Shown in pieces: positions 1 through 64,000 of a stretch of 64,000 nucleotides of DNA. Every line of letters begins with the position of its first letter. The stretch's first letter is position 1. The stretch comes from Vicinamibacterales bacterium. GTDB taxonomy: Bacteria > Acidobacteriota > Vicinamibacteria > Vicinamibacterales > UBA8438. The position numbers and the translations under genes are program-made. The stretch spans positions 2,333,633-2,397,632 of the forward strand of contig OZ220718.1 of assembly GCA_965116765.1 (NCBI GenBank), given 5' to 3'. Below the pieces are notes generated by a model. That model searched no databases, had not been told where the DNA came from, and saw nothing but the letters and a program-made list of their open reading frames with translations.

Positions 1-1
1 G

Positions 2-346
2 CTGCTGGCCGCCATCGGGCTGTTCGGGCTGGCCTCGTACACCGTGACCCGCCGCACCAACGAGATCGGCATCCGCATGGCCCTCGGCGCGCCGTCGACG
101 GGCATCGCCTGGATGGTGCTGCGCGAGTCGCTGGTGCTCGTCGCGGTGGGCGTCGCGGCCGGGATCGGCACGGTGCTGCTGGCCGGCCGCCTCGTGGCGA
201 GCCTGGTCCACGGTCTGGCCCCCACCGACCCCGTCACGATAGTGCAGGCGGCCGTCGTCCTCGCCGGGATCGCGGCGGTGGCCGGCTACCTCCCCGCCCG
301 GCGCGCCGCGCGCGTCGACCCCCTGACCGCGCTCCAGGACGAGTGA
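2..346 (+). CDS. ABC transporter permease, C-terminal FtsX-like domain (ADOP-type), truncated by window edge
   Basis: Frame open from base 2: LLAAIGLFGLASYTVTRRTNEIGIRMALGA...YLPARRAARVDPLTAL, the typical FtsX/MacB C-terminus. Confidence 0.9.
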   Translation: MLAAIGLFGLASYTVTRRTNEIGIRMALGAPSTGIAWMVLRESLVLVAVGVAAGIGTVLLAGRLVASLVHGLAPTDPVTIVQAAVVLAGIAAVAGYLPARRAARVDPLTALQDE

Positions 347-401
347 GCCCGCGGGTCGCCGTCCCCTGAACGGTATCGCGAGGGAGGGCCGTCCCGGCCC
401 C

Positions 402-2259
402 TCACCAACGGAACAGGCGCCCGCCGGCCTCGGCGTAGAGACGCCGCGCGACGTCGGCGGCGACGGTCTTCTCCAGGTACGGGATCGCGATGGTGTAGCC
501 GCCGGGGGCGCCGCCGGCGGTGTCGATGCGGACCGAGGCCATGTGGTGACGGCGGTCGAAGGGCGACTCGCCGAGCCCCACCGTCTGGATGCGGGCGAGG
601 GGCACGATGGCCAGCCTGCGGGTCCACCAGCCCGACCGGAACAGCACCCCCCACGCGGTGACCGCCCACGCGGCGTGCGCCACCCAGCGATGAGCGTGCA
701 GGAAGGCCGCGAGCGCCGCCGGGGGAGCCAGCGCGAGCCCCCACGGGCCCGCGGGCAGGGTGGCGAGCAGGGTCAACGCGGCCGCCACGGCCAGCCCGCG
801 GACGAGGACGCGCCGCCGCGCCCCCGCCGCGAGCCGCCGCCACGTCACGCCGGCGAGATCGACCTCCGGCAGGACCTGCCGCAGGAGATGCGGGACCTGC
901 GCCGTCTCCACCATCGGGGCCAGCCACTGGCTCTCCGCCTTGCCGCCGTCCGACGAGGGGTCGAGGTCGACGTCGTCGTCGGTCGAGGCGCCCCCGCCGA
1001 CCGTGCGCAGCTCGAGCGACTGGCGGCGGAACCAGCGGTGCAGCGGCGACTCGGCCGCCGTCAGCGACTGGATGCGGCGGGTCGGAATGGTGCGGCGGAC
1101 GCGGGTGAACAGGCCGTAGTCGGCGCGCAGGTCCGACCCCCGGCGGGTGAGGGTGAAGCCGTGGAGCTGCAGCAGGAACCAGGCGACCGACAGCACGCGG
1201 AGCAGCACGAACGCCGCCGCCACCAGCGTGACCGCGAGCAGGACCCCGGTCAGGACCGGGTTGGCCATGCGAGGCCCGGTCAGCCACTCGGCCGCCGCCC
1301 CGAGCGGCAGCCGGTCCGCGGCGGAGCGCAGCACCGGCTCGACGAAGTCCCCGTCGGGACGGCCCTGCGCGAGCAGGCCCAGGGCGGCCGCGACCACCAC
1401 CATGCCCTTGTTCGAAATGACGCCCAGCTTCACCAGCTCGCCGGTCGGCACCCGCAGCAGCAGACGGTCGCGGGGGTCTGCGGCGGCCGCGGCCACGCCC
1501 GGCCTGCCCCCCGGCCCACCCGGCGGTCGCGGCCGCCGGCGCGGGCGCTCCCGGCGCTCCGGCGGGCCCTGCGCGAGCAGGCCGGCGGCCCGTGCCCGAT
1601 GACGCCCAGCTTCACCAGCCGCCGGTCGGCACCCGCAGCAGACGGTCGCGGGGGTCAGCGGCGGCCGCGGCCACGCCCGCCTGCCCCCCGGCCCACCCGG
1701 CGGTCGCGGCCGCCGGCGCGGGCGCTCCCGGCGCTCCGGCCGGCCCTTCGGCCCCGTCGATCACCCCCGCCCCGCCGGGCCATGCCGCGGCAACGGCTGC
1801 CCCGCCCGCCCCCGTCCCATCCTCCGCCGCGCGCCGGCCCGCGAACACCCGGCCGTGCATCTCGGCCACCGCGTCGAGCGACAGCACCCGCATCACCGCC
1901 TCGGGCCGCGTGCCGCTGGCCGTCTCGACCCGTACGAGCGCGACCTTGCAGAGGCGGTGCAGGGGGTTCTGCACGAGGTCGATGTTCTGGATGCGCTCGT
2001 AGGGAATGTGACGCTCGGTGCGGGTCAGGATGCCGTCGCGCACCACCATCTCGTCCGCCGCGAGGCGGTAGCGGTAGACCCGGTAGTGGACCACCGCCGC
2101 GACGATCACGGGGCCGATGAACAGCCCTCCCCACAGCTCGTAGCTGCCGCCGCCCGAGGCCACGAGAAGCAGCAGGGCGGGCACGATGAACCCCTTGGCG
2201 AACTGCGCGGCGGTGAAGAGCCAGGACAGCGGATGCAGCCGCCGATCGTCAGACGCCAC
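402..2259 (-). pseudogene. YdbT-like bacterial PH-domain membrane protein, split into two ORFs (1612-2259 and 402-1496) by an internal duplication, possibly an assembly artefact
   Basis: N-part RRLHPLSW...ERHIPYERIQNIDLVQNPLHRL; C-part RRTIPTRRIQSL...VPLARIQTVGLGESPFDRR. Lies directly downstream of a ydbS-like gene. Confidence 0.8.
1361..1740. repeat. Imperfect tandem duplication (~200 bp + ~175 bp) inside the ydbT-like gene
   Basis: ggccctgcgcgagcaggcc...atgacgcccagcttcaccagc...cccggcgctccggc occurs at ~1361-1563 and ~1565-1740. The second copy has many small deletions. Confidence 0.85.
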
Positions 2260-2956
2260 GGCCGCCTCCCGCCTCGATCAGCCGGTCGCGGAGGGCCATC
2301 GCCTCGCGATGCCCGAGGCCGCTCAGGGCGACCGACGCGTCGCGCGTGCCGGCGGTGTGGATGACCAGCGTGGCGAGATCGAAGTAGCGCTCCAACGGTC
2401 CGCGCGACACGTCGGTGTGCTGCACCCGCGAGGTCGGCACCGACGTGACCGTGCGCCAGACGACCCCGCGGCGGATGGTGACGCCGCGGGCGTCGAGGCG
2501 GTAGCGGATGTGCCGGTACCGCACCGCCGGCCACAGCCAACTCGCCGCGGCGCCCGCCGCCGACAGCACCAGCACCGCGGCGCCGAGCCCGGCCGCGGCC
2601 AGCCCGCCCAGCGGCGTCGCGACGGCGGCGACGAGGACCGCGGCGAGCGCGGACGACGCCGCCACCGCCATGCCGATCGCACCGGCGAGCCGCGCCGCGG
2701 TTACCGACGCGGGGTCGAGCGCCTGTTCGCCTTCGCCCATGTCCGCGATGCCGCCGCCGGGAACCGGGGCCGGGTTGCCGTTCGGCACTCGGCCGACCGC
2801 AAGGCCGGGGGGCGGGGCGGCGCCTGTATCGTCAGCCGGGACTGCGCCGGCGACGACGCGGCCGGGGTCGGCGGGCGGCGAAGTCGTGGCGACGTCGGTT
2901 GGGGCGGAGTCCCCGGCGGCCGCCGTTTCAACGCCGGGCTCGGCTTCGAGAGACAT
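2249..2956 (-). CDS. YdbS-like PH-domain membrane protein (true start may be near 2740)
   Basis: Two TM helices, then RYRHIRYRLDARGVTIRRGVVWRTVTSVPTSRVQHTDVSRGPLERYFDLATLVIHTAGT. Overlaps the start of the ydbT-like gene. Confidence 0.85.
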   Translation of the reverse strand: MSLEAEPGVETAAAGDSAPTDVATTSPPADPGRVVAGAVPADDTGAAPPPGLAVGRVPNGNPAPVPGGGIADMGEGEQALDPASVTAARLAGAIGMAVAASSALAAVLVAAVATPLGGLAAAGLGAAVLVLSAAGAAASWLWPAVRYRHIRYRLDARGVTIRRGVVWRTVTSVPTSRVQHTDVSRGPLERYFDLATLVIHTAGTRDASVALSGLGHREAMALRDRLIEAGGGRGV

Positions 2957-3249
2957 GCGATGCAGTCAAGGAACGGGACAGGGCTGGAGCGGGCATCGAA
3001 CGCGGGTCTGCTCGGCGCGAGCAGCTTCACCCCGGTGGACGCGAGCATCACGTGTCATGGGCACAGCCGTCGCAGCGCGCGGTGAAACCGCCATGCCGAA
3101 CCGGACTCAGGCTATCATGGCGGGACGGATGAGAAGAACGCCCGCCCCGCCGGGCGCGGGCCGGCAGGCCGGCCCGAAAACACCTCGTCCCCATCCCGGA
3201 ACCGCGGAGAGATACGCCTTGAGAATCTCGCCCGGATGAACTGGTTCCA

Positions 3250-3372
3250 GTCGAGTCATGCCACTACGAGGCTACCAGCGTCGACGGGAACTTCATCATC
3301 GACACCCACCCGACCTGGAACGTGCGGCTGGCCCGCGGGAGTTCCGCAGAGGCGGGCGAGGCCGACGCGTGA
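3250..3372 (+). pseudogene. Remnant of an FAD-dependent (sarcosine-oxidase-like) oxidoreductase C-terminus
   Basis: Hand translation VESCHYEATSVDGNFIIDTHPTWNVRLARGSSAEA resembles the C-x-Y...D..FIID.HP...V.LA.G.S segment of MSOX/SolA-type enzymes. Confidence 0.5.
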
Positions 3373-3412
3373 TCGGCCACTACGTCGCCCATCGCGTGCT
3401 TGGGGACGGCAG

Positions 3413-4093
3413 ATGACACAGGAAATCGAACCGCGCATGCCATCGGTCCCGAAGTACCCCAGCACGCCGTACTGGCCATGGTCGCCGACCCTCGGTCGGG
3501 GCGACGCGGTACATGCGAATCCCGAGCGCTTCGTGGGAGAAGCAGTGGTCGTGACCGAGAAGCTGGACGGCGGCAATACGCTTCTCCACTCCCGCAAGGT
3601 CTACTCGCGGAGCGTTTCCGCGCCGTCCGACGGCAAGTGGATGGCCATGGTGAAGAAGCACCATGCCTGGAAGGCGACCGAACCGGACCTCTATCTGTAC
3701 GGCGAGGACATCTACGGGGTGCACAGCATCGCCTACGAGCCCGTGGCAGAGCACGGGACCTTCCATGCCTTCGCGCTCCGGAACGGCGACGGCCGGTTCG
3801 GTTCGTTCGCCGAGGTCGAGGAGTACGCGGGTCGCCTGGAGATACCCGTAGTACCGGTTCTGTTCAGAGGTCGCTTCCGGTCGGTGGCCGACATCCGCTC
3901 GTTCGTGGACAGAGCCCACCGCGAACCGTCCGCGCTCGGTGGCGAGCGCGAGGGCGTGGTGTTGCGGCTGGCGCGGGGTTTCCCGGCGACGGAGTTCCCG
4001 GACAACGTCTGCAAGAGCGTCCGCGTCGGCCACGTGCAGACGGACGAACACTGGACCCGCAACTGGCGGCCGTGCCAAATCACACGGGGTTGA
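3413..4093 (+). CDS. Stand-alone ATP-dependent RNA ligase family protein
   Basis: KYPSTPYWPWS N-terminus, motif I TEKLDGGN, III LYGE, IIIa FHAFAL, IV EGVVLR, V CKSVR, and C-terminal HVQTDEHW. Confidence 0.85.
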   Translation: MTQEIEPRMPSVPKYPSTPYWPWSPTLGRGDAVHANPERFVGEAVVVTEKLDGGNTLLHSRKVYSRSVSAPSDGKWMAMVKKHHAWKATEPDLYLYGEDIYGVHSIAYEPVAEHGTFHAFALRNGDGRFGSFAEVEEYAGRLEIPVVPVLFRGRFRSVADIRSFVDRAHREPSALGGEREGVVLRLARGFPATEFPDNVCKSVRVGHVQTDEHWTRNWRPCQITRG

Positions 4094-4382
4094 CGTGCTA
4101 CTGCCCCCGCGGCAGGCGCGAGCCGCGGGGCTTCCCCGGGTCGGTGGCGCGGAATCGAGGCGGAAGGGCCGGACGCGCCCGGATCCTGCGCGCGCTGCAA
4201 GGGACCGCCCCGGGAACGAGCCCCCGCCGATTTGGTGCTCCTGGCAACGCCGCTGCCGAAAAACCGTGTTTTTCCGCAACATGCCTGCCGGTTTTCGTGG
4301 ATTCATGGACGGCGCTCGTCGGAAGGACGGCGGGCCCTGCGGGGCCGGCCGTGGAGCCGAACCCGCCGGGCGCCATCGTTCC

Positions 4383-6742
4383 TCAGCGCGAGAACAGGTA
4401 GGTCATCTTGACGGCGAGCTGGCGGTTGCGGAGCCACGGCGCGTCGTAGTGGCGGTAGATGCCGGGGGTGTACTGCCACATCTCGTCGTACAGCCGCATC
4501 TCGTCGTAGGCGATGTAGATGTCGCTGCCGGGACTGTAGATCCAGTTGAACCGGACGCTGGTGCTGAGCTCCCCGGCCGTCGAGTTGTACTGGGTCAGGG
4601 TGCGCAGGGTCATCTCCGGCGAGAGGGCGAAGTCGAGGCGCAGCGACGAGAGGTCGGCGACGAAGTCGCCCCACGGCAGCTCCACGTCGTTGCGGTCGAA
4701 CCGCAGCTCGGCGGCGATCCGGCTCGTGGCCCGCAGCCCCAGGGTGGCCGTGGTGTTGACGCGGGTGCCGCCGAAGAAGGTCTGCGGCGAGTAGCCCGCC
4801 TCGCCGTAGAGGCGGCGCGACGGGTCGCTGCGATAGCGGTAGTTCCACTCGCCGAAGCGGTACGTGCCGGGCGGAATCGTGACACCCTGGCCGTAGATGG
4901 TGAACGGGATGTCGAGCTGCTCGAAGTGGTCGTTGTACCACACGGTCATCGACGAGCCGTTCTCGAAGTAGGTCCCGATCATGTGGTGGATGCGCCGCGT
5001 CAGCAGCCGGTTGTTCTGATCGGTGGTGTAGGTGATGTTCCACATCGGGTCGAACATGCGGATGCCCCAGCGCCCCGGGCGGGGGTCCCACTCGCCGTGG
5101 AACTTCGAGGTGCGGATGCCGGTGCGGGGCACGAAGCCGACCTCGGCGTTGAAGTTCTCCTGCAGGTCGATGTACTCGGCGTAGACGCTCCACGACGGGC
5201 TCAGCCACGTGCCGCGGGCGTAGGCCGCCATGTCCCGCCCCGGCTCGCCGGGACAGCGGGCCCTCGTCGTGGAGCTCGCCCCGCAGAGCGCGGTCTCCGT
5301 CTTGGCGAGGAACCCGTTGATCGTGAAGTTGCGGTGCACGGCCAGGGTGGTGTCGGCGGCCAGCGTCCGGTTGAAGTGGGCGTCGTTGACGGAGTTCTTG
5401 TCGATGACGATGCCGCCGACCTTCGACCGCGCGAGGATGTCGCGGCTGTAGCGCCCGACGAAGAAGTTGTCGCCGGGGTTGCCGAAGGCCTCCTGCGTGG
5501 TGATGTTCATCGCCGCGATGTTGTGGCGCTCCACCTTGCCCGAGACGCGCGTGCCCCCGACGATGGGGACCGGCTGGCCGCGGTCCGACAGCCCGATGCG
5601 CCGGGTGAAGAAGAGATCCGCGAGGCGGCTGAACCCGAGGACGCTCCGACGTTGAACATGCCGGCGTTCTCGAGGAAGAAGTCGCGCTTCTCGGGGAAGA
5701 ACAGCGGGAACCGGGTCAGGTTGACCTGCTGCTCGTCCACCTCGACCTGCGCGAAGTCGGTGTTGAGGGTGACGTCGAGGTTGAGGCCGGACGCGAGGCC
5801 GTACTTCACGTCGAGACCGAGGTCGCGGAACCCGCTGCCGTCGAGCCCGCCGGCGGCCATCCGGTCCTGCCGTCCCCCCGTCAGCAGATAGGGGGTCACC
5901 CGCAGGTCCATGCCCTGGTCGACGGCGGTGATGCCGGTCATGGTCCCGGCCAGGCTCACCCGGGTCAGGGTGTACTCCTTCGAGATCGGCGACCAGTACA
6001 CCTGCTCGTTCTTCCTGCGGATGTTCCGCATGAAGTTGACGCCCCACACCTGCTCCTCGTTCTCGGGGAAGCGCAGGGTGATCATGGGGATGGCGATCTC
6101 GGCCGTCCACCCCTCGGGGGTGCGGTGGGCCACCACGTCCCACACGCCGTCCCAGTTCACGTTGATGTTCGACGTGTTGGTGCCGCGCCAGCCCCCTTCG
6201 CCCTCCTCCGACACCTGCTGCTCGAGCTTCGCCCCGAGGGGGCTCGTCACGAACATGTAGCCGGACCGGCGGTCGTGGAAGGTGTCGAGAATGACCTGGA
6301 AGTTGTCCTCGTCGAGGAGCCGCAGCGAGTCGCGGCGCATCTCGGTCGCGATGACCGCCTCGGGGACCGAGTCGAAGGCCTCGACGCCGATGTACAGCGC
6401 CTGCGCGTCGTAGAGCAGGCGCACTACCGTGCGCTCGGTGGCCGGCTCGCCCTCGGCCGGCTCCTGCTGCACGAAGTCGTCGACGACGGCGGCCGAGAGC
6501 CAGACCTCCTCGTCGAGCCGGCCGTCCACGACCGGGGGCCGGTCGACGCGCCGCGGCTCCACCCGCAGCGACTGGCCCAGGGAGAAGCCGGCCTGCGGGG
6601 CGCCGCTCCCTTCGAGGACCAGCGGCTGACCGCCGGCCTGGGGGCCGTCGCCGTCCTCCGCCGGGGCCGCCGACTGGGCGATGGCGGGTACCGCGGCACC
6701 GACCAGGCAGAGTCCCGACACCAGTAACCAAGCTGTACGCAT
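4383..6742 (-). pseudogene. DUF5916/CBM9-like-domain outer-membrane protein with a single frameshift at ~5635
   Basis: Signal peptide, PVVDGRLDEEVW, WTAEIAIP, NTDFAQVEVD...NLTRFPLFFPEKRDFFLE (5507-6742) continues in another frame as FSRLADLFFTRRIG...KMTYLFSR. One extra G in the run at 5634-5636 restores the frame. Confidence 0.85.
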
Positions 6743-6777
6743 GTTGGGGCTATTATAGCCGCGCGAAAGGAGAACCC

Positions 6778-7248
6778 ATGAAGGAACGCCTGCTCGGCGC
6801 GCTGAACGAGGCGCAGGAGTACTTCGACCGCAGCACCCGCGCCCTGACCGAGGACGACTCGGGATACGCTCCCGCGGAGGGCACGTTCACCGCGGCCCAG
6901 CACGTGGCGCACGCCGCCCAGACCATCGACTGGTTCGTCGAGGGCGCGTTCAGCCCGGCCGGGTTCAGCCTGGAGTTCGAGGCGCTCGATCGAAAGGTGC
7001 GCGAGGTGACGTCGCTCGCCGACGCCCGCGCGTGGTTCGCGCGAGCGGTCGAGCAGGCCCGGCAGGTGATCGAATCGACGTCGGACGACGACTGGAGCCG
7101 CCCGCTGCCGGCCGGCCCCATCCTCGGCGGCCAGCCGCGCGCAGCGATCTTCGGGGCGATTACCGACCACACGGCCCACCACCGGGGCGCGTTGACGGTG
7201 TACGCGCGGCTCCGCGGCAAGACCCCGCCGATGCCCTACATGGAGTGA
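6778..7248 (+). CDS. DinB family protein
   Basis: RBS aaggag; AQHVAH and DHTAHHRGALTVYARLRGKTPP histidine motifs. Confidence 0.9.
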   Translation: MKERLLGALNEAQEYFDRSTRALTEDDSGYAPAEGTFTAAQHVAHAAQTIDWFVEGAFSPAGFSLEFEALDRKVREVTSLADARAWFARAVEQARQVIESTSDDDWSRPLPAGPILGGQPRAAIFGAITDHTAHHRGALTVYARLRGKTPPMPYME

Positions 7249-7260
7249 GCGGACGTCCGG

Positions 7261-7647
7261 CTACCGGCGGGGCCGGTAGGTCCACTTCGTCAGCCGCAGA
7301 GCGCCGCCGGCGCCGTCGTGGAACAGCGTGCCGTTCAGACGCGTGACCTCTTCGATGCGCGCCTCGATCCGGAAGTGCCCCTGCTCGGGGTGGGTCGCCT
7401 CGGCGACGAGCTCGAGGGTGTCGGGATCGAACTCGATGACGTCGAACGCCACGGTCGCGGGGTTCAGCATCTCGCCGGTGATGGTGTCGCCGTCGACCTC
7501 GAACCGCACCGTCGAGGCGTCGTAACCGGACTCCGGAATCCACTGGCCAGACCACGTGCCGCGCAGGGCGTCGTTCTGCGCGAGGGCCGGCAGGGTCACC
7601 AGGAACGCTCCCAGCAGGAACCAGGCTCGGGTGGCTGTCATGGCCAT
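7261..7647 (-). CDS. Small secreted hypothetical protein
   Basis: RBS ggagg, signal peptide MAMTATRAWFLLGAFLVTLPALAQ, beta-rich mature part (GTWSGQW). Confidence 0.7.
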   Translation of the reverse strand: MAMTATRAWFLLGAFLVTLPALAQNDALRGTWSGQWIPESGYDASTVRFEVDGDTITGEMLNPATVAFDVIEFDPDTLELVAEATHPEQGHFRIEARIEEVTRLNGTLFHDGAGGALRLTKWTYRPRR

Positions 7648-8178
7648 CTCCTCCCACGATGACGCGCTCAGGACACACCGCGGGCGCGTTGCAGACGGCA
7701 ACGCCGCTCGCCGATCGAGGCAGAGCACCTCGCGGTGCGCCCGCGCTTCCGAGTTGCAGGTGACGGCGGCCGGCCGGCCGCCGTCCGATCCAAACCGCAG
7801 ACCCCCGCTGAGGTCCCGGGCCGCGGCGGGTGCCGGCGGCCGGATCAGGAAGGCGGTGGACCCGCCTTCACGAAGAGTCTACGAAAAACCGGTCGGAGCG
7901 TAAAGATCCCGCGCCGGCGCGGCGGACGTGGCGAATCGACCGCATATCTCCTACACTCAAGGCGGCGGAGCGACGAGAACGAGGGGCCCCGTCGCCGACG
8001 TCCGCGATGAACGAGATGTCCACCGCCGGCCGGCCGGCGACGATGCCCGCGCCGGGGTGTGACCGGCGAGGAGCACGACGGAACCGGCCGGAGCCTGCCG
8101 GCGGCCCCCTCGCGGGCCGGCAACGGCCCCAAGTGGGAAACAAGTGGGAAAGACCCCGATGCGGATGAGGTAGCGACC

Positions 8179-8748
8179 ATGCCAGCCCCCAGCCCGTTTG
8201 CCGCCGCCGGTCTCGCCCTCGCCGCCGGCCTGCTCGCCGCGTCCGCCGCGGGACAGCCGCGCGTCCACGAGATACGCGTCGAGAGCCCCGCCATGGCCTC
8301 GGGCGAGACGATGCCGCGGCGGTACACGCCGGACGGACACAACGTGTCGCCGCCCATCACGTGGAGCGGCCTGCCGGAGGGCACCCGCGAGATCGCGGTG
8401 GTCTGCGCCGACTTCGGGGCCGGGAGCCCGCCGCCGTGGGTGCACTGGATCGTCTACGGCATTCCCGCCACCGCCGGCGGGCTGCCCGAGGGGCTGCCGA
8501 TCCTGCCGGAGACGCCGATGCCCGCGGAGCTGGACGGGGCCATCCAGGGGCTGAACGGGTGGCGGCGGCCCTACTATCGGGGGCCGGCGCCGCCGGCCGG
8601 CACGCCGCACCTCTATCACTTCACGGTGTACGCGCTCGACGAGGCCCTGGGGCTCGAGCCGGGCCTCACGCGCCGGAAGCTGCTCGAGGCCATGGAGGGC
8701 CACGTCATCGGGCGGGGCGACCTCGTGCCGGTCTACGAGCGCTTCTAG
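8179..8748 (+). CDS. YbhB/YbcL (PEBP/RKIP-like) protein, exported
   Basis: YTPDGHNVSPPITWSGLP, WVHWIVYGIP, YRGPAPPAGTPHLYHFTVYALD; signal peptide. Confidence 0.9.
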   Translation: MPAPSPFAAAGLALAAGLLAASAAGQPRVHEIRVESPAMASGETMPRRYTPDGHNVSPPITWSGLPEGTREIAVVCADFGAGSPPPWVHWIVYGIPATAGGLPEGLPILPETPMPAELDGAIQGLNGWRRPYYRGPAPPAGTPHLYHFTVYALDEALGLEPGLTRRKLLEAMEGHVIGRGDLVPVYERF

Positions 8749-8855
8749 CGTCCTGAACCGTGGTTCACGGAACGACTCTAGGCGGCAGTTCTCCAGTGTT
8801 CACGGGCACTTGCAGCGATCCAGAGCTTTCGCGAACTTCACGGCCGGGACACCGG
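8745..8855. mobile_element. Putative ~105-bp MITE
   Basis: Starts ctag-cgtcctgaaccgtg at the ybhB-like stop codon and ends cacggccgggacac-cgg (imperfect terminal inverted repeats). Lower GC than the flanks. Confidence 0.4.
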
Positions 8856-9030
8856 CAGCCCGTGGCGGACCCCGCGCCGCGCCCGGGGGGCACAAGCAAA
8901 GGCCGGGACGCCCGCCTGACAGGACGCGAGGAGGGCACGCATTGGGGCATGAGCAACCGGCGAACAACGCAATCCAGGGCAGTTGCGCCGCCGTTCGAAT
9001 GCAACCGGGCCCTTCGCCGCGGGCCGCCGG
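8852..9030. mobile_element. Putative ~180-bp MITE with 18-bp imperfect TIRs
   Basis: Left ccggcagcccgtggcgga (8852-8869) vs reverse complement of 9013-9030, ccggcggcccgcggcgaa: 15/18 match. Non-coding. Confidence 0.55.
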
Positions 9031-9079
9031 CAAGCCCGGACGAACCGTCCATCCGGAAGTGACAAGAGAGGAGCGACCG

Positions 9080-9838
9080 ATGAAGAACGAGGGTCCACAG
9101 CTCATCTCCCGGCGCGCCCTGCTGCGCCGCGCCGGCGCGGCGGCGGCCGGCGCGGCGGCCGGTACGGGCGTGCCGGCCGCGGCGGAGACGCCCGCGGAAA
9201 CCGCCGCGACGACGCCGGCCGCACCGGCCCCGGGGGCTTCCCAGGCCCCCGCGCCGGAGCCGCCCCGCGCCGCCTGGGAGCAGTTGACGGCCGAGGAGGC
9301 GGATCTGCTCGAGGCCATCGCCGACCAGCTGATCCCGAGCGACGAGCTCGGACCGGGCGCGGTGGCGGCGGGCGCGGTGGTCTACATCGATCGGGCCCTC
9401 GGCGGCGCGCTGTCCGAATCGCGCGACGCCTACCGCGCCGGCCTCGCCGCCTTCGACCGCTACTGCCGGGCCTCGCGCGGCGCCCCGTTCCGCGAGCTCC
9501 CGCACGTGGACCAGGTCTCGGCCCTCATCGACGTCGAGACGGGCGCCGCGACCGGCGCGCGCACCGGGTTTGCGGGCAGCTCCGCCGCGTTCTTCGGCAT
9601 GGTGCGCGGCCACGTGCTGCAGGGCACCTTCGGCGACCCGTACTACGGCGGCAACCGCGACTACGTGGGGTGGAACCTCATCGACTATCCCGGCGTGCGG
9701 ACGGCGGTCTGGCCCCGGCTGCAGTCGCAGCTCGAGGCCGGGGAGCTCGAGCCGACCCGCCGCTCCGCCTACGACACCGAGTACTTCGACAAGGCGGTGG
9801 TCGACGCCGCGACCGGGGAGACGCGCCATGGCGACTAG
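9080..9838 (+). CDS. Gluconate 2-dehydrogenase subunit 3 (gamma) family protein with Tat signal
   Basis: SRRALL Tat motif; LIPSDELGPGA, YIDRAL, GTFGDPYYGGNRDYVGWNLIDYPG. Confidence 0.9.
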   Translation: MKNEGPQLISRRALLRRAGAAAAGAAAGTGVPAAAETPAETAATTPAAPAPGASQAPAPEPPRAAWEQLTAEEADLLEAIADQLIPSDELGPGAVAAGAVVYIDRALGGALSESRDAYRAGLAAFDRYCRASRGAPFRELPHVDQVSALIDVETGAATGARTGFAGSSAAFFGMVRGHVLQGTFGDPYYGGNRDYVGWNLIDYPGVRTAVWPRLQSQLEAGELEPTRRSAYDTEYFDKAVVDAATGETRHGD

Positions 9839-11534
9839 ACTGCCGGGAACCGACGTCGTCATCGTGGGGCTCGGGGCGGCCGGCGGCGTCGCCGCCCTTC
9901 CCCTCGCCGAGGCCGGGCTCGACGTGATCGGACTCGAGGCCGGCGGACGCCTCACCCGCCGCGACTTCGCCCCCGACGAGATCCGGAACAACGTGCGGGC
10001 CTGGCCGTTCTCGGTGCAGAAGTGCGCCAACGAGGTGCCGACCCTCCGGCGCACGCAGTCGGAGACCGCGGTCCAGGGCGGCGGCCACCCCATGATGAAC
10101 GCCGTCGGCGGCACCACCCTGCACTACTGGGCCCAGAGCTGGCGGCTCAACCCGTGGGACTTCGAGGTGGTCTCGGCGACGACGCGGCGCTACGGCCGGT
10201 CGCGCCTGCCCGAGGGGACGACGGTCGAGGACTGGCCGTTCGGCTACGCCGAGCTCGAGCCGTACTACGACCGGGTGGAGCACGAGATCGGGGTCTCGGG
10301 ACAGGCCGGCAACATCGCCGGCCGGCGCGACGCGCGGGGCAACCCGTTCGAGGGCCCCCGCGCCCGCGACTATCCGATGCCCGCCCTGCGGTGGACCGGC
10401 TTCCTGGAGGGCATGGCGGACGCGGCGCGCTCGCTGGACTGGCAGCCGTTCCCCGGCCCCGCCGCCATCAACTCGCGCGCCTACCAGGGGCGCTCGGGCT
10501 GCATGTACCACGGGTTCTGCAATCGGGGCGGGTGCCACGTCGACGCGAAGAACTCGCCCGCGGTGACGACGATTCCCCGGGCCGAGGCCACCGGGCGCCT
10601 GAAGGTGGTGACCCACGCCCACGTCCGGCGCATCGAGACCGACAACCGGGGCCGGGTGACCGGCGTCACCTACGTGCAGGACCGCGAGGAGCTCTTCCAG
10701 CCCGCCCGGTTCGTGCTGCTCGCCAGCTACACCTACGAGAACGTGCGCCTGCTGCTGCTGTCGAAGTCGCGGGCGTGGCCCCTCGGCCTCTCGAACAACC
10801 GCGCGCAGGTCGGCCGGCACTACCTCAGCCACCACCAGGGGGCGGGGGTCACGGCGCTGTTTCCCTACGACACGCACGCCTGGTACGGCCTGCCCGCGCA
10901 GGGCGTCGCCGTCGACGACTGGGCCGACGACAACTTCGACCACGGCGGCCTCGACTTCATCGGCGGCGGCAACCTCTGGGTCTACTCCGACCGGCGTCCG
11001 ATCACGGCCGCGGGCATGAGCACGTTCGGGCGCGCCCCCGCGTGGGGCTCGGCCTGGAAGCGGTTCATCCGGCAGAACGCCGACCGGACGAACAGCGCCT
11101 ACATCCAGAAGACCACCCTGCCCTACGAGTCGAACTACCTCGACCTCGACCCGGTGGTCACCGACCCCGTCGGCGACCCGGTGATCCGGGTGACGGCCGA
11201 GTACAAGCGGAACGAGCTGGCCATCGCGGAGTTCCTGCAGGACAAGATGGAGCGGTGGTACCGCGCGGCGGGCGCGGTCGAGGTGCTGCGGGGCGGCCTC
11301 GGCGGGCAGATGGGGGTCTCGACCCACGCCTACGGCGGGACTCGCATGGGCGACGACCCCGAGACCAACGTCGTCGACCGCTACGGGCTGTCGCACGAGG
11401 TGCCGAACCTCGGCGTCCTCGGCGCCTCGGTCATGGGGACGAGCGGGGCCCGGAACCCCACCCTGACCGCGCAGGCCCTGGCGTGGCGCACGGCCGAGCA
11501 CGTGGTGAGCAACTGGCGTTCGATCGTGGAGTAG
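9828..11534 (+). CDS. GMC oxidoreductase (gluconate 2-dehydrogenase alpha-chain-like)
   Basis: DVVIVGLGAAGG FAD motif, VGGTTLHYW, CMYHGFCNRGGC, STHAYGGTRMG, NPTLTAQALAWR. Overlaps the preceding gene. Confidence 0.92.
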   Translation: MATRLPGTDVVIVGLGAAGGVAALPLAEAGLDVIGLEAGGRLTRRDFAPDEIRNNVRAWPFSVQKCANEVPTLRRTQSETAVQGGGHPMMNAVGGTTLHYWAQSWRLNPWDFEVVSATTRRYGRSRLPEGTTVEDWPFGYAELEPYYDRVEHEIGVSGQAGNIAGRRDARGNPFEGPRARDYPMPALRWTGFLEGMADAARSLDWQPFPGPAAINSRAYQGRSGCMYHGFCNRGGCHVDAKNSPAVTTIPRAEATGRLKVVTHAHVRRIETDNRGRVTGVTYVQDREELFQPARFVLLASYTYENVRLLLLSKSRAWPLGLSNNRAQVGRHYLSHHQGAGVTALFPYDTHAWYGLPAQGVAVDDWADDNFDHGGLDFIGGGNLWVYSDRRPITAAGMSTFGRAPAWGSAWKRFIRQNADRTNSAYIQKTTLPYESNYLDLDPVVTDPVGDPVIRVTAEYKRNELAIAEFLQDKMERWYRAAGAVEVLRGGLGGQMGVSTHAYGGTRMGDDPETNVVDRYGLSHEVPNLGVLGASVMGTSGARNPTLTAQALAWRTAEHVVSNWRSIVE

Positions 11535-11602
11535 GGAGCCCGCGCCGGCCAACGGGCGGACTCCCTGCGGATCGGTGGGCCGGAACGAAGCCGACTACGA
11601 GG

Positions 11603-12268
11603 CTACGCGAGCACTCGCAACACGACCCGCCGGTTCTGCGCGCGTCCCTCCGCCGTGTTGTTGGGGGCGACCGGCTGGTCCTCGCCGTAGCTGATGATGC
11701 CCATCTTGTGGAGAGGGAGCTGGTGCGCCTCGTGGAGATAGCGCCGGGCGTTGTCGGCGCGTTGCATGCCGAGGCGCGCATTGTTCGCGGCCGAGCCGGT
11801 AGAGTCGGTGTGCCCTTCGATCTCCACGAATGACGCGATCGGCAGCGCGCGGAGGTCGGCCACGAACTGGTCCAGATAGGCGCGGACCTCGTCGGGCAGG
11901 GCGGACTGCGAGATCCCGAACCCGGCGACGCCCTCGTCGATCACCATCTCGTAGACGAGGCGCCGGTTCGCGCTCTCCATGGTGTTGCCCAGCTGGTCGG
12001 CGGTCCTCTGCGCCATCTCCGCCGCCATCTGGGCCGAGTTGGCGCTGACGAACGCGTTCTGGGCGGTCTGCTCGACCGCATCGATGCGTTCCGCCTGTTG
12101 CTGTACGATGGCGTAGGAATCGTCCAGCTCGCCGCGCACCTCGGAGATCTGGGCGCCGACCTGCGCCTGAATCTGTGCGGCGGTGTCTTCGACGAAGCCG
12201 GTCGTGGCGATGCAGCCGCCCTGCAGGGCCGCGCCCAGCACCATCGCTACCGTTGCCGTAACTCGCAT
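11603..12268 (-). CDS. OmpA-family peptidoglycan-associated lipoprotein
   Basis: Lipobox-like LQGGC, coiled coil, IEGHTDSTG, SYGEDQPVAPNNTAEGRAQNRRV; RBS ggagg. Confidence 0.9.
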   Translation of the reverse strand: MRVTATVAMVLGAALQGGCIATTGFVEDTAAQIQAQVGAQISEVRGELDDSYAIVQQQAERIDAVEQTAQNAFVSANSAQMAAEMAQRTADQLGNTMESANRRLVYEMVIDEGVAGFGISQSALPDEVRAYLDQFVADLRALPIASFVEIEGHTDSTGSAANNARLGMQRADNARRYLHEAHQLPLHKMGIISYGEDQPVAPNNTAEGRAQNRRVVLRVLA

Positions 12269-12361
12269 GAGGGTCCTCCCTGCCGGATCCGATGTGCCTT
12301 GCTCATGTCCCTCCGCCTCGCCGCTCCGGCGCCGTGGGCCGCGGCGGCTCGCAACGGGACG

Positions 12362-12380
12362 AATCCCACTTGGTGGGATT
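12362..12380. promoter_or_regulatory. Perfect inverted repeat AATCCCAC-N3-GTGGGATT between divergent ompA-like and DUF5916 genes
   Basis: aatcccacttggtgggatt read directly; operator role is inferred. Confidence 0.4.
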
Positions 12381-12416
12381 GCCAACTGTATCGGCCCGGC
12401 GCTCCGCGAACTTCAC

Positions 12417-14711
12417 CTGCCGCCGCCGCGCCGGCCGCTTTTTCTGCCGGCGGCGCTGGCGTTGCTGCTCGCCGGGGCGACCGTCCCGGGGGTGGACGCC
12501 CAGCCGGGGCCGGAGCCGCCGCCGCGTCCCGGCGCCACCGCCGGCATCGCCCGCCCCGTCGTCCGGCCCCCGCGGGTGACCGACCCGCCGGTCATCGACG
12601 GCCGGCTCGACGACCCGGTCTGGCGCGGCGCCGCCCACATCACCGAGCTCGTGCAGCGCCGGCCCCTCGACGGCCCGCCCGCCACCGAGGCGAGCGACGT
12701 CTACGTCGCGTACGACAGCGACCATCTCTATCTCGGCCTGCACGCGCACTACAGCGACCCCGGCATGATGCGGGCGAACCGGCGCGACCGCGACCAGACC
12801 GTCGAGGACGACCTGTTCCTGATCTACTTCGACCCGTTCCTCGACCAGCAGCGGGCCTATGTGTTCACCGTGAACGGCTACGGGGTGCAGGGAGACGCGA
12901 TCCTGCGGGCGGGGGCCCTCGGGGGCGGCCGCTTCGGGGTCCCCCGCGGCGACGCCTCGTGGGACGTGCTGTTCGACGCCGCGGCCCGCCTCGTCCGCGA
13001 CGGCTTCGTCGCCGAGATGGCCATCCCCTTCAAGAGCCTCCGATACCCGCGGCGGGAGGCCGGGTCCGAGCACCGGTGGGGGCTGCAGATCGCTCGCACC
13101 ATCGGCGGCAAGGACGAGGCCGACGTCTGGTCCCGCACGTCGCGCGACATCGCCGGCTTCCTGCCCCAGATGGGGCTGCTCGACGGCATGACGGACCTCT
13201 CGCGCAGCCACAACCTCGAGATCCTGCCCACCGTCACCGCCACCCGGTTCGGCGCCCTCGATCGCAGCACCGGCCGGTTCGACGAGGGGGACCTGTCGCC
13301 GGAGGGCGGCGTCAACGTCAAGTACGGGGTCACGTCCAACCTCACCGCCGACGTCACGTTCAACCCCGACTTCTCGCAGATCGAGTCGGACCTGCCGCAG
13401 ATCGAGGTCAACCAGCGGTTCGCACTCTTCTACCCCGAGCTGCGTCCCTTCTTCCTGGAGGGGGCCGAGATCTTCAACATCCGGGCGCCGATCACCACCG
13501 TGCACACCCGCACCATCGTCGACCCCGCGTACGGCGCCAAGCTGACCGGCAAGGTGGGACGGACCACCCTCGGGCTGATGTACGCCAACGACGCCGAGCC
13601 GGGCAACGTGGACGACCGCACGGACCCCGCCTTCGGGCAGGCCGCGCACACCTTCGTGGGGCGGGCGCGCTACGACCTCTACGCCGAGTCGCACGTCGGG
13701 GCCGTCTTCACCGACCGGGAGCTGCTCGACGGCTACAGCCGGCTCGCCGGCGTCGACTCGAACTTCCGCCTCGGCGACACCCACGCGGTCGCCTTCCGCG
13801 CCATGGCGACCGACCACCGGGACCGCGGGGGCGCGGAGACGACGGGCCGCCTGCTCGACGCGAGGTTCAGCAAGAGCGGCCGGAACCTTCGCTACGCGGT
13901 GTCCTCCTACTCGCTGTCGCCCGAGTTCAAGACCGACGTGGGGTTCGTCCGCCGCACCGACCAGCGCTACACGTCGCTGACCGGGGGCTACCGGTGGTGG
14001 CCGGAGCACTGGCTCCGCAACTGGGGGCCCGAGTTCGTCTACGGGCGGAACTACGACTTCGCGGGCGTGCTGCAGGACGAGATCGCCGACGCCGGCATCA
14101 ACCTCGCGCTCGCCCGCAACATGTTCGTGGCCAGCAACGTGCGGCGGGAGCTGGAGCGGTTCGGGGGCATCGACTTCCACAAGACGCGCGGCCGGGTCTT
14201 CGGCCGCGTGGACACGAGCCGGCGGATCGGGGTGTCGCTCGAGTACCGGCGGGGCGAGCAGATCCGTTTCGACGAGGAGGCGCCGTACCTCGGCCGCGAG
14301 CAGGGCATCACCGCGCGGCTCAACCTGCGTCCCGTCCCCCGCCTCCGATCGGCGATCGACGTCACCACGAACCGGTTCACGGACTCCCGACACGGGGGCG
14401 GCGCGGTGTTCGACGTCCAGATCTACCGCGCCCTGACCACCTTCCAGTTCAGCAACCGCCTGCTCTTCCGCAACATCAGCGAGTACAACACGCTGCGCGG
14501 GAAGCTGGACCTGAACTTCCTGCTCACCTACCGCGTCAACGCGGGCACCGTCTTCTACGCCGGCTACGACGACCACTACCAGCAGGCCGACCGGATCGAC
14601 GGCGACCTGCTCGACTGGCACGAGGTCGGCGGCGGGCGCTCCGCCTGGACCTGGCGCCAGCGGACGAACCGCGCGGTGTTCCTGAAGTTCCAGTATCTCT
14701 TCCGATACTGA
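12417..14711 (+). CDS. DUF5916/CBM9-like-domain outer-membrane protein (start uncertain, ~12380-12465)
   Basis: PVIDGRLDDPVW, AEMAIPFKSLRY, NPDFSQIESD...NQRFALFYPELRPFFLEG, C-terminal FLKFQYLFRY. Confidence 0.85.
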   Translation: MPPPRRPLFLPAALALLLAGATVPGVDAQPGPEPPPRPGATAGIARPVVRPPRVTDPPVIDGRLDDPVWRGAAHITELVQRRPLDGPPATEASDVYVAYDSDHLYLGLHAHYSDPGMMRANRRDRDQTVEDDLFLIYFDPFLDQQRAYVFTVNGYGVQGDAILRAGALGGGRFGVPRGDASWDVLFDAAARLVRDGFVAEMAIPFKSLRYPRREAGSEHRWGLQIARTIGGKDEADVWSRTSRDIAGFLPQMGLLDGMTDLSRSHNLEILPTVTATRFGALDRSTGRFDEGDLSPEGGVNVKYGVTSNLTADVTFNPDFSQIESDLPQIEVNQRFALFYPELRPFFLEGAEIFNIRAPITTVHTRTIVDPAYGAKLTGKVGRTTLGLMYANDAEPGNVDDRTDPAFGQAAHTFVGRARYDLYAESHVGAVFTDRELLDGYSRLAGVDSNFRLGDTHAVAFRAMATDHRDRGGAETTGRLLDARFSKSGRNLRYAVSSYSLSPEFKTDVGFVRRTDQRYTSLTGGYRWWPEHWLRNWGPEFVYGRNYDFAGVLQDEIADAGINLALARNMFVASNVRRELERFGGIDFHKTRGRVFGRVDTSRRIGVSLEYRRGEQIRFDEEAPYLGREQGITARLNLRPVPRLRSAIDVTTNRFTDSRHGGGAVFDVQIYRALTTFQFSNRLLFRNISEYNTLRGKLDLNFLLTYRVNAGTVFYAGYDDHYQQADRIDGDLLDWHEVGGGRSAWTWRQRTNRAVFLKFQYLFRY

Positions 14712-14767
14712 GGCGCCGCCGGTGCGGAGTGGGGTCCGCCGAAGCCGCACGGGACGGAATCTGCCGG

Positions 14768-14846
14768 ATCGTCACGCCGCGCCCCGACCGAACGCGGACG
14801 CCCCACATCGTCACACCGCGCCCCGACGGAAACGCGGACGCTCCAC
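14768..14846. repeat. 39-bp tandem duplication
   Basis: atcgtcac(g/a)ccgcgccccgac...aacgcggacgc(c/t)ccac twice. Confidence 0.75.
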
Positions 14847-14941
14847 CGTCGGGAGCCCGGCACCGGCCATGCGATGCGGCCGAGGCAAGCGGGAGCTCGA
14901 TCCCGCCCGCGTCGGCGCCGGGTCACCCTCGGCGCGGGTCG

Positions 14942-15345
14942 CTACGCGGTCAGGGCGTACAGATCCTCGAGCGAGTGCCAGTCCGGCGACGCCGCTCTCG
15001 CGGCCGGCTTGCGGCGCACGAAGTAGCGGCGGCCCAGGGTCGCGCCGCGGCGGTTGGGATACGCGCGCGCCTTGCGGTCCAGCTCTGCCTCCAGGGCCCT
15101 CGGCGACCGCACCGGACCCCACTTGCACTCGCCGAGGTCCGTCCAGTTGTCGTCGCGCAGCCCGACGACGTCGATCTGCGCGGGAGGCTCTTCTCGAGAG
15201 AGCGACTCCCCCGCGCTCCCTCGCCGAGGACTCCAGTACTCGCCGACCTCGAAGCCCGCCCCGACGCCCTCGGCCGCATAGACGAGCGGCAGCGCCTCGC
15301 GGCACAGCCGCTCGACGCCATGACCGCAGTATGCGGGGCTCCGCA
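14942..15345 (-). pseudogene. C-terminal DUF234 (restriction-endonuclease-like) fragment of an ATPase-DUF234 gene
   Basis: AYCGHGVERLCRE...VGEYWS...QIDVVGLRDDNWTDLGECKWG (D...ExK nuclease-like motif). No ATPase domain or credible start upstream. Confidence 0.75.
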
Positions 15346-15352
15346 CAGTCGT

Positions 15353-15406
15353 CAAGTCATGTTTAGACAAGTCGTGTTTAGACAAGTCGTGTTTAGACAA
15401 GTCATG
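15353..15406. repeat. AT-rich 15-bp tandem repeat x3.6
   Basis: caagtc(a/g)tgtttaga at 15353, 15368 and 15383, partial at 15398. Confidence 0.9.
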
Positions 15407-15518
15407 ATTGGATTCAATTCGGTGCGGTCGGCGTCGAGGTCGGCCCCGGGGCCCGCGAGGCGGCAGCTCCGGCGTCGAGCGCCACCAGGGGTCGCGGGAA
15501 TCCGAGCACGGCTGCCGC

Positions 15519-15667
15519 ATCGAGACCGACCCGCGGCGCCGGGGCGCGAGCAGCAGCGTCGCCGGAAGCCGAGAGCACGACGGACAAGCTCTATCGAGAC
15601 CGACCCGCGGCGCCGGGGCGCGAGCAGCAGCGTCGCCGGAAGCCGAGAGCACGGACGGACAAGCTCT
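15519..15667. repeat. ~74-bp tandem duplication
   Basis: atcgagaccgacccgcggcgcc...cggacaagctct at 15519-15592 and 15593-15667. Confidence 0.9.
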
Positions 15668-15704
15668 CGCCGGCGCCCCTCCGACGGCCACGGTATAGTG
15701 GGAT

Positions 15705-17312
15705 GTGACGATCGCTCCCGGCTCTTCGTCCGCCGACGCCCGGTCGGACCGCTCCATGGACGACCCCCGCACCGCCCCGGCCGGCCCCATCGGCGCGGGG
15801 ACCGGCGTCCTGCTGATCGCGGTCTTCACCATCGCCACCTGCGGCCTCGTCTACGAGCTGCTCGCGAGCACCATCGCCAGCTACCTCCTCGGCGACAGCG
15901 TCACGCAGTTCTCGACGGTCATCGGCGTCTACCTGTTCTCGATGGGGGTGGGGTCGTACCTGTCGCGCCACGTCCGCCGCGACCTGCTGGTCCGGTTCAT
16001 CGAGATCGAGATCCTGGTGGGCCTCGTCGGCGGCCTCTCGTCGCCGGTGCTCTTCTTCGCGTTCTCCGAGGTCGACGCCTTTCGCGTCGTGCTGTACGGC
16101 TGGGTCACCGCCACCGGGGTGCTCGTCGGCCTGGAGATCCCGTTTCTCATCCGCATCCTGAAGGACGAGTTCCCGCTGCACGACCTCGTCTCGCGCGTCC
16201 TGTCGCTCGACTACCTGGGCGCGCTGGCGGCGGCGTTGCTGTTCCCGCTGTGGCTGGTGCCGCAGGTCGGCCTGATGCGGTCGTCGTTCGTGTTCGGGGG
16301 GCTCAACGTGCTGGTCGCGGTGTGGACCTGCCACTACTTCCGCCGGCGCCACCGGCGGCCGCGGCTCGCGGTGCAGGCCTGGGGGGCGTTCGCGGTGCTG
16401 GCGCTGGGCGCGGTCTTCTCCGACGACCTGACGAGCTGGTCCGAGCGGCGGCTCTACGAGGAGCCGGTCGTCCTGTCGCGGTCGTCTCCCTACCAGCGCA
16501 TCGTCCTGACCCGGGGCGACAACGGCGTCCGCCTGTTCCTGAACGGCAACCTGCAGCTCTCGACCCTCGACGAGTACCGCTACCACGAGGCCCTCGTCCA
16601 CCCCGGACTCGCCGCGGTGGCCGCCCCCCGCCGTGTGCTCGTGCTGGGCGGCGGCGACGGCATGGCGGTCCGCGAGCTCCTGAGGGACGACCGCGTCCGG
16701 GAGATCACGCTGGTGGATCTCGACCCGATGATGACCGAGATCTTCCGCGACCACGAGGCGTTCGCCGCCCTCAACGGCCACGCCCTGCGCTCGCCCCGGG
16801 TCGAGATCGTCAACGCCGACGCCTTCGTCTGGCTCGAGTCGAACCCCGCCCGCTGGGACTTCATCGTCGTCGACTTCCCCGACCCCCGCACCTACTCGCT
16901 CGGCAAGCTGTACACGACCACGTTCTACCGGCGGCTCGCGAGCCGCCTGAACGCGGGCGGCACGGCCGCCATTCAGAGCACGTCGCCCCTCGTCTCGCGG
17001 CGGGCGTTCTGGTGCGTGGTCGAGACCGTCCGCGCGGCGGGGCTGCACGCGAGGCCCTACCACGCGCCGGTCCCGACCTTCGGGGAATGGGGCTACGTGC
17101 TGGCGTCACGGGAGCCGCTCGGCCTGTCCGACGCCTTCCCGCCGGGGCTGCGGTACCTCACCCCGGCCATCGCGCGATCGCTGTTCGAGTTCCCGGCCGA
17201 CATGGCGCCGGTCCCGGCGGAGGTGAACCGGCTGAACAACCAGATCCTCGTGCAGTACCACGCGGAAGGCTGGGAGCAGTACGCGCGTAGCCGGCCCATG
17301 AGCCACCCATGA
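15705..17312 (+). CDS. speE: Membrane-anchored polyamine aminopropyltransferase (spermidine synthase-like)
   Basis: N-terminal multi-TM domain (CGLVYELL...GDSVTQFS), SPYQRI, LFLNGNLQ, DEYRYHEALVHP, LVLGGGDG, VDFPDP. Alternative start 15757. Confidence 0.9.
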   Translation: MTIAPGSSSADARSDRSMDDPRTAPAGPIGAGTGVLLIAVFTIATCGLVYELLASTIASYLLGDSVTQFSTVIGVYLFSMGVGSYLSRHVRRDLLVRFIEIEILVGLVGGLSSPVLFFAFSEVDAFRVVLYGWVTATGVLVGLEIPFLIRILKDEFPLHDLVSRVLSLDYLGALAAALLFPLWLVPQVGLMRSSFVFGGLNVLVAVWTCHYFRRRHRRPRLAVQAWGAFAVLALGAVFSDDLTSWSERRLYEEPVVLSRSSPYQRIVLTRGDNGVRLFLNGNLQLSTLDEYRYHEALVHPGLAAVAAPRRVLVLGGGDGMAVRELLRDDRVREITLVDLDPMMTEIFRDHEAFAALNGHALRSPRVEIVNADAFVWLESNPARWDFIVVDFPDPRTYSLGKLYTTTFYRRLASRLNAGGTAAIQSTSPLVSRRAFWCVVETVRAAGLHARPYHAPVPTFGEWGYVLASREPLGLSDAFPPGLRYLTPAIARSLFEFPADMAPVPAEVNRLNNQILVQYHAEGWEQYARSRPMSHP

Positions 17313-18979
17313 GCAGACGACGGATCCCCTGGAGCCGCGGGCTGACGCGCCGGGACATGCTGCGGATGGGTCCGGGCGCGGCCGCGGCGATGGCGCTCGG
17401 GTGCACGCCCGGCCTGCCCGCCTCGGCAGAGAGGGCCCTCGACGCCGGTCGCATCGCCGGCGCCGTCGTGGGCGCCTCCCACCGGCTCGGGCATCGGCTG
17501 CGGGACGGCGCCCGGCCCGAGCCGCAACAGGTCCGCGACGTGCCGGTGGTCATCGTGGGGGCGGGCGTGGCGGGTCTGTCCGCGGCGTGGAAGCTCGCGA
17601 AGAGCGGCATGCGAGACTTCGTCGTGCTCGAGCTGGAGGCCGACGCGGGGGGCAACTCGCGGTGGGGGAGAAACGACGTCTCGGCCTATCCGTGGGGCGC
17701 GCACTACCTGCCGGTCCCCACCGCCGAGGCGACCGCGACACGGGAGCTGGTGGCCGAGATGGGCCTGGTCCTGGACACCGGCCCGGACGGCGAGCCGGTC
17801 TACGACCCGCGCCACCTCTGCCACGCCCCGCAGGAGCGCCTGTTCGTCGACGGCGGGTGGCGCGAGGGGCTGTCGGCGCGCGACGTGGTCGACCCCGCGC
17901 CCGGCTCGCCCGAGGCGGCGGAGCTCGCGGCGTTCGAGGCCGAGATGCGGCGCTACCGGGACTTCCGGGACGCGCGCGGGCGGCGGGCCTTCGCCCTTCC
18001 CGTCACGGCCGGCACCGCCGACGCCGCGATCGTCGGGCTCGACCGGATGTCGATGCGCGAGTACTTCGACCGGGCCGGCTGGGCGTCTCCCCGCCTGCGC
18101 TGGTACGTGGACTACTGCTGCCGCGACGACTACGGCTGCACGCTGGAGACGACCTCGGCGTGGGCGGGGTGGCACTACTTCTGCTCGCGCCCCGACGACG
18201 TCGAGTACCTGACCTGGCCCGAGGGCAACGGCCGCATCGTCCGGCACTTCCTCGACCGGGTGGGCGGGAACAACGTGCTCCCCGGGATGCTGGTCTACCG
18301 CGTGCGCCCGACCGGCGCCGCGGGGGCCGGCGGCGTCGAGGTCGACGCGCTGGACACGCGCTCCGAGGTCGCGGTGCGGTTCCGGGCGCGCCACTGCATC
18401 TATGCCCTCCCCCGGTTCACCGCGCCCTACGCCATCGAGGGCTACGCCCTCGCCGGCCTCGAGTCGTTCACCTACAGCCCGTGGGTGGTCGCGAACCTCA
18501 CCGTCGACCGGCCGCCGGACGGCGCCGCGTGGGACAACGTGCTCCACGACAGCCCGTCGCTCGGCTACGTCGTCGCCACCCACCAGGACCTGCGGACGGC
18601 GCCGGGGCCCAGCGTGCTGACCTGGTACCTGCCCCTCGCCGTTCCCAACCCCGACGCCGCGCGTGCCTGGATGCTCGAGCAGGAATGGCGCGACTGGGCG
18701 TCGTTGATCCTCGCCGACCTCGTGCAGGCCCACCCCGACATCGAACAGCGCGTGTCCCGCATCGACGTCATGCTGTGGGGGCACGCGATGATCCGGCCCG
18801 TGCCCGGCTTCGTCTGGGGCGAGACGCGGCGCCGGGCCGCCGCCCCGCACGGCGCCATCCGCTTCGCCCACTCCGACATGAGCGGCATCTCGGTCTTCGA
18901 AGAAGCGCAGTACCACGGGGTGCGGGCGGCCGAGGAGGTCATGCGGGCGCTGGGCCACGCCCACGCGACGTCACTCTGA
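17309..18979 (+). CDS. Tat-exported FAD-dependent amine-oxidase-like protein
   Basis: TRRDML Tat motif, VVIVGAGVAGL, YPWGAHYLP, YCCRDDYG, SAWAGWHYF, HSDMSGISVFEEA. ATGA overlap with the speE-like gene. Confidence 0.88.
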   Translation: MSRRRIPWSRGLTRRDMLRMGPGAAAAMALGCTPGLPASAERALDAGRIAGAVVGASHRLGHRLRDGARPEPQQVRDVPVVIVGAGVAGLSAAWKLAKSGMRDFVVLELEADAGGNSRWGRNDVSAYPWGAHYLPVPTAEATATRELVAEMGLVLDTGPDGEPVYDPRHLCHAPQERLFVDGGWREGLSARDVVDPAPGSPEAAELAAFEAEMRRYRDFRDARGRRAFALPVTAGTADAAIVGLDRMSMREYFDRAGWASPRLRWYVDYCCRDDYGCTLETTSAWAGWHYFCSRPDDVEYLTWPEGNGRIVRHFLDRVGGNNVLPGMLVYRVRPTGAAGAGGVEVDALDTRSEVAVRFRARHCIYALPRFTAPYAIEGYALAGLESFTYSPWVVANLTVDRPPDGAAWDNVLHDSPSLGYVVATHQDLRTAPGPSVLTWYLPLAVPNPDAARAWMLEQEWRDWASLILADLVQAHPDIEQRVSRIDVMLWGHAMIRPVPGFVWGETRRRAAAPHGAIRFAHSDMSGISVFEEAQYHGVRAAEEVMRALGHAHATSL

Positions 18980-19133
18980 GGGACCGGGGCGCCTTCCGGC
19001 GGGGTTCCGTCGAATGGCGGGCGCCCGATGGTTGGCGCGTGGACGCCGGCTGGAATGGTTGAGGCGGCGTCGCCGCCCCGCGGCAGCATTGCCGCAAGGC
19101 GACGACTTCGAGGATCTGTACAGCCGGGACCGG

Positions 19134-19844
19134 CTACGTCGCGGCGATGCCCATCTTCTTCTTCAGCTCGGCCAGCGAGTCGGCGCCGGCGCTGGGCGAC
19201 GGCCCCGCGAGGGCGCGGTCGATGTCCTCGTCGATGGTGCCGCCGACGTCGGCGAGCTGGTCGTAGGCCTCGGCCAGCGACTCTTCCTCCTGCACCCGGT
19301 GCTTCATCTTCTCGAGCATGGCGACGGTGCCCGAGGCGTCGGCGCCGGCGAGCTGCTGGTTGATCTTGCGCATCGACGAGGCGGTGCGGGCGCGGGCGCG
19401 CAGGGTGATCAGCTCGTTCTCGTACTTGGCGATCTGCCGCTTGAGGTCCTCGACCTTGGCCTGGAGCTGGTCGGACATGCGCCGCTGCGACTCGTAGTCG
19501 GCGCCGACCCGGGCCCCCTGCTTCACCGAGTCGTCCTTCTTCTCGAGGGCGGAGGTGGCGAGGCGCTCGGCCTCGGCCGCGGCCATCTCGCCGGCCTCGG
19601 CCCGCCGCAGCAGCATCATCGCCTTGCGCTCGTAGTCGGCCGCCCGCTTCTTGTGGTCGTCGGTCTCCTTCTGCAGGCGGATGGCCAGCGACTTGACCTG
19701 GGCGAGGCTGACCATCGCGGCCTGGAGGTTCTTCTTGAGATCGCGGATGCCCTGCTCGGTCATCTTGATCGGGTCCTCCAGCTGGTCGACGGCGGCGTGG
19801 GCGTTCGACTGGGCGACCTTGAACATTCTGCGAAAGATACTCAT
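19134..19844 (-). CDS. pspA: PspA/IM30 family protein
   Basis: MSIFRRMFKV...LEDPIKMTEQGIRDL, long coiled coil, LAELKKKMG. Confidence 0.92.
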   Translation of the reverse strand: MSIFRRMFKVAQSNAHAAVDQLEDPIKMTEQGIRDLKKNLQAAMVSLAQVKSLAIRLQKETDDHKKRAADYERKAMMLLRRAEAGEMAAAEAERLATSALEKKDDSVKQGARVGADYESQRRMSDQLQAKVEDLKRQIAKYENELITLRARARTASSMRKINQQLAGADASGTVAMLEKMKHRVQEEESLAEAYDQLADVGGTIDEDIDRALAGPSPSAGADSLAELKKKMGIAAT

Positions 19845-19846
19845 GG

Positions 19847-20242
19847 CTACTTCTTCCAGTAGGCGAGGAGCTCGGCCCCGTTCTCGGCGAGGGCCAGCGA
19901 CAGGGCCCGGATCGAGCCTTCGAGCTCGTTCAGATCGAGGTTGGCGAGCTGCAGGGTGTCGCGGTAGAAGATGCGCCGGCCCGTCTCGTCGAGAGCGAAC
20001 GCGCCGTGCACCAGGGTGTTGTTCATCTGCAGCAGGCGGGTGAAGAGGTCGCCCGGCTCCGGCGGCACGTCGCCGATGAGCTGCTCGAGAATGACGATGG
20101 GCGGCTCGCAGTCGATGACGAGCTGCTTGATGCCGTTGTCCTCGTCGTCGACCACCACCAGGTCTTCGGCCTCGTTCTCCCCCGTGATCGTGAGCCCGAG
20201 ATCGAGCAGGTGGCCCTTGACCGTTTCCAGTTGCTCAGACAT
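19847..20242 (-). CDS. CesT/Tir/YbjN-like chaperone-fold protein
   Basis: LLQMNNTLVHGAFALDETG...RDTLQLANLDLNELEGSI; 2 bp upstream of pspA. Confidence 0.8.
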   Translation of the reverse strand: MSEQLETVKGHLLDLGLTITGENEAEDLVVVDDEDNGIKQLVIDCEPPIVILEQLIGDVPPEPGDLFTRLLQMNNTLVHGAFALDETGRRIFYRDTLQLANLDLNELEGSIRALSLALAENGAELLAYWKK

Positions 20243-20406
20243 TCATCGCGCCTCCTCGCGCGTCCGGTCCGTGCGCGCCCGTCCCGTCGGCCAAACCGAC
20301 GCCCGCGCCGCGCTCGCCGCGGGCAGTCGGGGCTTCTCGTTCCACCCTTCTGAACGGGGCGGCGCCGGACATTCTCACTGATTGACGATACGTCGGGACG
20401 GCGGGT

Positions 20407-21453
20407 TCAATTCGCTGCGGCCTCCCGGCGCTCGCGGGCCGAGATCACCACCAGGCGGTCCGCCGCCGAGACCACCGCATCGGCGCCGGGGTTGGTCTCG
20501 ATGGCCCCGTTCCCCTCGCGCTGGATGGCCACCGCGATCTTGTCGTGTTTCCGCTTGAGGGCGGAGAACACGTCGAAGAACGGCCGGCCGGCCAGCGCGG
20601 ACGGCACCGGCTCGGTCACCAGGTCCTGCCCGACGCTGGCGCTCAGCAGCTCGCGCAACACCGTGGAGATGCCGTGGTCGTGGGCGGCGGTGGACATGAC
20701 CCGGCTGCACAGCTCGGCCCCCACGACGATCTCGTCGGCCTGGGCCTGCTCACAGTGTCGCACGTTGGCCTCGGTGGCGAGCTCGACGATGGAGTAGACC
20801 TCCGAATTGAGGCTCTTGACAGTGAGCGTCGCCAGCACCGCCTTGGCGTCCCGCGCGCTGTAGTCCAGCGAACGGTCTCCCACGATGACGACGGTCGCCG
20901 CGGCGTCGATGCCGGCCCGCTTCAGGTTCTCCTCGGTCACGTCGCCCCGCACGAAATGGAGGTGGTCGTCCGGCACCGGCTTCGCGTCGATGTCGGCCAC
21001 CAGCGCGATGCCCTTGTCCGCGGAGCGCGCATCGGCCCGCAGGTCGGCCAGGATCTCCTTCATCCGGCCGTTCCAGCCGCAAAGGATGATGTGCCCCTTG
21101 CCGTCGTAAGAGTCCATGCCCCGGTCCTTCCTCATGCGCTTTTCCACGAACACCCCGGCGATGGTGGCCGTGAACATGCCCAGCACGCCGATGCCGAAGA
21201 ACATGAGCACGATGCCGATGAGGCGGCCGCCGAGCGTCACGGGGAAGATGTCACCGAAGCCGACGGTGGTCAGGGTGACGATGGACCACCAGAGCCCGTC
21301 GGTCGGGGACCGCCCCTCAAAGAACGCGAAGCCGGCCGCCCCACCCAGAATCAGCACCGCGATCACCCCGAGCAGGCGCATCAGGTTCTCGCGGCGCAGG
21401 AAGCCGAAAGCCCGAGTCAGGGCTTGCGCCACCGCGAACGCTCGGATGCTCAT
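20407..21453 (-). CDS. Potassium channel with RCK (TrkA-N/C) domain
   Basis: WWSIVTLTTVGFGDIFP selectivity filter; HIILCGW, FVRGD RCK motifs. Confidence 0.92.
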   Translation of the reverse strand: MSIRAFAVAQALTRAFGFLRRENLMRLLGVIAVLILGGAAGFAFFEGRSPTDGLWWSIVTLTTVGFGDIFPVTLGGRLIGIVLMFFGIGVLGMFTATIAGVFVEKRMRKDRGMDSYDGKGHIILCGWNGRMKEILADLRADARSADKGIALVADIDAKPVPDDHLHFVRGDVTEENLKRAGIDAAATVVIVGDRSLDYSARDAKAVLATLTVKSLNSEVYSIVELATEANVRHCEQAQADEIVVGAELCSRVMSTAAHDHGISTVLRELLSASVGQDLVTEPVPSALAGRPFFDVFSALKRKHDKIAVAIQREGNGAIETNPGADAVVSAADRLVVISARERREAAAN

Positions 21454-21516
21454 GTCTGAATGACGCGCCGCCGCGGCGGCCGGCCGGGACCGATGGCCGC
21501 CCGCGAATCAGCCCCG

Positions 21517-22359
21517 CTACAGCGTCAGTCCGATCAGCATGGAAGCGGCGAGATAGGTGACGCCCTCGATGACCCCGGCCCCCAGATTGGGCCGCTCCTG
21601 CACCAGCTCGTCGGCGAGCCGCGCGCCGGGCAGCAGCACCTTGTCGGCGAAGAGCCGGACCAGCGGCAGCAGGACCAGCCCCACCACCAGGTAGTACCCG
21701 AACTCGGTCAGGCTCTCGTTCCAGGAGACGAAGTCGCCCTCGCCGGCGAGGCGGATGACGTTGCCGAACCCGACGAGGACCCCCGCGAAGGCCACCGCGA
21801 CCGCGACGTTCCCCCCCTCGATCTGGTCGTGGAGGTCGTACGCGGTGATCCGGTCGTAGAGGACCCCCGCGACGACGAGGGCGGCGAGGCCCGTGACCCA
21901 GAACACCAGCGCCGACGCCATGCCCCCCTCGCCGGACAGCGCGCCGGCCGCAATCAGCCCCACCGCGACGTAGTTGGCCCCCTCGAGGATGCCCACGCCG
22001 ACGTTGCGGTCCTCGACGATCTCGCGCTCGTTGTCGAAGCGCGAGAACACGAGCCGGTCGTTGACCCAGGCCGAGAGGTTGAGCAGCACGATGGCGAGCG
22101 CGCCGAAGATGACGAGGCCGATGACGTCGTCGACGAGGCTGACCGAGGCGGGCCCCGACACCACCCCGCCGAGCACGATGACCAGCCCCAGGTAGTAGCC
22201 GGCGACGGTGACGGCAAGGGCCAGGTTGTCCTTCTCGAGCAGCTCGACCCGGAGCACGAAGCGCCGGTGGAGCGCGTCGTAGACCCACTTGCCGACGGCC
22301 AGCAGCACGAGGATGACGGCCAGGTAGACGAAGCCGGCCACTATCTGATCCACGGACAT
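21517..22359 (-). CDS. Tandem DUF350 (YjfL-like) membrane protein
   Basis: Repeated EI/EL..x.N.A/G.AV motifs between TM helices (EKDNLALAV, EDRNVGVGI, EGGNVAVAV, ERPNLGAGV). Confidence 0.85.
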   Translation of the reverse strand: MSVDQIVAGFVYLAVILVLLAVGKWVYDALHRRFVLRVELLEKDNLALAVTVAGYYLGLVIVLGGVVSGPASVSLVDDVIGLVIFGALAIVLLNLSAWVNDRLVFSRFDNEREIVEDRNVGVGILEGANYVAVGLIAAGALSGEGGMASALVFWVTGLAALVVAGVLYDRITAYDLHDQIEGGNVAVAVAFAGVLVGFGNVIRLAGEGDFVSWNESLTEFGYYLVVGLVLLPLVRLFADKVLLPGARLADELVQERPNLGAGVIEGVTYLAASMLIGLTL

Positions 22360-22384
22360 CTCACGCCCTCCCCAGGCTTGGCGG

Positions 22385-23077
22385 CTACTTGCCGAAGCCG
22401 CGGACGCCGCCCGCCATGCGGCTGCGCACCCGCTGGCCGAACGACCGGCCCTGCGCGGCCTGGCGCGCCTGCTGCCGGCGGAAGAAGTCGGGGCTGGTCT
22501 GGCGGGTGGTCGACCCGTTGGTGCCGTACACGCCGCCCCCGGGGCCGTAGTAGGTCTGGCCCCGGCCCCGCGCGTCGCGGTAGCCGTCCCAGTCGTCGCG
22601 GTAGATGGGGCGCCCGAAGCCGCCGATGAGGTTGCTCAGCAGGGCGTACTGGCCGTAGAACTCCCAGAACGACCGGCCGCCCCCGTCGTCGCGCCACTGG
22701 CCGTACCGCTCGTCCCCCACCTGCTGGTAGCCGGGCGGGTGCTCGTCCCGGTCGACGGTCCCGTCCGGGCCCTTCGACAGGACCACCATGCCGAGCGACG
22801 ACTCGTAGCGCGCGTAGGTCGATGAATCGACCTCCAGCCAGTCGAGGACCGCCTCGCGGTAGACGGGCTCGTCCGAGCCGGCCTGCGCCTCGCCGACGAC
22901 GACGCGGTACTGGTGCGCGTAGCCGAAGCCCTCGTCGCTCATGTCCTGCAGCACCACCGAGTACTCGGGGTACCGGTCGAGCTGCGGCGCGAGCCGTTCG
23001 AGCGGGGTCTCGCTGGCGCAGGAGGCGGCGGCGAGCGCGACGGCGGCGCAGAAGACCATCGAAGGGCGGCGGTTCAT
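22385..23077 (-). CDS. Lipoprotein with Gly/Tyr/Arg-rich tail, PspA-operon-associated
   Basis: Lipobox AASC; PPGYQQVGDERYGQW, SFWEFYGQYALLS, C-terminal RGFGK. Confidence 0.8.
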   Translation of the reverse strand: MNRRPSMVFCAAVALAAASCASETPLERLAPQLDRYPEYSVVLQDMSDEGFGYAHQYRVVVGEAQAGSDEPVYREAVLDWLEVDSSTYARYESSLGMVVLSKGPDGTVDRDEHPPGYQQVGDERYGQWRDDGGGRSFWEFYGQYALLSNLIGGFGRPIYRDDWDGYRDARGRGQTYYGPGGGVYGTNGSTTRQTSPDFFRRQQARQAAQGRSFGQRVRSRMAGGVRGFGK

Positions 23078-23622
23078 TCAGGACTCCCGGGCAGGATGTG
23101 GGTGAACTGGTACTCCTCGACCACGCGGCCGGCCGCCGCCGTGAACTCCGTCTCGCCCCACTGCTCGATGCCGACGAACGCCGTCTCGGCCTCGTCGGCG
23201 AACTCCCAGCGGACCAGCGGCTCGCCGGCCCCGGCCCCGTCGGCAAACATGTGCCCCGCGTAGGAGGCGTCGAGGCGGTACTCGGCGCCCTCGAAGACGA
23301 TGCGCGCGGGCGGGTCGTCGTGATCGAGGATGTGCCGGCGGACGTCGCCGGCGATGTCGCCGACGGCGATGCGGCGCGACAGCGACCACGCGTCGCCGGC
23401 CCGCTCGAGGTAGCGCTGCTCGCCGCTCGCGGTCAGCTCCCACTCCTCGAGGTCTTCGTCGAGGCCCGAGAACCGATAGCGGGAGTAGCCGGTCACCCTC
23501 CAGGTGCGGAGGTCGTGGTCGACGAGATAGCCGACCTTGAGCTTCCGGAGAACCAGATCCGCGAGGGGATCGGGGGCGTCTTCCTTCGGTTTCCGGCCGA
23601 ACACCCGATCCATCAGTCCCAC
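23074..23622 (-). CDS. DUF4178 domain protein
   Basis: LRKLKVGYLVDHDLRTWRVTG, EEWEL, IEQWGETEF; first gene of the operon with an ATGA overlap to the lipoprotein. Confidence 0.75.
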   Translation of the reverse strand: MGLMDRVFGRKPKEDAPDPLADLVLRKLKVGYLVDHDLRTWRVTGYSRYRFSGLDEDLEEWELTASGEQRYLERAGDAWSLSRRIAVGDIAGDVRRHILDHDDPPARIVFEGAEYRLDASYAGHMFADGAGAGEPLVRWEFADEAETAFVGIEQWGETEFTAAAGRVVEEYQFTHILPGSPE

Positions 23623-24023
23623 GGAACCACTCCTCCCGCCTCGCTCGGAAACGCCGCCGGGGTCGCGCCGCCCTCGCCGGCCGGGACCCCTCGGCCGCGG
23701 CCCCCGGTGCCCATCGGCAAGCGCTCCCGCGCGAACCGCCTGGGAGGGGGGACGCAGCTCTGTACCATGCTAGCCGCTCCCGCCCGATTCGAACAGGCGA
23801 TCGGGATGCGCCGCGCCCCTTGGCGCCGGTGATGCGGCCCGCGAACCGCTTCGAGCCATTGTAGCCCCACCGACGGCCCGTGCGAGGAAGTGAAGTCGCC
23901 GGGGTCCCGGGCCGACGCCGGCGCGGCCGACTCCCCCGACTCGGAGACCTCGGAGAGGCCCTTCGCATCAGACAGCACTGCCGCGCAGCGCCGTCGCCCC
24001 GTACCGTGCTACGGTTGACGGTC

Positions 24024-25865
24024 ATGGCCACGACGAAAACGCTACGCCGGACGCCGTCGACTCCGAACCCGCCCCCGGGAGCGCCGCGCTCGCCGCTCCG
24101 CTCGGCTCTGGTCGCCGCCCTCGCCGCCGCCTGCCTGGCGACGCCGGCGGCGGCCGGTCAGGCCCCGCCCGACGACGCGTTCGTGCCGGTCACCGACGCC
24201 ATGCTCCAGGACCCCGCCCCCGGCGACTGGCTGACGTGGCGCCGCACCCTCGACGGGTGGGGCTACAGCCCGCTGGACCAGATCGACCGCGGCAACGTGG
24301 GCGACCTGCGCATGGTGTGGTCGCGCGCCCTCGCGCCCGGCCGCCAGGAGGGCACGCCCCTCGCCTACCGCGGGGTGCTCTACATGCCCCAGGCCAGCGA
24401 CGTCATCGAGGCCATCGACGCCGAGACCGGCGACCTGATCTGGCAGCACCGCCGCGACCTGCCCGACGACGTCTACGACTTCGTCGGCGGCAACGCGCGC
24501 AACAACCGCAACATCGCCATCTACGACCGCTTCATCATCAATACGAGCGACGACAACTACGCGTTCGCCCTCGACGCCGAGACCGGCGAGATCGCCTGGG
24601 AGACGCGCATCTTCGACTACCGGGAGACGCCGGCCGGTCACAGCTCGGGCCCCATCATCGCCGACGGCCGGGTCGTCTCGGGGCGGAGCTGCCGGCCCCG
24701 CGGGGGCCCCGAGACGTGCGTCGTCGTCGCCCACGACGCCCTGACCGGCGAGGAGCTGTGGCGGCGGCGCACGGTGCCCGCGCCGGGCGAGCCCGGCGAC
24801 GAGACGTGGGGCGGCGTGCCCTACGAGCAACGGATACACGTCGGCACGTGGATGCCGGCGAGCTACGACCCCGAGCTGCGGCTCATCTACCAGGGCACGT
24901 CGGTGACCTCGCCGGCCCCGAAGTTCATGCTCGGCGGGGTCGAGAACACCCACCTCTACCACAACTCGACGCTGGCCCTCGACGTCGAGACCGGCGAGAT
25001 CCGCTGGTACTACCAGCACATGAACGACCACTGGGACCTCGACCATCCCTTCGAGCGCATCCTCGTCGACACCGCGGTGGCGCCCGACCCCGACGCGGTG
25101 AGCTGGATCAACCCGCGCATCCGGCCGGGCGAGGTGCGGAAGGTGATGACCGGCATCCCCGGCAAGACCGGCGTGGTGTACACGCTCGACCGCGAGACCG
25201 GCGAGTTCCTGTGGGCCACCCCCACCGTCGCCCAGAACGTCATCGACCACATCGACGGGGCGACGGGGGCGGTGACCGAGAACGCGGAGGTGATCTTCAC
25301 GGCAGAGGGCCAGACGGTGCTCGCCTGCCCCAACATGCACGGCGGCAAGGACTGGGAGGCGGGCGCCTACAGCCCCCTGACCAACACCCTGTACATGCCG
25401 ATGCGCAACATGTGCCAGCGGCTGCTGGCGACGACCTCCCCCGACGCCTCGCACCGCATCTACGCGCTGGCGGTGCGCCACGAGCACGCGCCCGGCAGCG
25501 ACCAGCTCGGCGCCGTGTACGCGATCTCGGCCGAGACCGGCGAGACCCGCTGGCTGCACCAGCAGCGGGCCGCGACGCTCTCCCTGGTGGCGACCGGCGG
25601 CGGGCTCGTGTTCGGCGGCGACGCGAACGGCCGGTTCCGCGCCTTCGATCAGGAGACCGGCGAGGTGCTGTGGGAGATCAACCTCGGCTCGCCGGTCAGC
25701 GGCTTCCCCGTCAGCTTCGCGGTGGACGGCCGCCAGTACGTGGCGGTGGGCACCGGCGGGGCCGCCACCACCCGCAGCTTTCTCCAGCTGACGCCGGAGC
25801 TGCGCCCGAGCAACGGCAACAACCTGTTCGTCTTCGCGCTGCCGGAGCAGAGAGCCGCCCGGTAG
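24024..25865 (+). CDS. PQQ-dependent dehydrogenase (beta-propeller), exported
   Basis: WLTWRRTLDGWGYSPLDQI, QEGTPL, ALDAETGEIAW repeats, DHWDLD, GGLVFGGD, DGRQYVAV. Confidence 0.92.
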   Translation: MATTKTLRRTPSTPNPPPGAPRSPLRSALVAALAAACLATPAAAGQAPPDDAFVPVTDAMLQDPAPGDWLTWRRTLDGWGYSPLDQIDRGNVGDLRMVWSRALAPGRQEGTPLAYRGVLYMPQASDVIEAIDAETGDLIWQHRRDLPDDVYDFVGGNARNNRNIAIYDRFIINTSDDNYAFALDAETGEIAWETRIFDYRETPAGHSSGPIIADGRVVSGRSCRPRGGPETCVVVAHDALTGEELWRRRTVPAPGEPGDETWGGVPYEQRIHVGTWMPASYDPELRLIYQGTSVTSPAPKFMLGGVENTHLYHNSTLALDVETGEIRWYYQHMNDHWDLDHPFERILVDTAVAPDPDAVSWINPRIRPGEVRKVMTGIPGKTGVVYTLDRETGEFLWATPTVAQNVIDHIDGATGAVTENAEVIFTAEGQTVLACPNMHGGKDWEAGAYSPLTNTLYMPMRNMCQRLLATTSPDASHRIYALAVRHEHAPGSDQLGAVYAISAETGETRWLHQQRAATLSLVATGGGLVFGGDANGRFRAFDQETGEVLWEINLGSPVSGFPVSFAVDGRQYVAVGTGGAATTRSFLQLTPELRPSNGNNLFVFALPEQRAAR

Positions 25866-25986
25866 ACGGCGCGGACTCCTGCAGGGTCGGTTCGGGCGCC
25901 AGGCGAAGCCGCAGGCGACGATTCCGGCGAAGAGTCTGCCCGGCAGACGGCGCGGACTGCTGCAGGGCCGGTTCGGGCGCCGGGCG
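25857..25986. repeat. ~49-bp direct repeat, period 81 bp, including the PQQ gene stop region
   Basis: gcccgg(t/c)agacggcgcggact(c/g)ctgcaggg(t/c)cggttcgggcgcc(a/g)ggcg at 25857 and 25938. Confidence 0.75.
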
Positions 25987-26083
25987 GAGGCGCGGAGGAC
26001 TGGCGGGCCAGGACGGCCGCGCGTCGGCCCGCAAGGGCGCAGAACGGTGGGCGCGAGGCCCGGGCCTCGGTTATGATCGGCGC

Positions 26084-26569
26084 ATGGGGCTGCTGGTCGG
26101 CATCGTCAATCTCGTCGTCCTGCTGTTCATCATCGAGGCCTGGGTCAACGGCCGGATTCCGGGGGTCCTCGCCAAGGTGATGGACGAGCGGCTCAACGAC
26201 CCCGCAAATCCCGCAAACACGCGCCTCGAGCGGCTCGAACGCCGCACCGAGGAGATCGGCGCCCGCCTCGACGGTCTCGACCGCCGCATGGACGACCTCG
26301 ACGCCCGGATCGAGGGGCTCGACCACCGCATGAACGGGCTCGGCGCCCGCCTCGACGGCCTCGGCGGCCTGTTGAGCGAGCTCGACACCCGGGTGGGGGG
26401 GCTGGACGCCCGACTCGACCGGGTCGACGCCCAGGTCGCGGTGCTCAACGCCCAGACCTCGCAGCAGATCAGCGATCTCGACAGGCGCGTGCGGGACCGG
26501 CTTGGTGCCCTGAAGCGCCGCGGGAGCGCCACGGAAGCCGCTGCCGCCGGCGGATCCGCCGGCGCTTAG
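26084..26569 (+). CDS. Small membrane-anchored heptad-repeat coiled-coil protein
   Basis: TM MGLLVGIVNLVVLLFII, then (RLDGLDx)n heptads; -10-like TATGAT 6 nt before the ATG. Confidence 0.75.
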   Translation: MGLLVGIVNLVVLLFIIEAWVNGRIPGVLAKVMDERLNDPANPANTRLERLERRTEEIGARLDGLDRRMDDLDARIEGLDHRMNGLGARLDGLGGLLSELDTRVGGLDARLDRVDAQVAVLNAQTSQQISDLDRRVRDRLGALKRRGSATEAAAAGGSAGA

Positions 26570-26773
26570 GACAGCGATCGATGTGACCCTGCCAACTACG
26601 TTCAGGATCGCCCCGCGCGCCCGCGGCTCCCGTGCGCGGCACGTGGCAAGGTAATTCCCGTCACCGTCCTTGGGACAGCGATCGATATGACCCTGCCAAC
26701 TACGTTCAGGATCGTCCGGCTTGCCCACGGCTCCCGTGCGCGGCACGTGGCAAGGTAATTCCCGTCACCGTTC
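26568..26773. mobile_element. Two tandem ~103-bp MITE-like units
   Basis: Period 104 (26569, 26673). Unit ends aggacagcga...tcaccgtcct form a 10-bp imperfect inverted repeat. Sits exactly between two convergent stop codons. Confidence 0.7.
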
Positions 26774-28720
26774 TCAAGGAACGCCCGCGCCTCCACGCAA
26801 CCGCGCGTCCACGTTCGCCTCGGCCCGCGCGACCTGCTCGGCCGTCATCCCCGCGGCGACGGCGTCGCGCGCCTGGGCGACGGCGGCGCCCTGCGCCCCG
26901 GGGACCTGCAGGGCGGCGAGGCTGAGCCAGGTGAGGGCGGCCACGAGGTCCCGCTCGACGCCGCGGCCCTCGGCGTGCAGGCGGCCGAGCTCGCCCTGCG
27001 CGAAGGGGTGGCCCTGCTCGGCGGCCAGACGCACCCACCGCGCCGCCTCGGCCTCGTCCCGGGGAACTCCGCGACCCTCCGTATAGGCGAACCCGAGGTA
27101 GAACTGCGCGTCGGGATATCCCTGGTCGGCCGCGAGGCGAATCAGCCGCAACGCCTCGGCGTCGTCCTGCGCGACCCCGCTGCCCTCCAGGTAGGCGAGC
27201 CCGAGGTAGTACTGCGCCTGGGGGTGGCCCTGCTCGGTGGCGCGGCGGAACCACCGCACCGCCTCCGCCGGGTCCCGCCCGACGCCGCGCCCCTCGGCGT
27301 ACAGCGCCCCCAGGTTGGCCTGCGCCTGCGGGTCGCCCTGCTCGGCCGCGAGCCGGAACCACCGCACCGCCTCCGCAAAGTCCTGGGGCATGCCGAGGCC
27401 CGCCGCGTGCATCGCCCCGAGGCTGCCCTGCGCCTGGGGGTGTCCCTGCTCCGCCGCGAGCCGGAACCACCGCGCCGACTCCGCGTCGTCCTGGGCCACC
27501 CCGCCGCCCTGGGCGTGCAGGATCCCGAGCTGGAACTGCGCCTCGGCGAGACCCTGCTCCGCCGCGAGCCGGATCCAGCGCGCGGCCTCCGCCTCGTCCG
27601 GCGAGACCCCGCCGCCGACGAGGTACATGGTGCCCAGCTGACCCTGGGCGATGGCGTGTCCCTGCTCCGCCGCGAGCCGGAGCCACCGCACCGCCTCGGC
27701 GTCGTCCTGGGCGACGCCGCGGCCCTCGCCGTACGCGAACCCCAGGTTCACCTGGGCCTGCACGTCGCCCTGCTCGGCCGCGAGCCGGTACCAGCGCGCG
27801 GCCTCGGCGAGGTCCCGCGGCACCCCCCGCCCCTCGGCGTAGAGCATCCCGAGCTGGCCCTGCGCCTCGGCGAGGCCCTGGTCCGCCGCGAGCCGAATCA
27901 GCCGGGCCGCCTCCGAATCGTCCTGCGGGACGCCGCGCCCGCCCGCATGGAGCATCCCGAGCCGGCTCTGCGCCTCGGCGAGGCCCTGGTCCGCCGCGAG
28001 CCGAATCAGCCGGGCCGCCTCCGAATCGTCCTGCGGGACGCCGCGCCCGCCCGCATACATCGCCCCGAGCTGCCCCTGCGCCCGGGCGTCCCCCTGGTCG
28101 GCGGCGAGCCGGAGCCACCGCAGCGCCTCGGCGTCGTCGCGCGCCACCCCGCCGCCCCCGGCGTAGAGCGCCCCGAGCCGACCCTGGGCGGCGACGAGCC
28201 CCTGCTCCGCCGCGAGGCGAAGCCACCGCGCCGCCTCCGCGCCGCTGCGGGGGACCCCCTGGCCCTCCGCGTACATCTCCCCGAGCCGGACCTGCGCGGC
28301 CGCCTGCCCCTGCTCCGCCGCCATCCGGAGCCACCGCGCCGCCTCGGCGTCGTCCTCGGCGACCCCGCGGCCCTCGTCGTACATCGACCCGAGCTCGAGC
28401 TGGGCCTCGACGTCCCCCCCCTCCGCGGCGAGGCGGAGACCGTCGACGTCGGGGGCCGGTGAGCAGGCGCAGAGGGAGACGAGCAGCCCGCAGGCGAAGG
28501 TGGCGGCGAGCCGGCCGCGGCGACGACCGCGGCCCGGGCGACCGGCGTTGCGTCCCGCGCGGGCGGCGCCACGGCGGGGAGCCGCGACGTCCGCCGGTCG
28601 GACGCGCCCGGGAGGTGCGCTCGCCAGGCCCGGCCGCGCGAGCCCCGTGCCGGTACGCGGGCAACGCGAGGGTCCGCCGCGGGGTCTTGCGCGGCGGTCC
28701 GGCATGGCGTTCAACGGCAT
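26774..28720 (-). CDS. Sel1-like repeat lipoprotein, 14 repeats (start uncertain)
   Basis: Fourteen 36-aa AQxxLGxxYxxGxGVxxDxxEAxRWxRLAAEQG units after the lipobox-like LVSLCAC; TATAAT near 28797-28802. Confidence 0.92.
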   Translation of the reverse strand: MPLNAMPDRRARPRGGPSRCPRTGTGLARPGLASAPPGRVRPADVAAPRRGAARAGRNAGRPGRGRRRGRLAATFACGLLVSLCACSPAPDVDGLRLAAEGGDVEAQLELGSMYDEGRGVAEDDAEAARWLRMAAEQGQAAAQVRLGEMYAEGQGVPRSGAEAARWLRLAAEQGLVAAQGRLGALYAGGGGVARDDAEALRWLRLAADQGDARAQGQLGAMYAGGRGVPQDDSEAARLIRLAADQGLAEAQSRLGMLHAGGRGVPQDDSEAARLIRLAADQGLAEAQGQLGMLYAEGRGVPRDLAEAARWYRLAAEQGDVQAQVNLGFAYGEGRGVAQDDAEAVRWLRLAAEQGHAIAQGQLGTMYLVGGGVSPDEAEAARWIRLAAEQGLAEAQFQLGILHAQGGGVAQDDAESARWFRLAAEQGHPQAQGSLGAMHAAGLGMPQDFAEAVRWFRLAAEQGDPQAQANLGALYAEGRGVGRDPAEAVRWFRRATEQGHPQAQYYLGLAYLEGSGVAQDDAEALRLIRLAADQGYPDAQFYLGFAYTEGRGVPRDEAEAARWVRLAAEQGHPFAQGELGRLHAEGRGVERDLVAALTWLSLAALQVPGAQGAAVAQARDAVAAGMTAEQVARAEANVDARLRGGAGVP

Positions 28721-28912
28721 CAGCGGAGTCGCGCGACCGCGCAGAAGAGCCCGAGGCGGACGAGTGGACTCGATGGCATTCGTCTGTGGAAGCCGATTAT
28801 ATGACAGCACTCGGCCCGGCGGGCGCACCGGGTCGCGGCAGCGGGCCCCGAGGCGGCGGCCTCCGGCCGGGCCCGGCCGCGGAGAACCGCGCGTCTGCTA
28901 TAGTCGAGACTC

Positions 28913-30235
28913 GTGTCACGCCATCGAACCGGGACCCGATCGATCACCCCGGGCGCCGTCGTCCGAAACGTGGGGACCGCCATGCTGTTCGCCCTGGCGT
29001 GGGCGTGCGGCGGCGCGTCCGACCCCGGGACCGCGGGCGACGCGCGCAGCGCAATCCTGCCCGAGGGGGCGCCGTCCGACTTCTTCACGCCGCGGCCGGT
29101 CGGCGAGCCGCGCGGCGACGGCGAGCGGCCCCAGATCGCGCACGTCGCCATCGTCGACCTCGACGGCGACGGCCTTCCGGACATCCTGGCCTGCGACGCG
29201 ATCCGCAACCGGGTCGCCTGGATACGGCAGTACCCGGCCGGGACCTGGACCGAGGCGCCCGTCACCGAGGACATTCGCGCCCCCGCGCACGTGGAGCCGA
29301 CCGACTTCGACGGCGACGGCGACCTCGACCTGCTCGTCGCGAGCCTCGGCGAGCTCTTCCCGAGCGATCTGCGCATCGGCTCGGTCGTCATCCTCGAGAA
29401 CGACGGCGAGCAGCGCTTCACGAGCCGCGTCGCGGCCGAGGGCATTCCGCGGGTCGCCGACGTGCGGGCCGGCGACCTCGACGGCGACGGCGACCTCGAC
29501 CTCGCGGTGGCCGCCTTCGGCTACGACCACGGCGAGACGCTGTGGCTCGAGAACCGGGGCGGCTGGTCGTTCGAGGCCCACGTCCTGCAACGGTTCTCGG
29601 GCGCCATCAACGCCCTCGTCGCCGACCTCGACGACGACGGCGTCCGCGACGTGGTGGCCCTCGTCAGCCAGGAATGGGAGGAGATCTGGGCCTTCCCCGG
29701 CCCGGAGCTGCGGCAGCGGCTGCTCTGGGGCACGACGAACCCCGACTTCGGCTCCAGCTGGATCACCCTCGTCGATCTCGACCGGGACGGGGACCCCGAC
29801 ATCCTGCACAGCAACGGCGACGCGTTCGACTACGCGCCCGCCAACAGCCGCCCCTGGCACGGCGTGCAGTGGCTGGAGAACCGCGGCGGCATGGCGTTCA
29901 CGCCGCACCGCATCGCCGATCTGCAGGGCGCGTCGAGTCCGCAGGCCGCCGACCTCGACGGCGACGGCGATCTCGACGTGGCGGTGGTCAGCGCCTACAA
30001 CCAGTGGGACGACGAGTCGGCCCACAGCCTCGTCTGGCTCGAGAACAACGGGCGCATGCAGTTCACGATGCACCGCATCGCGCGCTCGCCGACCCACCTC
30101 ATCACCCTGGCCGCCGGCGATCTCGACGCCGACGGCACCGTCGACCTGGTCACCGGCGGCATGCACATCAGCGGTCCCTACGACCGCATGTCGCGGGTGA
30201 CGGTCTGGAGCAACGGTGGCCCGCCGGCGCCGTGA
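28913..30235 (+). CDS. FG-GAP/VCBS-repeat beta-propeller lipoprotein
   Basis: Lipobox AWAC; seven DxDxDGxxD-type Ca-binding blades. Confidence 0.9.
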   Translation: MSRHRTGTRSITPGAVVRNVGTAMLFALAWACGGASDPGTAGDARSAILPEGAPSDFFTPRPVGEPRGDGERPQIAHVAIVDLDGDGLPDILACDAIRNRVAWIRQYPAGTWTEAPVTEDIRAPAHVEPTDFDGDGDLDLLVASLGELFPSDLRIGSVVILENDGEQRFTSRVAAEGIPRVADVRAGDLDGDGDLDLAVAAFGYDHGETLWLENRGGWSFEAHVLQRFSGAINALVADLDDDGVRDVVALVSQEWEEIWAFPGPELRQRLLWGTTNPDFGSSWITLVDLDRDGDPDILHSNGDAFDYAPANSRPWHGVQWLENRGGMAFTPHRIADLQGASSPQAADLDGDGDLDVAVVSAYNQWDDESAHSLVWLENNGRMQFTMHRIARSPTHLITLAAGDLDADGTVDLVTGGMHISGPYDRMSRVTVWSNGGPPAP

Positions 30236-31781
30236 AAAGCGCGGCCGGGGCGCCGCGACGGCGGAACCGGCCGCCGCCGTCGGCCGTCCGGATCCGCGTC
30301 GGCGACGGTGGCTGGCGTGGGCGGCCGTCGCCGCCGTCGCCGCCGCCGTGCTCGTCGCGGGCGTCTCCCAGGCGAGGCGGGCGATGTACGCGGCGCGGCT
30401 TCCCGCCCTTCCCGAGCTGTCGGGCGAGCCGCCGGCCCTGCGCGAGCATCTCGAGGCGGCGGATCGCACCGCCCGCGCCCGGCCGACCTCCGCCGACGCG
30501 GTGGGGGCGCTCGGCCTCGCCTACCACGCCGACCTGTTCCTCGACCACGCCGACCGCGCCTACGCGGCGGCCGAGGCGCTCGGCGGCGATGCGTGGCGCT
30601 GGACCTGGTACCGGGCGCTGGCCGCCGGCACCCGCGGCGACACCCCGGCGCTGGCCGCCGGGCTGCGCCGGGTGGTCGCCGCCGCGCCCGACTTCGCCCC
30701 CGCATGGTGGCGGCTCGGGGAGGCCGAGTTCAAGGCGGGGCGCTACGACCCCGCCGCCGAGGCGTGGCGCAGCGCCCTGCCGCTGGCCGAGCCGGCGCCG
30801 CCGGCCGATGCGGCGGCAGGGTCGGAAGGAGGCGTCGAGGACGCGACGCCGGAGCGCGCGCCCGGGGCGCCGGTGTCGGCGTACGCCGCGCTCGGCCTCG
30901 CCCGGGTCGCGCTGGTGCAGGGCGACGCGCAGGCCGCGGCCGGGCGGCTGGAAGAGGTGACGGCGGGGGCGCCCGGCTTCGGCCCCGCCTTCCGGCTGCT
31001 CGGTGACGCGTACGCGACGTTGGGCCGTTCCGACCAGGCGGCACAGGCGGTTCGCACCGCGAACCGGCTGCCGCAGTACGAATCGTATCTCGACCCGCTG
31101 TCGGAGGCCCTCGTGCGGGAATCGCGGAGCACCACGTTCCTGCTCCAGCAGGCCGCCACCGCCGACCTCGCGACCAACGCCGCGTGGCGCGAGTACCTGA
31201 TTCGCCGGGCCCTGGAGTTCGACCCCGACCACGACGTCGCCCTCGCCGAGCTGGCCGCGACGTTCAGGATTCTCCGGCGCTACGAAGAGGCGCTGGAGCT
31301 GCTCGAGCGCCGCCGGCGCCGGCGGCCCGACGACTTCGGCGTGCTCGCCGACATGGGCCGCTGCCTCGCCGGCCTCCGACGCTACGGCGAAGCCGAGGAG
31401 ATGCTGCGGCGGGCGCTCGAAGGCCTCGACAACGCCCCCACCCGCTACGAGCTCGGCGCGGTGCTCGCCGCGTCGGGCCGGACGGGCGAGGCCATCGCCG
31501 AGTACCGTCGGGCCCTAGAGCGCAACCCCAATCACCTGGCGACGCTCAACAACCTGGGGGTGGTTCTGGCCGAGCAGGGCCGGATGGACGAAGCCGCCCG
31601 CCACTTCGAGCGGGTGATCGCGGTCGACCCCGAGAACGCCGACGCCCACGCCAACCTCGGCCTCGCGCTCGCGGGGCGCGGGGCGCGGGCTCGCGCCGCC
31701 GACGCGTTCCAGGAAGCGCTGCGTCTCGATCCCGACCACGCGGGGGCGCGCGCCGGGCTGCAGGATGTCGGATTGCGCTGA
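30216..31781 (+). CDS. Membrane-anchored TPR protein
   Basis: N-terminal TM, LPELSG motif, multiple TPRs (TLNNLGVVLAEQG, AHANLGLAL). Overlaps the FG-GAP gene. Confidence 0.88.
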   Translation: MARRRREKRGRGAATAEPAAAVGRPDPRRRRWLAWAAVAAVAAAVLVAGVSQARRAMYAARLPALPELSGEPPALREHLEAADRTARARPTSADAVGALGLAYHADLFLDHADRAYAAAEALGGDAWRWTWYRALAAGTRGDTPALAAGLRRVVAAAPDFAPAWWRLGEAEFKAGRYDPAAEAWRSALPLAEPAPPADAAAGSEGGVEDATPERAPGAPVSAYAALGLARVALVQGDAQAAAGRLEEVTAGAPGFGPAFRLLGDAYATLGRSDQAAQAVRTANRLPQYESYLDPLSEALVRESRSTTFLLQQAATADLATNAAWREYLIRRALEFDPDHDVALAELAATFRILRRYEEALELLERRRRRRPDDFGVLADMGRCLAGLRRYGEAEEMLRRALEGLDNAPTRYELGAVLAASGRTGEAIAEYRRALERNPNHLATLNNLGVVLAEQGRMDEAARHFERVIAVDPENADAHANLGLALAGRGARARAADAFQEALRLDPDHAGARAGLQDVGLR

Positions 31782-31835
31782 CGTCGACGGGGGGGATGGA
31801 GCGGACGCACGGCCGGCCGATCCGGTGGACGCGGG

Positions 31836-32240
31836 TCAGGGCCGCCCGGGCGACGGGCCAACGCTCTCCGAACCCGCATCCTCGCCACCTGCCGGTTCCC
31901 CGGCCCGGTCTTCCATGATGATCCGGGCACGGGCGAGGCGCGAGCGGACGGTGCCGATGGGAATGCCGAGACTGTCGGCGATGTCCGAGTAGCGCATCCC
32001 TTCCCGGTAGCGCAGCTCGACCACCTGCCGCTGGCGCGGCGACAGCCGGTCGACGCAGGGCTCCACCACCTTCCACCGGGCCCGGAGCCGCCCGGGTGGG
32101 TCCGTCGGACCAGCGCCTGCAGGAGCGTCCGAACCGTTCCCGCGGGCGCCGATGTGCTCCTCGATGACCAGGCTCGCGATCGATCTCAGCCAGTCGACCG
32201 TCTCGGCCGCGTGCCTTCCTCCGATGCGAAACTCGGGCAT
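31836..32240 (-). pseudogene. Truncated ECF sigma factor (region 4 only)
   Basis: LSPRQRQVVELRYREGMRYSDIADSLGIPIGTVRSRLARAR. An in-frame stop ~30 codons upstream of the ATG leaves no complete region 2. Confidence 0.65.
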
Positions 32241-32538
32241 GTCTTCCCCGGGCAGGCGGCCTCGGTCTGCAGCCCGGTACGCAAACCCACGAGCGTGCGT
32301 GCGAAGGCTGAATTTGTTTAGTTGGTTAAGTTAGACGCGGGATCCCCGCCCAGGGTTCATCGGGCGCCCCGACTGCAATACGGACCTTGCAGGAGGACCA
32401 TCTTGCCGCGGATGTCGTTTCGAGAAGAGACCAGGATTACGACTGTCCGCTGGCTGGTCTTGTCGTGCGGCAGTCCGGAAGGAACTCTCCGCCCGGAATC
32501 TTGGAGTTACTTCGAGGCGATCCGGACCGAGGTTGGGA

Positions 32539-32665
32539 CCCGTCCGGACCTCAAAGAAGAAGCTATCGTGATCGGAATCTCGGGAGCTGGTTCAACGCGC
32601 GCCCGGGGCCGAGGCAGGTACCGTCCGGACCTCAAGGAAGGAACCATCGTGATCGGAATCCCGGA
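32539..32665. repeat. ~45-bp imperfect direct repeat in a lower-GC spacer
   Basis: ccgtccggacctcaa(a/g)gaag...atcgtgatcggaatc at 32539 and 32621. Confidence 0.65.
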
Positions 32666-32808
32666 GTCGCTCTTGAGGCGCCGGTGGCCGAAGCGGCAGG
32701 TGGGGGCAGGTGGGTACTGTTCGGAACCTACTTCAAACAGGTGGATCTCCCTCTTGCGCCCGTGACGCGAGACGCTTGCAGGCGAGCGCCTGACAGTAGT
32801 ACAAGAGA

Positions 32809-32840
32809 GAGCCGGGAGAGAGAAGACTCTCTCCCGGCTC
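32809..32840 (-). terminator. Hairpin terminator after TonB receptor A
   Basis: gagccgggagagag-aaga-ctctctcccggctc, 14-bp stem; homologous to 44411 and 48110. Confidence 0.75.
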
Positions 32841-32901
32841 CGGAACGAAGGCGGGATTCACCGCCCGCCCGAAGGCGCGCGGTGACGACCGCGTACCCTG
32901 C

Positions 32902-35900
32902 CTAGAAGCGGGCGGTGACCGCGAATTGGATGACGCGGCCTTCGAGCATCCGGTTGCCGCGCTCCCAGGCAGTCAGGGCCTGGTAGTTGGCCCCGGTGCT
33001 GCCCCTTGCCTGTCGCGACCCGCCGGTGTGCTCCAGGACAACGCCGTTGTTGAGGACGTTGTAGAACGAGAACCGCGCGTCGTAGCGCCAGCTCCCGATG
33101 TTGAACACCTTCTGGAGGTTCACGTCGAGCTGCGTCCAGTACGGCAGGAACTTCACGCTGCTCAGCGGGATCGTCGGATACCAGCTATTGAAGAGATCGC
33201 CCGTGGAATGGTGGCCGATGGTCGTGACCCCATCCGGAATGATGTTCTGTCCGAGCACGCACGGCGCCACGCAGTGGCCGGGTTGACCGTAGAGCTCGGG
33301 CGAGTAGGTCCGGTACAGGTCGTTGGTCGACGTGCGGTGGACGTAGAGGCCCTCCTGCAGGCCGCCCCAGTCGCCCAGACCGCCCGGATACGCCTGCAGC
33401 GAGAAGCCGGCCTGCAGGTCGCCGATGCCCGGCAGCGAGAACGGCTGCGTGCCCGACAGCTTGAACTCGTTCCGGTACGGCCGCGGATAGGCGCCCGCGT
33501 CACAGAACCGAAGCTGCCACGGCTCGTCGCCCCGCTCCACGATGTCGGAGCAGAGGTTCACCTCGCCGCCGTACCGGCTGCCCGCGCCGCTGTTGTTGTC
33601 GGTGCCGTAGATCGACGTCCGGCCCGTGTCCTCCATCGACCAGCCGCCGAACAGGGTGCCGCCGCCGGGCAAACGCCCCTGCATGCTCAGCTCGAAGCCG
33701 CGGTAGACGTTGGTGAAGCCCGGGCCCCGCGTGCGGTCCGCGTAGCCTTCCTGGTTGGTCCGCACCGCCGGGTCGACGCTGAACGCGGTGAAGTGCCCGA
33801 CCATCGGGTACGGCCGCGCCACCTGGAAGTGCCGCACCGGGTTCCCCATGGTGTTGTCCACGGCATACGCCGGATCGGGAGAGCCGTCCGGGAACGCCCC
33901 GAAGTCCGACATGTTCCAGTTCGGGTTGTCGTCCCACCACGTGTTGTGGTACGTCCGCTGCCGGTACTCGCCGCTCAGCGAGATGCCCGGGAAGACCTCC
34001 TGCTGGATGCCTACGGTCCAGATGCGGTTGTACTCGCGATCGGTGATGTCGGGTGTCCGGGTGGGGCTGGAATTCGACCCGAAGCTGGTGTTCGAGATGG
34101 CCCCGATCTCCCAGTTCTGGGCAATGCCGTCCCAGTTCGTCCCGTACGGGTCGAGCCGGCTGCCCATGGCGTCCATGGCGCAGGCGTCGCCCGCCGCGTT
34201 CATCGTGCAGTCGTACCACTCGCGCTCGTCGTCGCGCAGGAACCCGTAGGCGTAGCGGCGGGCGAGGTTGCCGCCGATGTCACGCACGTACTTGTTGAAG
34301 CCGAACTTCAACGCCGTCCGGGCGTCGCCGAACACGTCGTAGGCCACGCTCAGCCGGGGAGAGAAGTCTGGGCCGAAGCTGGGCAGCTCGCTCTGCGGGC
34401 GACCGGGCTGCATGAACGCGGGCACGAACCGGCCCGGGCCCTTGGGCACCTCGGGAATCGAGACCGCCGCGAAGTCGACCCGCATCCCGTAGTTCAGGGT
34501 CAGCCGGTCGATGGTCCACGAGTCCTGCGCGTAGACGCCGCCGTTGTAGTCCAGCTTGTAGGCCAGGTACGACGGGTCGCTCAGGACGTTGACGCGGTCG
34601 GGCGTGCCCATCAGGCCGCAGTTCCCCTGGATGGTGCCGGCGTCGATGTTCGCCTGCGCCTGGGGATGGTCGCAGTTGAACCACTCTATCCCGTAGACGA
34701 GCGGCTGGCTCTGGATCAGGTTCCCCATGGGATGCGGGGCGCCGTCGTAGAACTGGTGCAGGTTGCCGTTGCTGCTGTTCGTGTGCCGGTTGTGGCCGTT
34801 CGTGATGTTCATCCCGAACTTGAAGCTGTGCGAGCCGGTGACGTACGACAGCGCGCTCTGGTAGGCCCAGCGGTGCGTGTAGTTGTTGTTCTCGCCCCAC
34901 TGCCGGGCGCCGTACTCCAGTCCCAGCCGGTTGTCGATCATGCCGACCTGCGAGTACCAGGGGTCGCCGCCCATCGACGCGGGCATCTGCGCCAGGTGCG
35001 CGGCCGAGCCCACCTCGGGGAAGCACGGCGTCGAGTAGCAGGTCGCCAGCGCGGACGGGTCGGGCTTCGGCTGCGCGATGAGGTTGCCGTCGTCGCGGTA
35101 CCGGTAGTAGCCGGGGTCCCAGTCCTCGTAGATGATCGAGAACCCGAACTCGGCCAGCATCCGGTTCGACAGCGTCCCCGTCCACTTCGCGGTCCCCGTG
35201 TCGTAGTGCGGGGACGTCCACGACGACGCCGCCGTGTTCAGGTCCTCGCCCGGGTTGTGCTGGCTGAACCGGCGCTTCCGAACCTTGTCGAACATCGCCG
35301 AGATCTTGTGCTGCTGCGTCATCTGCCACGTCAGCCGCACGTTCGCGCTGTGGATGGTGTTGTTGTCCAGACCCTGCGTGCCGTCGGGGTTGATGCTGTT
35401 GGTGATCTCGTTGTTCACCCCGTTCCACCGGCCCGTCGAGAAGAACCACAGGCGGTCGCGGAACACCGGGCCGCCGATGGCCCCGTTGTTGTCGTAGATG
35501 AGGCTGACGCCGGTCGCCGACTGGATGCCCTGGGCCTGGGCCGCCGGGCTCAGGTTGTCGGCCTGCCAGTTCCCCGGCGTGAAGCCCGTGAACCAGTTCC
35601 CGCTGAACTGGTTGCCCCCCTCGTTCGGGATCATGTTGATGCGCAGTCCGCCGGTCTGGGTCTCGGCGCCCTGCCCCGAGGTCGTGTACGACGTCTCCGC
35701 CGCCAGCATCGGGTTCAGGTAGGCCTGGTACCGGCCGTCGCTGATCATCGTGTTGATCATCATCCCGTCGACCTCGATCGTCGTGTTCGAGGCGTCGAGA
35801 CCGCGGCCCATCATCTCGGACTGCTGCACCCCCGCGGTGCCGCCCACGTCCGGCTTGTGCACCTTCACCCCCGGGATCAGGAGCGCGTACGACCACATGC

Positions 35901-36345
35901 TGCGGCCGGTCGGAATCGACTCCTGCGTCTCCCGCGTCATGACCTCGATGCGCTGCACCTGCTGCACGTCGACCACCGGAGTCTCGCCCGACACCGTGAT
36001 CGTCTCCTCGACCGAGCCGACCGACATGGTCACGTCGATGGGCAGGGCCACGTCGGCCCCGAGCACGAGCTCGTCGCGAACCTGGGTGCCGAAGCCCGGC
36101 AGGGTGAAGGTCACCGTATACACGCCCGGCCGCAGGTCGATGATGTTGTAGTTGCCGGTGCCGTCGGTGAAAACGACGCGCGACCCCTCGATGAGAACGT
36201 CGCTCGACGCCTCGACCGTCACACCGGGCAGCACGCCCCCGGTGTCGTCCGCGACCGAGCCCGCAATCGAGCTCTGCGCCACGGCCACCGCGGGCGCCAG
36301 CAGCACAACCGCCGCCGCGACCGCAAGGAACCTACCCAACCTCAT
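32902..36345 (-). CDS. TonB-dependent receptor A with N-terminal carboxypeptidase-regulatory-like domain (1147 aa)
   Basis: RBS ggaggagg, signal peptide, DDTGGVLPGVTVEA, ETITVSGETPVVDV, YAQDSWTIDRLTLNYGMRVD, SPRLSVAYD, terminal Phe. Confidence 0.92.
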   Translation of the reverse strand: MRLGRFLAVAAAVVLLAPAVAVAQSSIAGSVADDTGGVLPGVTVEASSDVLIEGSRVVFTDGTGNYNIIDLRPGVYTVTFTLPGFGTQVRDELVLGADVALPIDVTMSVGSVEETITVSGETPVVDVQQVQRIEVMTRETQESIPTGRSMWSYALLIPGVKVHKPDVGGTAGVQQSEMMGRGLDASNTTIEVDGMMINTMISDGRYQAYLNPMLAAETSYTTSGQGAETQTGGLRINMIPNEGGNQFSGNWFTGFTPGNWQADNLSPAAQAQGIQSATGVSLIYDNNGAIGGPVFRDRLWFFSTGRWNGVNNEITNSINPDGTQGLDNNTIHSANVRLTWQMTQQHKISAMFDKVRKRRFSQHNPGEDLNTAASSWTSPHYDTGTAKWTGTLSNRMLAEFGFSIIYEDWDPGYYRYRDDGNLIAQPKPDPSALATCYSTPCFPEVGSAAHLAQMPASMGGDPWYSQVGMIDNRLGLEYGARQWGENNNYTHRWAYQSALSYVTGSHSFKFGMNITNGHNRHTNSSNGNLHQFYDGAPHPMGNLIQSQPLVYGIEWFNCDHPQAQANIDAGTIQGNCGLMGTPDRVNVLSDPSYLAYKLDYNGGVYAQDSWTIDRLTLNYGMRVDFAAVSIPEVPKGPGRFVPAFMQPGRPQSELPSFGPDFSPRLSVAYDVFGDARTALKFGFNKYVRDIGGNLARRYAYGFLRDDEREWYDCTMNAAGDACAMDAMGSRLDPYGTNWDGIAQNWEIGAISNTSFGSNSSPTRTPDITDREYNRIWTVGIQQEVFPGISLSGEYRQRTYHNTWWDDNPNWNMSDFGAFPDGSPDPAYAVDNTMGNPVRHFQVARPYPMVGHFTAFSVDPAVRTNQEGYADRTRGPGFTNVYRGFELSMQGRLPGGGTLFGGWSMEDTGRTSIYGTDNNSGAGSRYGGEVNLCSDIVERGDEPWQLRFCDAGAYPRPYRNEFKLSGTQPFSLPGIGDLQAGFSLQAYPGGLGDWGGLQEGLYVHRTSTNDLYRTYSPELYGQPGHCVAPCVLGQNIIPDGVTTIGHHSTGDLFNSWYPTIPLSSVKFLPYWTQLDVNLQKVFNIGSWRYDARFSFYNVLNNGVVLEHTGGSRQARGSTGANYQALTAWERGNRMLEGRVIQFAVTARF

Positions 36346-36417
36346 GCGTGCACCTCCTCCATCAGAGACAACCACCGATTCATCTCTCTCCTCTGTTCAT
36401 TCACGTAGCCCGACCCG

Positions 36418-37158
36418 TCAGTTGCGACGGTCGCCGAGCCTCACGACGAAGCCGAGCGAGAACGACAGCTCCTTGAAGTCCTCGCCGCCCGGGTTCACCA
36501 ACGACGACGTCCCGCTCAGGTCGGTCTGCGCATCCTCGTTGGGGAACATCGTCAGCCGGTAGTCCGCCTGGATGCGGAACGCCGTGTTCGGCGTGATGTC
36601 GATGTCCACCCCGCCGCCGGGCTGAATCGCCCAGTGGGTCGCGGTGTGCGCGAAGAAGCCGATCTTGCGCAGCGACCGCGCCACCCCGAACAGCGCGTGG
36701 AAGTACGGCCGCACCCCGCCCGCCTGCAGGTGGAAACGCGGGCCGCCGACGACGCCGGCGGTCTGGATGTGCACCTGGCACAGGTTCGAGTACTCGCCCA
36801 CGTGCAACGGCGAGCAGTACTCCCGCTCGGGCCGGTTGAACGAGAGCGCCTGGAAGTCCTGGTTCGGGTTGGGCCGTACCGGCAGGTCGTTCGGCCCCCC
36901 GGAGTACATGGGGTGCGCGTCGATGCCGCGCCGGTAGTGCCCGTTCACGTCGAAGGCGAGCGAGAGGCCCTCGTTCACCTGGTACGACGTGTCGAAGAAC
37001 CAGCCGAAGGGCAGGTTGGACGCGTTCGCGGCCAGTTGGTCGTTCGTCAGAAACGAGTACCCGACCGCCAGGTCTCCGCCCACCTGCGCCGACGCCGGCG
37101 GGGGCACGAAAAGGGCCGTTGCCGTAAACACAACCGCACAAACAGTCAACCTGCGCAT
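36418..37158 (-). CDS. Small outer-membrane beta-barrel protein, copy 1 (246 aa)
   Basis: Signal peptide, LAVGYSFL, VGGPRF, RPYFHALFG, IQPGGGVDI, FRIQADYR, FSLGFVVRL; RBS aggag. Confidence 0.85.
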   Translation of the reverse strand: MRRLTVCAVVFTATALFVPPPASAQVGGDLAVGYSFLTNDQLAANASNLPFGWFFDTSYQVNEGLSLAFDVNGHYRRGIDAHPMYSGGPNDLPVRPNPNQDFQALSFNRPEREYCSPLHVGEYSNLCQVHIQTAGVVGGPRFHLQAGGVRPYFHALFGVARSLRKIGFFAHTATHWAIQPGGGVDIDITPNTAFRIQADYRLTMFPNEDAQTDLSGTSSLVNPGGEDFKELSFSLGFVVRLGDRRN

Positions 37159-37287
37159 GACCAGTCTCCTTGACAACAACGTTCATGACCCCGGGCGACG
37201 GCAACGTGTGCCGGCGGCCACCAGACGGCCGCCAGCGGTGAACGAAAAGTTCCGTCGGACGACAAGCGCAATCAGACGTCTGAGACG

Positions 37288-37304
37288 AGCAAAGCGCATG
37301 CCAA
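37288..37304 (-). promoter_or_regulatory. Sigma54 (-24/-12) promoter
   Basis: Minus strand TTGGCATG-CGCT-TTGCT, exact consensus spacing, 130 bp upstream of barrel 1. Confidence 0.75.
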
Positions 37305-37760
37305 TCAGCCGCAACTCGACCCTCACCCGCAAAACTGCCCGGATCCACTTGCATTCGCCGGTCTCCCATGGGCTGGCATCACGCTGGCGGAACCGCTGAT
37401 CCAACAGGACCAATCCCTCGAGCGCGGAAAAATGGTGGAACGGGTTCCATCGCGCGGGTCGCCCGCCAATCGTGGCCTGCCAGGCGCTGTCTGGCGCCCA
37501 GACTCTCGGGGCCGCGCTCGGGCGGCCATCCCGAAGGCGAGAAGCTCGGGCGCAGACTTCCTGGCTGCACCCGTCGATTCAGAGGGGGGCTGGGTATCGA
37601 GCCGGTACAGCGCGAGCAGGGTGCGCGTGGAGAGCGTGGTCCGAGGGGGGTCGAAGCCTGACAGCCGCAGACGGAAGACCCGAGCCAGGACGATGGCGGA
37701 GATCGGCCGCCAGACGTGTTTCGTCGAGGCCGATCGGCCGCAGACGGAGGACCCGGGCCG

Positions 37761-38362
37761 TCCGCACCCCGGCGTCGGGAGATGCGGCGAGCAGGCGGGC
37801 CAGGGCCATCGCGAAGACCGGCTGGTCGGGATGGCGCTCGCGCGCCGCCGCCAACCGGTCGCGCGCCTCGCGGTGGCGGCCCAGCCGAGCCAGGGCCATC
37901 GCCTCGCCGAAACGGCCCGCGACAGTGTCGGGAGCGGCTTCGAGCACCCGCCGGTAGTGCGGAAGCGCTTCGTCCACCCGCGCCGCCCGGCTGTAGGCGT
38001 CGGCCAGGCGCAGATGCGCCTCGACCGACTCCGGGGCATGCTCGGCGGCGGCGTAGCGTGCCGTCGCCTCCGCGTCCCTGCCCGCCCGTTCGAAGAGGGT
38101 CCCGATCATGTAGTTGGCCTGGGCCGACCGCGGGTCGAGCCGGAGGGCGGCCTCGAGCTCGACGAGGGCCTCGCGGGCGCACCCGGCCCGGTCGAGGGCC
38201 ATGCCGAGGCTGAGCTGCAGGTCGGCGTCGTCGGGCTCGAGCTCGAGGGCCAGGCGGAACTGGCGTGCGCTGCCGCCGGGAATGCGTCGTTGCCGAGCTT
38301 GAACACGTCCGGGATCACTGCGCTCTGTGTAGGGCAAGCCGGGAGCGACGGCAACGCTCGCT
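37761..38362 (-). pseudogene. Deleted duplicate of the CRTAC1-TPR operon: promoter copy fused to an internal TPR fragment
   Basis: 37761-38265 is near-identical to 40839-41346; ~38270-38362 matches ~44262-44352. Confidence 0.88.
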
Positions 38363-38404
38363 ACCCGTCGGGCTGCGCGACATCCGGCCGGACGCGGACG
38401 CGCT

Positions 38405-38716
38405 TCAGCGTCGGCCCGGGACCGGCACCGCCTGCGCGGCTTCTGCGCCGGCGAGCAGCTCGTCGACAGTCTCGCACCGCACGATGAGATCGCCGACCTC
38501 GGCGAGGCGTTCAGGGTCCGCGATGCGTTCCAGTACCGGGGCCAAGCGTTCCGCCGCGCCCGCACCGAACCGCGACCCGGCCTGACGGCGCAACAGGGCG
38601 CGTTGCTGATCGAGTCCCTGCGCTATTCCCCGTTCGATTCCCTGCGCGATGCCCTGCTCCAGTCCCTCCTGGCGCCATTGCCGGGGCCATTCGCTCACCC
38701 GCTCTTCCAGCGTCAT
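38405..38716 (-). CDS. Orphan Rpn/YhgA-like C-terminal (DUF4351-like) small protein, 103 aa
   Basis: ggagg/gagg RBS, then MTLEERVSEWPRQWRQEGLEQGIAQGIERG...LLRRQAGSRFG...DPERLAEVGDLIVRCET. Confidence 0.75.
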   Translation of the reverse strand: MTLEERVSEWPRQWRQEGLEQGIAQGIERGIAQGLDQQRALLRRQAGSRFGAGAAERLAPVLERIADPERLAEVGDLIVRCETVDELLAGAEAAQAVPVPGRR

Positions 38717-38919
38717 CCTCACGTCCTCCAGCGTGTAGGCCGGCGCGCCCTCGCGCTCGCGGCGCGCGGCGCGCGGGCTCGCGCCGCCGACGCGTTCCAG
38801 GAAGCGCTGCGTCTCGATCCCGACCACGCGGGGGCGCGCGCCGGGCTGCAGGATGTCGGATTGCGCTGACGTCGACGGAGGTTCCGGGACGTCTCGTCGA
38901 CCATGCCGAACGCCATCCT

Positions 38920-39375
38920 TCACGCGGATCGGCGTTCCTTGACAAGCTCGACGAGCAGGCTGTCGAGGGTCTGGCGCACCCCCTCGACGCGGTCTCCGAG
39001 CGAGCGGTGCGCCTCTTGGCTCTCCGTCCGGAGCTGCTGCACCGACTCCCGCGTCTCGGCCCGCAGGGACTCCAGCCGGTTCCCCAAGTCGGATGTCGAA
39101 GCCTCCAGCCGGCTCCCCAAGTCGGATGTCGAAGCCTCCAGCCGGCTCCCGAGCTCCAACCGCAGGGACTCCAGTCGGTTCCCCAAGTCGGATGTCGAAG
39201 CCTCCAGCCGGCTCCCGAACTCAGACCGCAGGGACTCCAGCCCCGCCCCGACCTCGGAACGCAAGGCATTCTGCGAGGCTTCTATGCGGCTCCAGAGCGC
39301 CAACAACATCGTGGCCATCGCACCCAACATCGCGACCGCCACACCCGCGGCAGCCAACCACTCGCTGGTCGTCAT
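38920..39375 (-). CDS. Membrane-anchored coiled-coil protein with 11-residue repeats
   Basis: RBS ggaggg, N-terminal TM, (RLEASTSDLGx/RLESLRxELGS)n encoded by 33-bp repeats. Confidence 0.8.
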   Translation of the reverse strand: MTTSEWLAAAGVAVAMLGAMATMLLALWSRIEASQNALRSEVGAGLESLRSEFGSRLEASTSDLGNRLESLRLELGSRLEASTSDLGSRLEASTSDLGNRLESLRAETRESVQQLRTESQEAHRSLGDRVEGVRQTLDSLLVELVKERRSA

Positions 39376-39418
39376 CGTCCCTCCGTGCAGTGGTTCGCGT
39401 GCCCGACCCTGACTGTCG

Positions 39419-39447
39419 ATTATGCTCCATTCTCGACCGTTGTGCAA
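39419..39447 (-). promoter_or_regulatory. Sigma70-type promoter
   Basis: TTGCAC-17 nt-CATAAT, 43 bp upstream of the ATG at 39375. Confidence 0.55.
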
Positions 39448-39654
39448 AACAGAACACGGCAATGCGCGCCATGACCGGGTGGCGGGGCGCACCCGACCAC
39501 GCGGGAGCGCGCGACGGGCTCCAGGATGTCGGATTCGCGCTGACGTCGACGGGGGCGATGGAACCTCTGCTCGGGATCGAAGGCCGTGGGCCCGGACCGG
39601 CGGGGAACGAGGCGCCCGAACGTGCAGTGGCCAATCCGGGCATATGATGGGGGG

Positions 39655-40140
39655 ATGGATGTTGTAGCCGGGACCGCCCCCAAACCCCCAAGAACCAAGC
39701 GCCGAGGACGCCATCCCGACAAGGCCCTCTCGGCCGCCTTCGTACGCTCCGCCCCGCCCGGACGGCACGCCGACGGCAACGGACTGTACCTGTTCGTCCA
39801 GCCCACGGGGACCCGAAGCTGGGTCCAGCGGCTCGTCATCCGCGGCCGCCGCCGTGAGCTCGGGCTGGGCGCCGTCGCGCTCGTCCCGCTCGTCGAGGCC
39901 CGCGAGCGGGCCCTCGCCAACCGCAAGCTGGCCCGGTCCGGCGGCCGCCGCCGTCCCCCACGGCTTCCGGTCGTCGTTCCGGGACTGGGCGGCGGAGGAG
40001 ACCGACCATCCACGGGAGGTCGTCGAGGCGGCGCTCGCTCACGCCGTCCAGAGCACGGTCGAGGCCGCCTACGCCCGCTCGGACTTGTTCGAACGTCGGC
40101 GGCGGCTCATGCGCGATTGGGCGGCGTATCTGGCCGGCGC
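39655..40140 (+). pseudogene. Internally deleted P4-like tyrosine integrase
   Basis: Arm domain (PGRHADGNGLYLFVQPTGTRSWVQR...RELGLG) joined out of frame at ~39945 to the catalytic tail (PHGFRSSFRDWAAE...ALAH...EAAYARSDLFERRRRLMRDW). Confidence 0.9.
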
Positions 40141-40542
40141 GATGCGCCCAGCGCAGCGCCTCGAAGTCCTGCGGATTCACCGCTCCGCGTGGCAGGAACG
40201 CGTCGACGTCGGCCTTGACGGTCCGGCGCATCTGCTCCTTGAAGCCCCCTTTCGGCCGCGCGAACCAACCGGCGCAGCGCTGACGAGCGGCGCGTAGGAG
40301 CGACGATGCCCCCGAGGGCAACCTGATGGCGGCGATGGTGGCGCTGGAGCAGAGCCGGTCGCCGGAAGATCCGGGGCGGGTGCCGGCGGCGCTTCAGCGG
40401 CGGCGGTGGGCGCCGGACGAGGGGCGTCTGGCGCGGGTGTTCGCGGAATGAGGTTCAACTGCGACCATCCGCATGCGGTCGCGAACGCGTCCGCAGGCCT
40501 GACACAGGGCTTCTGTTCCGGCTTCGGTTCGCCGTCAGGCGT

Positions 40543-42201
40543 TCACGGCCCCAGAAGACCCGGCTCCACGGGCAGGCCGGGACGGAACTCGGGCTCGTCG
40601 TCGCGCCAGGGGGTCCGGCTGGGCTCTCCGCGCGTGTACGAGGCCAGGTTGGCGGACATCGGCTGCGCCAGATCGCTGCGTCCGGCGTCGCGGGCGACGT
40701 CGATGGCGAGGCGTTGCCACTCCACGGCGCCGGCGAACTGTCCGACCTCGGCCAGGGCCATGGCCATGGTCTCGGCCGCGGCGGTGGTCTTGACGGAGGC
40801 GACGAGGGCTTCCGCGAGGGCGGCGGCCCCGGGTCCGTTCCGCACCCCGGCGTCGGGAGACGCGGCGAGCAGGCGGGCCAGGGCCATCGCGAAGACCGGC
40901 TGGTCGGGATGGCGCTCGCGCGCCGCCGCCAACCGGTCGCGCGCCTCGCGGTGGCGGCCCAGCCGAGCCAGGGCCATCGCCTCGCCGAAACGGCCCGCGA
41001 CAGTGTCGGGAGCCGCTTCGAGCGCCCGCCGGTAGTGCAGGAGCGCTTCGTCCACCCGCGCCGCCCGGCTGTAGGCGTCGGCCAGGCGCAGATGCGCCTC
41101 GACCGACTCCGGGGCATGCTCGGCGGCGGCGGCGTAGCGTGCCGTCGCCTCCGCGTCCCTGCCCGCCCGCTCGAAGAGGGTCCCGATCATGTAGTTGGCC
41201 TGGGCCGACCGCGGGTCGAGCCGGAGGGCGGCCTCGAGCTCGACGAGGGCCTCGCGGGCGCGCCCGGCCCGGTCGAGGGCCATGCCGAGGCTGAGCTGCA
41301 GGTCGGCGTCGTCGGGCTCGAGCTCGAGGGCCAGGCGGAACTGGCGGACCGCCTCCTCGAGGTCGCGGTTGGCGTCGGCCTGCAGGGCGAGGGTCCGGTG
41401 GCGCTGGGGGCTGCGAAGCGCGTTCCGCAGCTCCTCGAGCAGGGGATCCGGCATGGAGACCCCGACGCCGGCGGAGTAGCCGCCGTCCGTGCGCCCGCCG
41501 CTCCGATCGAGGTGTTGACGGGTCTTCTCGAGGTCGCCGAGGCCGCGGTAGGCCATGCCCAGCGGGTAGTGCACGACGGTGGCGGCAGGGTTCCGGCGCA
41601 GGACCGCTTCCAGGTGCTCGACGGCGGCCGCATGGTCTCCGGCCGCAAGCGCCGCCCGCCCGAGCTGAAACCGCGTGGCCTCCGAGCCCGGCTGGAGCGC
41701 ACGCGCCTGCTCCAGGAACGGTCGGGCGGCATCCCAACGGCCCAGGTCGACGTTGACGTTGATCAGCCAGAACAGCGTGGCGAAGTCGCGCGGCCGCTGG
41801 TCGTGCGCCCGCCCGAACGCGTCGGCCGCCTCTTCCAGGTCTCCGCGCCGCTCGTACAGATGCCCCAGGTAGTAGGCCCAGCGGAACCTCTCGGGGGCCA
41901 GCCTCCGGGCGTTCAGCAGGCAGGCTTCCGCCGCCTCGAAGTACTCGCCGGCCATCAGGAGCATGCCGAGGCGGCCGTAGGCGGCCGCGAGCTCCCCCGG
42001 CCGCGGCGAGGCGCCGGACTCCAGCGCCCGGTGGGCTTCCCGAAGCTGAGCCTGGACCGCTTCGTGCATGCCCGACAGGTCGGGCAGCTCCACCGGTAGA
42101 AGCTCGGCGTCGTCGACGCCGGCAGGGGGCGATCCGCACGCGGCCAGCAGGCAGGCCGCGAGCACGCCGCCGGACAGCATCCTGGACCACATGGTCGTCA
42201 C
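40543..42201 (-). CDS. TPR lipoprotein
   Basis: Lipobox LAAC, LPDLSG, RWAYYLG, HYPLGMAYR, PDPL, C-terminal ALARLLAASPD...RNG. Confidence 0.9.
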   Translation of the reverse strand: MTTMWSRMLSGGVLAACLLAACGSPPAGVDDAELLPVELPDLSGMHEAVQAQLREAHRALESGASPRPGELAAAYGRLGMLLMAGEYFEAAEACLLNARRLAPERFRWAYYLGHLYERRGDLEEAADAFGRAHDQRPRDFATLFWLINVNVDLGRWDAARPFLEQARALQPGSEATRFQLGRAALAAGDHAAAVEHLEAVLRRNPAATVVHYPLGMAYRGLGDLEKTRQHLDRSGGRTDGGYSAGVGVSMPDPLLEELRNALRSPQRHRTLALQADANRDLEEAVRQFRLALELEPDDADLQLSLGMALDRAGRAREALVELEAALRLDPRSAQANYMIGTLFERAGRDAEATARYAAAAEHAPESVEAHLRLADAYSRAARVDEALLHYRRALEAAPDTVAGRFGEAMALARLGRHREARDRLAAARERHPDQPVFAMALARLLAASPDAGVRNGPGAAALAEALVASVKTTAAAETMAMALAEVGQFAGAVEWQRLAIDVARDAGRSDLAQPMSANLASYTRGEPSRTPWRDDEPEFRPGLPVEPGLLGP

Positions 42202-42213
42202 CCTCCGCCCCCT

Positions 42214-42425
42214 GGTGAAACGCCGCGTTGCACCGCGCCCGGGGGGCGCCCGCCGCGAGCCGCGGCCACTGCCCGGCGTTCACCGGTGAGACGCCGCGCT
42301 GCACCGCGCCCGGGGGGCGCCCGCCGCGAGCCGCGGCCACTGCCCGGCGCTCACCGGTGAGACGCCGCGCTGCACCGCGCCCGGGGGGCGCCCGCCGCGA
42401 GCCGCGGCCACTGCCCGGCGTTCAC
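42214..42425. repeat. 71-bp unit x3, each with terminal inverted repeats
   Basis: Units start at 42214, 42285 and 42356: ggtga(a/g)acgccg...cggcg(t/c)tcacc. Confidence 0.9.
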
Positions 42426-44239
42426 TGCCGACTGCCGGCCGTGCCCGTGCCCTCCGTCAGCGTCGTCCAGCCGTCGACCGCCACGCCGGTCCACTCCTCG
42501 ACCCCGCCGCTCGGCCAGATCACCCGCACGCGCTCCACCGCCGTCTCCGCCCCCAGACCGACCAGCACGCGCGGGTCGTTGGCCGACGCGTAGCTCCCGT
42601 CGGCGCGCACACGGCGCCAGAGGGGCGGACCGCCGCCGCCGGGGAACACCGCGACCCGCGCCCCCAGCATGTCGCGCGGGGCCTCGGACCCGCCGACGAG
42701 GCGCAGCCCCAGCCAGTGGCGGCGGTGGCCCACCTCGTTGATCAGGAGGCGCGCCGGGCCGTTGTTGTTGGTCACCAGCACGTCGACGTCGCCGTCGTTG
42801 TCGACGTCGCCGAAGGCGGCCCCCCGGCTGACCTCCGAGAGCGCGAACACCTCCCCCGCCCGGCCCGAGATGTCCTCGAAGCGCCCGCCGCCGAGGTTGC
42901 GGAACAGCTGATTGGGCTCGTGCAGCGGGAAGGGGTCGTCGACGCGGGCGAGGGCCTCGATGGTCCGCACCGCGCCGTTGACGACAAGGGCGTCGAGCCA
43001 CGTGTCGTTGTCGGCGTCGAACCACGCCGCGCCGAAACCGGTGTACGGCAGGCTGGGCGCCCCGAGCCCCGCCTCGGCGCTCCGGTCGGCGAAGAAGCCC
43101 GAGCCGTCGTTGACGTAGAACGTGTTCGTCTCGGCGCTGACGTGGGTCATGAACAGGTCGCCGTCGCCGTCGCCGTCGACGTCGCCCACGTCGACCCCCA
43201 TGCTCGCCTCCGCCGCCCCGACCGCGTTGACGGCCACCCCGGCGAGCAGCGCGTCGTCCCGGAAGCGCCACCCGCCCTCGTTGATCCACAGCTGGTTGGG
43301 CTCGCCGTCGTTGGCGACGTAGATGTCGACCAGGCCGTCCGCGTTCAGGTCGGCGGCGACGACGCCGAGGGCGGGGCCGAACGCCCGGTCGATGCCCGCC
43401 TCGGCCGTCACGTCGGCGAACGTGCCGTCGCCGCGGTTCCGATAGAGGCGATCGGGCTGATAGGGATAGCTCTGCGGGGCGCAGTAGCTCGGCTCCGCGG
43501 TCGCGGTCCGGCACCGGTCGCCGTCGCCCGGCTCGTAGTCGACGTAGTTGCCGACGTAGAGGTCGAGCCGGCCGTCGTGGTCCGCGTCGACGAACGAGGC
43601 GGCCACCCCCCAGAGGGGGTCGTCGGTGCCGCTGGCCGCGGCGACGTCGGTGAACGTGCCGTCGCCGTTGTTCCGGAAGAGCTGGTTGGGCCCCTGCCGC
43701 GTGCGGTAGAGGTCGGTCCAGCCGTCGTTGTCGAAGTCGCCGGCCGCCACCCCCATGCCGTAGGTGCCGACGTCGAGCCCGCTGCCCGCGGTCACGTCGG
43801 TGAAGCGGAGCATGCCGGGATCGCCGGTGCCGTCCTGGAGATCGTTGCGGTAGAGGCGGTCGGTCAGGGGGCGCCCCGCCGGCGGCGGAAACAGCGCATC
43901 GTCCAGCGTCCGGCCGGGCCCGAGCATCTGCCCCTGAAGCAGGTAGACGTCGAGGTCGCCGTCGTTGTCGAAGTCGAACAGGGCCCCGCCCGATCCGAGG
44001 ACCTCGTTGAAGTAGTACTCGCCCGACATGCCGTTGAAGTGGACGAAGTCGATGCCCGCCGCCGCCGCGCGATCGGTGAACCACGTCTCGCCGGCCGCGG
44101 TCGCGACTGCGGGGGTCCCATCGCCCGAAGCGCCCGGGGCGGATCCGGCCGGCGGCCCGCAGCCGGTCGCCAGGAGCGCCAGCCCCCAGACCGGCAGTCT
44201 CCATCGAGCCGCCGCCCGGCTCGGAACCTTCAACCTCAT
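42422..44239 (-). CDS. CRTAC1/ASPIC-UnbV family FG-GAP lipoprotein
   Basis: Lipobox ATGC, FVHFNGMSG, repeated DxDNDGxxD, SRGAAFGDVDNDGD, ASPIC tail GSYASANDPRVLVGLG...WPSG. Confidence 0.92.
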   Translation of the reverse strand: MRLKVPSRAAARWRLPVWGLALLATGCGPPAGSAPGASGDGTPAVATAAGETWFTDRAAAAGIDFVHFNGMSGEYYFNEVLGSGGALFDFDNDGDLDVYLLQGQMLGPGRTLDDALFPPPAGRPLTDRLYRNDLQDGTGDPGMLRFTDVTAGSGLDVGTYGMGVAAGDFDNDGWTDLYRTRQGPNQLFRNNGDGTFTDVAAASGTDDPLWGVAASFVDADHDGRLDLYVGNYVDYEPGDGDRCRTATAEPSYCAPQSYPYQPDRLYRNRGDGTFADVTAEAGIDRAFGPALGVVAADLNADGLVDIYVANDGEPNQLWINEGGWRFRDDALLAGVAVNAVGAAEASMGVDVGDVDGDGDGDLFMTHVSAETNTFYVNDGSGFFADRSAEAGLGAPSLPYTGFGAAWFDADNDTWLDALVVNGAVRTIEALARVDDPFPLHEPNQLFRNLGGGRFEDISGRAGEVFALSEVSRGAAFGDVDNDGDVDVLVTNNNGPARLLINEVGHRRHWLGLRLVGGSEAPRDMLGARVAVFPGGGGPPLWRRVRADGSYASANDPRVLVGLGAETAVERVRVIWPSGGVEEWTGVAVDGWTTLTEGTGTAGSRQ

Positions 44240-44316
44240 CCGACTATCGCGTCCGGTGAGCGCCGGCGGGAATGCGCCGTTGCCGGGCTTGAACACGTCC
44301 GGGATCACTACGCTCA

Positions 44317-44346
44317 GTGTAGGGCAACCCGCCGGCAAACGGCAAC
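44317..44346 (-). promoter_or_regulatory. Putative sigma70 promoter of the CRTAC1-TPR operon
   Basis: TTGCCG-18 nt-TACACT; a variant is retained in the duplicate at ~38325-38355. Confidence 0.45.
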
Positions 44347-44405
44347 GCTCGCGCTTCCCGGCTGCGCCCGCTCCATCCTCCGCCGACGGCGGGACGCGGC
44401 GCAAG

Positions 44406-44440
44406 AAAAAGAGCCGGGAGAGAGGGCTCTCTCCCGGCTC
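44406..44440 (-). terminator. Rho-independent terminator after TonB receptor B
   Basis: gagccgggagagag/ctctctcccggctc stem followed by a U run on the minus strand. Confidence 0.85.
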
Positions 44441-44495
44441 CGGAACGAAGCCAGAATCGACCGCCCGCACGAAGCGGGCGGTCAGGACACGCGCG

Positions 44496-47400
44496 CTAGA
44501 AGCGCATGGTGACCGCGAACTGGACGACGCGGCCTTCGAGCATCCGGTTGCCGCGCTCCCAGGACGACAGGGCCTGGTAGTCGGCGCCGGTGCTGCCTCT
44601 CGCCTCCCGCGAGCTGTGGTCGAGGACCACGCCGTTGTTGAGGACGTTGTAGAACGAGAACCGCGCGTCGTAGCGCCAGCTCCCGATGTTGAACACCTTC
44701 TGGAGGTTCACGTCCAGCTGCGTCCAGTACGGCAGGAACTTCACGCTGCTCAGCGGGATCATCGGGTACCACGCGAACGAGGTGCTCCGCTCGACGGTCT
44801 CGAAGTTGTCCGGAATGATGTTCTGCCCGAGCACGCACGGGGCCACGCAGTGGCCGGGCTGACCGTACAGCTCCTGCGAGTAGGTCCGGTACTTGTGGTT
44901 GCTCGACGTGCTGCTGACGGCGAGGCCTTCCTGCAGGCCGCCCCAGTCGCCGAGGCCGCCCGGATACGCCTGCAGCGAGAAGCCCATCTGCATGTCGCCG
45001 ACGAGCGGCATCGAGAACGGCTGCGTCCCCGACAGCTTGAACTCGTTCCGGTACTGACGCGGATACATGCTCTGGTCGCAGAACCGCAACTGATAGGGCT
45101 CGTCGCCCCGGTCGCGGATGTCGCCGCAGTTGTTGGCCTCGCCGCCGTACCGGCTCGACGCGCCGCTGTTGGTGTCGTAGCCGTAGATCGTGTTGCGGCC
45201 CGTGTCCTCCATCGACCAGCCGCCGAACAGGGTGCCGCCGCCGGGCATACGGCCCTGCATGCTCAGCTCGAAGCCCCGGTACACGTTGCTGTAGGCCCCC
45301 GGGTTGCGGCTGCGGTCGACGTAGTTCGCGGTCTGGGTGCGCACGGCCGGGTCGATGCTGAACCCGGTGAAGTGCCCGACCATCGGGTACGGCCGCGCGA
45401 TCTGGTGGTGCCGGATGCCCGCGAACGCGGGATCGGGGCTGCCGTCGGGGAACGCCCCGAAGTGGCTCATGTTCCAGTCGTCGTTGTCGTCCCACCACGT
45501 GTTGTGGTACGTGCGCTGCCGGTACTCGCCGCTCAGCGAGATGCCCGGGAAGACCTCCTGCTGGATGCCGACGGTCCAGATGCGGTTGTACTCGCGCGCG
45601 GTGATGTCGGGCGTCCGGGTGGGGCTGGTGATCGACCCGAAGGTCTGCGACTCGCGCTGGCCGATCTCCCAGTTCTGGACCACGCCGTCGAGGTTGGTCC
45701 CGTAGTCGTTGAGCCCCGAACAGGCGTTCCCCGCCACGTTCATCTGGCAGTCGAACCAGTCGCGATTTTCCCCGCCGGCGAACCCGTAGGCGTAGCGGCG
45801 GGAGAGGTTGCCGCCGATGTCGCGCACGTACTTGTTCCAGCCGAACTTCAGCGCCGTCCGGGCGTCGCCGAACACGTCGTAGGCCACGCTCAGCCGCGGC
45901 GAGAAGTCAGGGCCGAACTTCGGCAGCTCGCTCTGCGGGCGACCCGGCTGGAGCTGGGCGGGCACGAACCGGCCCGAGCCCTTGGGCGCCTCGGGCACCG
46001 AGATCGCCGCGAAGTCGATCCGCATGCCGTAGTTGAGGGTCAGCCGGTCGACGGTCCACGAGTCCTGCGCGTAGAAGCCGCCGTTGTAGTCCAGCTTGTA
46101 GGACAGGTTGGACGGATGGTTGTAGACGGTGGTCGAGGAAGGCGCGCCCATCAGGCCGCAGTCCCCCTGCATGGTTCCTTCTTCTATGTTCGCGGTCGCC
46201 TGCGGATGATCGCAGTTGAACCACGGCACGCCGTAGAGCATGGGCTGGCTCTGGATGTAGGCGATCGTGTTCAAGCTCGGGTTGTAGGGGTTGCCCAAGG
46301 GCCCCCAGGTGCCCGTCGGGTCCCAGTTCGGGTCGGCCAGCGGGTGGATGCCGTCATCGTAGTAGGCGGCCAAGTTGCCGTTGCTGTTGTTCGTGTGCCG
46401 GTTGTGGCCCTTCGAGAAGTTCGCCCCGAACTTGAAGCTGTGCGAGCCGGTGACGTAGGACAGCGCGCTCTGGTAGGCCCAGCGGTGCGCGTAGTTGTTG
46501 TTCTCGCCCCCGCCCTTCGCCGCAAAGGCCAAGTCAGTCCGGCTGTCCCGGGTATGGACCTGGCTGTACCACGGGTCGCCGCCCATCGCCGGCGCCATCT
46601 GCGCCAGGTGCCGGGCCGAGCCCACCTCGGGGAAGCACGGTGTCTCGGCGCAGACCGCGAGCGACGCCGAGTCGGGCTTCGGCTGGAAGATCAGGTTGCC
46701 GTCCTCGCGGTACCGGTAGTAGCCGGGGTCCCAGTCCTCGTAGATCAGCGAGAACCCGAACTCCGCCAGCATCCGGTTCGACAGCGTCCCCGTCCACTTC
46801 GCCGTCCCCGTGTCGTAGTGCGGTGACGTCCACGACGACGCCGCCGTCTCGAGGTCCGTGCCAGGGCCGTGGTTGCTGAACCGGCGCTTCCGCACCTTGT
46901 CGAACATCGCCGAGATCTTGTGCTGCTGCGTCATCTGCCACGTCAGCCGCATGTTCGCGCTGTGGATCGTGTTGTTGTCCAGCCCCTGCGTGTAGTCGGA
47001 GTTGACGCTGTTGGTGATCTCGTTGTTGACGCCGTTGAACCGCCCGGTCGAGAAGAACCACAGCCGGTCGCGGAACACCGGGCCCCCGATCGACCCGTTG
47101 TTGTCGAAGATGAGGGCGACGCCCGTCGGCTGCTGGATGCCCTGCATCGAGGCCGCCTGGGGCAGGTTCTTCGACTGCCAGTTCCCCGGCGTGAAGCCCG
47201 AGAACCAGCGCCCGCTGTACTGGTTGCCGCCCTCGTTCGGGATCATGTTGATGCGCAGCCCGCCGGTCTGGGTCTCGGCCGTCTGCCCCGACGTCGTGTA
47301 CGACGTCTCCGCCGCGAGCATCGGGTTGATGTAGGCCTGGTACCGGCCGTCGCTGATCATCGTGTTGATCATCATCCCGTCGATCTCGATCGTCGTGTTC

Positions 47401-47957
47401 GACGCGTCGAGACCCCGGCCCATCATCTCGGACTGCTGCACGTTGGCGGTGCCGCCGACGTCCGGCTTGTGGACCTTGACGCCCGGGATCAGGAGCGCGT
47501 ACGACCACATGCTGCGGCCCGTCGGAATCGCCTCCTGCGTCTCCCGGGTCATGACCTCGATGCGCTGAACCTGCTGCACGTCGACCACCGGCGTCTCGCC
47601 CGAGACCGTGATCGTCTCCTCGACCGACCCGACCGACATCACCGCGTCGAGCGGCATCGTCACGTCCGCGCCGAGGATGAGCTGGTCGCGCACCAGCGTG
47701 CCGAACCCGGGCAGGGTGAAGGTGACGGTGTACTCGCCCGGCCGCAGGTCGATGATGTTGTAGGAGCCGGTGCCGTCGGTGAAGACGACACGCGCCCCCT
47801 CGATGAGGACGTCGCTCGACGCCTCGATCGTCACACCGGGCAGCACGCCCCCGGTGTCGTCCGTGACCGCGCCCGCAATCGAGCTCTGCGCCACGGCAAT
47901 CGCGGGCGCCAGCAGCAGAACCGCCGCCACGACCGCAAGGAACCTACCCAACCTCAT
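44496..47957 (-). CDS. TonB-dependent receptor B (1153 aa)
   Basis: Same architecture and signal peptide as A, with divergent loop segments; terminal Phe. Confidence 0.92.
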   Translation of the reverse strand: MRLGRFLAVVAAVLLLAPAIAVAQSSIAGAVTDDTGGVLPGVTIEASSDVLIEGARVVFTDGTGSYNIIDLRPGEYTVTFTLPGFGTLVRDQLILGADVTMPLDAVMSVGSVEETITVSGETPVVDVQQVQRIEVMTRETQEAIPTGRSMWSYALLIPGVKVHKPDVGGTANVQQSEMMGRGLDASNTTIEIDGMMINTMISDGRYQAYINPMLAAETSYTTSGQTAETQTGGLRINMIPNEGGNQYSGRWFSGFTPGNWQSKNLPQAASMQGIQQPTGVALIFDNNGSIGGPVFRDRLWFFSTGRFNGVNNEITNSVNSDYTQGLDNNTIHSANMRLTWQMTQQHKISAMFDKVRKRRFSNHGPGTDLETAASSWTSPHYDTGTAKWTGTLSNRMLAEFGFSLIYEDWDPGYYRYREDGNLIFQPKPDSASLAVCAETPCFPEVGSARHLAQMAPAMGGDPWYSQVHTRDSRTDLAFAAKGGGENNNYAHRWAYQSALSYVTGSHSFKFGANFSKGHNRHTNNSNGNLAAYYDDGIHPLADPNWDPTGTWGPLGNPYNPSLNTIAYIQSQPMLYGVPWFNCDHPQATANIEEGTMQGDCGLMGAPSSTTVYNHPSNLSYKLDYNGGFYAQDSWTVDRLTLNYGMRIDFAAISVPEAPKGSGRFVPAQLQPGRPQSELPKFGPDFSPRLSVAYDVFGDARTALKFGWNKYVRDIGGNLSRRYAYGFAGGENRDWFDCQMNVAGNACSGLNDYGTNLDGVVQNWEIGQRESQTFGSITSPTRTPDITAREYNRIWTVGIQQEVFPGISLSGEYRQRTYHNTWWDDNDDWNMSHFGAFPDGSPDPAFAGIRHHQIARPYPMVGHFTGFSIDPAVRTQTANYVDRSRNPGAYSNVYRGFELSMQGRMPGGGTLFGGWSMEDTGRNTIYGYDTNSGASSRYGGEANNCGDIRDRGDEPYQLRFCDQSMYPRQYRNEFKLSGTQPFSMPLVGDMQMGFSLQAYPGGLGDWGGLQEGLAVSSTSSNHKYRTYSQELYGQPGHCVAPCVLGQNIIPDNFETVERSTSFAWYPMIPLSSVKFLPYWTQLDVNLQKVFNIGSWRYDARFSFYNVLNNGVVLDHSSREARGSTGADYQALSSWERGNRMLEGRVVQFAVTMRF

Positions 47958-48001
47958 GCGTGCACCTCCTCGATCAGAGACCACCAGTGGTCAACCGGCC
48001 T

Positions 48002-48056
48002 TCAGCTCTTGCACCGGCCGCCGAGCCTCACGACGACGACGCCGAGCGAGAACGAC
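48002..48056 (-). pseudogene. 3' remnant of a third beta-barrel gene
   Basis: Translates SFSLGVVVVRLGGRCKS*, compared with LSFSLGFVVRLGDRRN* in both intact barrels; same position relative to the receptor start. Confidence 0.75.
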
Positions 48057-48102
48057 GACGACGTGTCGAAAAAAGAAGCCGAGGAGCAGACGAACGCAAA
48101 AG

Positions 48103-48139
48103 AAAAAACCGGAGCCGGGAGACCTCTCTCCCGGCTCCG
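48103..48139 (-). terminator. Rho-independent terminator after TonB receptor C
   Basis: cggagccgggaga-cctc-tctcccggctccg plus U run. Confidence 0.8.
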
Positions 48140-48159
48140 AGGGTGGAACTCACCCCGCG

Positions 48160-51100
48160 CTAGAAGCGGGCGGTGATCGCGAACTGGATGACGCGGCCTT
48201 CGAGCATCCGGTTGCCGCGCTCCCAGGAGGTCAGCGCCTGGTAGTCGGCCCCGGTGCTGCCGCGCCCGTTCCGCGACCCACCCTGGTCAAGGACGACGTT
48301 GTTGTTGAGGACGTTGTAGAACGAGAACCGCGTGTCGTACCGCCAAGTCCCGATGTTGAACACCTTCTGGATGTTCACGTCGAGCTGCGTCCAGTACGGC
48401 TCGAACTTCACGCTGCTCAGCGGAACCATCGGATACCACTCGCCGCCGGTGCTCCGCTCGATGATGCCGAGACCGTCGGGCATGATGTTCTGACCGAGCA
48501 TGCACGGCGCCACGCAGTGGCCGGGCTGACCGTAGAGCTCGGGCGAGTAGGTCCGGTACTTGTCGTTGGTCGACGTGCGGTGGACGTAGAGGCCCTCCTG
48601 CAGGCCGCCCCAACTGCCCAGACCGCCCGGATACGCCTGCAGCGAGAAGCCGGCCTGCAGGTCGCCGATGCCCGGCAGCGAGAACGGCTGCGTGCCCGAC
48701 AGCTTGAACTCGTTCCGGAACGGCCGCGGATACGAGCCCGCGTCGCAGAACCGGAGGTTGTGCGGCTCGTCGCCCCGCTCGAGGATGTCGGAGCACGCGT
48801 TCACCTCGCCGCCGTACCGGCTGCCCGCGCCGCTGTTCTGGTCGTAGCCGTAGATCGACGTCCGGCCCGTGTCCTCCATCGACCAGCCGCCGAACAGGGT
48901 GCCGCCGCCGGGCATACGGCCCTGGATGCTCAGCTCGAAGCCCCGGTAGACGTTGGTGTAGCCGGGGCCCCGCGTGCGGTCGGTGAAGCCCTCCTGGTTC
49001 GTCCGCACCGCCGGGTCGATGCTGAACGCGGTGAAGTGCCCGACCATCGGGTACGGCCGCGCCACCTGGAAGTGCCGCACCGGGTTCCCCATGGTGTTGC
49101 CAAGGGCATACGCCGGGTCGGGCGTGCCGTCCGGCATCGCCCCGAAGTCCGAGAAGTTCCAATTCGGGTTGTCGTCCCACCACGTGTTGTGGTACGTCCG
49201 CTGCCGGTACTCGCCGCTCAGCGAGATGCCCGGGAAGACCTCCTGCTGGATGCCGGCGGTCCAGATGCGGTTGTACTCGCGCGCGCTGATGTCGGGCAGC
49301 CGGGTCGGGCTCGAGCTCGAGCCGAAGCTCGTGTTCGAGATGGCCCCGACCTCCCAGTTCTGGGCAATGCCGTCCCAGTTCGTCCCGTAGGCGTTGAGCA
49401 TGTTGCCCATGGCGTCCATGGCGCAGGCGTCGCCCGCGGCGTTCATCTGGCAGTCGTACCAGTCGCGGTTGTCGGAGCGCAGGAACCCGTAGGCGTAGCG
49501 GCGGGCGAGGTTGCCGCCGATGTCGCGCACGTACTTGTTCCAGCCGAACTTCAGCGCCGTGCGGGCATCGCCGAACACGTCGTAGGCCACGCTCAGCCGC
49601 GGCGAGAAGTCGGGGCCGAAGCTGGGCAGCTCGCTCTGCGGGCGACCCGGCTGCACGTAGGCGGGCACGAACCGGCCCGGGCCCTTGGGCACCTCGGGAA
49701 TCGAGACCGCCGAGAAGTCGACCCGCATCCCGTAGTTCAGGGTCAGCCGGTCGATGGTCCACGAGTCCTGGGCGTAGAAGCCGCCGTTGTAGTCGAGCTT
49801 GTAGGACAGGAACGACGGGTCCGAGAGGACGTTTACGCTGTCGGGCGTGCCGAGCAGGCCGCAGTTCCCCTGCGTGGTGCCGGCAGCCTCGTTCGCCGTC
49901 GCCTGGGGATGGTCGCAGTTGAACCAGGGCATGCCGTAGACGAGCGGCGAGTTCTGGATCAGGTTCCCCATGGGATGGGCGCCGTCGTCGTAGAACAACT
50001 GGATGTTGCCGTTGCTGCTGTTCGTGTGCCGGTTGTGGCCGTTCGAGAAGTTCATCCCGAACTTGAAGCTGTGCGAGCCGGTGACGTAGGACAGCGCGCT
50101 CTGGTAGGCCCAGCGGTGCGTGTAGTTGTTGTTCTCGCCCCACTGCCGGGCGCCGTACTCCAGTCCGAGCCGTCCGTCGATGCTGGGCGTCTGGGTGTAC
50201 CAGGGGTCGCCGCCCATGCCCGCCGGCATCTGCGCCATGTGCGCGGCCGAGCCCACCTCGGGGAAGCACGGCGTCGAGTAGCAGGTCGCCAGCGAGGCCG
50301 CGTCGGGCTTCGGCTGAACGATGAGGTTGCCGTCCTCGCGGTACCGGTAGTAGCCGGGGTCCCAGTCCTCGTAGACCAGCGAGAACCCGAACTCGGCCAG
50401 CATCCGGTTCGACAGCGTCCCCGTCCACTTCGCCGTCCCGGTGTCGTAGTGCGGGGACGTCCACGACGATGCCGCCGTGTTCAGGTCCTCGCCCGGGTTG
50501 TGCTGGCTGAACCGGCGCTTCCGAACCTTGTCGAACATCGCCGAGATCTTGTGCTGCTGCGTCATCTGCCACGTCAGCCGCACGTTCGCGCTGTGGATGG
50601 TGTTGTTGTCCAGACCCTGCGTGCCGTCGGGGTTGATGCTGTTGGTGATCTCGTTGTTCACCCCGTTCCACCGGCCCGTCGAGAAGAACCACAGACGGTC
50701 GCGGAAGATCGGGCCCCCGATGGCCCCGTTGTTGTCGTAGATCAGGGCGACGCCGGTCGGCTGCGAGAGACCCTGGGCCTGCGCCTGCTGCGGCAGGCCC
50801 TTCGCCTGCCAGTTGCCCGGCGTGAAGCCCGTGAACCAGTTCCCGCTGAACTGGTTGCCGCCCTCGTTCGGGATCATGTTGATGCGCAGCCCGCCGTTCT
50901 GCGTCTCGGCGCCCTGACCCGAGGTCGTGTACGACGTCTCGGCCGCCAGCATCGGGTTCAGGTAGGCCTGGTACCGGCCGTCGCTGATCATCGTGTTGAT
51001 CATCATCCCGTCGACCTCGATGGTCGTGTGGGCGGCGTCGAGGCCGCGGCCCATCATCTCGGACTGCTGCACCCCCGCGGTGCCGCCCACGTCCGGCTTG

Positions 51101-51588
51101 TGGACCTTGACCCCCGGGATCAGGAGCGCGTACGACCACATGCTGCGGCCGGTCGGAATCGCCTCCTGCGTCTCGCGGGTCATGACCTCGATGCGCTGCA
51201 CCTGCTGAACGTCGACCACCGGCGTCTCGCCGGAAACCGTGATGGTCTCCTCGACCGAGCCGACCGACATCTGCACGTCGATGGGCAGGGTCACGTCGGC
51301 GCCGAGGATGAGCTGGTCACGCACGAGCGTGCCGAACCCGGGCAGGGTGAAGACGACGGTGTACTCGCCCGGCCGCAGGTCGATGATGTTGTACGCGCCG
51401 GTGCCGTCGGTGAAGACAACGCGCGATCCTTCGATGAGAACGTCGCTCGACGCCTCGACGGTCACACCGGGCAGCACGCCCCCGGTGTCATCCGTGACCG
51501 TGCCCGCAATAGAGCTCTGCGCCACGGCCGCAGCGGGCGCGAGCAGCAGCACCGCTGCCGCGACCGCAAGGAACCTACCCAACCTCAT
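48160..51588 (-). CDS. TonB-dependent receptor C (1142 aa)
   Basis: RBS ggaggagg, MRLGRFLAVAAAV signal peptide, paralogue of A and B. Confidence 0.92.
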   Translation of the reverse strand: MRLGRFLAVAAAVLLLAPAAAVAQSSIAGTVTDDTGGVLPGVTVEASSDVLIEGSRVVFTDGTGAYNIIDLRPGEYTVVFTLPGFGTLVRDQLILGADVTLPIDVQMSVGSVEETITVSGETPVVDVQQVQRIEVMTRETQEAIPTGRSMWSYALLIPGVKVHKPDVGGTAGVQQSEMMGRGLDAAHTTIEVDGMMINTMISDGRYQAYLNPMLAAETSYTTSGQGAETQNGGLRINMIPNEGGNQFSGNWFTGFTPGNWQAKGLPQQAQAQGLSQPTGVALIYDNNGAIGGPIFRDRLWFFSTGRWNGVNNEITNSINPDGTQGLDNNTIHSANVRLTWQMTQQHKISAMFDKVRKRRFSQHNPGEDLNTAASSWTSPHYDTGTAKWTGTLSNRMLAEFGFSLVYEDWDPGYYRYREDGNLIVQPKPDAASLATCYSTPCFPEVGSAAHMAQMPAGMGGDPWYTQTPSIDGRLGLEYGARQWGENNNYTHRWAYQSALSYVTGSHSFKFGMNFSNGHNRHTNSSNGNIQLFYDDGAHPMGNLIQNSPLVYGMPWFNCDHPQATANEAAGTTQGNCGLLGTPDSVNVLSDPSFLSYKLDYNGGFYAQDSWTIDRLTLNYGMRVDFSAVSIPEVPKGPGRFVPAYVQPGRPQSELPSFGPDFSPRLSVAYDVFGDARTALKFGWNKYVRDIGGNLARRYAYGFLRSDNRDWYDCQMNAAGDACAMDAMGNMLNAYGTNWDGIAQNWEVGAISNTSFGSSSSPTRLPDISAREYNRIWTAGIQQEVFPGISLSGEYRQRTYHNTWWDDNPNWNFSDFGAMPDGTPDPAYALGNTMGNPVRHFQVARPYPMVGHFTAFSIDPAVRTNQEGFTDRTRGPGYTNVYRGFELSIQGRMPGGGTLFGGWSMEDTGRTSIYGYDQNSGAGSRYGGEVNACSDILERGDEPHNLRFCDAGSYPRPFRNEFKLSGTQPFSLPGIGDLQAGFSLQAYPGGLGSWGGLQEGLYVHRTSTNDKYRTYSPELYGQPGHCVAPCMLGQNIMPDGLGIIERSTGGEWYPMVPLSSVKFEPYWTQLDVNIQKVFNIGTWRYDTRFSFYNVLNNNVVLDQGGSRNGRGSTGADYQALTSWERGNRMLEGRVIQFAITARF

Positions 51589-51662
51589 AACGTGCACCTC
51601 CTCCATCAGAGACAACCACCGATTCATCGGTTTCCTCCGTCCGTCACAACGTGGCCCGGCCC

Positions 51663-52406
51663 TCAGTTGCGCCGGTCGCCGAGCCTCACGACGAAGCCGA
51701 GCGAGAACGACAGCTCCTTGAAGTCCTCGCCGCCCGGGTTCACCAGCGAGGACGTCCCGCTCAGGTCGGTCTGCGCGTCCTCGTTGGGATACATGGTCAG
51801 CCGGTAGTCCGCCTGGATGCGGAACGCCGTGTTCGGGGTCATGTCGATATCGACCCCGCCGCCGGGCTGGATCGCCCAGTGGGTCGCGGTGTGCGCGAAG
51901 AAGCCGATCTTGCGCAGCGAACGCGCCACCCCGAACAGCGCGTGGAAGTACGGCCGCACGCCGCCCGCCTGCATGTGGAAACGCGGGCCGCCGACGACGC
52001 TGGCGGTCTGGATGTGCACCTGGCACAGGTTCGCGTGCTCGTCCACGAACAACGGCGAGCAGTACTCCCGCTCGGGCCGGTTGAACGAGAGGGCCTGGAA
52101 GTCCTGGTTCGGGTTGGGCCGTACCGGCATGTCGTTCGGCCCCCCGGAGTACATGGGGTGCGCGTCGATGCCGCGCCGGTAGTGCCCGTTCACGTCGAGG
52201 GCGAGCGAGAGGCCCTCGTTCACCTGGTACGACGTGTCGAAGAAGAAGCCGAGGGGCAGGTTGGACGCGTTGGCGGCCAACTGGTCGTTCGTCAGGAACG
52301 AGTACCCGACCGCCAGGTCCCCGCCGACCTGCGCCGAGGCCGGCTGGGGCGAGCCGAGCGCCACCACCGCCGCCAGCACATAACCGAATACAAGATGCCT
52401 ACGCAT
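51663..52406 (-). CDS. Small outer-membrane beta-barrel protein, copy 2 (247 aa)
   Basis: Mature sequence almost identical to 36418-37158 with a different signal peptide; RBS ggaggagg. Confidence 0.87.
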   Translation of the reverse strand: MRRHLVFGYVLAAVVALGSPQPASAQVGGDLAVGYSFLTNDQLAANASNLPLGFFFDTSYQVNEGLSLALDVNGHYRRGIDAHPMYSGGPNDMPVRPNPNQDFQALSFNRPEREYCSPLFVDEHANLCQVHIQTASVVGGPRFHMQAGGVRPYFHALFGVARSLRKIGFFAHTATHWAIQPGGGVDIDMTPNTAFRIQADYRLTMYPNEDAQTDLSGTSSLVNPGGEDFKELSFSLGFVVRLGDRRN

Positions 52407-52530
52407 TATCCAGAACCTCCTCCGAGAGCCGTATCCACCGTTCGCACCCAGTCTGCCGCCCGACTGGAACTCCCCGACGCCACCGAGCGCTGCCCGGGAC
52501 GCACGCGGAGCCGGTGCCGCTCCCTCTACA

Positions 52531-52547
52531 AGCAAGCACCGTGCCGT
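52531..52547 (-). promoter_or_regulatory. Sigma54 (-24/-12) promoter
   Basis: Minus strand ACGGCACG-GTGC-TTGCT, 125 bp upstream of barrel 2. Confidence 0.72.
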
Positions 52548-52932
52548 TCGCATGCCGGAACCCGAGCCGCGCGATTCACGTAGGTACGCGCGCACCTGCC
52601 GGACACCGAGGCCGTTCGCCAATCCAAAACATTGGAGAACCATCCAACGATTTGGTGGGCAGCCCGCACCGCCGACCGAAGAGTGCCATGCGGTCCGCCA
52701 TCACGCCGCCGGAAGTATAGGCCACTCACCGCCGTCGGAGGCGCGGGAAAGCGCTCCGACAAACCGGAAGTTCCAGTTCCGACGGACGAAAAGTTCCACT
52801 TGACGCGCAATTAACCGTGCACCGTACCCGTTTGTCGCCCGTGGGTCAACAAGAATCTCGACCCGTGCCGTTCCCCGACCCGCCTCCGCGGGCCGGGAGG
52901 GCCCCCGGCGCGTCTGCTACACTGGCGCTGAC

Positions 52933-55092
52933 ATGCTCGACCGGCTGCGTACCGCCCGGCCTCGCCACCGCGCGTGGCCCCGCATGGCCGGCGCCGCCCT
53001 CGCCGCGTGGCTCGGATCGGCCGCCGGCGCGGAGAGCGCCCCCGGCCCGGCGCCGCTCGAGGCCGGCGCGCAGACCCGGAGCCGGCCCGCGCCCGGGCAG
53101 ATCACCTTCACCCGCGAAATCGCCCCCCTTCTTCTCGATCACTGCGCCGCGTGCCACCAGCCCGGGGGCGTGGCGCCGTTCAGCGTGCTGACCTACGCCG
53201 AGGTCCGGCCGTGGGCGCGGGCGGTCCGGCAGTCGGTCCTGACGCGCTCGATGCCGCCGTGGAAACCGGCGCCGGGCTACGGGGGCCCGTTCGTGGCCGA
53301 GCGGCGGCTGAGCGACGCCGAGATCGACCTGATCGCGCGCTGGGTCGACGCCGGCGCCCCCGAGGGGGACCCCGCCGTTCTCCCGCCGACCCGGCACGAA
53401 GCCGGGGCGTCCGGCTGGCGGCTCGGCACGCCCGATCTCGTGATCGAGATGCCCGAGCCCTACCTGCTCCGCGCCGGCGGCGACGGAGACGACATGCTCC
53501 GCAATTTCGCGATACCCATCCCGGTCCGCGAGACGCGGTACGTGAAGGGCCTGGAGTTCCAGCCCGGGAACCCGCGGGTCGTCCATCACGCCAACCTCAA
53601 GATCGACCCCACCCCGGCGTCGCGCCGGCTCGACGCGGAAGACCCGGAGCCCGGCTACCAGGGGGTCACGCCGTTCTCCGCCCGGTTCCCGCGCGGCTAC
53701 TTCCTGGGGTGGACGCCGGGGCAGGCGCGCCCCCTGGAGGCCGAGGGTATGGCCTGGCGCCTCGACCCCGGGTCGGACCTGCTGCTCGAGCTGCACCTGA
53801 CGCCAAGGGAAGAACCCGAGGAGGTGCGGCCCCGCATCGGCTTCTTCTTCACCGACGAGGCCCCGACCAAGAACCCGTTCACGATCCGGCTCGGCAAGCA
53901 GGACCTGGTCATTCCGCCGGGCGCGGCCGACTACCGCAGCGTGGACCGCTACGTGCTGCCGGTCGACGTCGAGGTGCACGGCGTACAGCCGCACGCCCAC
54001 TATCTGGCCGAGGAGGTGCGGGGGTACGCCACCCTGCCCGACGGGACCCGCCGGTCCCTCATCCGCATCGACGACTGGGACTTCCACTGGCAGGACTTCT
54101 ACCGCTACGAGACGCCGTTCGTGCTGCCCCGGGGCACCGAGCTGGCAATGGAGTTCACCTACGACAACTCCGTGGGCAACCCCGACAACCGCTTCGCGCC
54201 GCCCCGCCGCGTGAGGTGGGGCCAGGACTCGTCGGACGAGATGGGCGACCTGTGGATCCAGGTGGTGCCCGTCCGCCCCGCCGACCTCGAGCCGCTGATC
54301 CGCGACCGGCGGCCGACGGAGCTCGCCGAGGACATCGTGGGCTTCGAGATGGAGCTCGCCGCCGACCCCGACCAGGTGATGATGCACGACGACGTCGCGT
54401 CCCTCTACCTGCAGTTCGGGCAGATCGACGAGGCGGTGGGGCACTACCGGGAATCGGTGCGCCTGCAGCCCGAGTCTCCCGCCGCCGCCTACAACCTGGG
54501 CACGGGGCTGCTGCAGGCGGGAGAGCTCGACGAAGCGGCCGCCCACCTCGAGCGGGCGCTGCGGCTGAATCCCGACTACGCCCTCGCCCACAACAACCTC
54601 GGCGCCGTCTTCCGGCTCCAGGGCCGGCTGGGGGACGCGGCGCGGCATTTCCGGCGGTCGCTCGCCATCCGCCCCGACGATGGCGAGGCGCTCTACAACC
54701 TGGCCAACGTGCTGATGATGCAGGGGGCGCTGGACGAGGCGGCCGCGCTGTACCGGCGGGCGGTCGAGGCAACGCCCGACGCGCCCGAGCCGGCGGCCGA
54801 GCTGGCGTGGTTGCTCGCGGCCCACCCGGACCCGACGCGCCGCGACCCCGCCCGCGCCGTCGCCCTCGCGGAGCGGGCCGCCGCCCTGACCGATCACGCG
54901 CAGCCGGCGGTGCTCGACGTGCTCGCCGCCGCCTACGCCGCGGCCGGCCGGCTCGACCGCGCCGTCGCCACCGCCGAGAGGGCCCTCGGCCTGGTCCCCG
55001 CCGACCGCGGCGACATGGCCGCGGTCATCCGCGGGCGGCTCGAAGGGTACCGCCGCGCGCTCGCGCAACGGCCCGCGCGGCAGCGACGGTGA
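52933..55092 (+). CDS. Cytochrome c / copper type II (PHM/DBH-like) monooxygenase / TPR fusion protein
   Basis: CAACH...SMPPW heme domain; VVHHA, LELH, PHAHY, WDFHWQ, DEM copper-site motifs; C-terminal TPRs. Confidence 0.85.
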   Translation: MLDRLRTARPRHRAWPRMAGAALAAWLGSAAGAESAPGPAPLEAGAQTRSRPAPGQITFTREIAPLLLDHCAACHQPGGVAPFSVLTYAEVRPWARAVRQSVLTRSMPPWKPAPGYGGPFVAERRLSDAEIDLIARWVDAGAPEGDPAVLPPTRHEAGASGWRLGTPDLVIEMPEPYLLRAGGDGDDMLRNFAIPIPVRETRYVKGLEFQPGNPRVVHHANLKIDPTPASRRLDAEDPEPGYQGVTPFSARFPRGYFLGWTPGQARPLEAEGMAWRLDPGSDLLLELHLTPREEPEEVRPRIGFFFTDEAPTKNPFTIRLGKQDLVIPPGAADYRSVDRYVLPVDVEVHGVQPHAHYLAEEVRGYATLPDGTRRSLIRIDDWDFHWQDFYRYETPFVLPRGTELAMEFTYDNSVGNPDNRFAPPRRVRWGQDSSDEMGDLWIQVVPVRPADLEPLIRDRRPTELAEDIVGFEMELAADPDQVMMHDDVASLYLQFGQIDEAVGHYRESVRLQPESPAAAYNLGTGLLQAGELDEAAAHLERALRLNPDYALAHNNLGAVFRLQGRLGDAARHFRRSLAIRPDDGEALYNLANVLMMQGALDEAAALYRRAVEATPDAPEPAAELAWLLAAHPDPTRRDPARAVALAERAAALTDHAQPAVLDVLAAAYAAAGRLDRAVATAERALGLVPADRGDMAAVIRGRLEGYRRALAQRPARQRR

Positions 55093-55208
55093 CCGCGACG
55101 ACCCCGGCCGCGCCACCGAGACGCCCCGCGGCCTCGCCCCACGGGGAGCCTGCCGGGCGGCGGGAGACCGTCCGGCCGCGCCGTTCCGAGCCGGCCGACT
55201 GATTCAGC

Positions 55209-57323
55209 ATGTCCTCACGCCGACGACGACGCCGCCCCGCGCCCGCGCCTCCACGCCGGTCGGCCCCGGCAACGCCGACCCGTCGAACCGCGGATCGGAC
55301 GGCCGGGAGTGGATTCGGCCGCATCGCGCTCGCCATCTTCGGCCTCGCCCTCGCGGTCCGGCTCGTCCACGTCTGGCAGCTCCGCTCGGCCCCGTTCTTC
55401 GACCTCGCGATGGGCGACGCGCAGAGCTACCACGCGTGGGGCCTGGAGATCGCGGGCGGCGACTGGCTGGGCGCCGAGACCTTCTACCAGGCGCCGCTGT
55501 ATCCGTACTTCCTCGGGCTCGTCTACACCCTCTTCGGCCCCAGCCTGCTCGCAGTGCGGCTGTGCCAGATCGTGCTGGGGTCGGCCGCCTGCGCCCTGCT
55601 CGCGATGGCCGGCCGGCGGCTCTTCTCGCAGGAGGCGGGCATCGTCGCCGGCCTCATGCTGGCGGTCTACGCGCCCGCGATCTTCTTCGACGGTCTGGTC
55701 CAGAAGACCGCGGTGGGCCTGTTCCTGCTGTGCCTCCTCCTCGCCCTGCTCGCCCGGCTCGTCACCGAGCCGGGCCGGCCCCGGGCGTGGCTGTGGCCCG
55801 GCGTGGTCCTGGGCGCCCTCGTGCTGACGCGCGAGAACGCCCTCGTCTTCGCCGCGGTGCTGCTGGGCTGGCTCGTGGTGTCGCGCGACACGGGGCGGCG
55901 GCACCTCGCGCGGGCGGGGGCGCTCGCCCTCGGGCTGGCCCTCGTGCTCCTGCCGGTGGCGGCGCGGAACCAGGCGGTCGGCGGCGAGTTCCTGCTGACG
56001 ACGGCCCAGCTCGGACCCAACTTCTACATCGGCAACAACCCCGATGCCGACGGCACCTACCGCCCCCTCGTGCCGGGGCGCGGCGACCCCCGGTTCGAGC
56101 GTCGGGACGCCACGCAGATCGCGGAGCGCGAGGTCGGGGCCCCGCTGACCCCGGGGCAGGTGTCGAGCTACTGGACGGGCCGGGCGCTCCGGTACGTCAG
56201 CAGCCAGCCCGGGGACTGGCTGCGGCTGACCGGGCGCAAGGTGATGCTGACCCTGAACGGGTCGGAGGTGGCCGACACCGAGGACCAGCTCAGCCACGCC
56301 GACTGGTCGCTCCCGCTCCGCCTCGCCGGCCACGTCTGGCACTTCGGCCTGCTCGCGCCGCTGGGGGTGGCGGGCATCTGCCTGACGTGGGGCCGGCGCC
56401 GGCAGCTGCGGCCGTTCCACCTGATGCTCGCCGCCTACGCGGCGAGCGTGGTGCTGTTCGCGGTGATGGGGCGCTACCGCCACCCCCTGGCCCCGCTGCT
56501 GATGCTGTTCGCGGCGGCGGGGGCGGCGGCGGTCTGGGAGATGGCGAGGGGCCGAAAGAGGACGGGATGGACCCGGCAGACGGCCTGGGCCGGCGCGACG
56601 GTGGCCGGGCTGCTCGTCGTCTGCAACTGGCCGGTGCTCTCGATGGGCGACATGCGCGCCATCACCGCCCTGAACCTGGGGACCGAGCTGCAGGCCGAGG
56701 GCCGGCTCGACGAGGCCGTCGAGCAGTACCGGCAGGTGCTCGCGCTGACCCCCGACGACGCCCTCGCCCACAGCAACCTCGGCACCGCCCTCGCCGCCCA
56801 GGGGCGGCTCGACGAGGCGGTCGGCCACTACGAGCGGGCGCTGGCCCAGGCGCCGGGGGACGCCGACGCCCACTCCAACCTCGGCAACGCCCTCTTGTCG
56901 CTCGGCCGGACCGAAGAGGGCATCGCGAGCCTCCGGCGGGCCCTCGACATCGACCCGGGCTCGGCCGAGGCCCACGCGGCCCTGGGCATCGCCCTGCACG
57001 ACGGGGGCGAGCTCGACGACGCCATCGTGCATCTGCGCCGCGCCGTCGACCTCGGCGTCGTCACCGCCGAGCTGCACAACCGGCTGGGCATCGCGCTCGG
57101 CTCGGCGGGCCGGCTCGACGAGGCGGCGGTCGAGTTCCGCCGCGCCGTCGACCTCGAGCCGGGCCACGTCGACGCCCACGCCAACCTCGGCACCGCCCTC
57201 CAACTGCAGGGGCGGCTCGACGAGGCCGTCGCGCAGTTCCGGGCCGCGCTGCGGGTGGCGCCGGACCATCCCGACCTGCAGGGCCGGCTCGACGCGGCGC
57301 TCGCCGAGCTGGCGAGGCGCTGA
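55209..57323 (+). CDS. GT-C (family 39/PMT-like) membrane glycosyltransferase with C-terminal TPRs
   Basis: GDAQSYHAW, FYQAPLYPYFLG, LTREN, NFYIGNNP, RYRHP, many TM helices, then ~6 TPRs. Confidence 0.85.
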   Translation: MSSRRRRRRPAPAPPRRSAPATPTRRTADRTAGSGFGRIALAIFGLALAVRLVHVWQLRSAPFFDLAMGDAQSYHAWGLEIAGGDWLGAETFYQAPLYPYFLGLVYTLFGPSLLAVRLCQIVLGSAACALLAMAGRRLFSQEAGIVAGLMLAVYAPAIFFDGLVQKTAVGLFLLCLLLALLARLVTEPGRPRAWLWPGVVLGALVLTRENALVFAAVLLGWLVVSRDTGRRHLARAGALALGLALVLLPVAARNQAVGGEFLLTTAQLGPNFYIGNNPDADGTYRPLVPGRGDPRFERRDATQIAEREVGAPLTPGQVSSYWTGRALRYVSSQPGDWLRLTGRKVMLTLNGSEVADTEDQLSHADWSLPLRLAGHVWHFGLLAPLGVAGICLTWGRRRQLRPFHLMLAAYAASVVLFAVMGRYRHPLAPLLMLFAAAGAAAVWEMARGRKRTGWTRQTAWAGATVAGLLVVCNWPVLSMGDMRAITALNLGTELQAEGRLDEAVEQYRQVLALTPDDALAHSNLGTALAAQGRLDEAVGHYERALAQAPGDADAHSNLGNALLSLGRTEEGIASLRRALDIDPGSAEAHAALGIALHDGGELDDAIVHLRRAVDLGVVTAELHNRLGIALGSAGRLDEAAVEFRRAVDLEPGHVDAHANLGTALQLQGRLDEAVAQFRAALRVAPDHPDLQGRLDAALAELARR

Positions 57324-57334
57324 AGCTTCTTGCG

Positions 57335-57709
57335 CGCCGCCTTCCTGATCTCCTGACGCGTCTCGAACATCCTTCGCCCCCAATCGAACAGCGCCGCAAG
57401 CGGCACCACGAATGCCCGGCACAAACGGGTCGCCGCGCCGAAGGCTCAGGGCCGGTCGCTGCCGAAGAGCCGCCTCTCGACCTCCGCAGCGGGTATATTC
57501 CAGGTGGTCGCGATGCGCTCGCGAAGCCGTCGGCGTTCGTCTTCAAGCGCCTCTCGGACCGCCTCCTCAAGCCCCTTCTTGACCCTCTTCCGGACCTCCC
57601 TCTCGACCGCCGCCTTCCTGATCTCCTGACGCGTCTCGAACATCCTTCGCCCCCAATCGAACAGCGCCGCAAGCGGCACCACGAATGCCCAGTACAAGCG
57701 GGTCGCCGC
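57335..57709. repeat. ~102-bp direct repeat (57335-57436, 57608-57709)
   Basis: cgccgccttcctgatctcctgacgcgtctcgaacat...cgggtcgccgc twice. Confidence 0.9.
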
Positions 57710-57847
57710 CGTTTCGAAGCTCTGGTACACCCAGGAGCCCGATTCCGACCAGAGCTCGAGAGTCGCCACGCCGGCGCAACCCACGACGGCGAACCCGAGA
57801 GCCTGCCATCCCATACCCCGTTCCGACGTCGATCCGGCGCTCTCCAT
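57446..57847 (-). CDS. Small hypothetical membrane protein with charged helical tail
   Basis: Two hydrophobic segments, then MFETRQEIRKAAVEREVRKRVKKGLEEA; co-oriented with the upstream operon. Confidence 0.6.
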   Translation of the reverse strand: MESAGSTSERGMGWQALGFAVVGCAGVATLELWSESGSWVYQSFETAATRLYWAFVVPLAALFDWGRRMFETRQEIRKAAVEREVRKRVKKGLEEAVREALEDERRRLRERIATTWNIPAAEVERRLFGSDRP

Positions 57848-57883
57848 CGACGATACGTCGATGCAAGTACGCTGCCACGAGAC

Positions 57884-60800
57884 CTACTCAAGCTCGTCGT
57901 CCTGCCACGGGATGCGGCAGGGCTCGCCGCGGAGATAGCGCGCGAGGTTGGCGGACATGCGCCGCACCGCCGCCGACTGGCCCGCCTCGGCCGCGACGGA
58001 CATCGCGAGGCGCTGCCACTCGACCGCCCCCGCGAACTGCCCCAGCTCGGCGTGGGCCATCGCCATCGTCTCGGCGACGGCGGTGGTCCGGAGGTTCTCG
58101 GCCAGGGCCTGCGCCATCGCCAGCGCCCGGCCGCCGTCGCGCAGCGTGTCGTCGGGGGCGGCCGCGAGGAGGCGGGCCAGCGCGATGGAAAAAGCGGGTT
58201 CCCACGGATGCCGGTCGACCCCGCGGAGCAGGCGGTCGTGCGCCTCGCGATAGCGTCCCAGCTCGACGAGGGCCAGGACCTCGCCGAAGCGGGCGTCGCG
58301 GCGGTCGGCGACCTGCTCGTAGTAGGCGAGGGACGCCGCCTCCCGTCCCGACCGGCGCAGCGCCTCGGCGAGCCGGAAGTGCGCCTCCCCGCCGGTGGGC
58401 GCCTCCCCGCCGGCGGACGCCGCCGACGCGGCCAGCGTGTAGTGGCCGATGGCCTCGTCCACGCGGCCGGCCGCCTCGCGCACGGCGCCGATGGTGAGCT
58501 GCACCCGCGCCGTCAGGGCCGGATCGAGGCGCGCGGCCTCGGCGAGGTACGCCAGCGCCGTCTCGGCGTCGTCGCCCGAGAGGTGCAGGGCCATCCCCAG
58601 GTACCAATTGAGCATGGGGTCGCCCGGCGCGAGGGCGAGGGCCTGCCGGAACCGGGCGAGGGCCTCGGGCCAGTCGCCGACGGCGGCGGCGTCGAGCCCC
58701 CGCGTCCGGTGATCGCGGGGGTCGGCCCGGGCGGGGGCGTCGGACCCGACGGCGCCCCCGCCCAGGTCGAGCGGGGCGAGGGCGACCGGCGTCAGCGCCG
58801 CATCGCCCTCGCGGACCCGATACGCGCGGTCGAGCGCGACGTCGTCGTACACGTCCGTCTCTCCCGTCGCCGGCCAGGTCACGGCCACCCTCCGGACCGC
58901 GGTCGCCGCCCCGAGCCCGATCTCCTGCTGCAGGCTGGAGCCCCCGAAGCTGCCCCCGGCCCCTACGGTGACGTGGATGTCGCGGTCGCCTTCCGGGGTG
59001 ACCACGGCGACTCTGATGCGGGCGCCGATGGCGGCCCGGTTCGAGGCCGCCCCCTCGAGGCGCAGGGTCAGCCAGCGGTTGCCGTGGCCGGGGTTCAGGT
59101 AGAGGGCGTTCGGGAAGGTGTCGCCCTCGAAGGCCCCGCCGGAGACGTGGTACAGGTCCTGATCGCCGTCGGCGTCGAGGTCGCCGAACGAGACCCCGTG
59201 CCCCTTCTGCAGGTGCCCGAAGCCTCCCGACGAGGTGACGTCCTGGAAGCGCTCTCCCCCGGCGTTCCGGAACATCAGGTTGGGGATGAGCATGCGGTAG
59301 TCGGGGTCCCCGGTGCCCAGGTACAGGTCGAGGAACCCGTCGTTGTCGAGGTCGCCGAAGTTCGACCCCATGCCCACCATGAGCCGGTCGAGGCCCACCG
59401 CGGCGGTGACGTCGGTGAACGTGCCGTCGCGATCGTTGCGATAGAGGCGCGGCAGCTGGCCCTGGTGCGGCAGCCCGAGGCGCTCGAGGACGACGTCGGC
59501 CAGCCCCCCGCTGAACCCGCTGACGAAGAGGTCCTCCCACCCGTCGTTGTCGTAGTCGAAGAACCACGTGGGAAAGCTCACCGGGGGACCCTCGACCCCC
59601 GCCTCGGCCGCCGCGTCGCGGAACGACCACGCGCCGCCGGGGCCCGGCCCCTCGTTGCGGAAGAGCAGGTTGGGCTCGTCGGGGCGGAGCCGCGTCACGT
59701 AGAGGTCGAGGCGGCCGTCGTTGTCGTAGTCGCCCCAGACGGCGCCCTTGACGAAGCCGACCACCGCCACCCCGGCCTCGGCCGCGACGTCGGTGAACGT
59801 GCCGTCGCGGTTGTTGCGGAAGAGCCGGGAGGGATACACCGACCCGCCGCCGGGCGCGGCCGCGCCGGCGCCGCCGGGGGGGACCCGCGACTCGTTGCCG
59901 ATGAAGAGGTCGACCCACCCGTCGTTGTCGTAGTCGCCCCACGCCGCGGCCTGGGTCGGGGCCGGCATGAGCAGGCCCGCCGCCTCGGTGACGTCGGTGA
60001 ACGTGCCGTCGCCGTCGTTCCGCAGGAGCGAGTTGGGGTGCCCGGTGTCGAGCCACGCCCCGCGCAGGACCAGCAGATCGAGCGACCCGTCGTTGTCGTA
60101 GTCGGCGTGGATGACGTGGAGGCCGCTGACGAGCCCGTCGAGCCCGGCCTCGGTGGTCCGCTCCGTGAAGGTGCCGTCGCCCTCGTTCCGGAAGTACCGC
60201 AGCTGGTTGGCGTTCTCCCCCTCCGCCACCGCGAACAGGCCGGCCGACGACGCGACGACGTCGAGGCGCCCGTCGCCGTCGAAGTCGTCCATGACGCTGC
60301 CGCCCTTCCGGCCCGCGTCGTCGAGGCCGAGCCGCCCCGCCACGTCGGGGAACCGGCCCACGTCGTGCTCGGCGCGGAACGCCTCGGGCGGCACCAGCCA
60401 CGGCTCGGGCACGTGGAACGGGTACTCGCCGACCATCATGTAGGCGAGATTGAGCAGCCACTGCGCCGCCAGCGCGGTCGACTCGTCGGGCGGATCGCCG
60501 AGGACGCGGGCGTACTCGGCGATGGCCCGCCGGGCCGCGCCGTCGTCCGGGTGCACCGCCTCGCGGCCGACCGGCACCGAGCAGCGGGCGGCGGCGGGCC
60601 CCGAGACGCAGTTGCGCTGCATGGCCACGCGCAGGTGGGACAGGGCGAGGAGCTGCCGCACCGCGCTGACGAACGTGGGCGAGACCGACGGGTCCGCGGC
60701 CGCCTCGCGGAGGACGTCGTCGAACGCCGCCGCCGCCTCTTCGCTCCGGCCGGCGTTGAGCAGGTATCGCGCGATCTCCGACCGGTAGCGCAGCAGGTCG

Positions 60801-61021
60801 GGCGGGAAGACGGGCGGGGTCACCGCGCTCAGGGTCCGCACCCGCATCGAGCCGGCGTAGGGGTTGGTTGCCGCCTCGGCGGAGGCAATCGCCTCGAGCC
60901 GCGCCACCATGGCGGCGGTGCCCGACTCGCCCCCGTCCCGTTGCCCGGCCGCCGACGGGACCGCGACGAGGACGGCGGCGGCCACCGCGAGCCCCGTCCG
61001 GCGGACGACACGCCCCGTCAT
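57884..61021 (-). CDS. CRTAC1/ASPIC-UnbV propeller fused to C-terminal TPR domain
   Basis: Signal peptide, helical N-domain (WLLNLAYM...YP), DYDNDG blades, GHLQKGHG, GGSFGGSSLQQEIGLG, TPR tail ALARLLAAAPD...RDG. Confidence 0.9.
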   Translation of the reverse strand: MTGRVVRRTGLAVAAAVLVAVPSAAGQRDGGESGTAAMVARLEAIASAEAATNPYAGSMRVRTLSAVTPPVFPPDLLRYRSEIARYLLNAGRSEEAAAAFDDVLREAAADPSVSPTFVSAVRQLLALSHLRVAMQRNCVSGPAAARCSVPVGREAVHPDDGAARRAIAEYARVLGDPPDESTALAAQWLLNLAYMMVGEYPFHVPEPWLVPPEAFRAEHDVGRFPDVAGRLGLDDAGRKGGSVMDDFDGDGRLDVVASSAGLFAVAEGENANQLRYFRNEGDGTFTERTTEAGLDGLVSGLHVIHADYDNDGSLDLLVLRGAWLDTGHPNSLLRNDGDGTFTDVTEAAGLLMPAPTQAAAWGDYDNDGWVDLFIGNESRVPPGGAGAAAPGGGSVYPSRLFRNNRDGTFTDVAAEAGVAVVGFVKGAVWGDYDNDGRLDLYVTRLRPDEPNLLFRNEGPGPGGAWSFRDAAAEAGVEGPPVSFPTWFFDYDNDGWEDLFVSGFSGGLADVVLERLGLPHQGQLPRLYRNDRDGTFTDVTAAVGLDRLMVGMGSNFGDLDNDGFLDLYLGTGDPDYRMLIPNLMFRNAGGERFQDVTSSGGFGHLQKGHGVSFGDLDADGDQDLYHVSGGAFEGDTFPNALYLNPGHGNRWLTLRLEGAASNRAAIGARIRVAVVTPEGDRDIHVTVGAGGSFGGSSLQQEIGLGAATAVRRVAVTWPATGETDVYDDVALDRAYRVREGDAALTPVALAPLDLGGGAVGSDAPARADPRDHRTRGLDAAAVGDWPEALARFRQALALAPGDPMLNWYLGMALHLSGDDAETALAYLAEAARLDPALTARVQLTIGAVREAAGRVDEAIGHYTLAASAASAGGEAPTGGEAHFRLAEALRRSGREAASLAYYEQVADRRDARFGEVLALVELGRYREAHDRLLRGVDRHPWEPAFSIALARLLAAAPDDTLRDGGRALAMAQALAENLRTTAVAETMAMAHAELGQFAGAVEWQRLAMSVAAEAGQSAAVRRMSANLARYLRGEPCRIPWQDDELE

Positions 61022-61045
61022 TCGTTCCTCCCGCCCGTCCCGCCG

Positions 61046-62404
61046 TCAGCGCAGCCGCGCCCGCAGCCCGGTCAGCTGCGGGTGGCCGGGGAGAATCGAC
61101 AGCGCCTCGGCGAGCCGCTCGCGCGCCTCATCGACGCGGCCGAGGCCGGCGAGGGCCATCACGTATCCCGTCCACGCGTCCGCGAACCGGGGGTCCGCCA
61201 CCACCACCTGACGGTACTCGGCGAGCGCCGCCTCGGCCCGTCCCGTCACCCGCAACGCGTCGGCGAGGCCGACCCGCGCCTCCAGATAGTCGGGCTGATG
61301 CTCGACCGCCGCGCCGAACCGCTCCGCCGCCTCGAGATGGCGGCCGTCGAGCCGCGCGACCATGCCGAGGCCGAAGTGCGCCCTCGCGAAGTCGGGAGAG
61401 CGGCGGATGGTCTCTTCGAACTGCTCCACGGCGCCCGCCGGGTCGCCCGCCATCATCAACGCCGTGCCCAGCCGGTGCCGCAGGGCGGGGTCGTCCGGGG
61501 CCAGCTCCAGCCCCCGGCGAAACAGGTCCTCCGCCGCCGCCGGCTCCCTGTTCTGCAAGGCCCGGATCCCGCGCATCTCGTAGGTGAGCGGGCTCTCCAG
61601 CACCTCCGAATAGGCGTCCATCAGCGGGTCCGGCACCGCCGCGACGCCGCCGCCGCGCCGGCGCAGGTGCGCCTCGGCCGCGCCGAGGTCGCCGAGCTGC
61701 CGATAGGCCATCGCCAGGGGATAGTGCAGGCTCGTCGCGCGCGCGTCGGCGGACAGCGCACGCGTCAGGTAGTCGACCGCCCGCCCCGCCTCCCCTTTCG
61801 CCAGCGCCGCGCGCCCCATGCCGGCCAACGCCGGGGCGAGGCCGGCATCGAGGGTCAGCGCCCGCATGAACGCCTCCTCGGCCGCATCGGGGCGGCTCTG
61901 GTCGAGCAGGGTGTCGCCCAGCCGGACCAGCGCGGCCGGATCCGTCGGCCGCAGCTCGTGCGCCCGCGCGAAGAGCCCGGCCGCCGCCGCGCGGTCGCCC
62001 TCCACGGCGTGGAGATGGCCGAGATAGTACGGCCAGCGCATCTCGTCGGGCGCGAGGTCCATCGCGCTCGCGAAGCAGTCGGCGGCGGCCTCGTGGTACT
62101 CGACGGCCATGAGCACGAGGCCGAGGTCGCCGAAGGCGTCGGCGAGCTCGACCGGCGGCGTGCCGGCCTCGGCGAGCTTCGCCGCGAGGCCCTCGTGGCG
62201 CTCGCGCACCTGACGCTGGACCGATACGGCCACGCCGGAGAGGTCCGGCAGGACGATCGGCTGCCGCGGGCCGCCCGCCCGCATCGCGCGCCCGTCGCCC
62301 GGGAGACGCGACGCCAGGGCGCTCTCGTCCGGGGCGGCGGCGCAACCGGCCGCGAGGGCCGCGGCGCATGCGAGGAACGCCGCTCCCACCCGGTGTCCGG
62401 TCAT
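61046..62404 (-). CDS. TPR lipoprotein, paralogue of 40543-42201
   Basis: Lipobox AAGC, LPDLSG, RWPYYLGHL, HYPLAMAYR, PDPL. Confidence 0.9.
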   Translation of the reverse strand: MTGHRVGAAFLACAAALAAGCAAAPDESALASRLPGDGRAMRAGGPRQPIVLPDLSGVAVSVQRQVRERHEGLAAKLAEAGTPPVELADAFGDLGLVLMAVEYHEAAADCFASAMDLAPDEMRWPYYLGHLHAVEGDRAAAAGLFARAHELRPTDPAALVRLGDTLLDQSRPDAAEEAFMRALTLDAGLAPALAGMGRAALAKGEAGRAVDYLTRALSADARATSLHYPLAMAYRQLGDLGAAEAHLRRRGGGVAAVPDPLMDAYSEVLESPLTYEMRGIRALQNREPAAAEDLFRRGLELAPDDPALRHRLGTALMMAGDPAGAVEQFEETIRRSPDFARAHFGLGMVARLDGRHLEAAERFGAAVEHQPDYLEARVGLADALRVTGRAEAALAEYRQVVVADPRFADAWTGYVMALAGLGRVDEARERLAEALSILPGHPQLTGLRARLR

Positions 62405-62405
62405 G

Positions 62406-64000
62406 TCAGCCGCCCTCGCCTTCCCGCAGCGTCGTGTAACGGCCGGGGGGAACGTCGCGCCAGGTCTCGCTGCGCCCGCTCGGCCACGTGACCCGCACCT
62501 CGACCGGGGCCGCCGACGCTCCGAGCCCGACCAGGACGCGCGGATCCTGCGCGGAGGCATAGCTGCCGTCGGCGCGTGCGCGGCGCCACACCCGCGAGCC
62601 GTCCTCGATCACCACCTCCACCCGGGCGCCGATCATGTCGCGCGGCGCATCCCCGCCGACGAGCCGCAGGCCCACCCACCGGTTGTCCTCGCCGATTCGG
62701 TTCACGAGCAGCCGCAGCGGGCCGGCCCCGTTGCCGACCACCACGTCGACGTCGCCGTCGTTGTCGACGTCGCCGAACGCGGCGCCCCGGCTGACCTCCG
62801 ACAGGCGGAACACCTCGCCCGCGCGGTCCGTCACGTCGTCGAAGCGCCCGTCGCCCCGGTTGCGGAACAACAGGTTGCGCTGCTGCAGGGGAAACGGGTT
62901 GTCCGGCCCCAGCAGGTCCATGTCGCGGGTGACGTGGCCGTTGACGGAGAACAGGTCCAGCCAGCCGTCGTTGTCGAAGTCGAGCCACGCGGTCCCGAAG
63001 CCGGTATAGGGCAGGCTGGGCAGACGTATGAACGCCTGCATGCTCCGCTCCTCGAACAGGCCGGAGCCGTCGTTGACGTAGAGGGTGCTGCCCTGACCGA
63101 TGAGCTCGGTGACGAACAGGTCCTCGTCGCCGTCGTTGTCGAAGTCGCCGGCGTCGACGCCCATGTCCGCCTTGGCTTCCCCGCCGGCCCCCAACGCCGC
63201 CCCCCACAACGGCGCCCGGTTGACGAAGGTGCCGTCGCCGCGGTTGATCCAGAGCTGGTTCTCCTGCTGATCGTTGGCGACGAAGATGTCCGTCCAGCCG
63301 TCGTTGTCGAAGTCGGCCGTCGACACCCCGAGGGCCGGGCCGAACTCCCAGGCGACGCCGGCCTCCGCCGTCACGTCGACGAAGGTGCCGTCGCCGCGAT
63401 TGCGATACAGGCGATCGGGCTGGGCGCGATAGACCTCGGGCGGGCAGTAGTCGGGAGGTCCCGAGCGGTTGAAGCACGGGACGTGGGTGTCGAGGCTGAA
63501 GCTCAGGTAGTTGCCGACGAAGAGATCCAGCCACCCGTCGCGGTCGTAGTCGAGAAAGGCGGCCGACACCCCCCAGCGGTCGGGATCGTGGGTGCCGCTC
63601 TCCTCCGACACGTCCGAGAACGTCCCGTCGCCGTTGTTCCGGAACAGCCGGTTGCGCTCGAATCCCGTCAGGTAGAGGTCGACCCAGCCGTCGTTGTCGT
63701 AGTCGCCGGCCGCGGCCCCCATGCCGTGCCCGCCCGCGTTCAGCCCGCTCCCGGCCGACACGTCGGTGAACCGCAGCCGGGGGCCGTCCGGCGACGGCTC
63801 CAGATCGTTGCGGTAGAGGCGGTCGGTGAGGGGGCCTTCCGGCGGCGGGATCAGCGGGTCGCCGCCTCCCAGCGTGCGCCCCTGCGTCACGTGGACGTCG
63901 AGGTCGCCGTCGTTGTCGTAGTCGAGCAACGCCACGCCGGGGCCCATGATCTCGGTCTGATGGAAGTCGCCCGTCATGCCGTTGAAGTGCACGAAGTCGA
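62406..64000 (-). CDS. CRTAC1/ASPIC-UnbV protein, N-terminus beyond window; paralogue of 42422-44239
   Basis: DFVHFNGMTG, LTDRLYRNDL, SLPYTGFG, SRGAAFGDVDNDGD, GSYASAQDPRVLVGLG. Confidence 0.92.
   Translation of the reverse strand, partial: DFVHFNGMTGDFHQTEIMGPGVALLDYDNDGDLDVHVTQGRTLGGGDPLIPPPEGPLTDRLYRNDLEPSPDGPRLRFTDVSAGSGLNAGGHGMGAAAGDYDNDGWVDLYLTGFERNRLFRNNGDGTFSDVSEESGTHDPDRWGVSAAFLDYDRDGWLDLFVGNYLSFSLDTHVPCFNRSGPPDYCPPEVYRAQPDRLYRNRGDGTFVDVTAEAGVAWEFGPALGVSTADFDNDGWTDIFVANDQQENQLWINRGDGTFVNRAPLWGAALGAGGEAKADMGVDAGDFDNDGDEDLFVTELIGQGSTLYVNDGSGLFEERSMQAFIRLPSLPYTGFGTAWLDFDNDGWLDLFSVNGHVTRDMDLLGPDNPFPLQQRNLLFRNRGDGRFDDVTDRAGEVFRLSEVSRGAAFGDVDNDGDVDVVVGNGAGPLRLLVNRIGEDNRWVGLRLVGGDAPRDMIGARVEVVIEDGSRVWRRARADGSYASAQDPRVLVGLGASAAPVEVRVTWPSGRSETWRDVPPGRYTTLREGEGG

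Follow-up and report, generated by a model that had tools for sequence, protein, structure and literature searches.

The genome is that of a sponge-associated acidobacterium, and in the region described here its cell-envelope genes form a genuine cluster that is conserved and whose function is predicted. Gene calls were based on third-position GC and codon training, domains were assigned with Pfam, and all positions refer to the window, i.e. the whole 64,000-nt stretch of DNA that was analyzed. The cluster contains three Oar-class TonB-dependent receptors, two small barrels, three propeller+TPR pairs, one propeller-TPR fusion and two TPR-tailed enzymes, which are arranged as follows.

26774-28828, minus strand: Sel1-repeat protein with 14 Sel1 repeats (Pfam Sel1, E 8.5e-123).
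28913-30235, plus strand: FG1, FG-GAP propeller with a lipobox-like N terminus (Pfam FG-GAP_3, E 1e-41).
30216-31781, plus strand: TPR1, the TPR partner, TM-anchored at its N terminus (Pfam TPR families).
31836-32240, minus strand: short ORF with sigma-70 region 4 only, an ECF-type sigma factor fragment (Pfam Sigma70_r4_2, E 4e-17).
32806-32841, minus strand: terminator-like hairpin after TBDR1 (read by eye).
32902-36345, minus strand: TBDR1, Oar-class TonB-dependent receptor, a recently duplicated copy (Pfam).
36418-37158, minus strand: BRL1, small outer-membrane barrel of eight strands, with signal peptide (model and Foldseek; Pfam sub-cut-off).
37180-40540, no strand: duplication scar with pseudogene debris (blastx, and Pfam on full-length paralogues).
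40543-42192, minus strand: TPR2, TPR lipoprotein and ASPIC2 partner (Pfam TPR; LAAC lipobox read).
42422-44239, minus strand: ASPIC2, CRTAC1-like FG-GAP propeller with UnbV/ASPIC domain and lipobox-like N terminus (Pfam).
44410-44441, minus strand: terminator-like hairpin after TBDR2 (hairpin scan).
44496-47957, minus strand: TBDR2, tandem receptor copy without its own barrel (Pfam).
48109-48140, minus strand: terminator-like hairpin after TBDR3 (hairpin scan).
48160-51589, minus strand: TBDR3, at the site of the single receptor of congeners (Pfam, genus synteny).
51663-52406, minus strand: BRL3, small barrel upstream of TBDR3 (Pfam).
52984-55092, plus strand: signal peptide, monoheme cytochrome c, PHM/DBH-like copper monooxygenase and TPR tail.
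55209-57323, plus strand: membrane-bound GT-C glycosyltransferase (PMT_2), TPR-tailed at its C terminus and TMTC-like in architecture (Pfam).
57446-57847, minus strand: small ORF, genus-conserved (alignment to congeners).
57884-61021, minus strand: ASPIC-TPR fusion of propeller, ASPIC domain and TPR tail (Pfam).
61046-62404, minus strand: TPR4, TPR lipoprotein and ASPIC4 partner (Pfam; LAAGC lipobox).
62406-64000, minus strand, running past the window end: ASPIC4, CRTAC1-like propeller (Pfam).

All mapped cluster genes carry a signal peptide, lipobox-like motif or TM anchor at the N terminus, as read by eye, and an earlier note on this DNA had reported such features for most of the genes. Its statement that glycoside hydrolase, peptidase, SusD and siderophore genes are missing agrees with the Pfam search of the region, in which none of these families was matched. 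The start of ASPIC2 was placed from orthologue alignments and reading. The 5' end of ASPIC4 lies ~200 nt beyond the window, and the full gene, taken from L181, encodes 598 aa in the genome. The small ORF at 57446-57847 gave no Pfam match and occupies the same position, with 71-77% identity, in G001, G002, G009 and G014. Just to the left of FG1, the Sel1-repeat gene may be a member of the cluster; in G023, G217 and G120, the TPR and GT-C+TPR genes have a Sel1 homologue between them, and in G000 (at 1.33 Mb) another adjoins an ASPIC gene. In one sponge metatranscriptome run (X2), contigs covered 30 of 30 bins of 48100-64000, which signifies presence in an RNA library only, and the runs in which the sequence is best represented include some labeled sponge metagenome.

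TBDR1 matched CarboxypepD_reg (53 bits) and OMP_b-brl_4 (87 bits) above the Pfam cut-offs, together with a Plug domain at 19.6 bits, under the cut-off. BRL1 matched OMP_b-brl at 26 bits, under the cut-off of 28.7; its model has eight long strands, and Foldseek returned Ail, OmpA-TM and OmpX. A tblastn search for the small barrel found two copies in the window and likewise two in the whole genome, with none upstream of TBDR2. Of 201 genomes of the class, nine had a full-length barrel, and all 12 full-length homologues lay beside a receptor; the 8-stranded barrel is strongly indicated to be an obligate neighbor of this receptor subfamily. A terminator-like hairpin follows each receptor on its 3' side, two being returned by the scanner and the third, after TBDR1, recognized by eye; the latter has a GGAGCCGGGAGAGAG stem as in the other two, but a T-poor tail.

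The segments 32895-37105 and 48152-52350 share 91.5% DNA identity over 4.2 kb. The three receptors are 78-89% identical to one another (88.6% for TBDR1 and TBDR3, 78-79% for TBDR2 and either of these), and BRL1 and BRL3 are 89% identical. In the scar at 37.2-40.5 kb lie pieces of YhgA-like transposase and integrase genes, part of TPR2 and 78 bp copied from the 3' end of TPR1; 37745-38265 is a 97% DNA copy of 40821-41346. A single barrel+receptor is found in three of four congeners (G001, G002 and G009), the extra copies being shared with G014 alone. The receptor triplication arose recently, when one barrel+receptor cassette was duplicated in association with mobile elements, and the data strongly indicate an ancestral unit of ~25 kb with one barrel and one receptor. 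The earlier note had described three modules of barrel, receptor and terminator. Three receptors with a hairpin after each were indeed found, but there are only two barrels and, in view of the 91.5% DNA identity, the repeated modules are one duplicated cassette and not independent repeats; because these repeats arose by recent duplication, a count of three exaggerates the modularity. As a separate observation, copies of the Sigma70_r4_2 ORF (31836-32240) adjoin the inserted cassette in G014.

The three propeller-TPR pairs and the single fusion were mapped as previously described by gene calls and Pfam, with the qualification that FG1, a single-copy gene in this genome, gave no UnbV_ASPIC match in Pfam. 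The ASPIC family profile matches solved CRTAC1 (9etn, E 8e-34), and the nearest named relatives of the ASPIC genes are from Vicinamibacterales MAGs. The fusion tail is 51% identical to residues 265-538 of TPR2. Each of the seven ASPIC genes in this genome either adjoins a TPR gene or is fused with one. A broader set of 80 ASPIC loci included Acidobacteriota, Planctomycetota, Poribacteria, Latescibacterota, Gemmatimonadota and Pseudomonadota. Propeller and TPR genes were co-directionally adjacent or fused in 53 of these loci, with fusion proteins called in eight and overlapping junctions in 37 of 58 cases; the N-terminal 300 aa of TPR1 matched 21 of the partner TPR proteins. TPR families were present in 20 of 20 partner proteins by Pfam (alignment A3, a subset of the partners). 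TPR genes made up 79 of 190 ASPIC-adjacent genes (42%) compared with 29 of 642 other genes (4.5%) in the same loci, although Fisher tests overstate the significance of this and the other neighbor enrichments because the compared loci and genomes are related.

The earlier note had also suggested a check for a propeller:TPR interface. The modeled ASPIC4:TPR4 heterodimer gave an ipSAE of 0.90 in three runs compared with 0.00 for the best of three controls; the runs share at least 79% of contacts, and partner pLDDT was at least 90. In calibration of the tool, 58 of 80 solved complexes and 2 of 110 mismatched pairs attained this ipSAE mark, counts that apply only roughly to ASPIC4:TPR4 because our own alignments were used. 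In the predicted heterodimer, the TPR solenoid grips propeller residues ~234-432. There is strong indication that the core of the cluster is an exported, Ca-binding, CRTAC1-like propeller with an adjacent, dedicated and often translationally coupled TPR gene.

The two enzymes reported to carry TPR tails do so by Pfam. The monooxygenase matched Cu2_monoox_C at 23.4 bits against a cut-off of 23, with TPR families in the tail, and has a PHM fold (Foldseek E 2e-14) with all expected Cu-ligand positions present; the motifs CXXCH, MPPW and then HH..H..HxH..M are conserved in 25-28 of 28 paralogues. The GT-C protein matched PMT_2 at 65.5 bits (cut-off 26.1) and also TPR families, and every GT-C gene called in the neighborhoods of 15 relatives was TPR-tailed. 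These data strongly indicate that the monooxygenase is a periplasmic, heme-c-fed, PHM-like enzyme and that the GT-C protein is an inner-membrane, TMTC-like enzyme. Because a monoheme cytochrome c is fused at the N terminus of the monooxygenase, its electrons probably come from a respiratory-chain protein rather than from ascorbate.

G080 and G142, from two other families within the order, again have the full set of components, with shuffled gene order. The arrangement is ASPIC> TPR> GTC+TPR> <CuMO+TPR <TPR <ASPIC <TBDR <BRL in G080 and BRL> TBDR> ASPIC> TPR> CuMO+TPR> <GTC+TPR <TPR <ASPIC in G142, where CuMO is the Cu-monooxygenase. In G023, a locus reads BRL> TBDR> CuMO> ASPIC> TPR> ASPIC, and the set is divided between two loci, each with its own barrel and receptor. 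The distance from GT-C to barrel was 5-10.4 kb in all five non-genus genomes with a full-length barrel, in which GT-C copies number 1-6 per genome of 5-6 Mb. The full set is limited to one order: across the 80 broad ASPIC loci, the barrel was found in none, GT-C in none and a TPR-tailed Cu-monooxygenase in one. The cluster is conserved at the level of an Acidobacteriota order and is not a chance pile-up, and the propeller-TPR pair is far more widespread than the full cluster. The proposal that such genes co-locate beyond family abundance is borne out by G080 and G142, by the TPR share (42% vs 4.5%) and by the barrels (12 of 12), but for the full set it holds in that order only. Only 2 of 15 GT-C neighborhoods hold an ASPIC gene. 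TonB-dependent receptor genes flank the ASPIC/TPR block at 16 of 141 positions compared with 12 of 498 genes at least three positions away, and 7 of 10 receptors at position -1 are co-directional. Only 32 of the 80 broad loci have any receptor within 10 kb; from this and the 16 flanking positions, it follows that the propeller:TPR pair works without a dedicated receptor in most genomes. Literature searches returned no characterized example of such a system, in keeping with the earlier note, which knew of none, and no known function for bacterial ASPIC proteins.

We tentatively favor, at somewhat short of even chances, a model in which the transporter and barrel act together with propeller:TPR complexes, probably to capture a ligand and take it up, and envelope proteins are modified by the two TPR-tailed enzymes. 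Here, the complexes would act as ligand-capturing receptors at the outer membrane, from which a macromolecular ligand, be it protein, peptide or glycoconjugate, would reach the Oar-class transporter and its partner barrel to be taken up, by analogy with TbpB/TbpA or SusD/SusC. The TPR tails would bring the hydroxylase and glycosyltransferase to envelope protein substrates, the simplest candidates being the propellers themselves or transported cargo. The two enzymes have no obvious role in nutrient import, which speaks against uptake, as do the narrow distribution of the full set and the lack of a dedicated receptor for most propeller:TPR pairs. Further points against the model are the Plug score under the cut-off, the small share of GT-C neighborhoods with an ASPIC gene and the location of 26 of 28 Cu-monooxygenase paralogues away from ASPIC genes.

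The reverse direction of transport is rather unlikely, though a serious rival. Here, the Oar-class transporter and small barrel would carry (lipo)proteins of the propeller and TPR types outward to the surface once GT-C has O-glycosylated and the PHM-like enzyme hydroxylated them in the periplasm, with the TPR partner as periplasmic holdase or chaperone; the whole would serve to mature and display surface proteins, possibly for sponge-host contact. The export signals read on all candidate cargo proteins, the sponge metagenome runs and the modeled TPR grip, which would extend chaperone-like along the whole propeller, are consistent with this. Oar, with a PF13620 N-terminal extension and Plug as here, is needed for secretion of the PopC protease (PMC6434023), and TMTC-type GT-C+TPR enzymes glycosylate animal extracellular adhesion proteins (PMC7801869, PMC11292533). 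However, an 8-stranded barrel is too narrow for a folded 60-kDa propeller, and no receptor lies near most ASPIC-TPR pairs. Most TonB-dependent transporters are thought to import, and the genome has 59 receptor HMM matches.

It is also unlikely, and slightly more so, that the pairs, the barrel+receptor and the two enzymes are functionally separate, with no common substrate, and owe their shared location to regulation or history. In most of the 80 loci, ASPIC-TPR occurs without receptor or enzymes, 13 of 15 GT-C+TPR neighborhoods lack ASPIC, 26 of 28 Cu-monooxygenase paralogues lie elsewhere in this genome, away from ASPIC genes, and the G023 set is split. Against such independence, three families have the whole set although its order and orientation are reshuffled, the monooxygenase form in the clusters (G080, G142, G025 and L102) is the TPR-tailed one, and both G023 half-loci keep their own barrel and receptor.

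That the system is an artifact of very abundant paralogous families (TPR, receptor, propeller) is very improbable: the genome does hold 28 TPR-labeled genes, 28 Cu-monooxygenase and 101 PQQ-propeller paralogues besides its 59 receptor matches, and the paralogous families listed for Solibacter usitatus (PMC3174227) include both ASPIC/UnbV proteins and TonB-dependent receptors, but TPR and receptor enrichment was measured inside the same loci, GT-C stays within 10.4 kb of the barrel in 5 of 5 non-genus genomes although each has only 1-6 GT-C copies, a PQQ negative control beside Cu-monooxygenases showed no enrichment (2 observed, 1.33 expected), and the enrichments, the barrel-receptor adjacency and the recurrence of the full set largely refute this reading.

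Among known systems, SusC/SusD of Bacteroidota and TbpA/TbpB of Neisseria likewise have genes for exported or lipidated binding proteins downstream of a receptor gene, an order also seen here and in the 7 of 10 co-directional cases at position -1, and SusD itself consists of TPR-like helices. They differ in that no SusD, TbpB or CAZyme family was matched in this region, the receptor is Oar-class, extended at its N terminus by PF13620, a propeller:TPR heterodimer would be the binding unit, and most such pairs have no adjoining receptor. Oar, the Myxococcus xanthus transporter required for PopC secretion (PMC6434023), shares the CarboxypepD_reg extension, Plug and barrel when compared by domain architecture; no PopC-like protease is present here, however, and the genome has dozens of this receptor class.

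Slam (type XI secretion) combines a DUF560 barrel and a periplasmic TPR domain beside lipoprotein cargo and a TonB-dependent transporter (PMC8406197), so that TPR, outer-membrane barrel, lipoprotein and transporter share one locus as here. Pfam TPR_Slam scored above cut-off in TPR4, both enzyme tails and 18 of 20 partner TPR proteins, among many generic TPR cross-matches, but the barrel here is a separate, OmpX/Ail-like 8-stranded protein and not DUF560, and the TPR is a separate protein. CRTAC1/ASPIC (animal cartilage acidic protein 1) shares the FG-GAP propeller, repeated D-x-D-x-D-G calcium loops and UnbV/ASPIC domain, whereas the bacterial proteins carry signal peptides or are lipoproteins and are encoded with a TPR partner.

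TMTC1-4 are animal GT-C/PMT-clan O-mannosyltransferases with luminal TPR domains, for which prokaryotic homologues are noted in PMC7801869. The multi-TM GT-C N-terminal domain and C-terminal non-cytoplasmic TPR domain are common to both, although the Pfam match here is PMT_2 and the TMTC-typical DUF1736 loop model was not matched. Finally, the cluster monooxygenase differs from PHM and dopamine beta-hydroxylase in its 16-20% sequence identity, N-terminal monoheme cytochrome c, TPR tail and membership of a set of 28 paralogues, but shares with them the two-domain fold over ~300 columns and the conserved HH..H and HxH..M pattern.

Raw ORF lists of the window contained abundant antisense artefacts as a result of its high G+C content (~72%). 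Gene calls combined Pfam with third-position GC and with codon statistics learned from one known (anchor) gene; when checked on the window, the anchor-trained caller gave back the Pfam-supported map. Between 28.9 and 64 kb, the gene content described in an earlier note, which had read the region as a modular envelope system, was found to be essentially right by Pfam and the codon-trained calls. The cluster is composed of the following elements, where FG1 and ASPIC denote propellers, TPR their partner proteins, TBDR the receptors and BRL the small barrels:

Plus strand: FG1 (28913-30235; FG-GAP propeller without an ASPIC domain), then TPR1
Minus strand: BRL1, then TBDR1
37.2-40.5 kb: 3.3-kb stretch without intact genes
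Minus strand: ASPIC2, then TPR2
Minus strand: TBDR2
Minus strand: BRL3, then TBDR3
Plus strand: cytochrome-c/copper-monooxygenase+TPR gene (CuMO), then GT-C (PMT_2)+TPR gene (GTC)
Minus strand: ASPIC4, then TPR4, then the ASPIC-TPR fusion

Signal peptides, lipobox-like motifs or membrane anchors could be read by eye at the N termini of all cluster genes, and the same strong hairpin lies 3' of each receptor gene. The earlier note's further statement, that glycoside hydrolase, peptidase, SusD and siderophore genes are missing, also held for the Pfam matches; no SusD, GH, PL or CE family was matched by any cluster gene, and the locus does not qualify as a PUL. In NCBIfam, the only matches were generic TPR cross-hits that fell short of the cut-off; propellers, receptors and barrels had none. 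The segments that carry receptors and barrels (32000-38000 and 44000-52000) have a G+C content of 66-68%, compared with 71-76% in adjoining genes, which could reflect the composition bias of barrel proteins or a different origin.

Elsewhere in the window, its left half encodes two DUF5916 proteins (5507-6742, minus strand; 12183-14711, plus strand), one also with a CBM9 domain, near an OmpA-family gene, a GMC oxidoreductase gene and a spermidine-synthase-like plus amine-oxidase gene pair; these genes and their neighbours are unrelated to the envelope cluster. Where two bPH_2 (bacterial PH domain) genes adjoin, there is a 150-bp direct repeat (1417-1570 and 1599-1747, 95% identity). At 26774-28828 (minus strand) a Sel1-repeat protein with 14 repeats is encoded by a diverged 108-bp tandem array (self-matches of 73-76% at offsets of 108 nt and multiples); homologues occur inside the cluster in three other genomes (G023, G217 and G120), and the window's own genome has one next to a further ASPIC gene. 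A 133-aa ORF at 57446-57847 (minus strand), a possible gene, has no Pfam match; four congeners carry counterparts of 71-77% identity in the corresponding place.

The earlier note had counted three small barrels and a receptor module in three copies. Searches by tblastn of the window and of the whole 6.49-Mb genome recovered two barrels only. These are 89% identical, the three receptors are 78-89% identical to one another, and 4.2 kb of DNA is repeated at 91.5% identity (32895-37105 and 48152-52350). The stretch without intact genes (37180-40540) is a scar containing a 90%-identical TPR2 fragment and a 78-bp copy of the TPR1 end, together with pieces of two multi-copy families, identified by Pfam as a YhgA-like transposase and a phage-type integrase. 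Three of the four congeners examined (G001, G002 and G009) have one barrel and one receptor, in the order FG1> TPR1> <TPR2 <ASPIC2 <TBDR <BRL CuMO> GTC> <ASPIC-TPR <TPR4 <ASPIC4; the extra copies are shared only with the fourth, G014. Given the number of barrels, the identity of the copies, the scar and the single-copy congeners, the supposed three-fold module is a recent duplication associated with mobile elements, and the ancestral unit is ~25 kb in length. Directly downstream of TBDR1, a 134-aa ORF (31836-32240, minus strand) matches sigma-70 region 4 only, and in G014 the inserted cassette has related copies on its flanks; the ORF could be the remnant of an ECF sigma factor carried along with the cassette.

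The propellers contain FG-GAP repeats (FG-GAP_3, E 1e-41 to 4e-50 by Pfam), and in their alignments calcium-loop columns of the form D.D.DG..D recur and are invariant, while two cysteines are nearly so. UnbV_ASPIC (PF07593) was matched at 34-59 bits (cut-off 23.4) in ASPIC2, ASPIC4 and the fusion protein and was not found in FG1 by Pfam. The ASPIC-family profile detected the solved structure of CRTAC1 (cartilage acidic protein 1, 9etn) at E 8.1e-34, establishing homology.

With the ASPIC profile, 80 loci and 10 kb on either side of each were collected from contigs of one genome per species, and their genes were called and labelled by phmmer. Going by record titles, the loci come from Acidobacteriota (several classes), Planctomycetota, Poribacteria, Latescibacterota, Gemmatimonadota, Verrucomicrobiia and Pseudomonadota. 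A co-directional adjoining TPR gene or a TPR fusion was present at 53 of the 80 anchors, or 59 when the opposite strand was allowed, and TPR genes made up 79 of 190 genes adjoining an ASPIC gene compared with 29 of the remaining 642 genes at these loci. Fisher p-values for such counts are inflated because the loci are related to one another; the pattern is nonetheless seen across phyla. ASPIC and TPR genes overlap at 37 of 58 junctions, 21 of them by 4 nt, and TPR families were confirmed by Pfam in all 20 proteins tested from among the partners. Fusion of ASPIC and TPR was observed in 8 of the 80 loci and once more in the window, and all seven ASPIC genes of the host genome, at four loci, adjoin or are fused to a TPR gene. 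The possibility that the fusion arose by insertion of a propeller into a TPR protein was not supported, as BLASTP found no similarity between its N-terminal 240 aa and the N-terminal half of TPR2.

Beyond ASPIC, TPR and receptor genes, no family occurred in more than 7 of the 80 loci, and there is no conserved enzyme in them to hint at a substrate. In other genomes, lipoboxes were counted in 8 of 79 ASPIC proteins and 7 of 57 TPR partners by a crude regular expression limited by start-codon calls; at this low frequency, lipidation is not a general feature of the pair. The 5-Mb genome G032 (same order, other family) has 19 ASPIC2 matches, several of them in tandem with TPR genes and receptors on one contig (C13), a strong local expansion of the pair.

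The propeller:TPR interaction for which the earlier note had proposed modelling was predicted in every run. Residues 56-598 of ASPIC4, the gene having been completed from the genome beyond the window end, were modelled with residues 45-452 of TPR4, using 20-row alignments of our own. The ipSAE was 0.90 in each of three runs, and none of the three controls exceeded 0.00; the calibrated mark, which 58 of the 80 solved complexes and 2 of the 110 mismatched pairs had attained, is a rough guide here given the use of our own alignments. The runs share at least 79% of contacts, with partner pLDDT of at least 90; the 123-140 contacts join residues 234-432 of the propeller to residues 53-437 of the TPR protein. 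The prediction thus supports binding of ASPIC4 to TPR4, and the combination of genomic coupling, fusions and model strongly indicates a propeller:TPR heterodimer.

All three receptors have an N-terminal CarboxypepD_reg extension (PF13620, 49-53 bits, cut-off 32.3) and a large C-terminal barrel (OMP_b-brl_4, 79-90 bits, cut-off 30). Between the extension and the probable plug lies the stretch ETITVSGE, a putative TonB box. Plug (PF07715) scored 19.1-20.4 bits, below its cut-off of 23.9, at the expected position (residues ~140-237). TBDR1 has no sequence relative among solved structures. The order of extension, probable plug and barrel is that given for the Oar subclass of TonB-dependent transporters in PMC6434023.

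The small barrel has a signal peptide and was modelled with 8 long strands (pLDDT 66). Foldseek matched the model to Ail, OmpA-TM, NspA and OmpX (3qra at E 6e-8, 9fzc and 1qj9 among the entries), and Pfam OMP_b-brl scored 26 bits, below its 28.7 cut-off. A search of 201 genomes of the class returned 12 full-length barrel copies in 9 genomes, all 12 adjoined by a receptor of the subfamily described above, 9 barrels being immediately upstream and co-directional and 3 divergent. Seven partial, weak matches had no receptor within their short flanks. These data strongly indicate that the neighbourhood of barrel and receptor is obligate.

The GT-C protein matches PMT_2 over residues 94-250 (65.5 bits, cut-off 26.1) and TPR families from residue ~480 onward, a tail that is kept in every GT-C called in the neighbourhoods of 15 relatives. 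A GT-C membrane domain with C-terminal TPRs is the architecture described for the TMTC O-mannosyltransferases (PMC7801869). Since the DUF1736 loop typical of TMTC1-4 is absent from its Pfam matches, the protein is here called TMTC-like in architecture and not a TMTC. The GT-C domain had no sequence match among solved structures.

An AlphaFold model of CuMO (pLDDT 75) matched PHM (3mll at E 2.2e-14, and 1phm) and dopamine beta-hydroxylase (DBH, 4zel) in Foldseek, all with probability 1.00 over 290-320 columns, indicating a two-domain beta-sandwich. Residues H218, H219, H288, H354, H356 and M437, in the order HH, H, HxH, M, are kept in 25-28 of 28 paralogues, and the His positions are invariant in nine of nine orthologue rows from other genomes; these residues fill the expected copper-ligand positions (three His for one site, two His and a Met for the other), the pairing of each with a given PHM ligand being presumed from the pattern. 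With Cu2_monoox_C (cut-off 23) the isolated domain scored 23.4 and the complete protein 22.4, and the Pfam model of the N-terminal half, Cu2_monooxygen, had no match in CuMO. Upstream of the copper pattern lie the marks of haem c, with CXXCH in 28/28 and MPP(W) in 27-28/28 paralogues; Pfam cytochrome models scored 19.9, below a cut-off of 27.

The 28 paralogues of the host genome, which have a signal peptide and a monohaem cytochrome c, are mostly 425-540 aa long and scattered on the chromosome. The window copy (52984-54330) is the only one with a TPR tail, and tailed copies are those in the clusters of G080, G142 and G025 and at the broad ASPIC locus L102. A loose literature search found no description of a bacterial cytochrome-c/PHM fusion family, and these 28 PHM-like monooxygenases with their fused cytochrome c merit attention as a family by themselves. 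Another very large expansion in this genome comprises 101 proteins similar to the PQQ-dependent dehydrogenase propeller (E below 1e-6). One such gene lies upstream of the cluster (23880-25865), and in G024 and G036 similar genes are found alongside ASPIC genes; PQQ dehydrogenases were rejected as cluster members because of these many paralogues and the lack of enrichment beside copper monooxygenases (2 observed, 1.33 expected).

Among the public runs in which 50% or more of the words sampled from 42.4-52.4 kb occur, there are some labelled as sponge metagenome, one of them a metatranscriptome, and the organism is probably sponge-associated. In metatranscriptome X2, contigs in near-identical pieces covered 30 of 30 bins of 48.1-64 kb, which establishes presence in the RNA library only. 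X11, X17 and X19 had contigs in 15, 10 and 10 of the 30 bins, mostly at TBDR3 and BRL3, gaps elsewhere proving nothing. Such contigs are blind to strand, operon structure and expression level, and DNA may be present in the libraries.

Conservation of the whole set was assessed in the same 201 genomes, 50 of which have the GT-C domain. In every genome outside the genus with a full-length barrel (G023, G217, G120, G080 and G142), the barrel has a GT-C+TPR gene at a distance of 5-10.4 kb. Two of these, from two other families of the order, encode proteins ~46-59% identical to those of the window in a different gene order. In G080 it is ASPIC> TPR> GTC+TPR> <CuMO+TPR <TPR <ASPIC <TBDR <BRL, and in G142 BRL> TBDR> ASPIC> TPR> CuMO+TPR> <GTC+TPR <TPR <ASPIC, followed by more GT-C, receptor and monooxygenase copies. 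Given this divergence and rearrangement, selection on co-localisation is favoured over inherited synteny. In G023 the set is divided between two loci, each with its own barrel and receptor. The cluster as a conserved entity is thus strongly indicated.

The 80 broad ASPIC loci contained no barrel (0/80), no GT-C (0/80) and one monooxygenase+TPR gene (1/80, L102). A receptor of any kind lay within 10 kb at only 32 of them, and receptors were enriched at the edges of ASPIC/TPR blocks, where they accounted for 16 of 141 flanking genes compared with 12 of 498 genes at least three positions away. Among 15 GT-C neighbourhoods, 2 contained an ASPIC gene, 6 a monooxygenase and 9 a receptor, and 26 of the 28 monooxygenase paralogues are located away from ASPIC genes. 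It follows from these absences that the propeller:TPR pair is the widespread, autonomous unit, which a single order has elaborated into the larger cluster.

That the two TPR-tailed enzymes act on the periplasmic side is strongly indicated. For the cluster as a whole, we regard it as quite possible, if somewhat short of probable, that the propeller:TPR pair and the Oar-class transporter serve ligand capture and uptake, with the TPR tails aiming both enzymes. Propeller:TPR heterodimers would capture a macromolecular ligand and pass it on to the transporter in a TbpB/TbpA-like or SusD/SusC-like manner; the tails would direct the hydroxylase and the glycosyltransferase to proteins of the envelope, the simplest targets being the propellers or the cargo. 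The opposite direction, in which transporter and barrel export or display modified propellers, is the main rival; it has a precedent in Oar/PopC and is judged unlikely; if it applied, that single precedent would be extended. It is similarly doubtful that the sub-modules are functionally independent. The neighbourhood survey found co-localisation beyond family abundance at three levels (propeller-TPR, barrel-receptor and the whole set). Chance co-location is very improbable and largely excluded.

A further reading, of low probability, is that propeller and TPR partner form a hitherto undescribed two-protein envelope complex, found across several bacterial phyla, that in this order was built into a dedicated maturation and trafficking pathway. 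The TMTC-like O-glycosyltransferase and the haem-c-driven, PHM-like hydroxylase, each guided to the propeller by its TPR tail, would modify it, and transporter and barrel would then place or use it at the surface. If true, this would constitute a bacterial counterpart, in a sponge symbiont, of the maturation of animal extracellular-matrix and adhesion proteins. Should the enzymes act on the propellers, TPR domains would be directing both the O-glycosylation of bacterial periplasmic proteins and their copper-dependent hydroxylation.

Few uncharacterised envelope families of Acidobacteriota, Planctomycetota and sponge symbionts are as large as those of the ASPIC/UnbV (CRTAC1-like) proteins and the Oar-class receptors. 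In the literature searched, no description was found of a bacterial CRTAC1-like:TPR pair or of the cluster as such, and a literature search for a bacterial function of UnbV likewise found none. The conserved, translationally coupled and confidently modelled heterodimer provides a concrete experimental handle, and its candidate partners in the cluster are few and well delimited (receptor, barrel and two TPR-tailed enzymes).

Among known systems, Slam-dependent (type XI) secretion employs a 14-stranded DUF560 barrel, whereas the barrel here is 8-stranded and OmpX-like, with no DUF560 match by Pfam. SusC/SusD PULs combine a SusD-family lipoprotein with carbohydrate-active enzymes, and by Pfam the cluster has neither. 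All of its protein families are known, and loci that unite a receptor with accessory proteins are a known kind.
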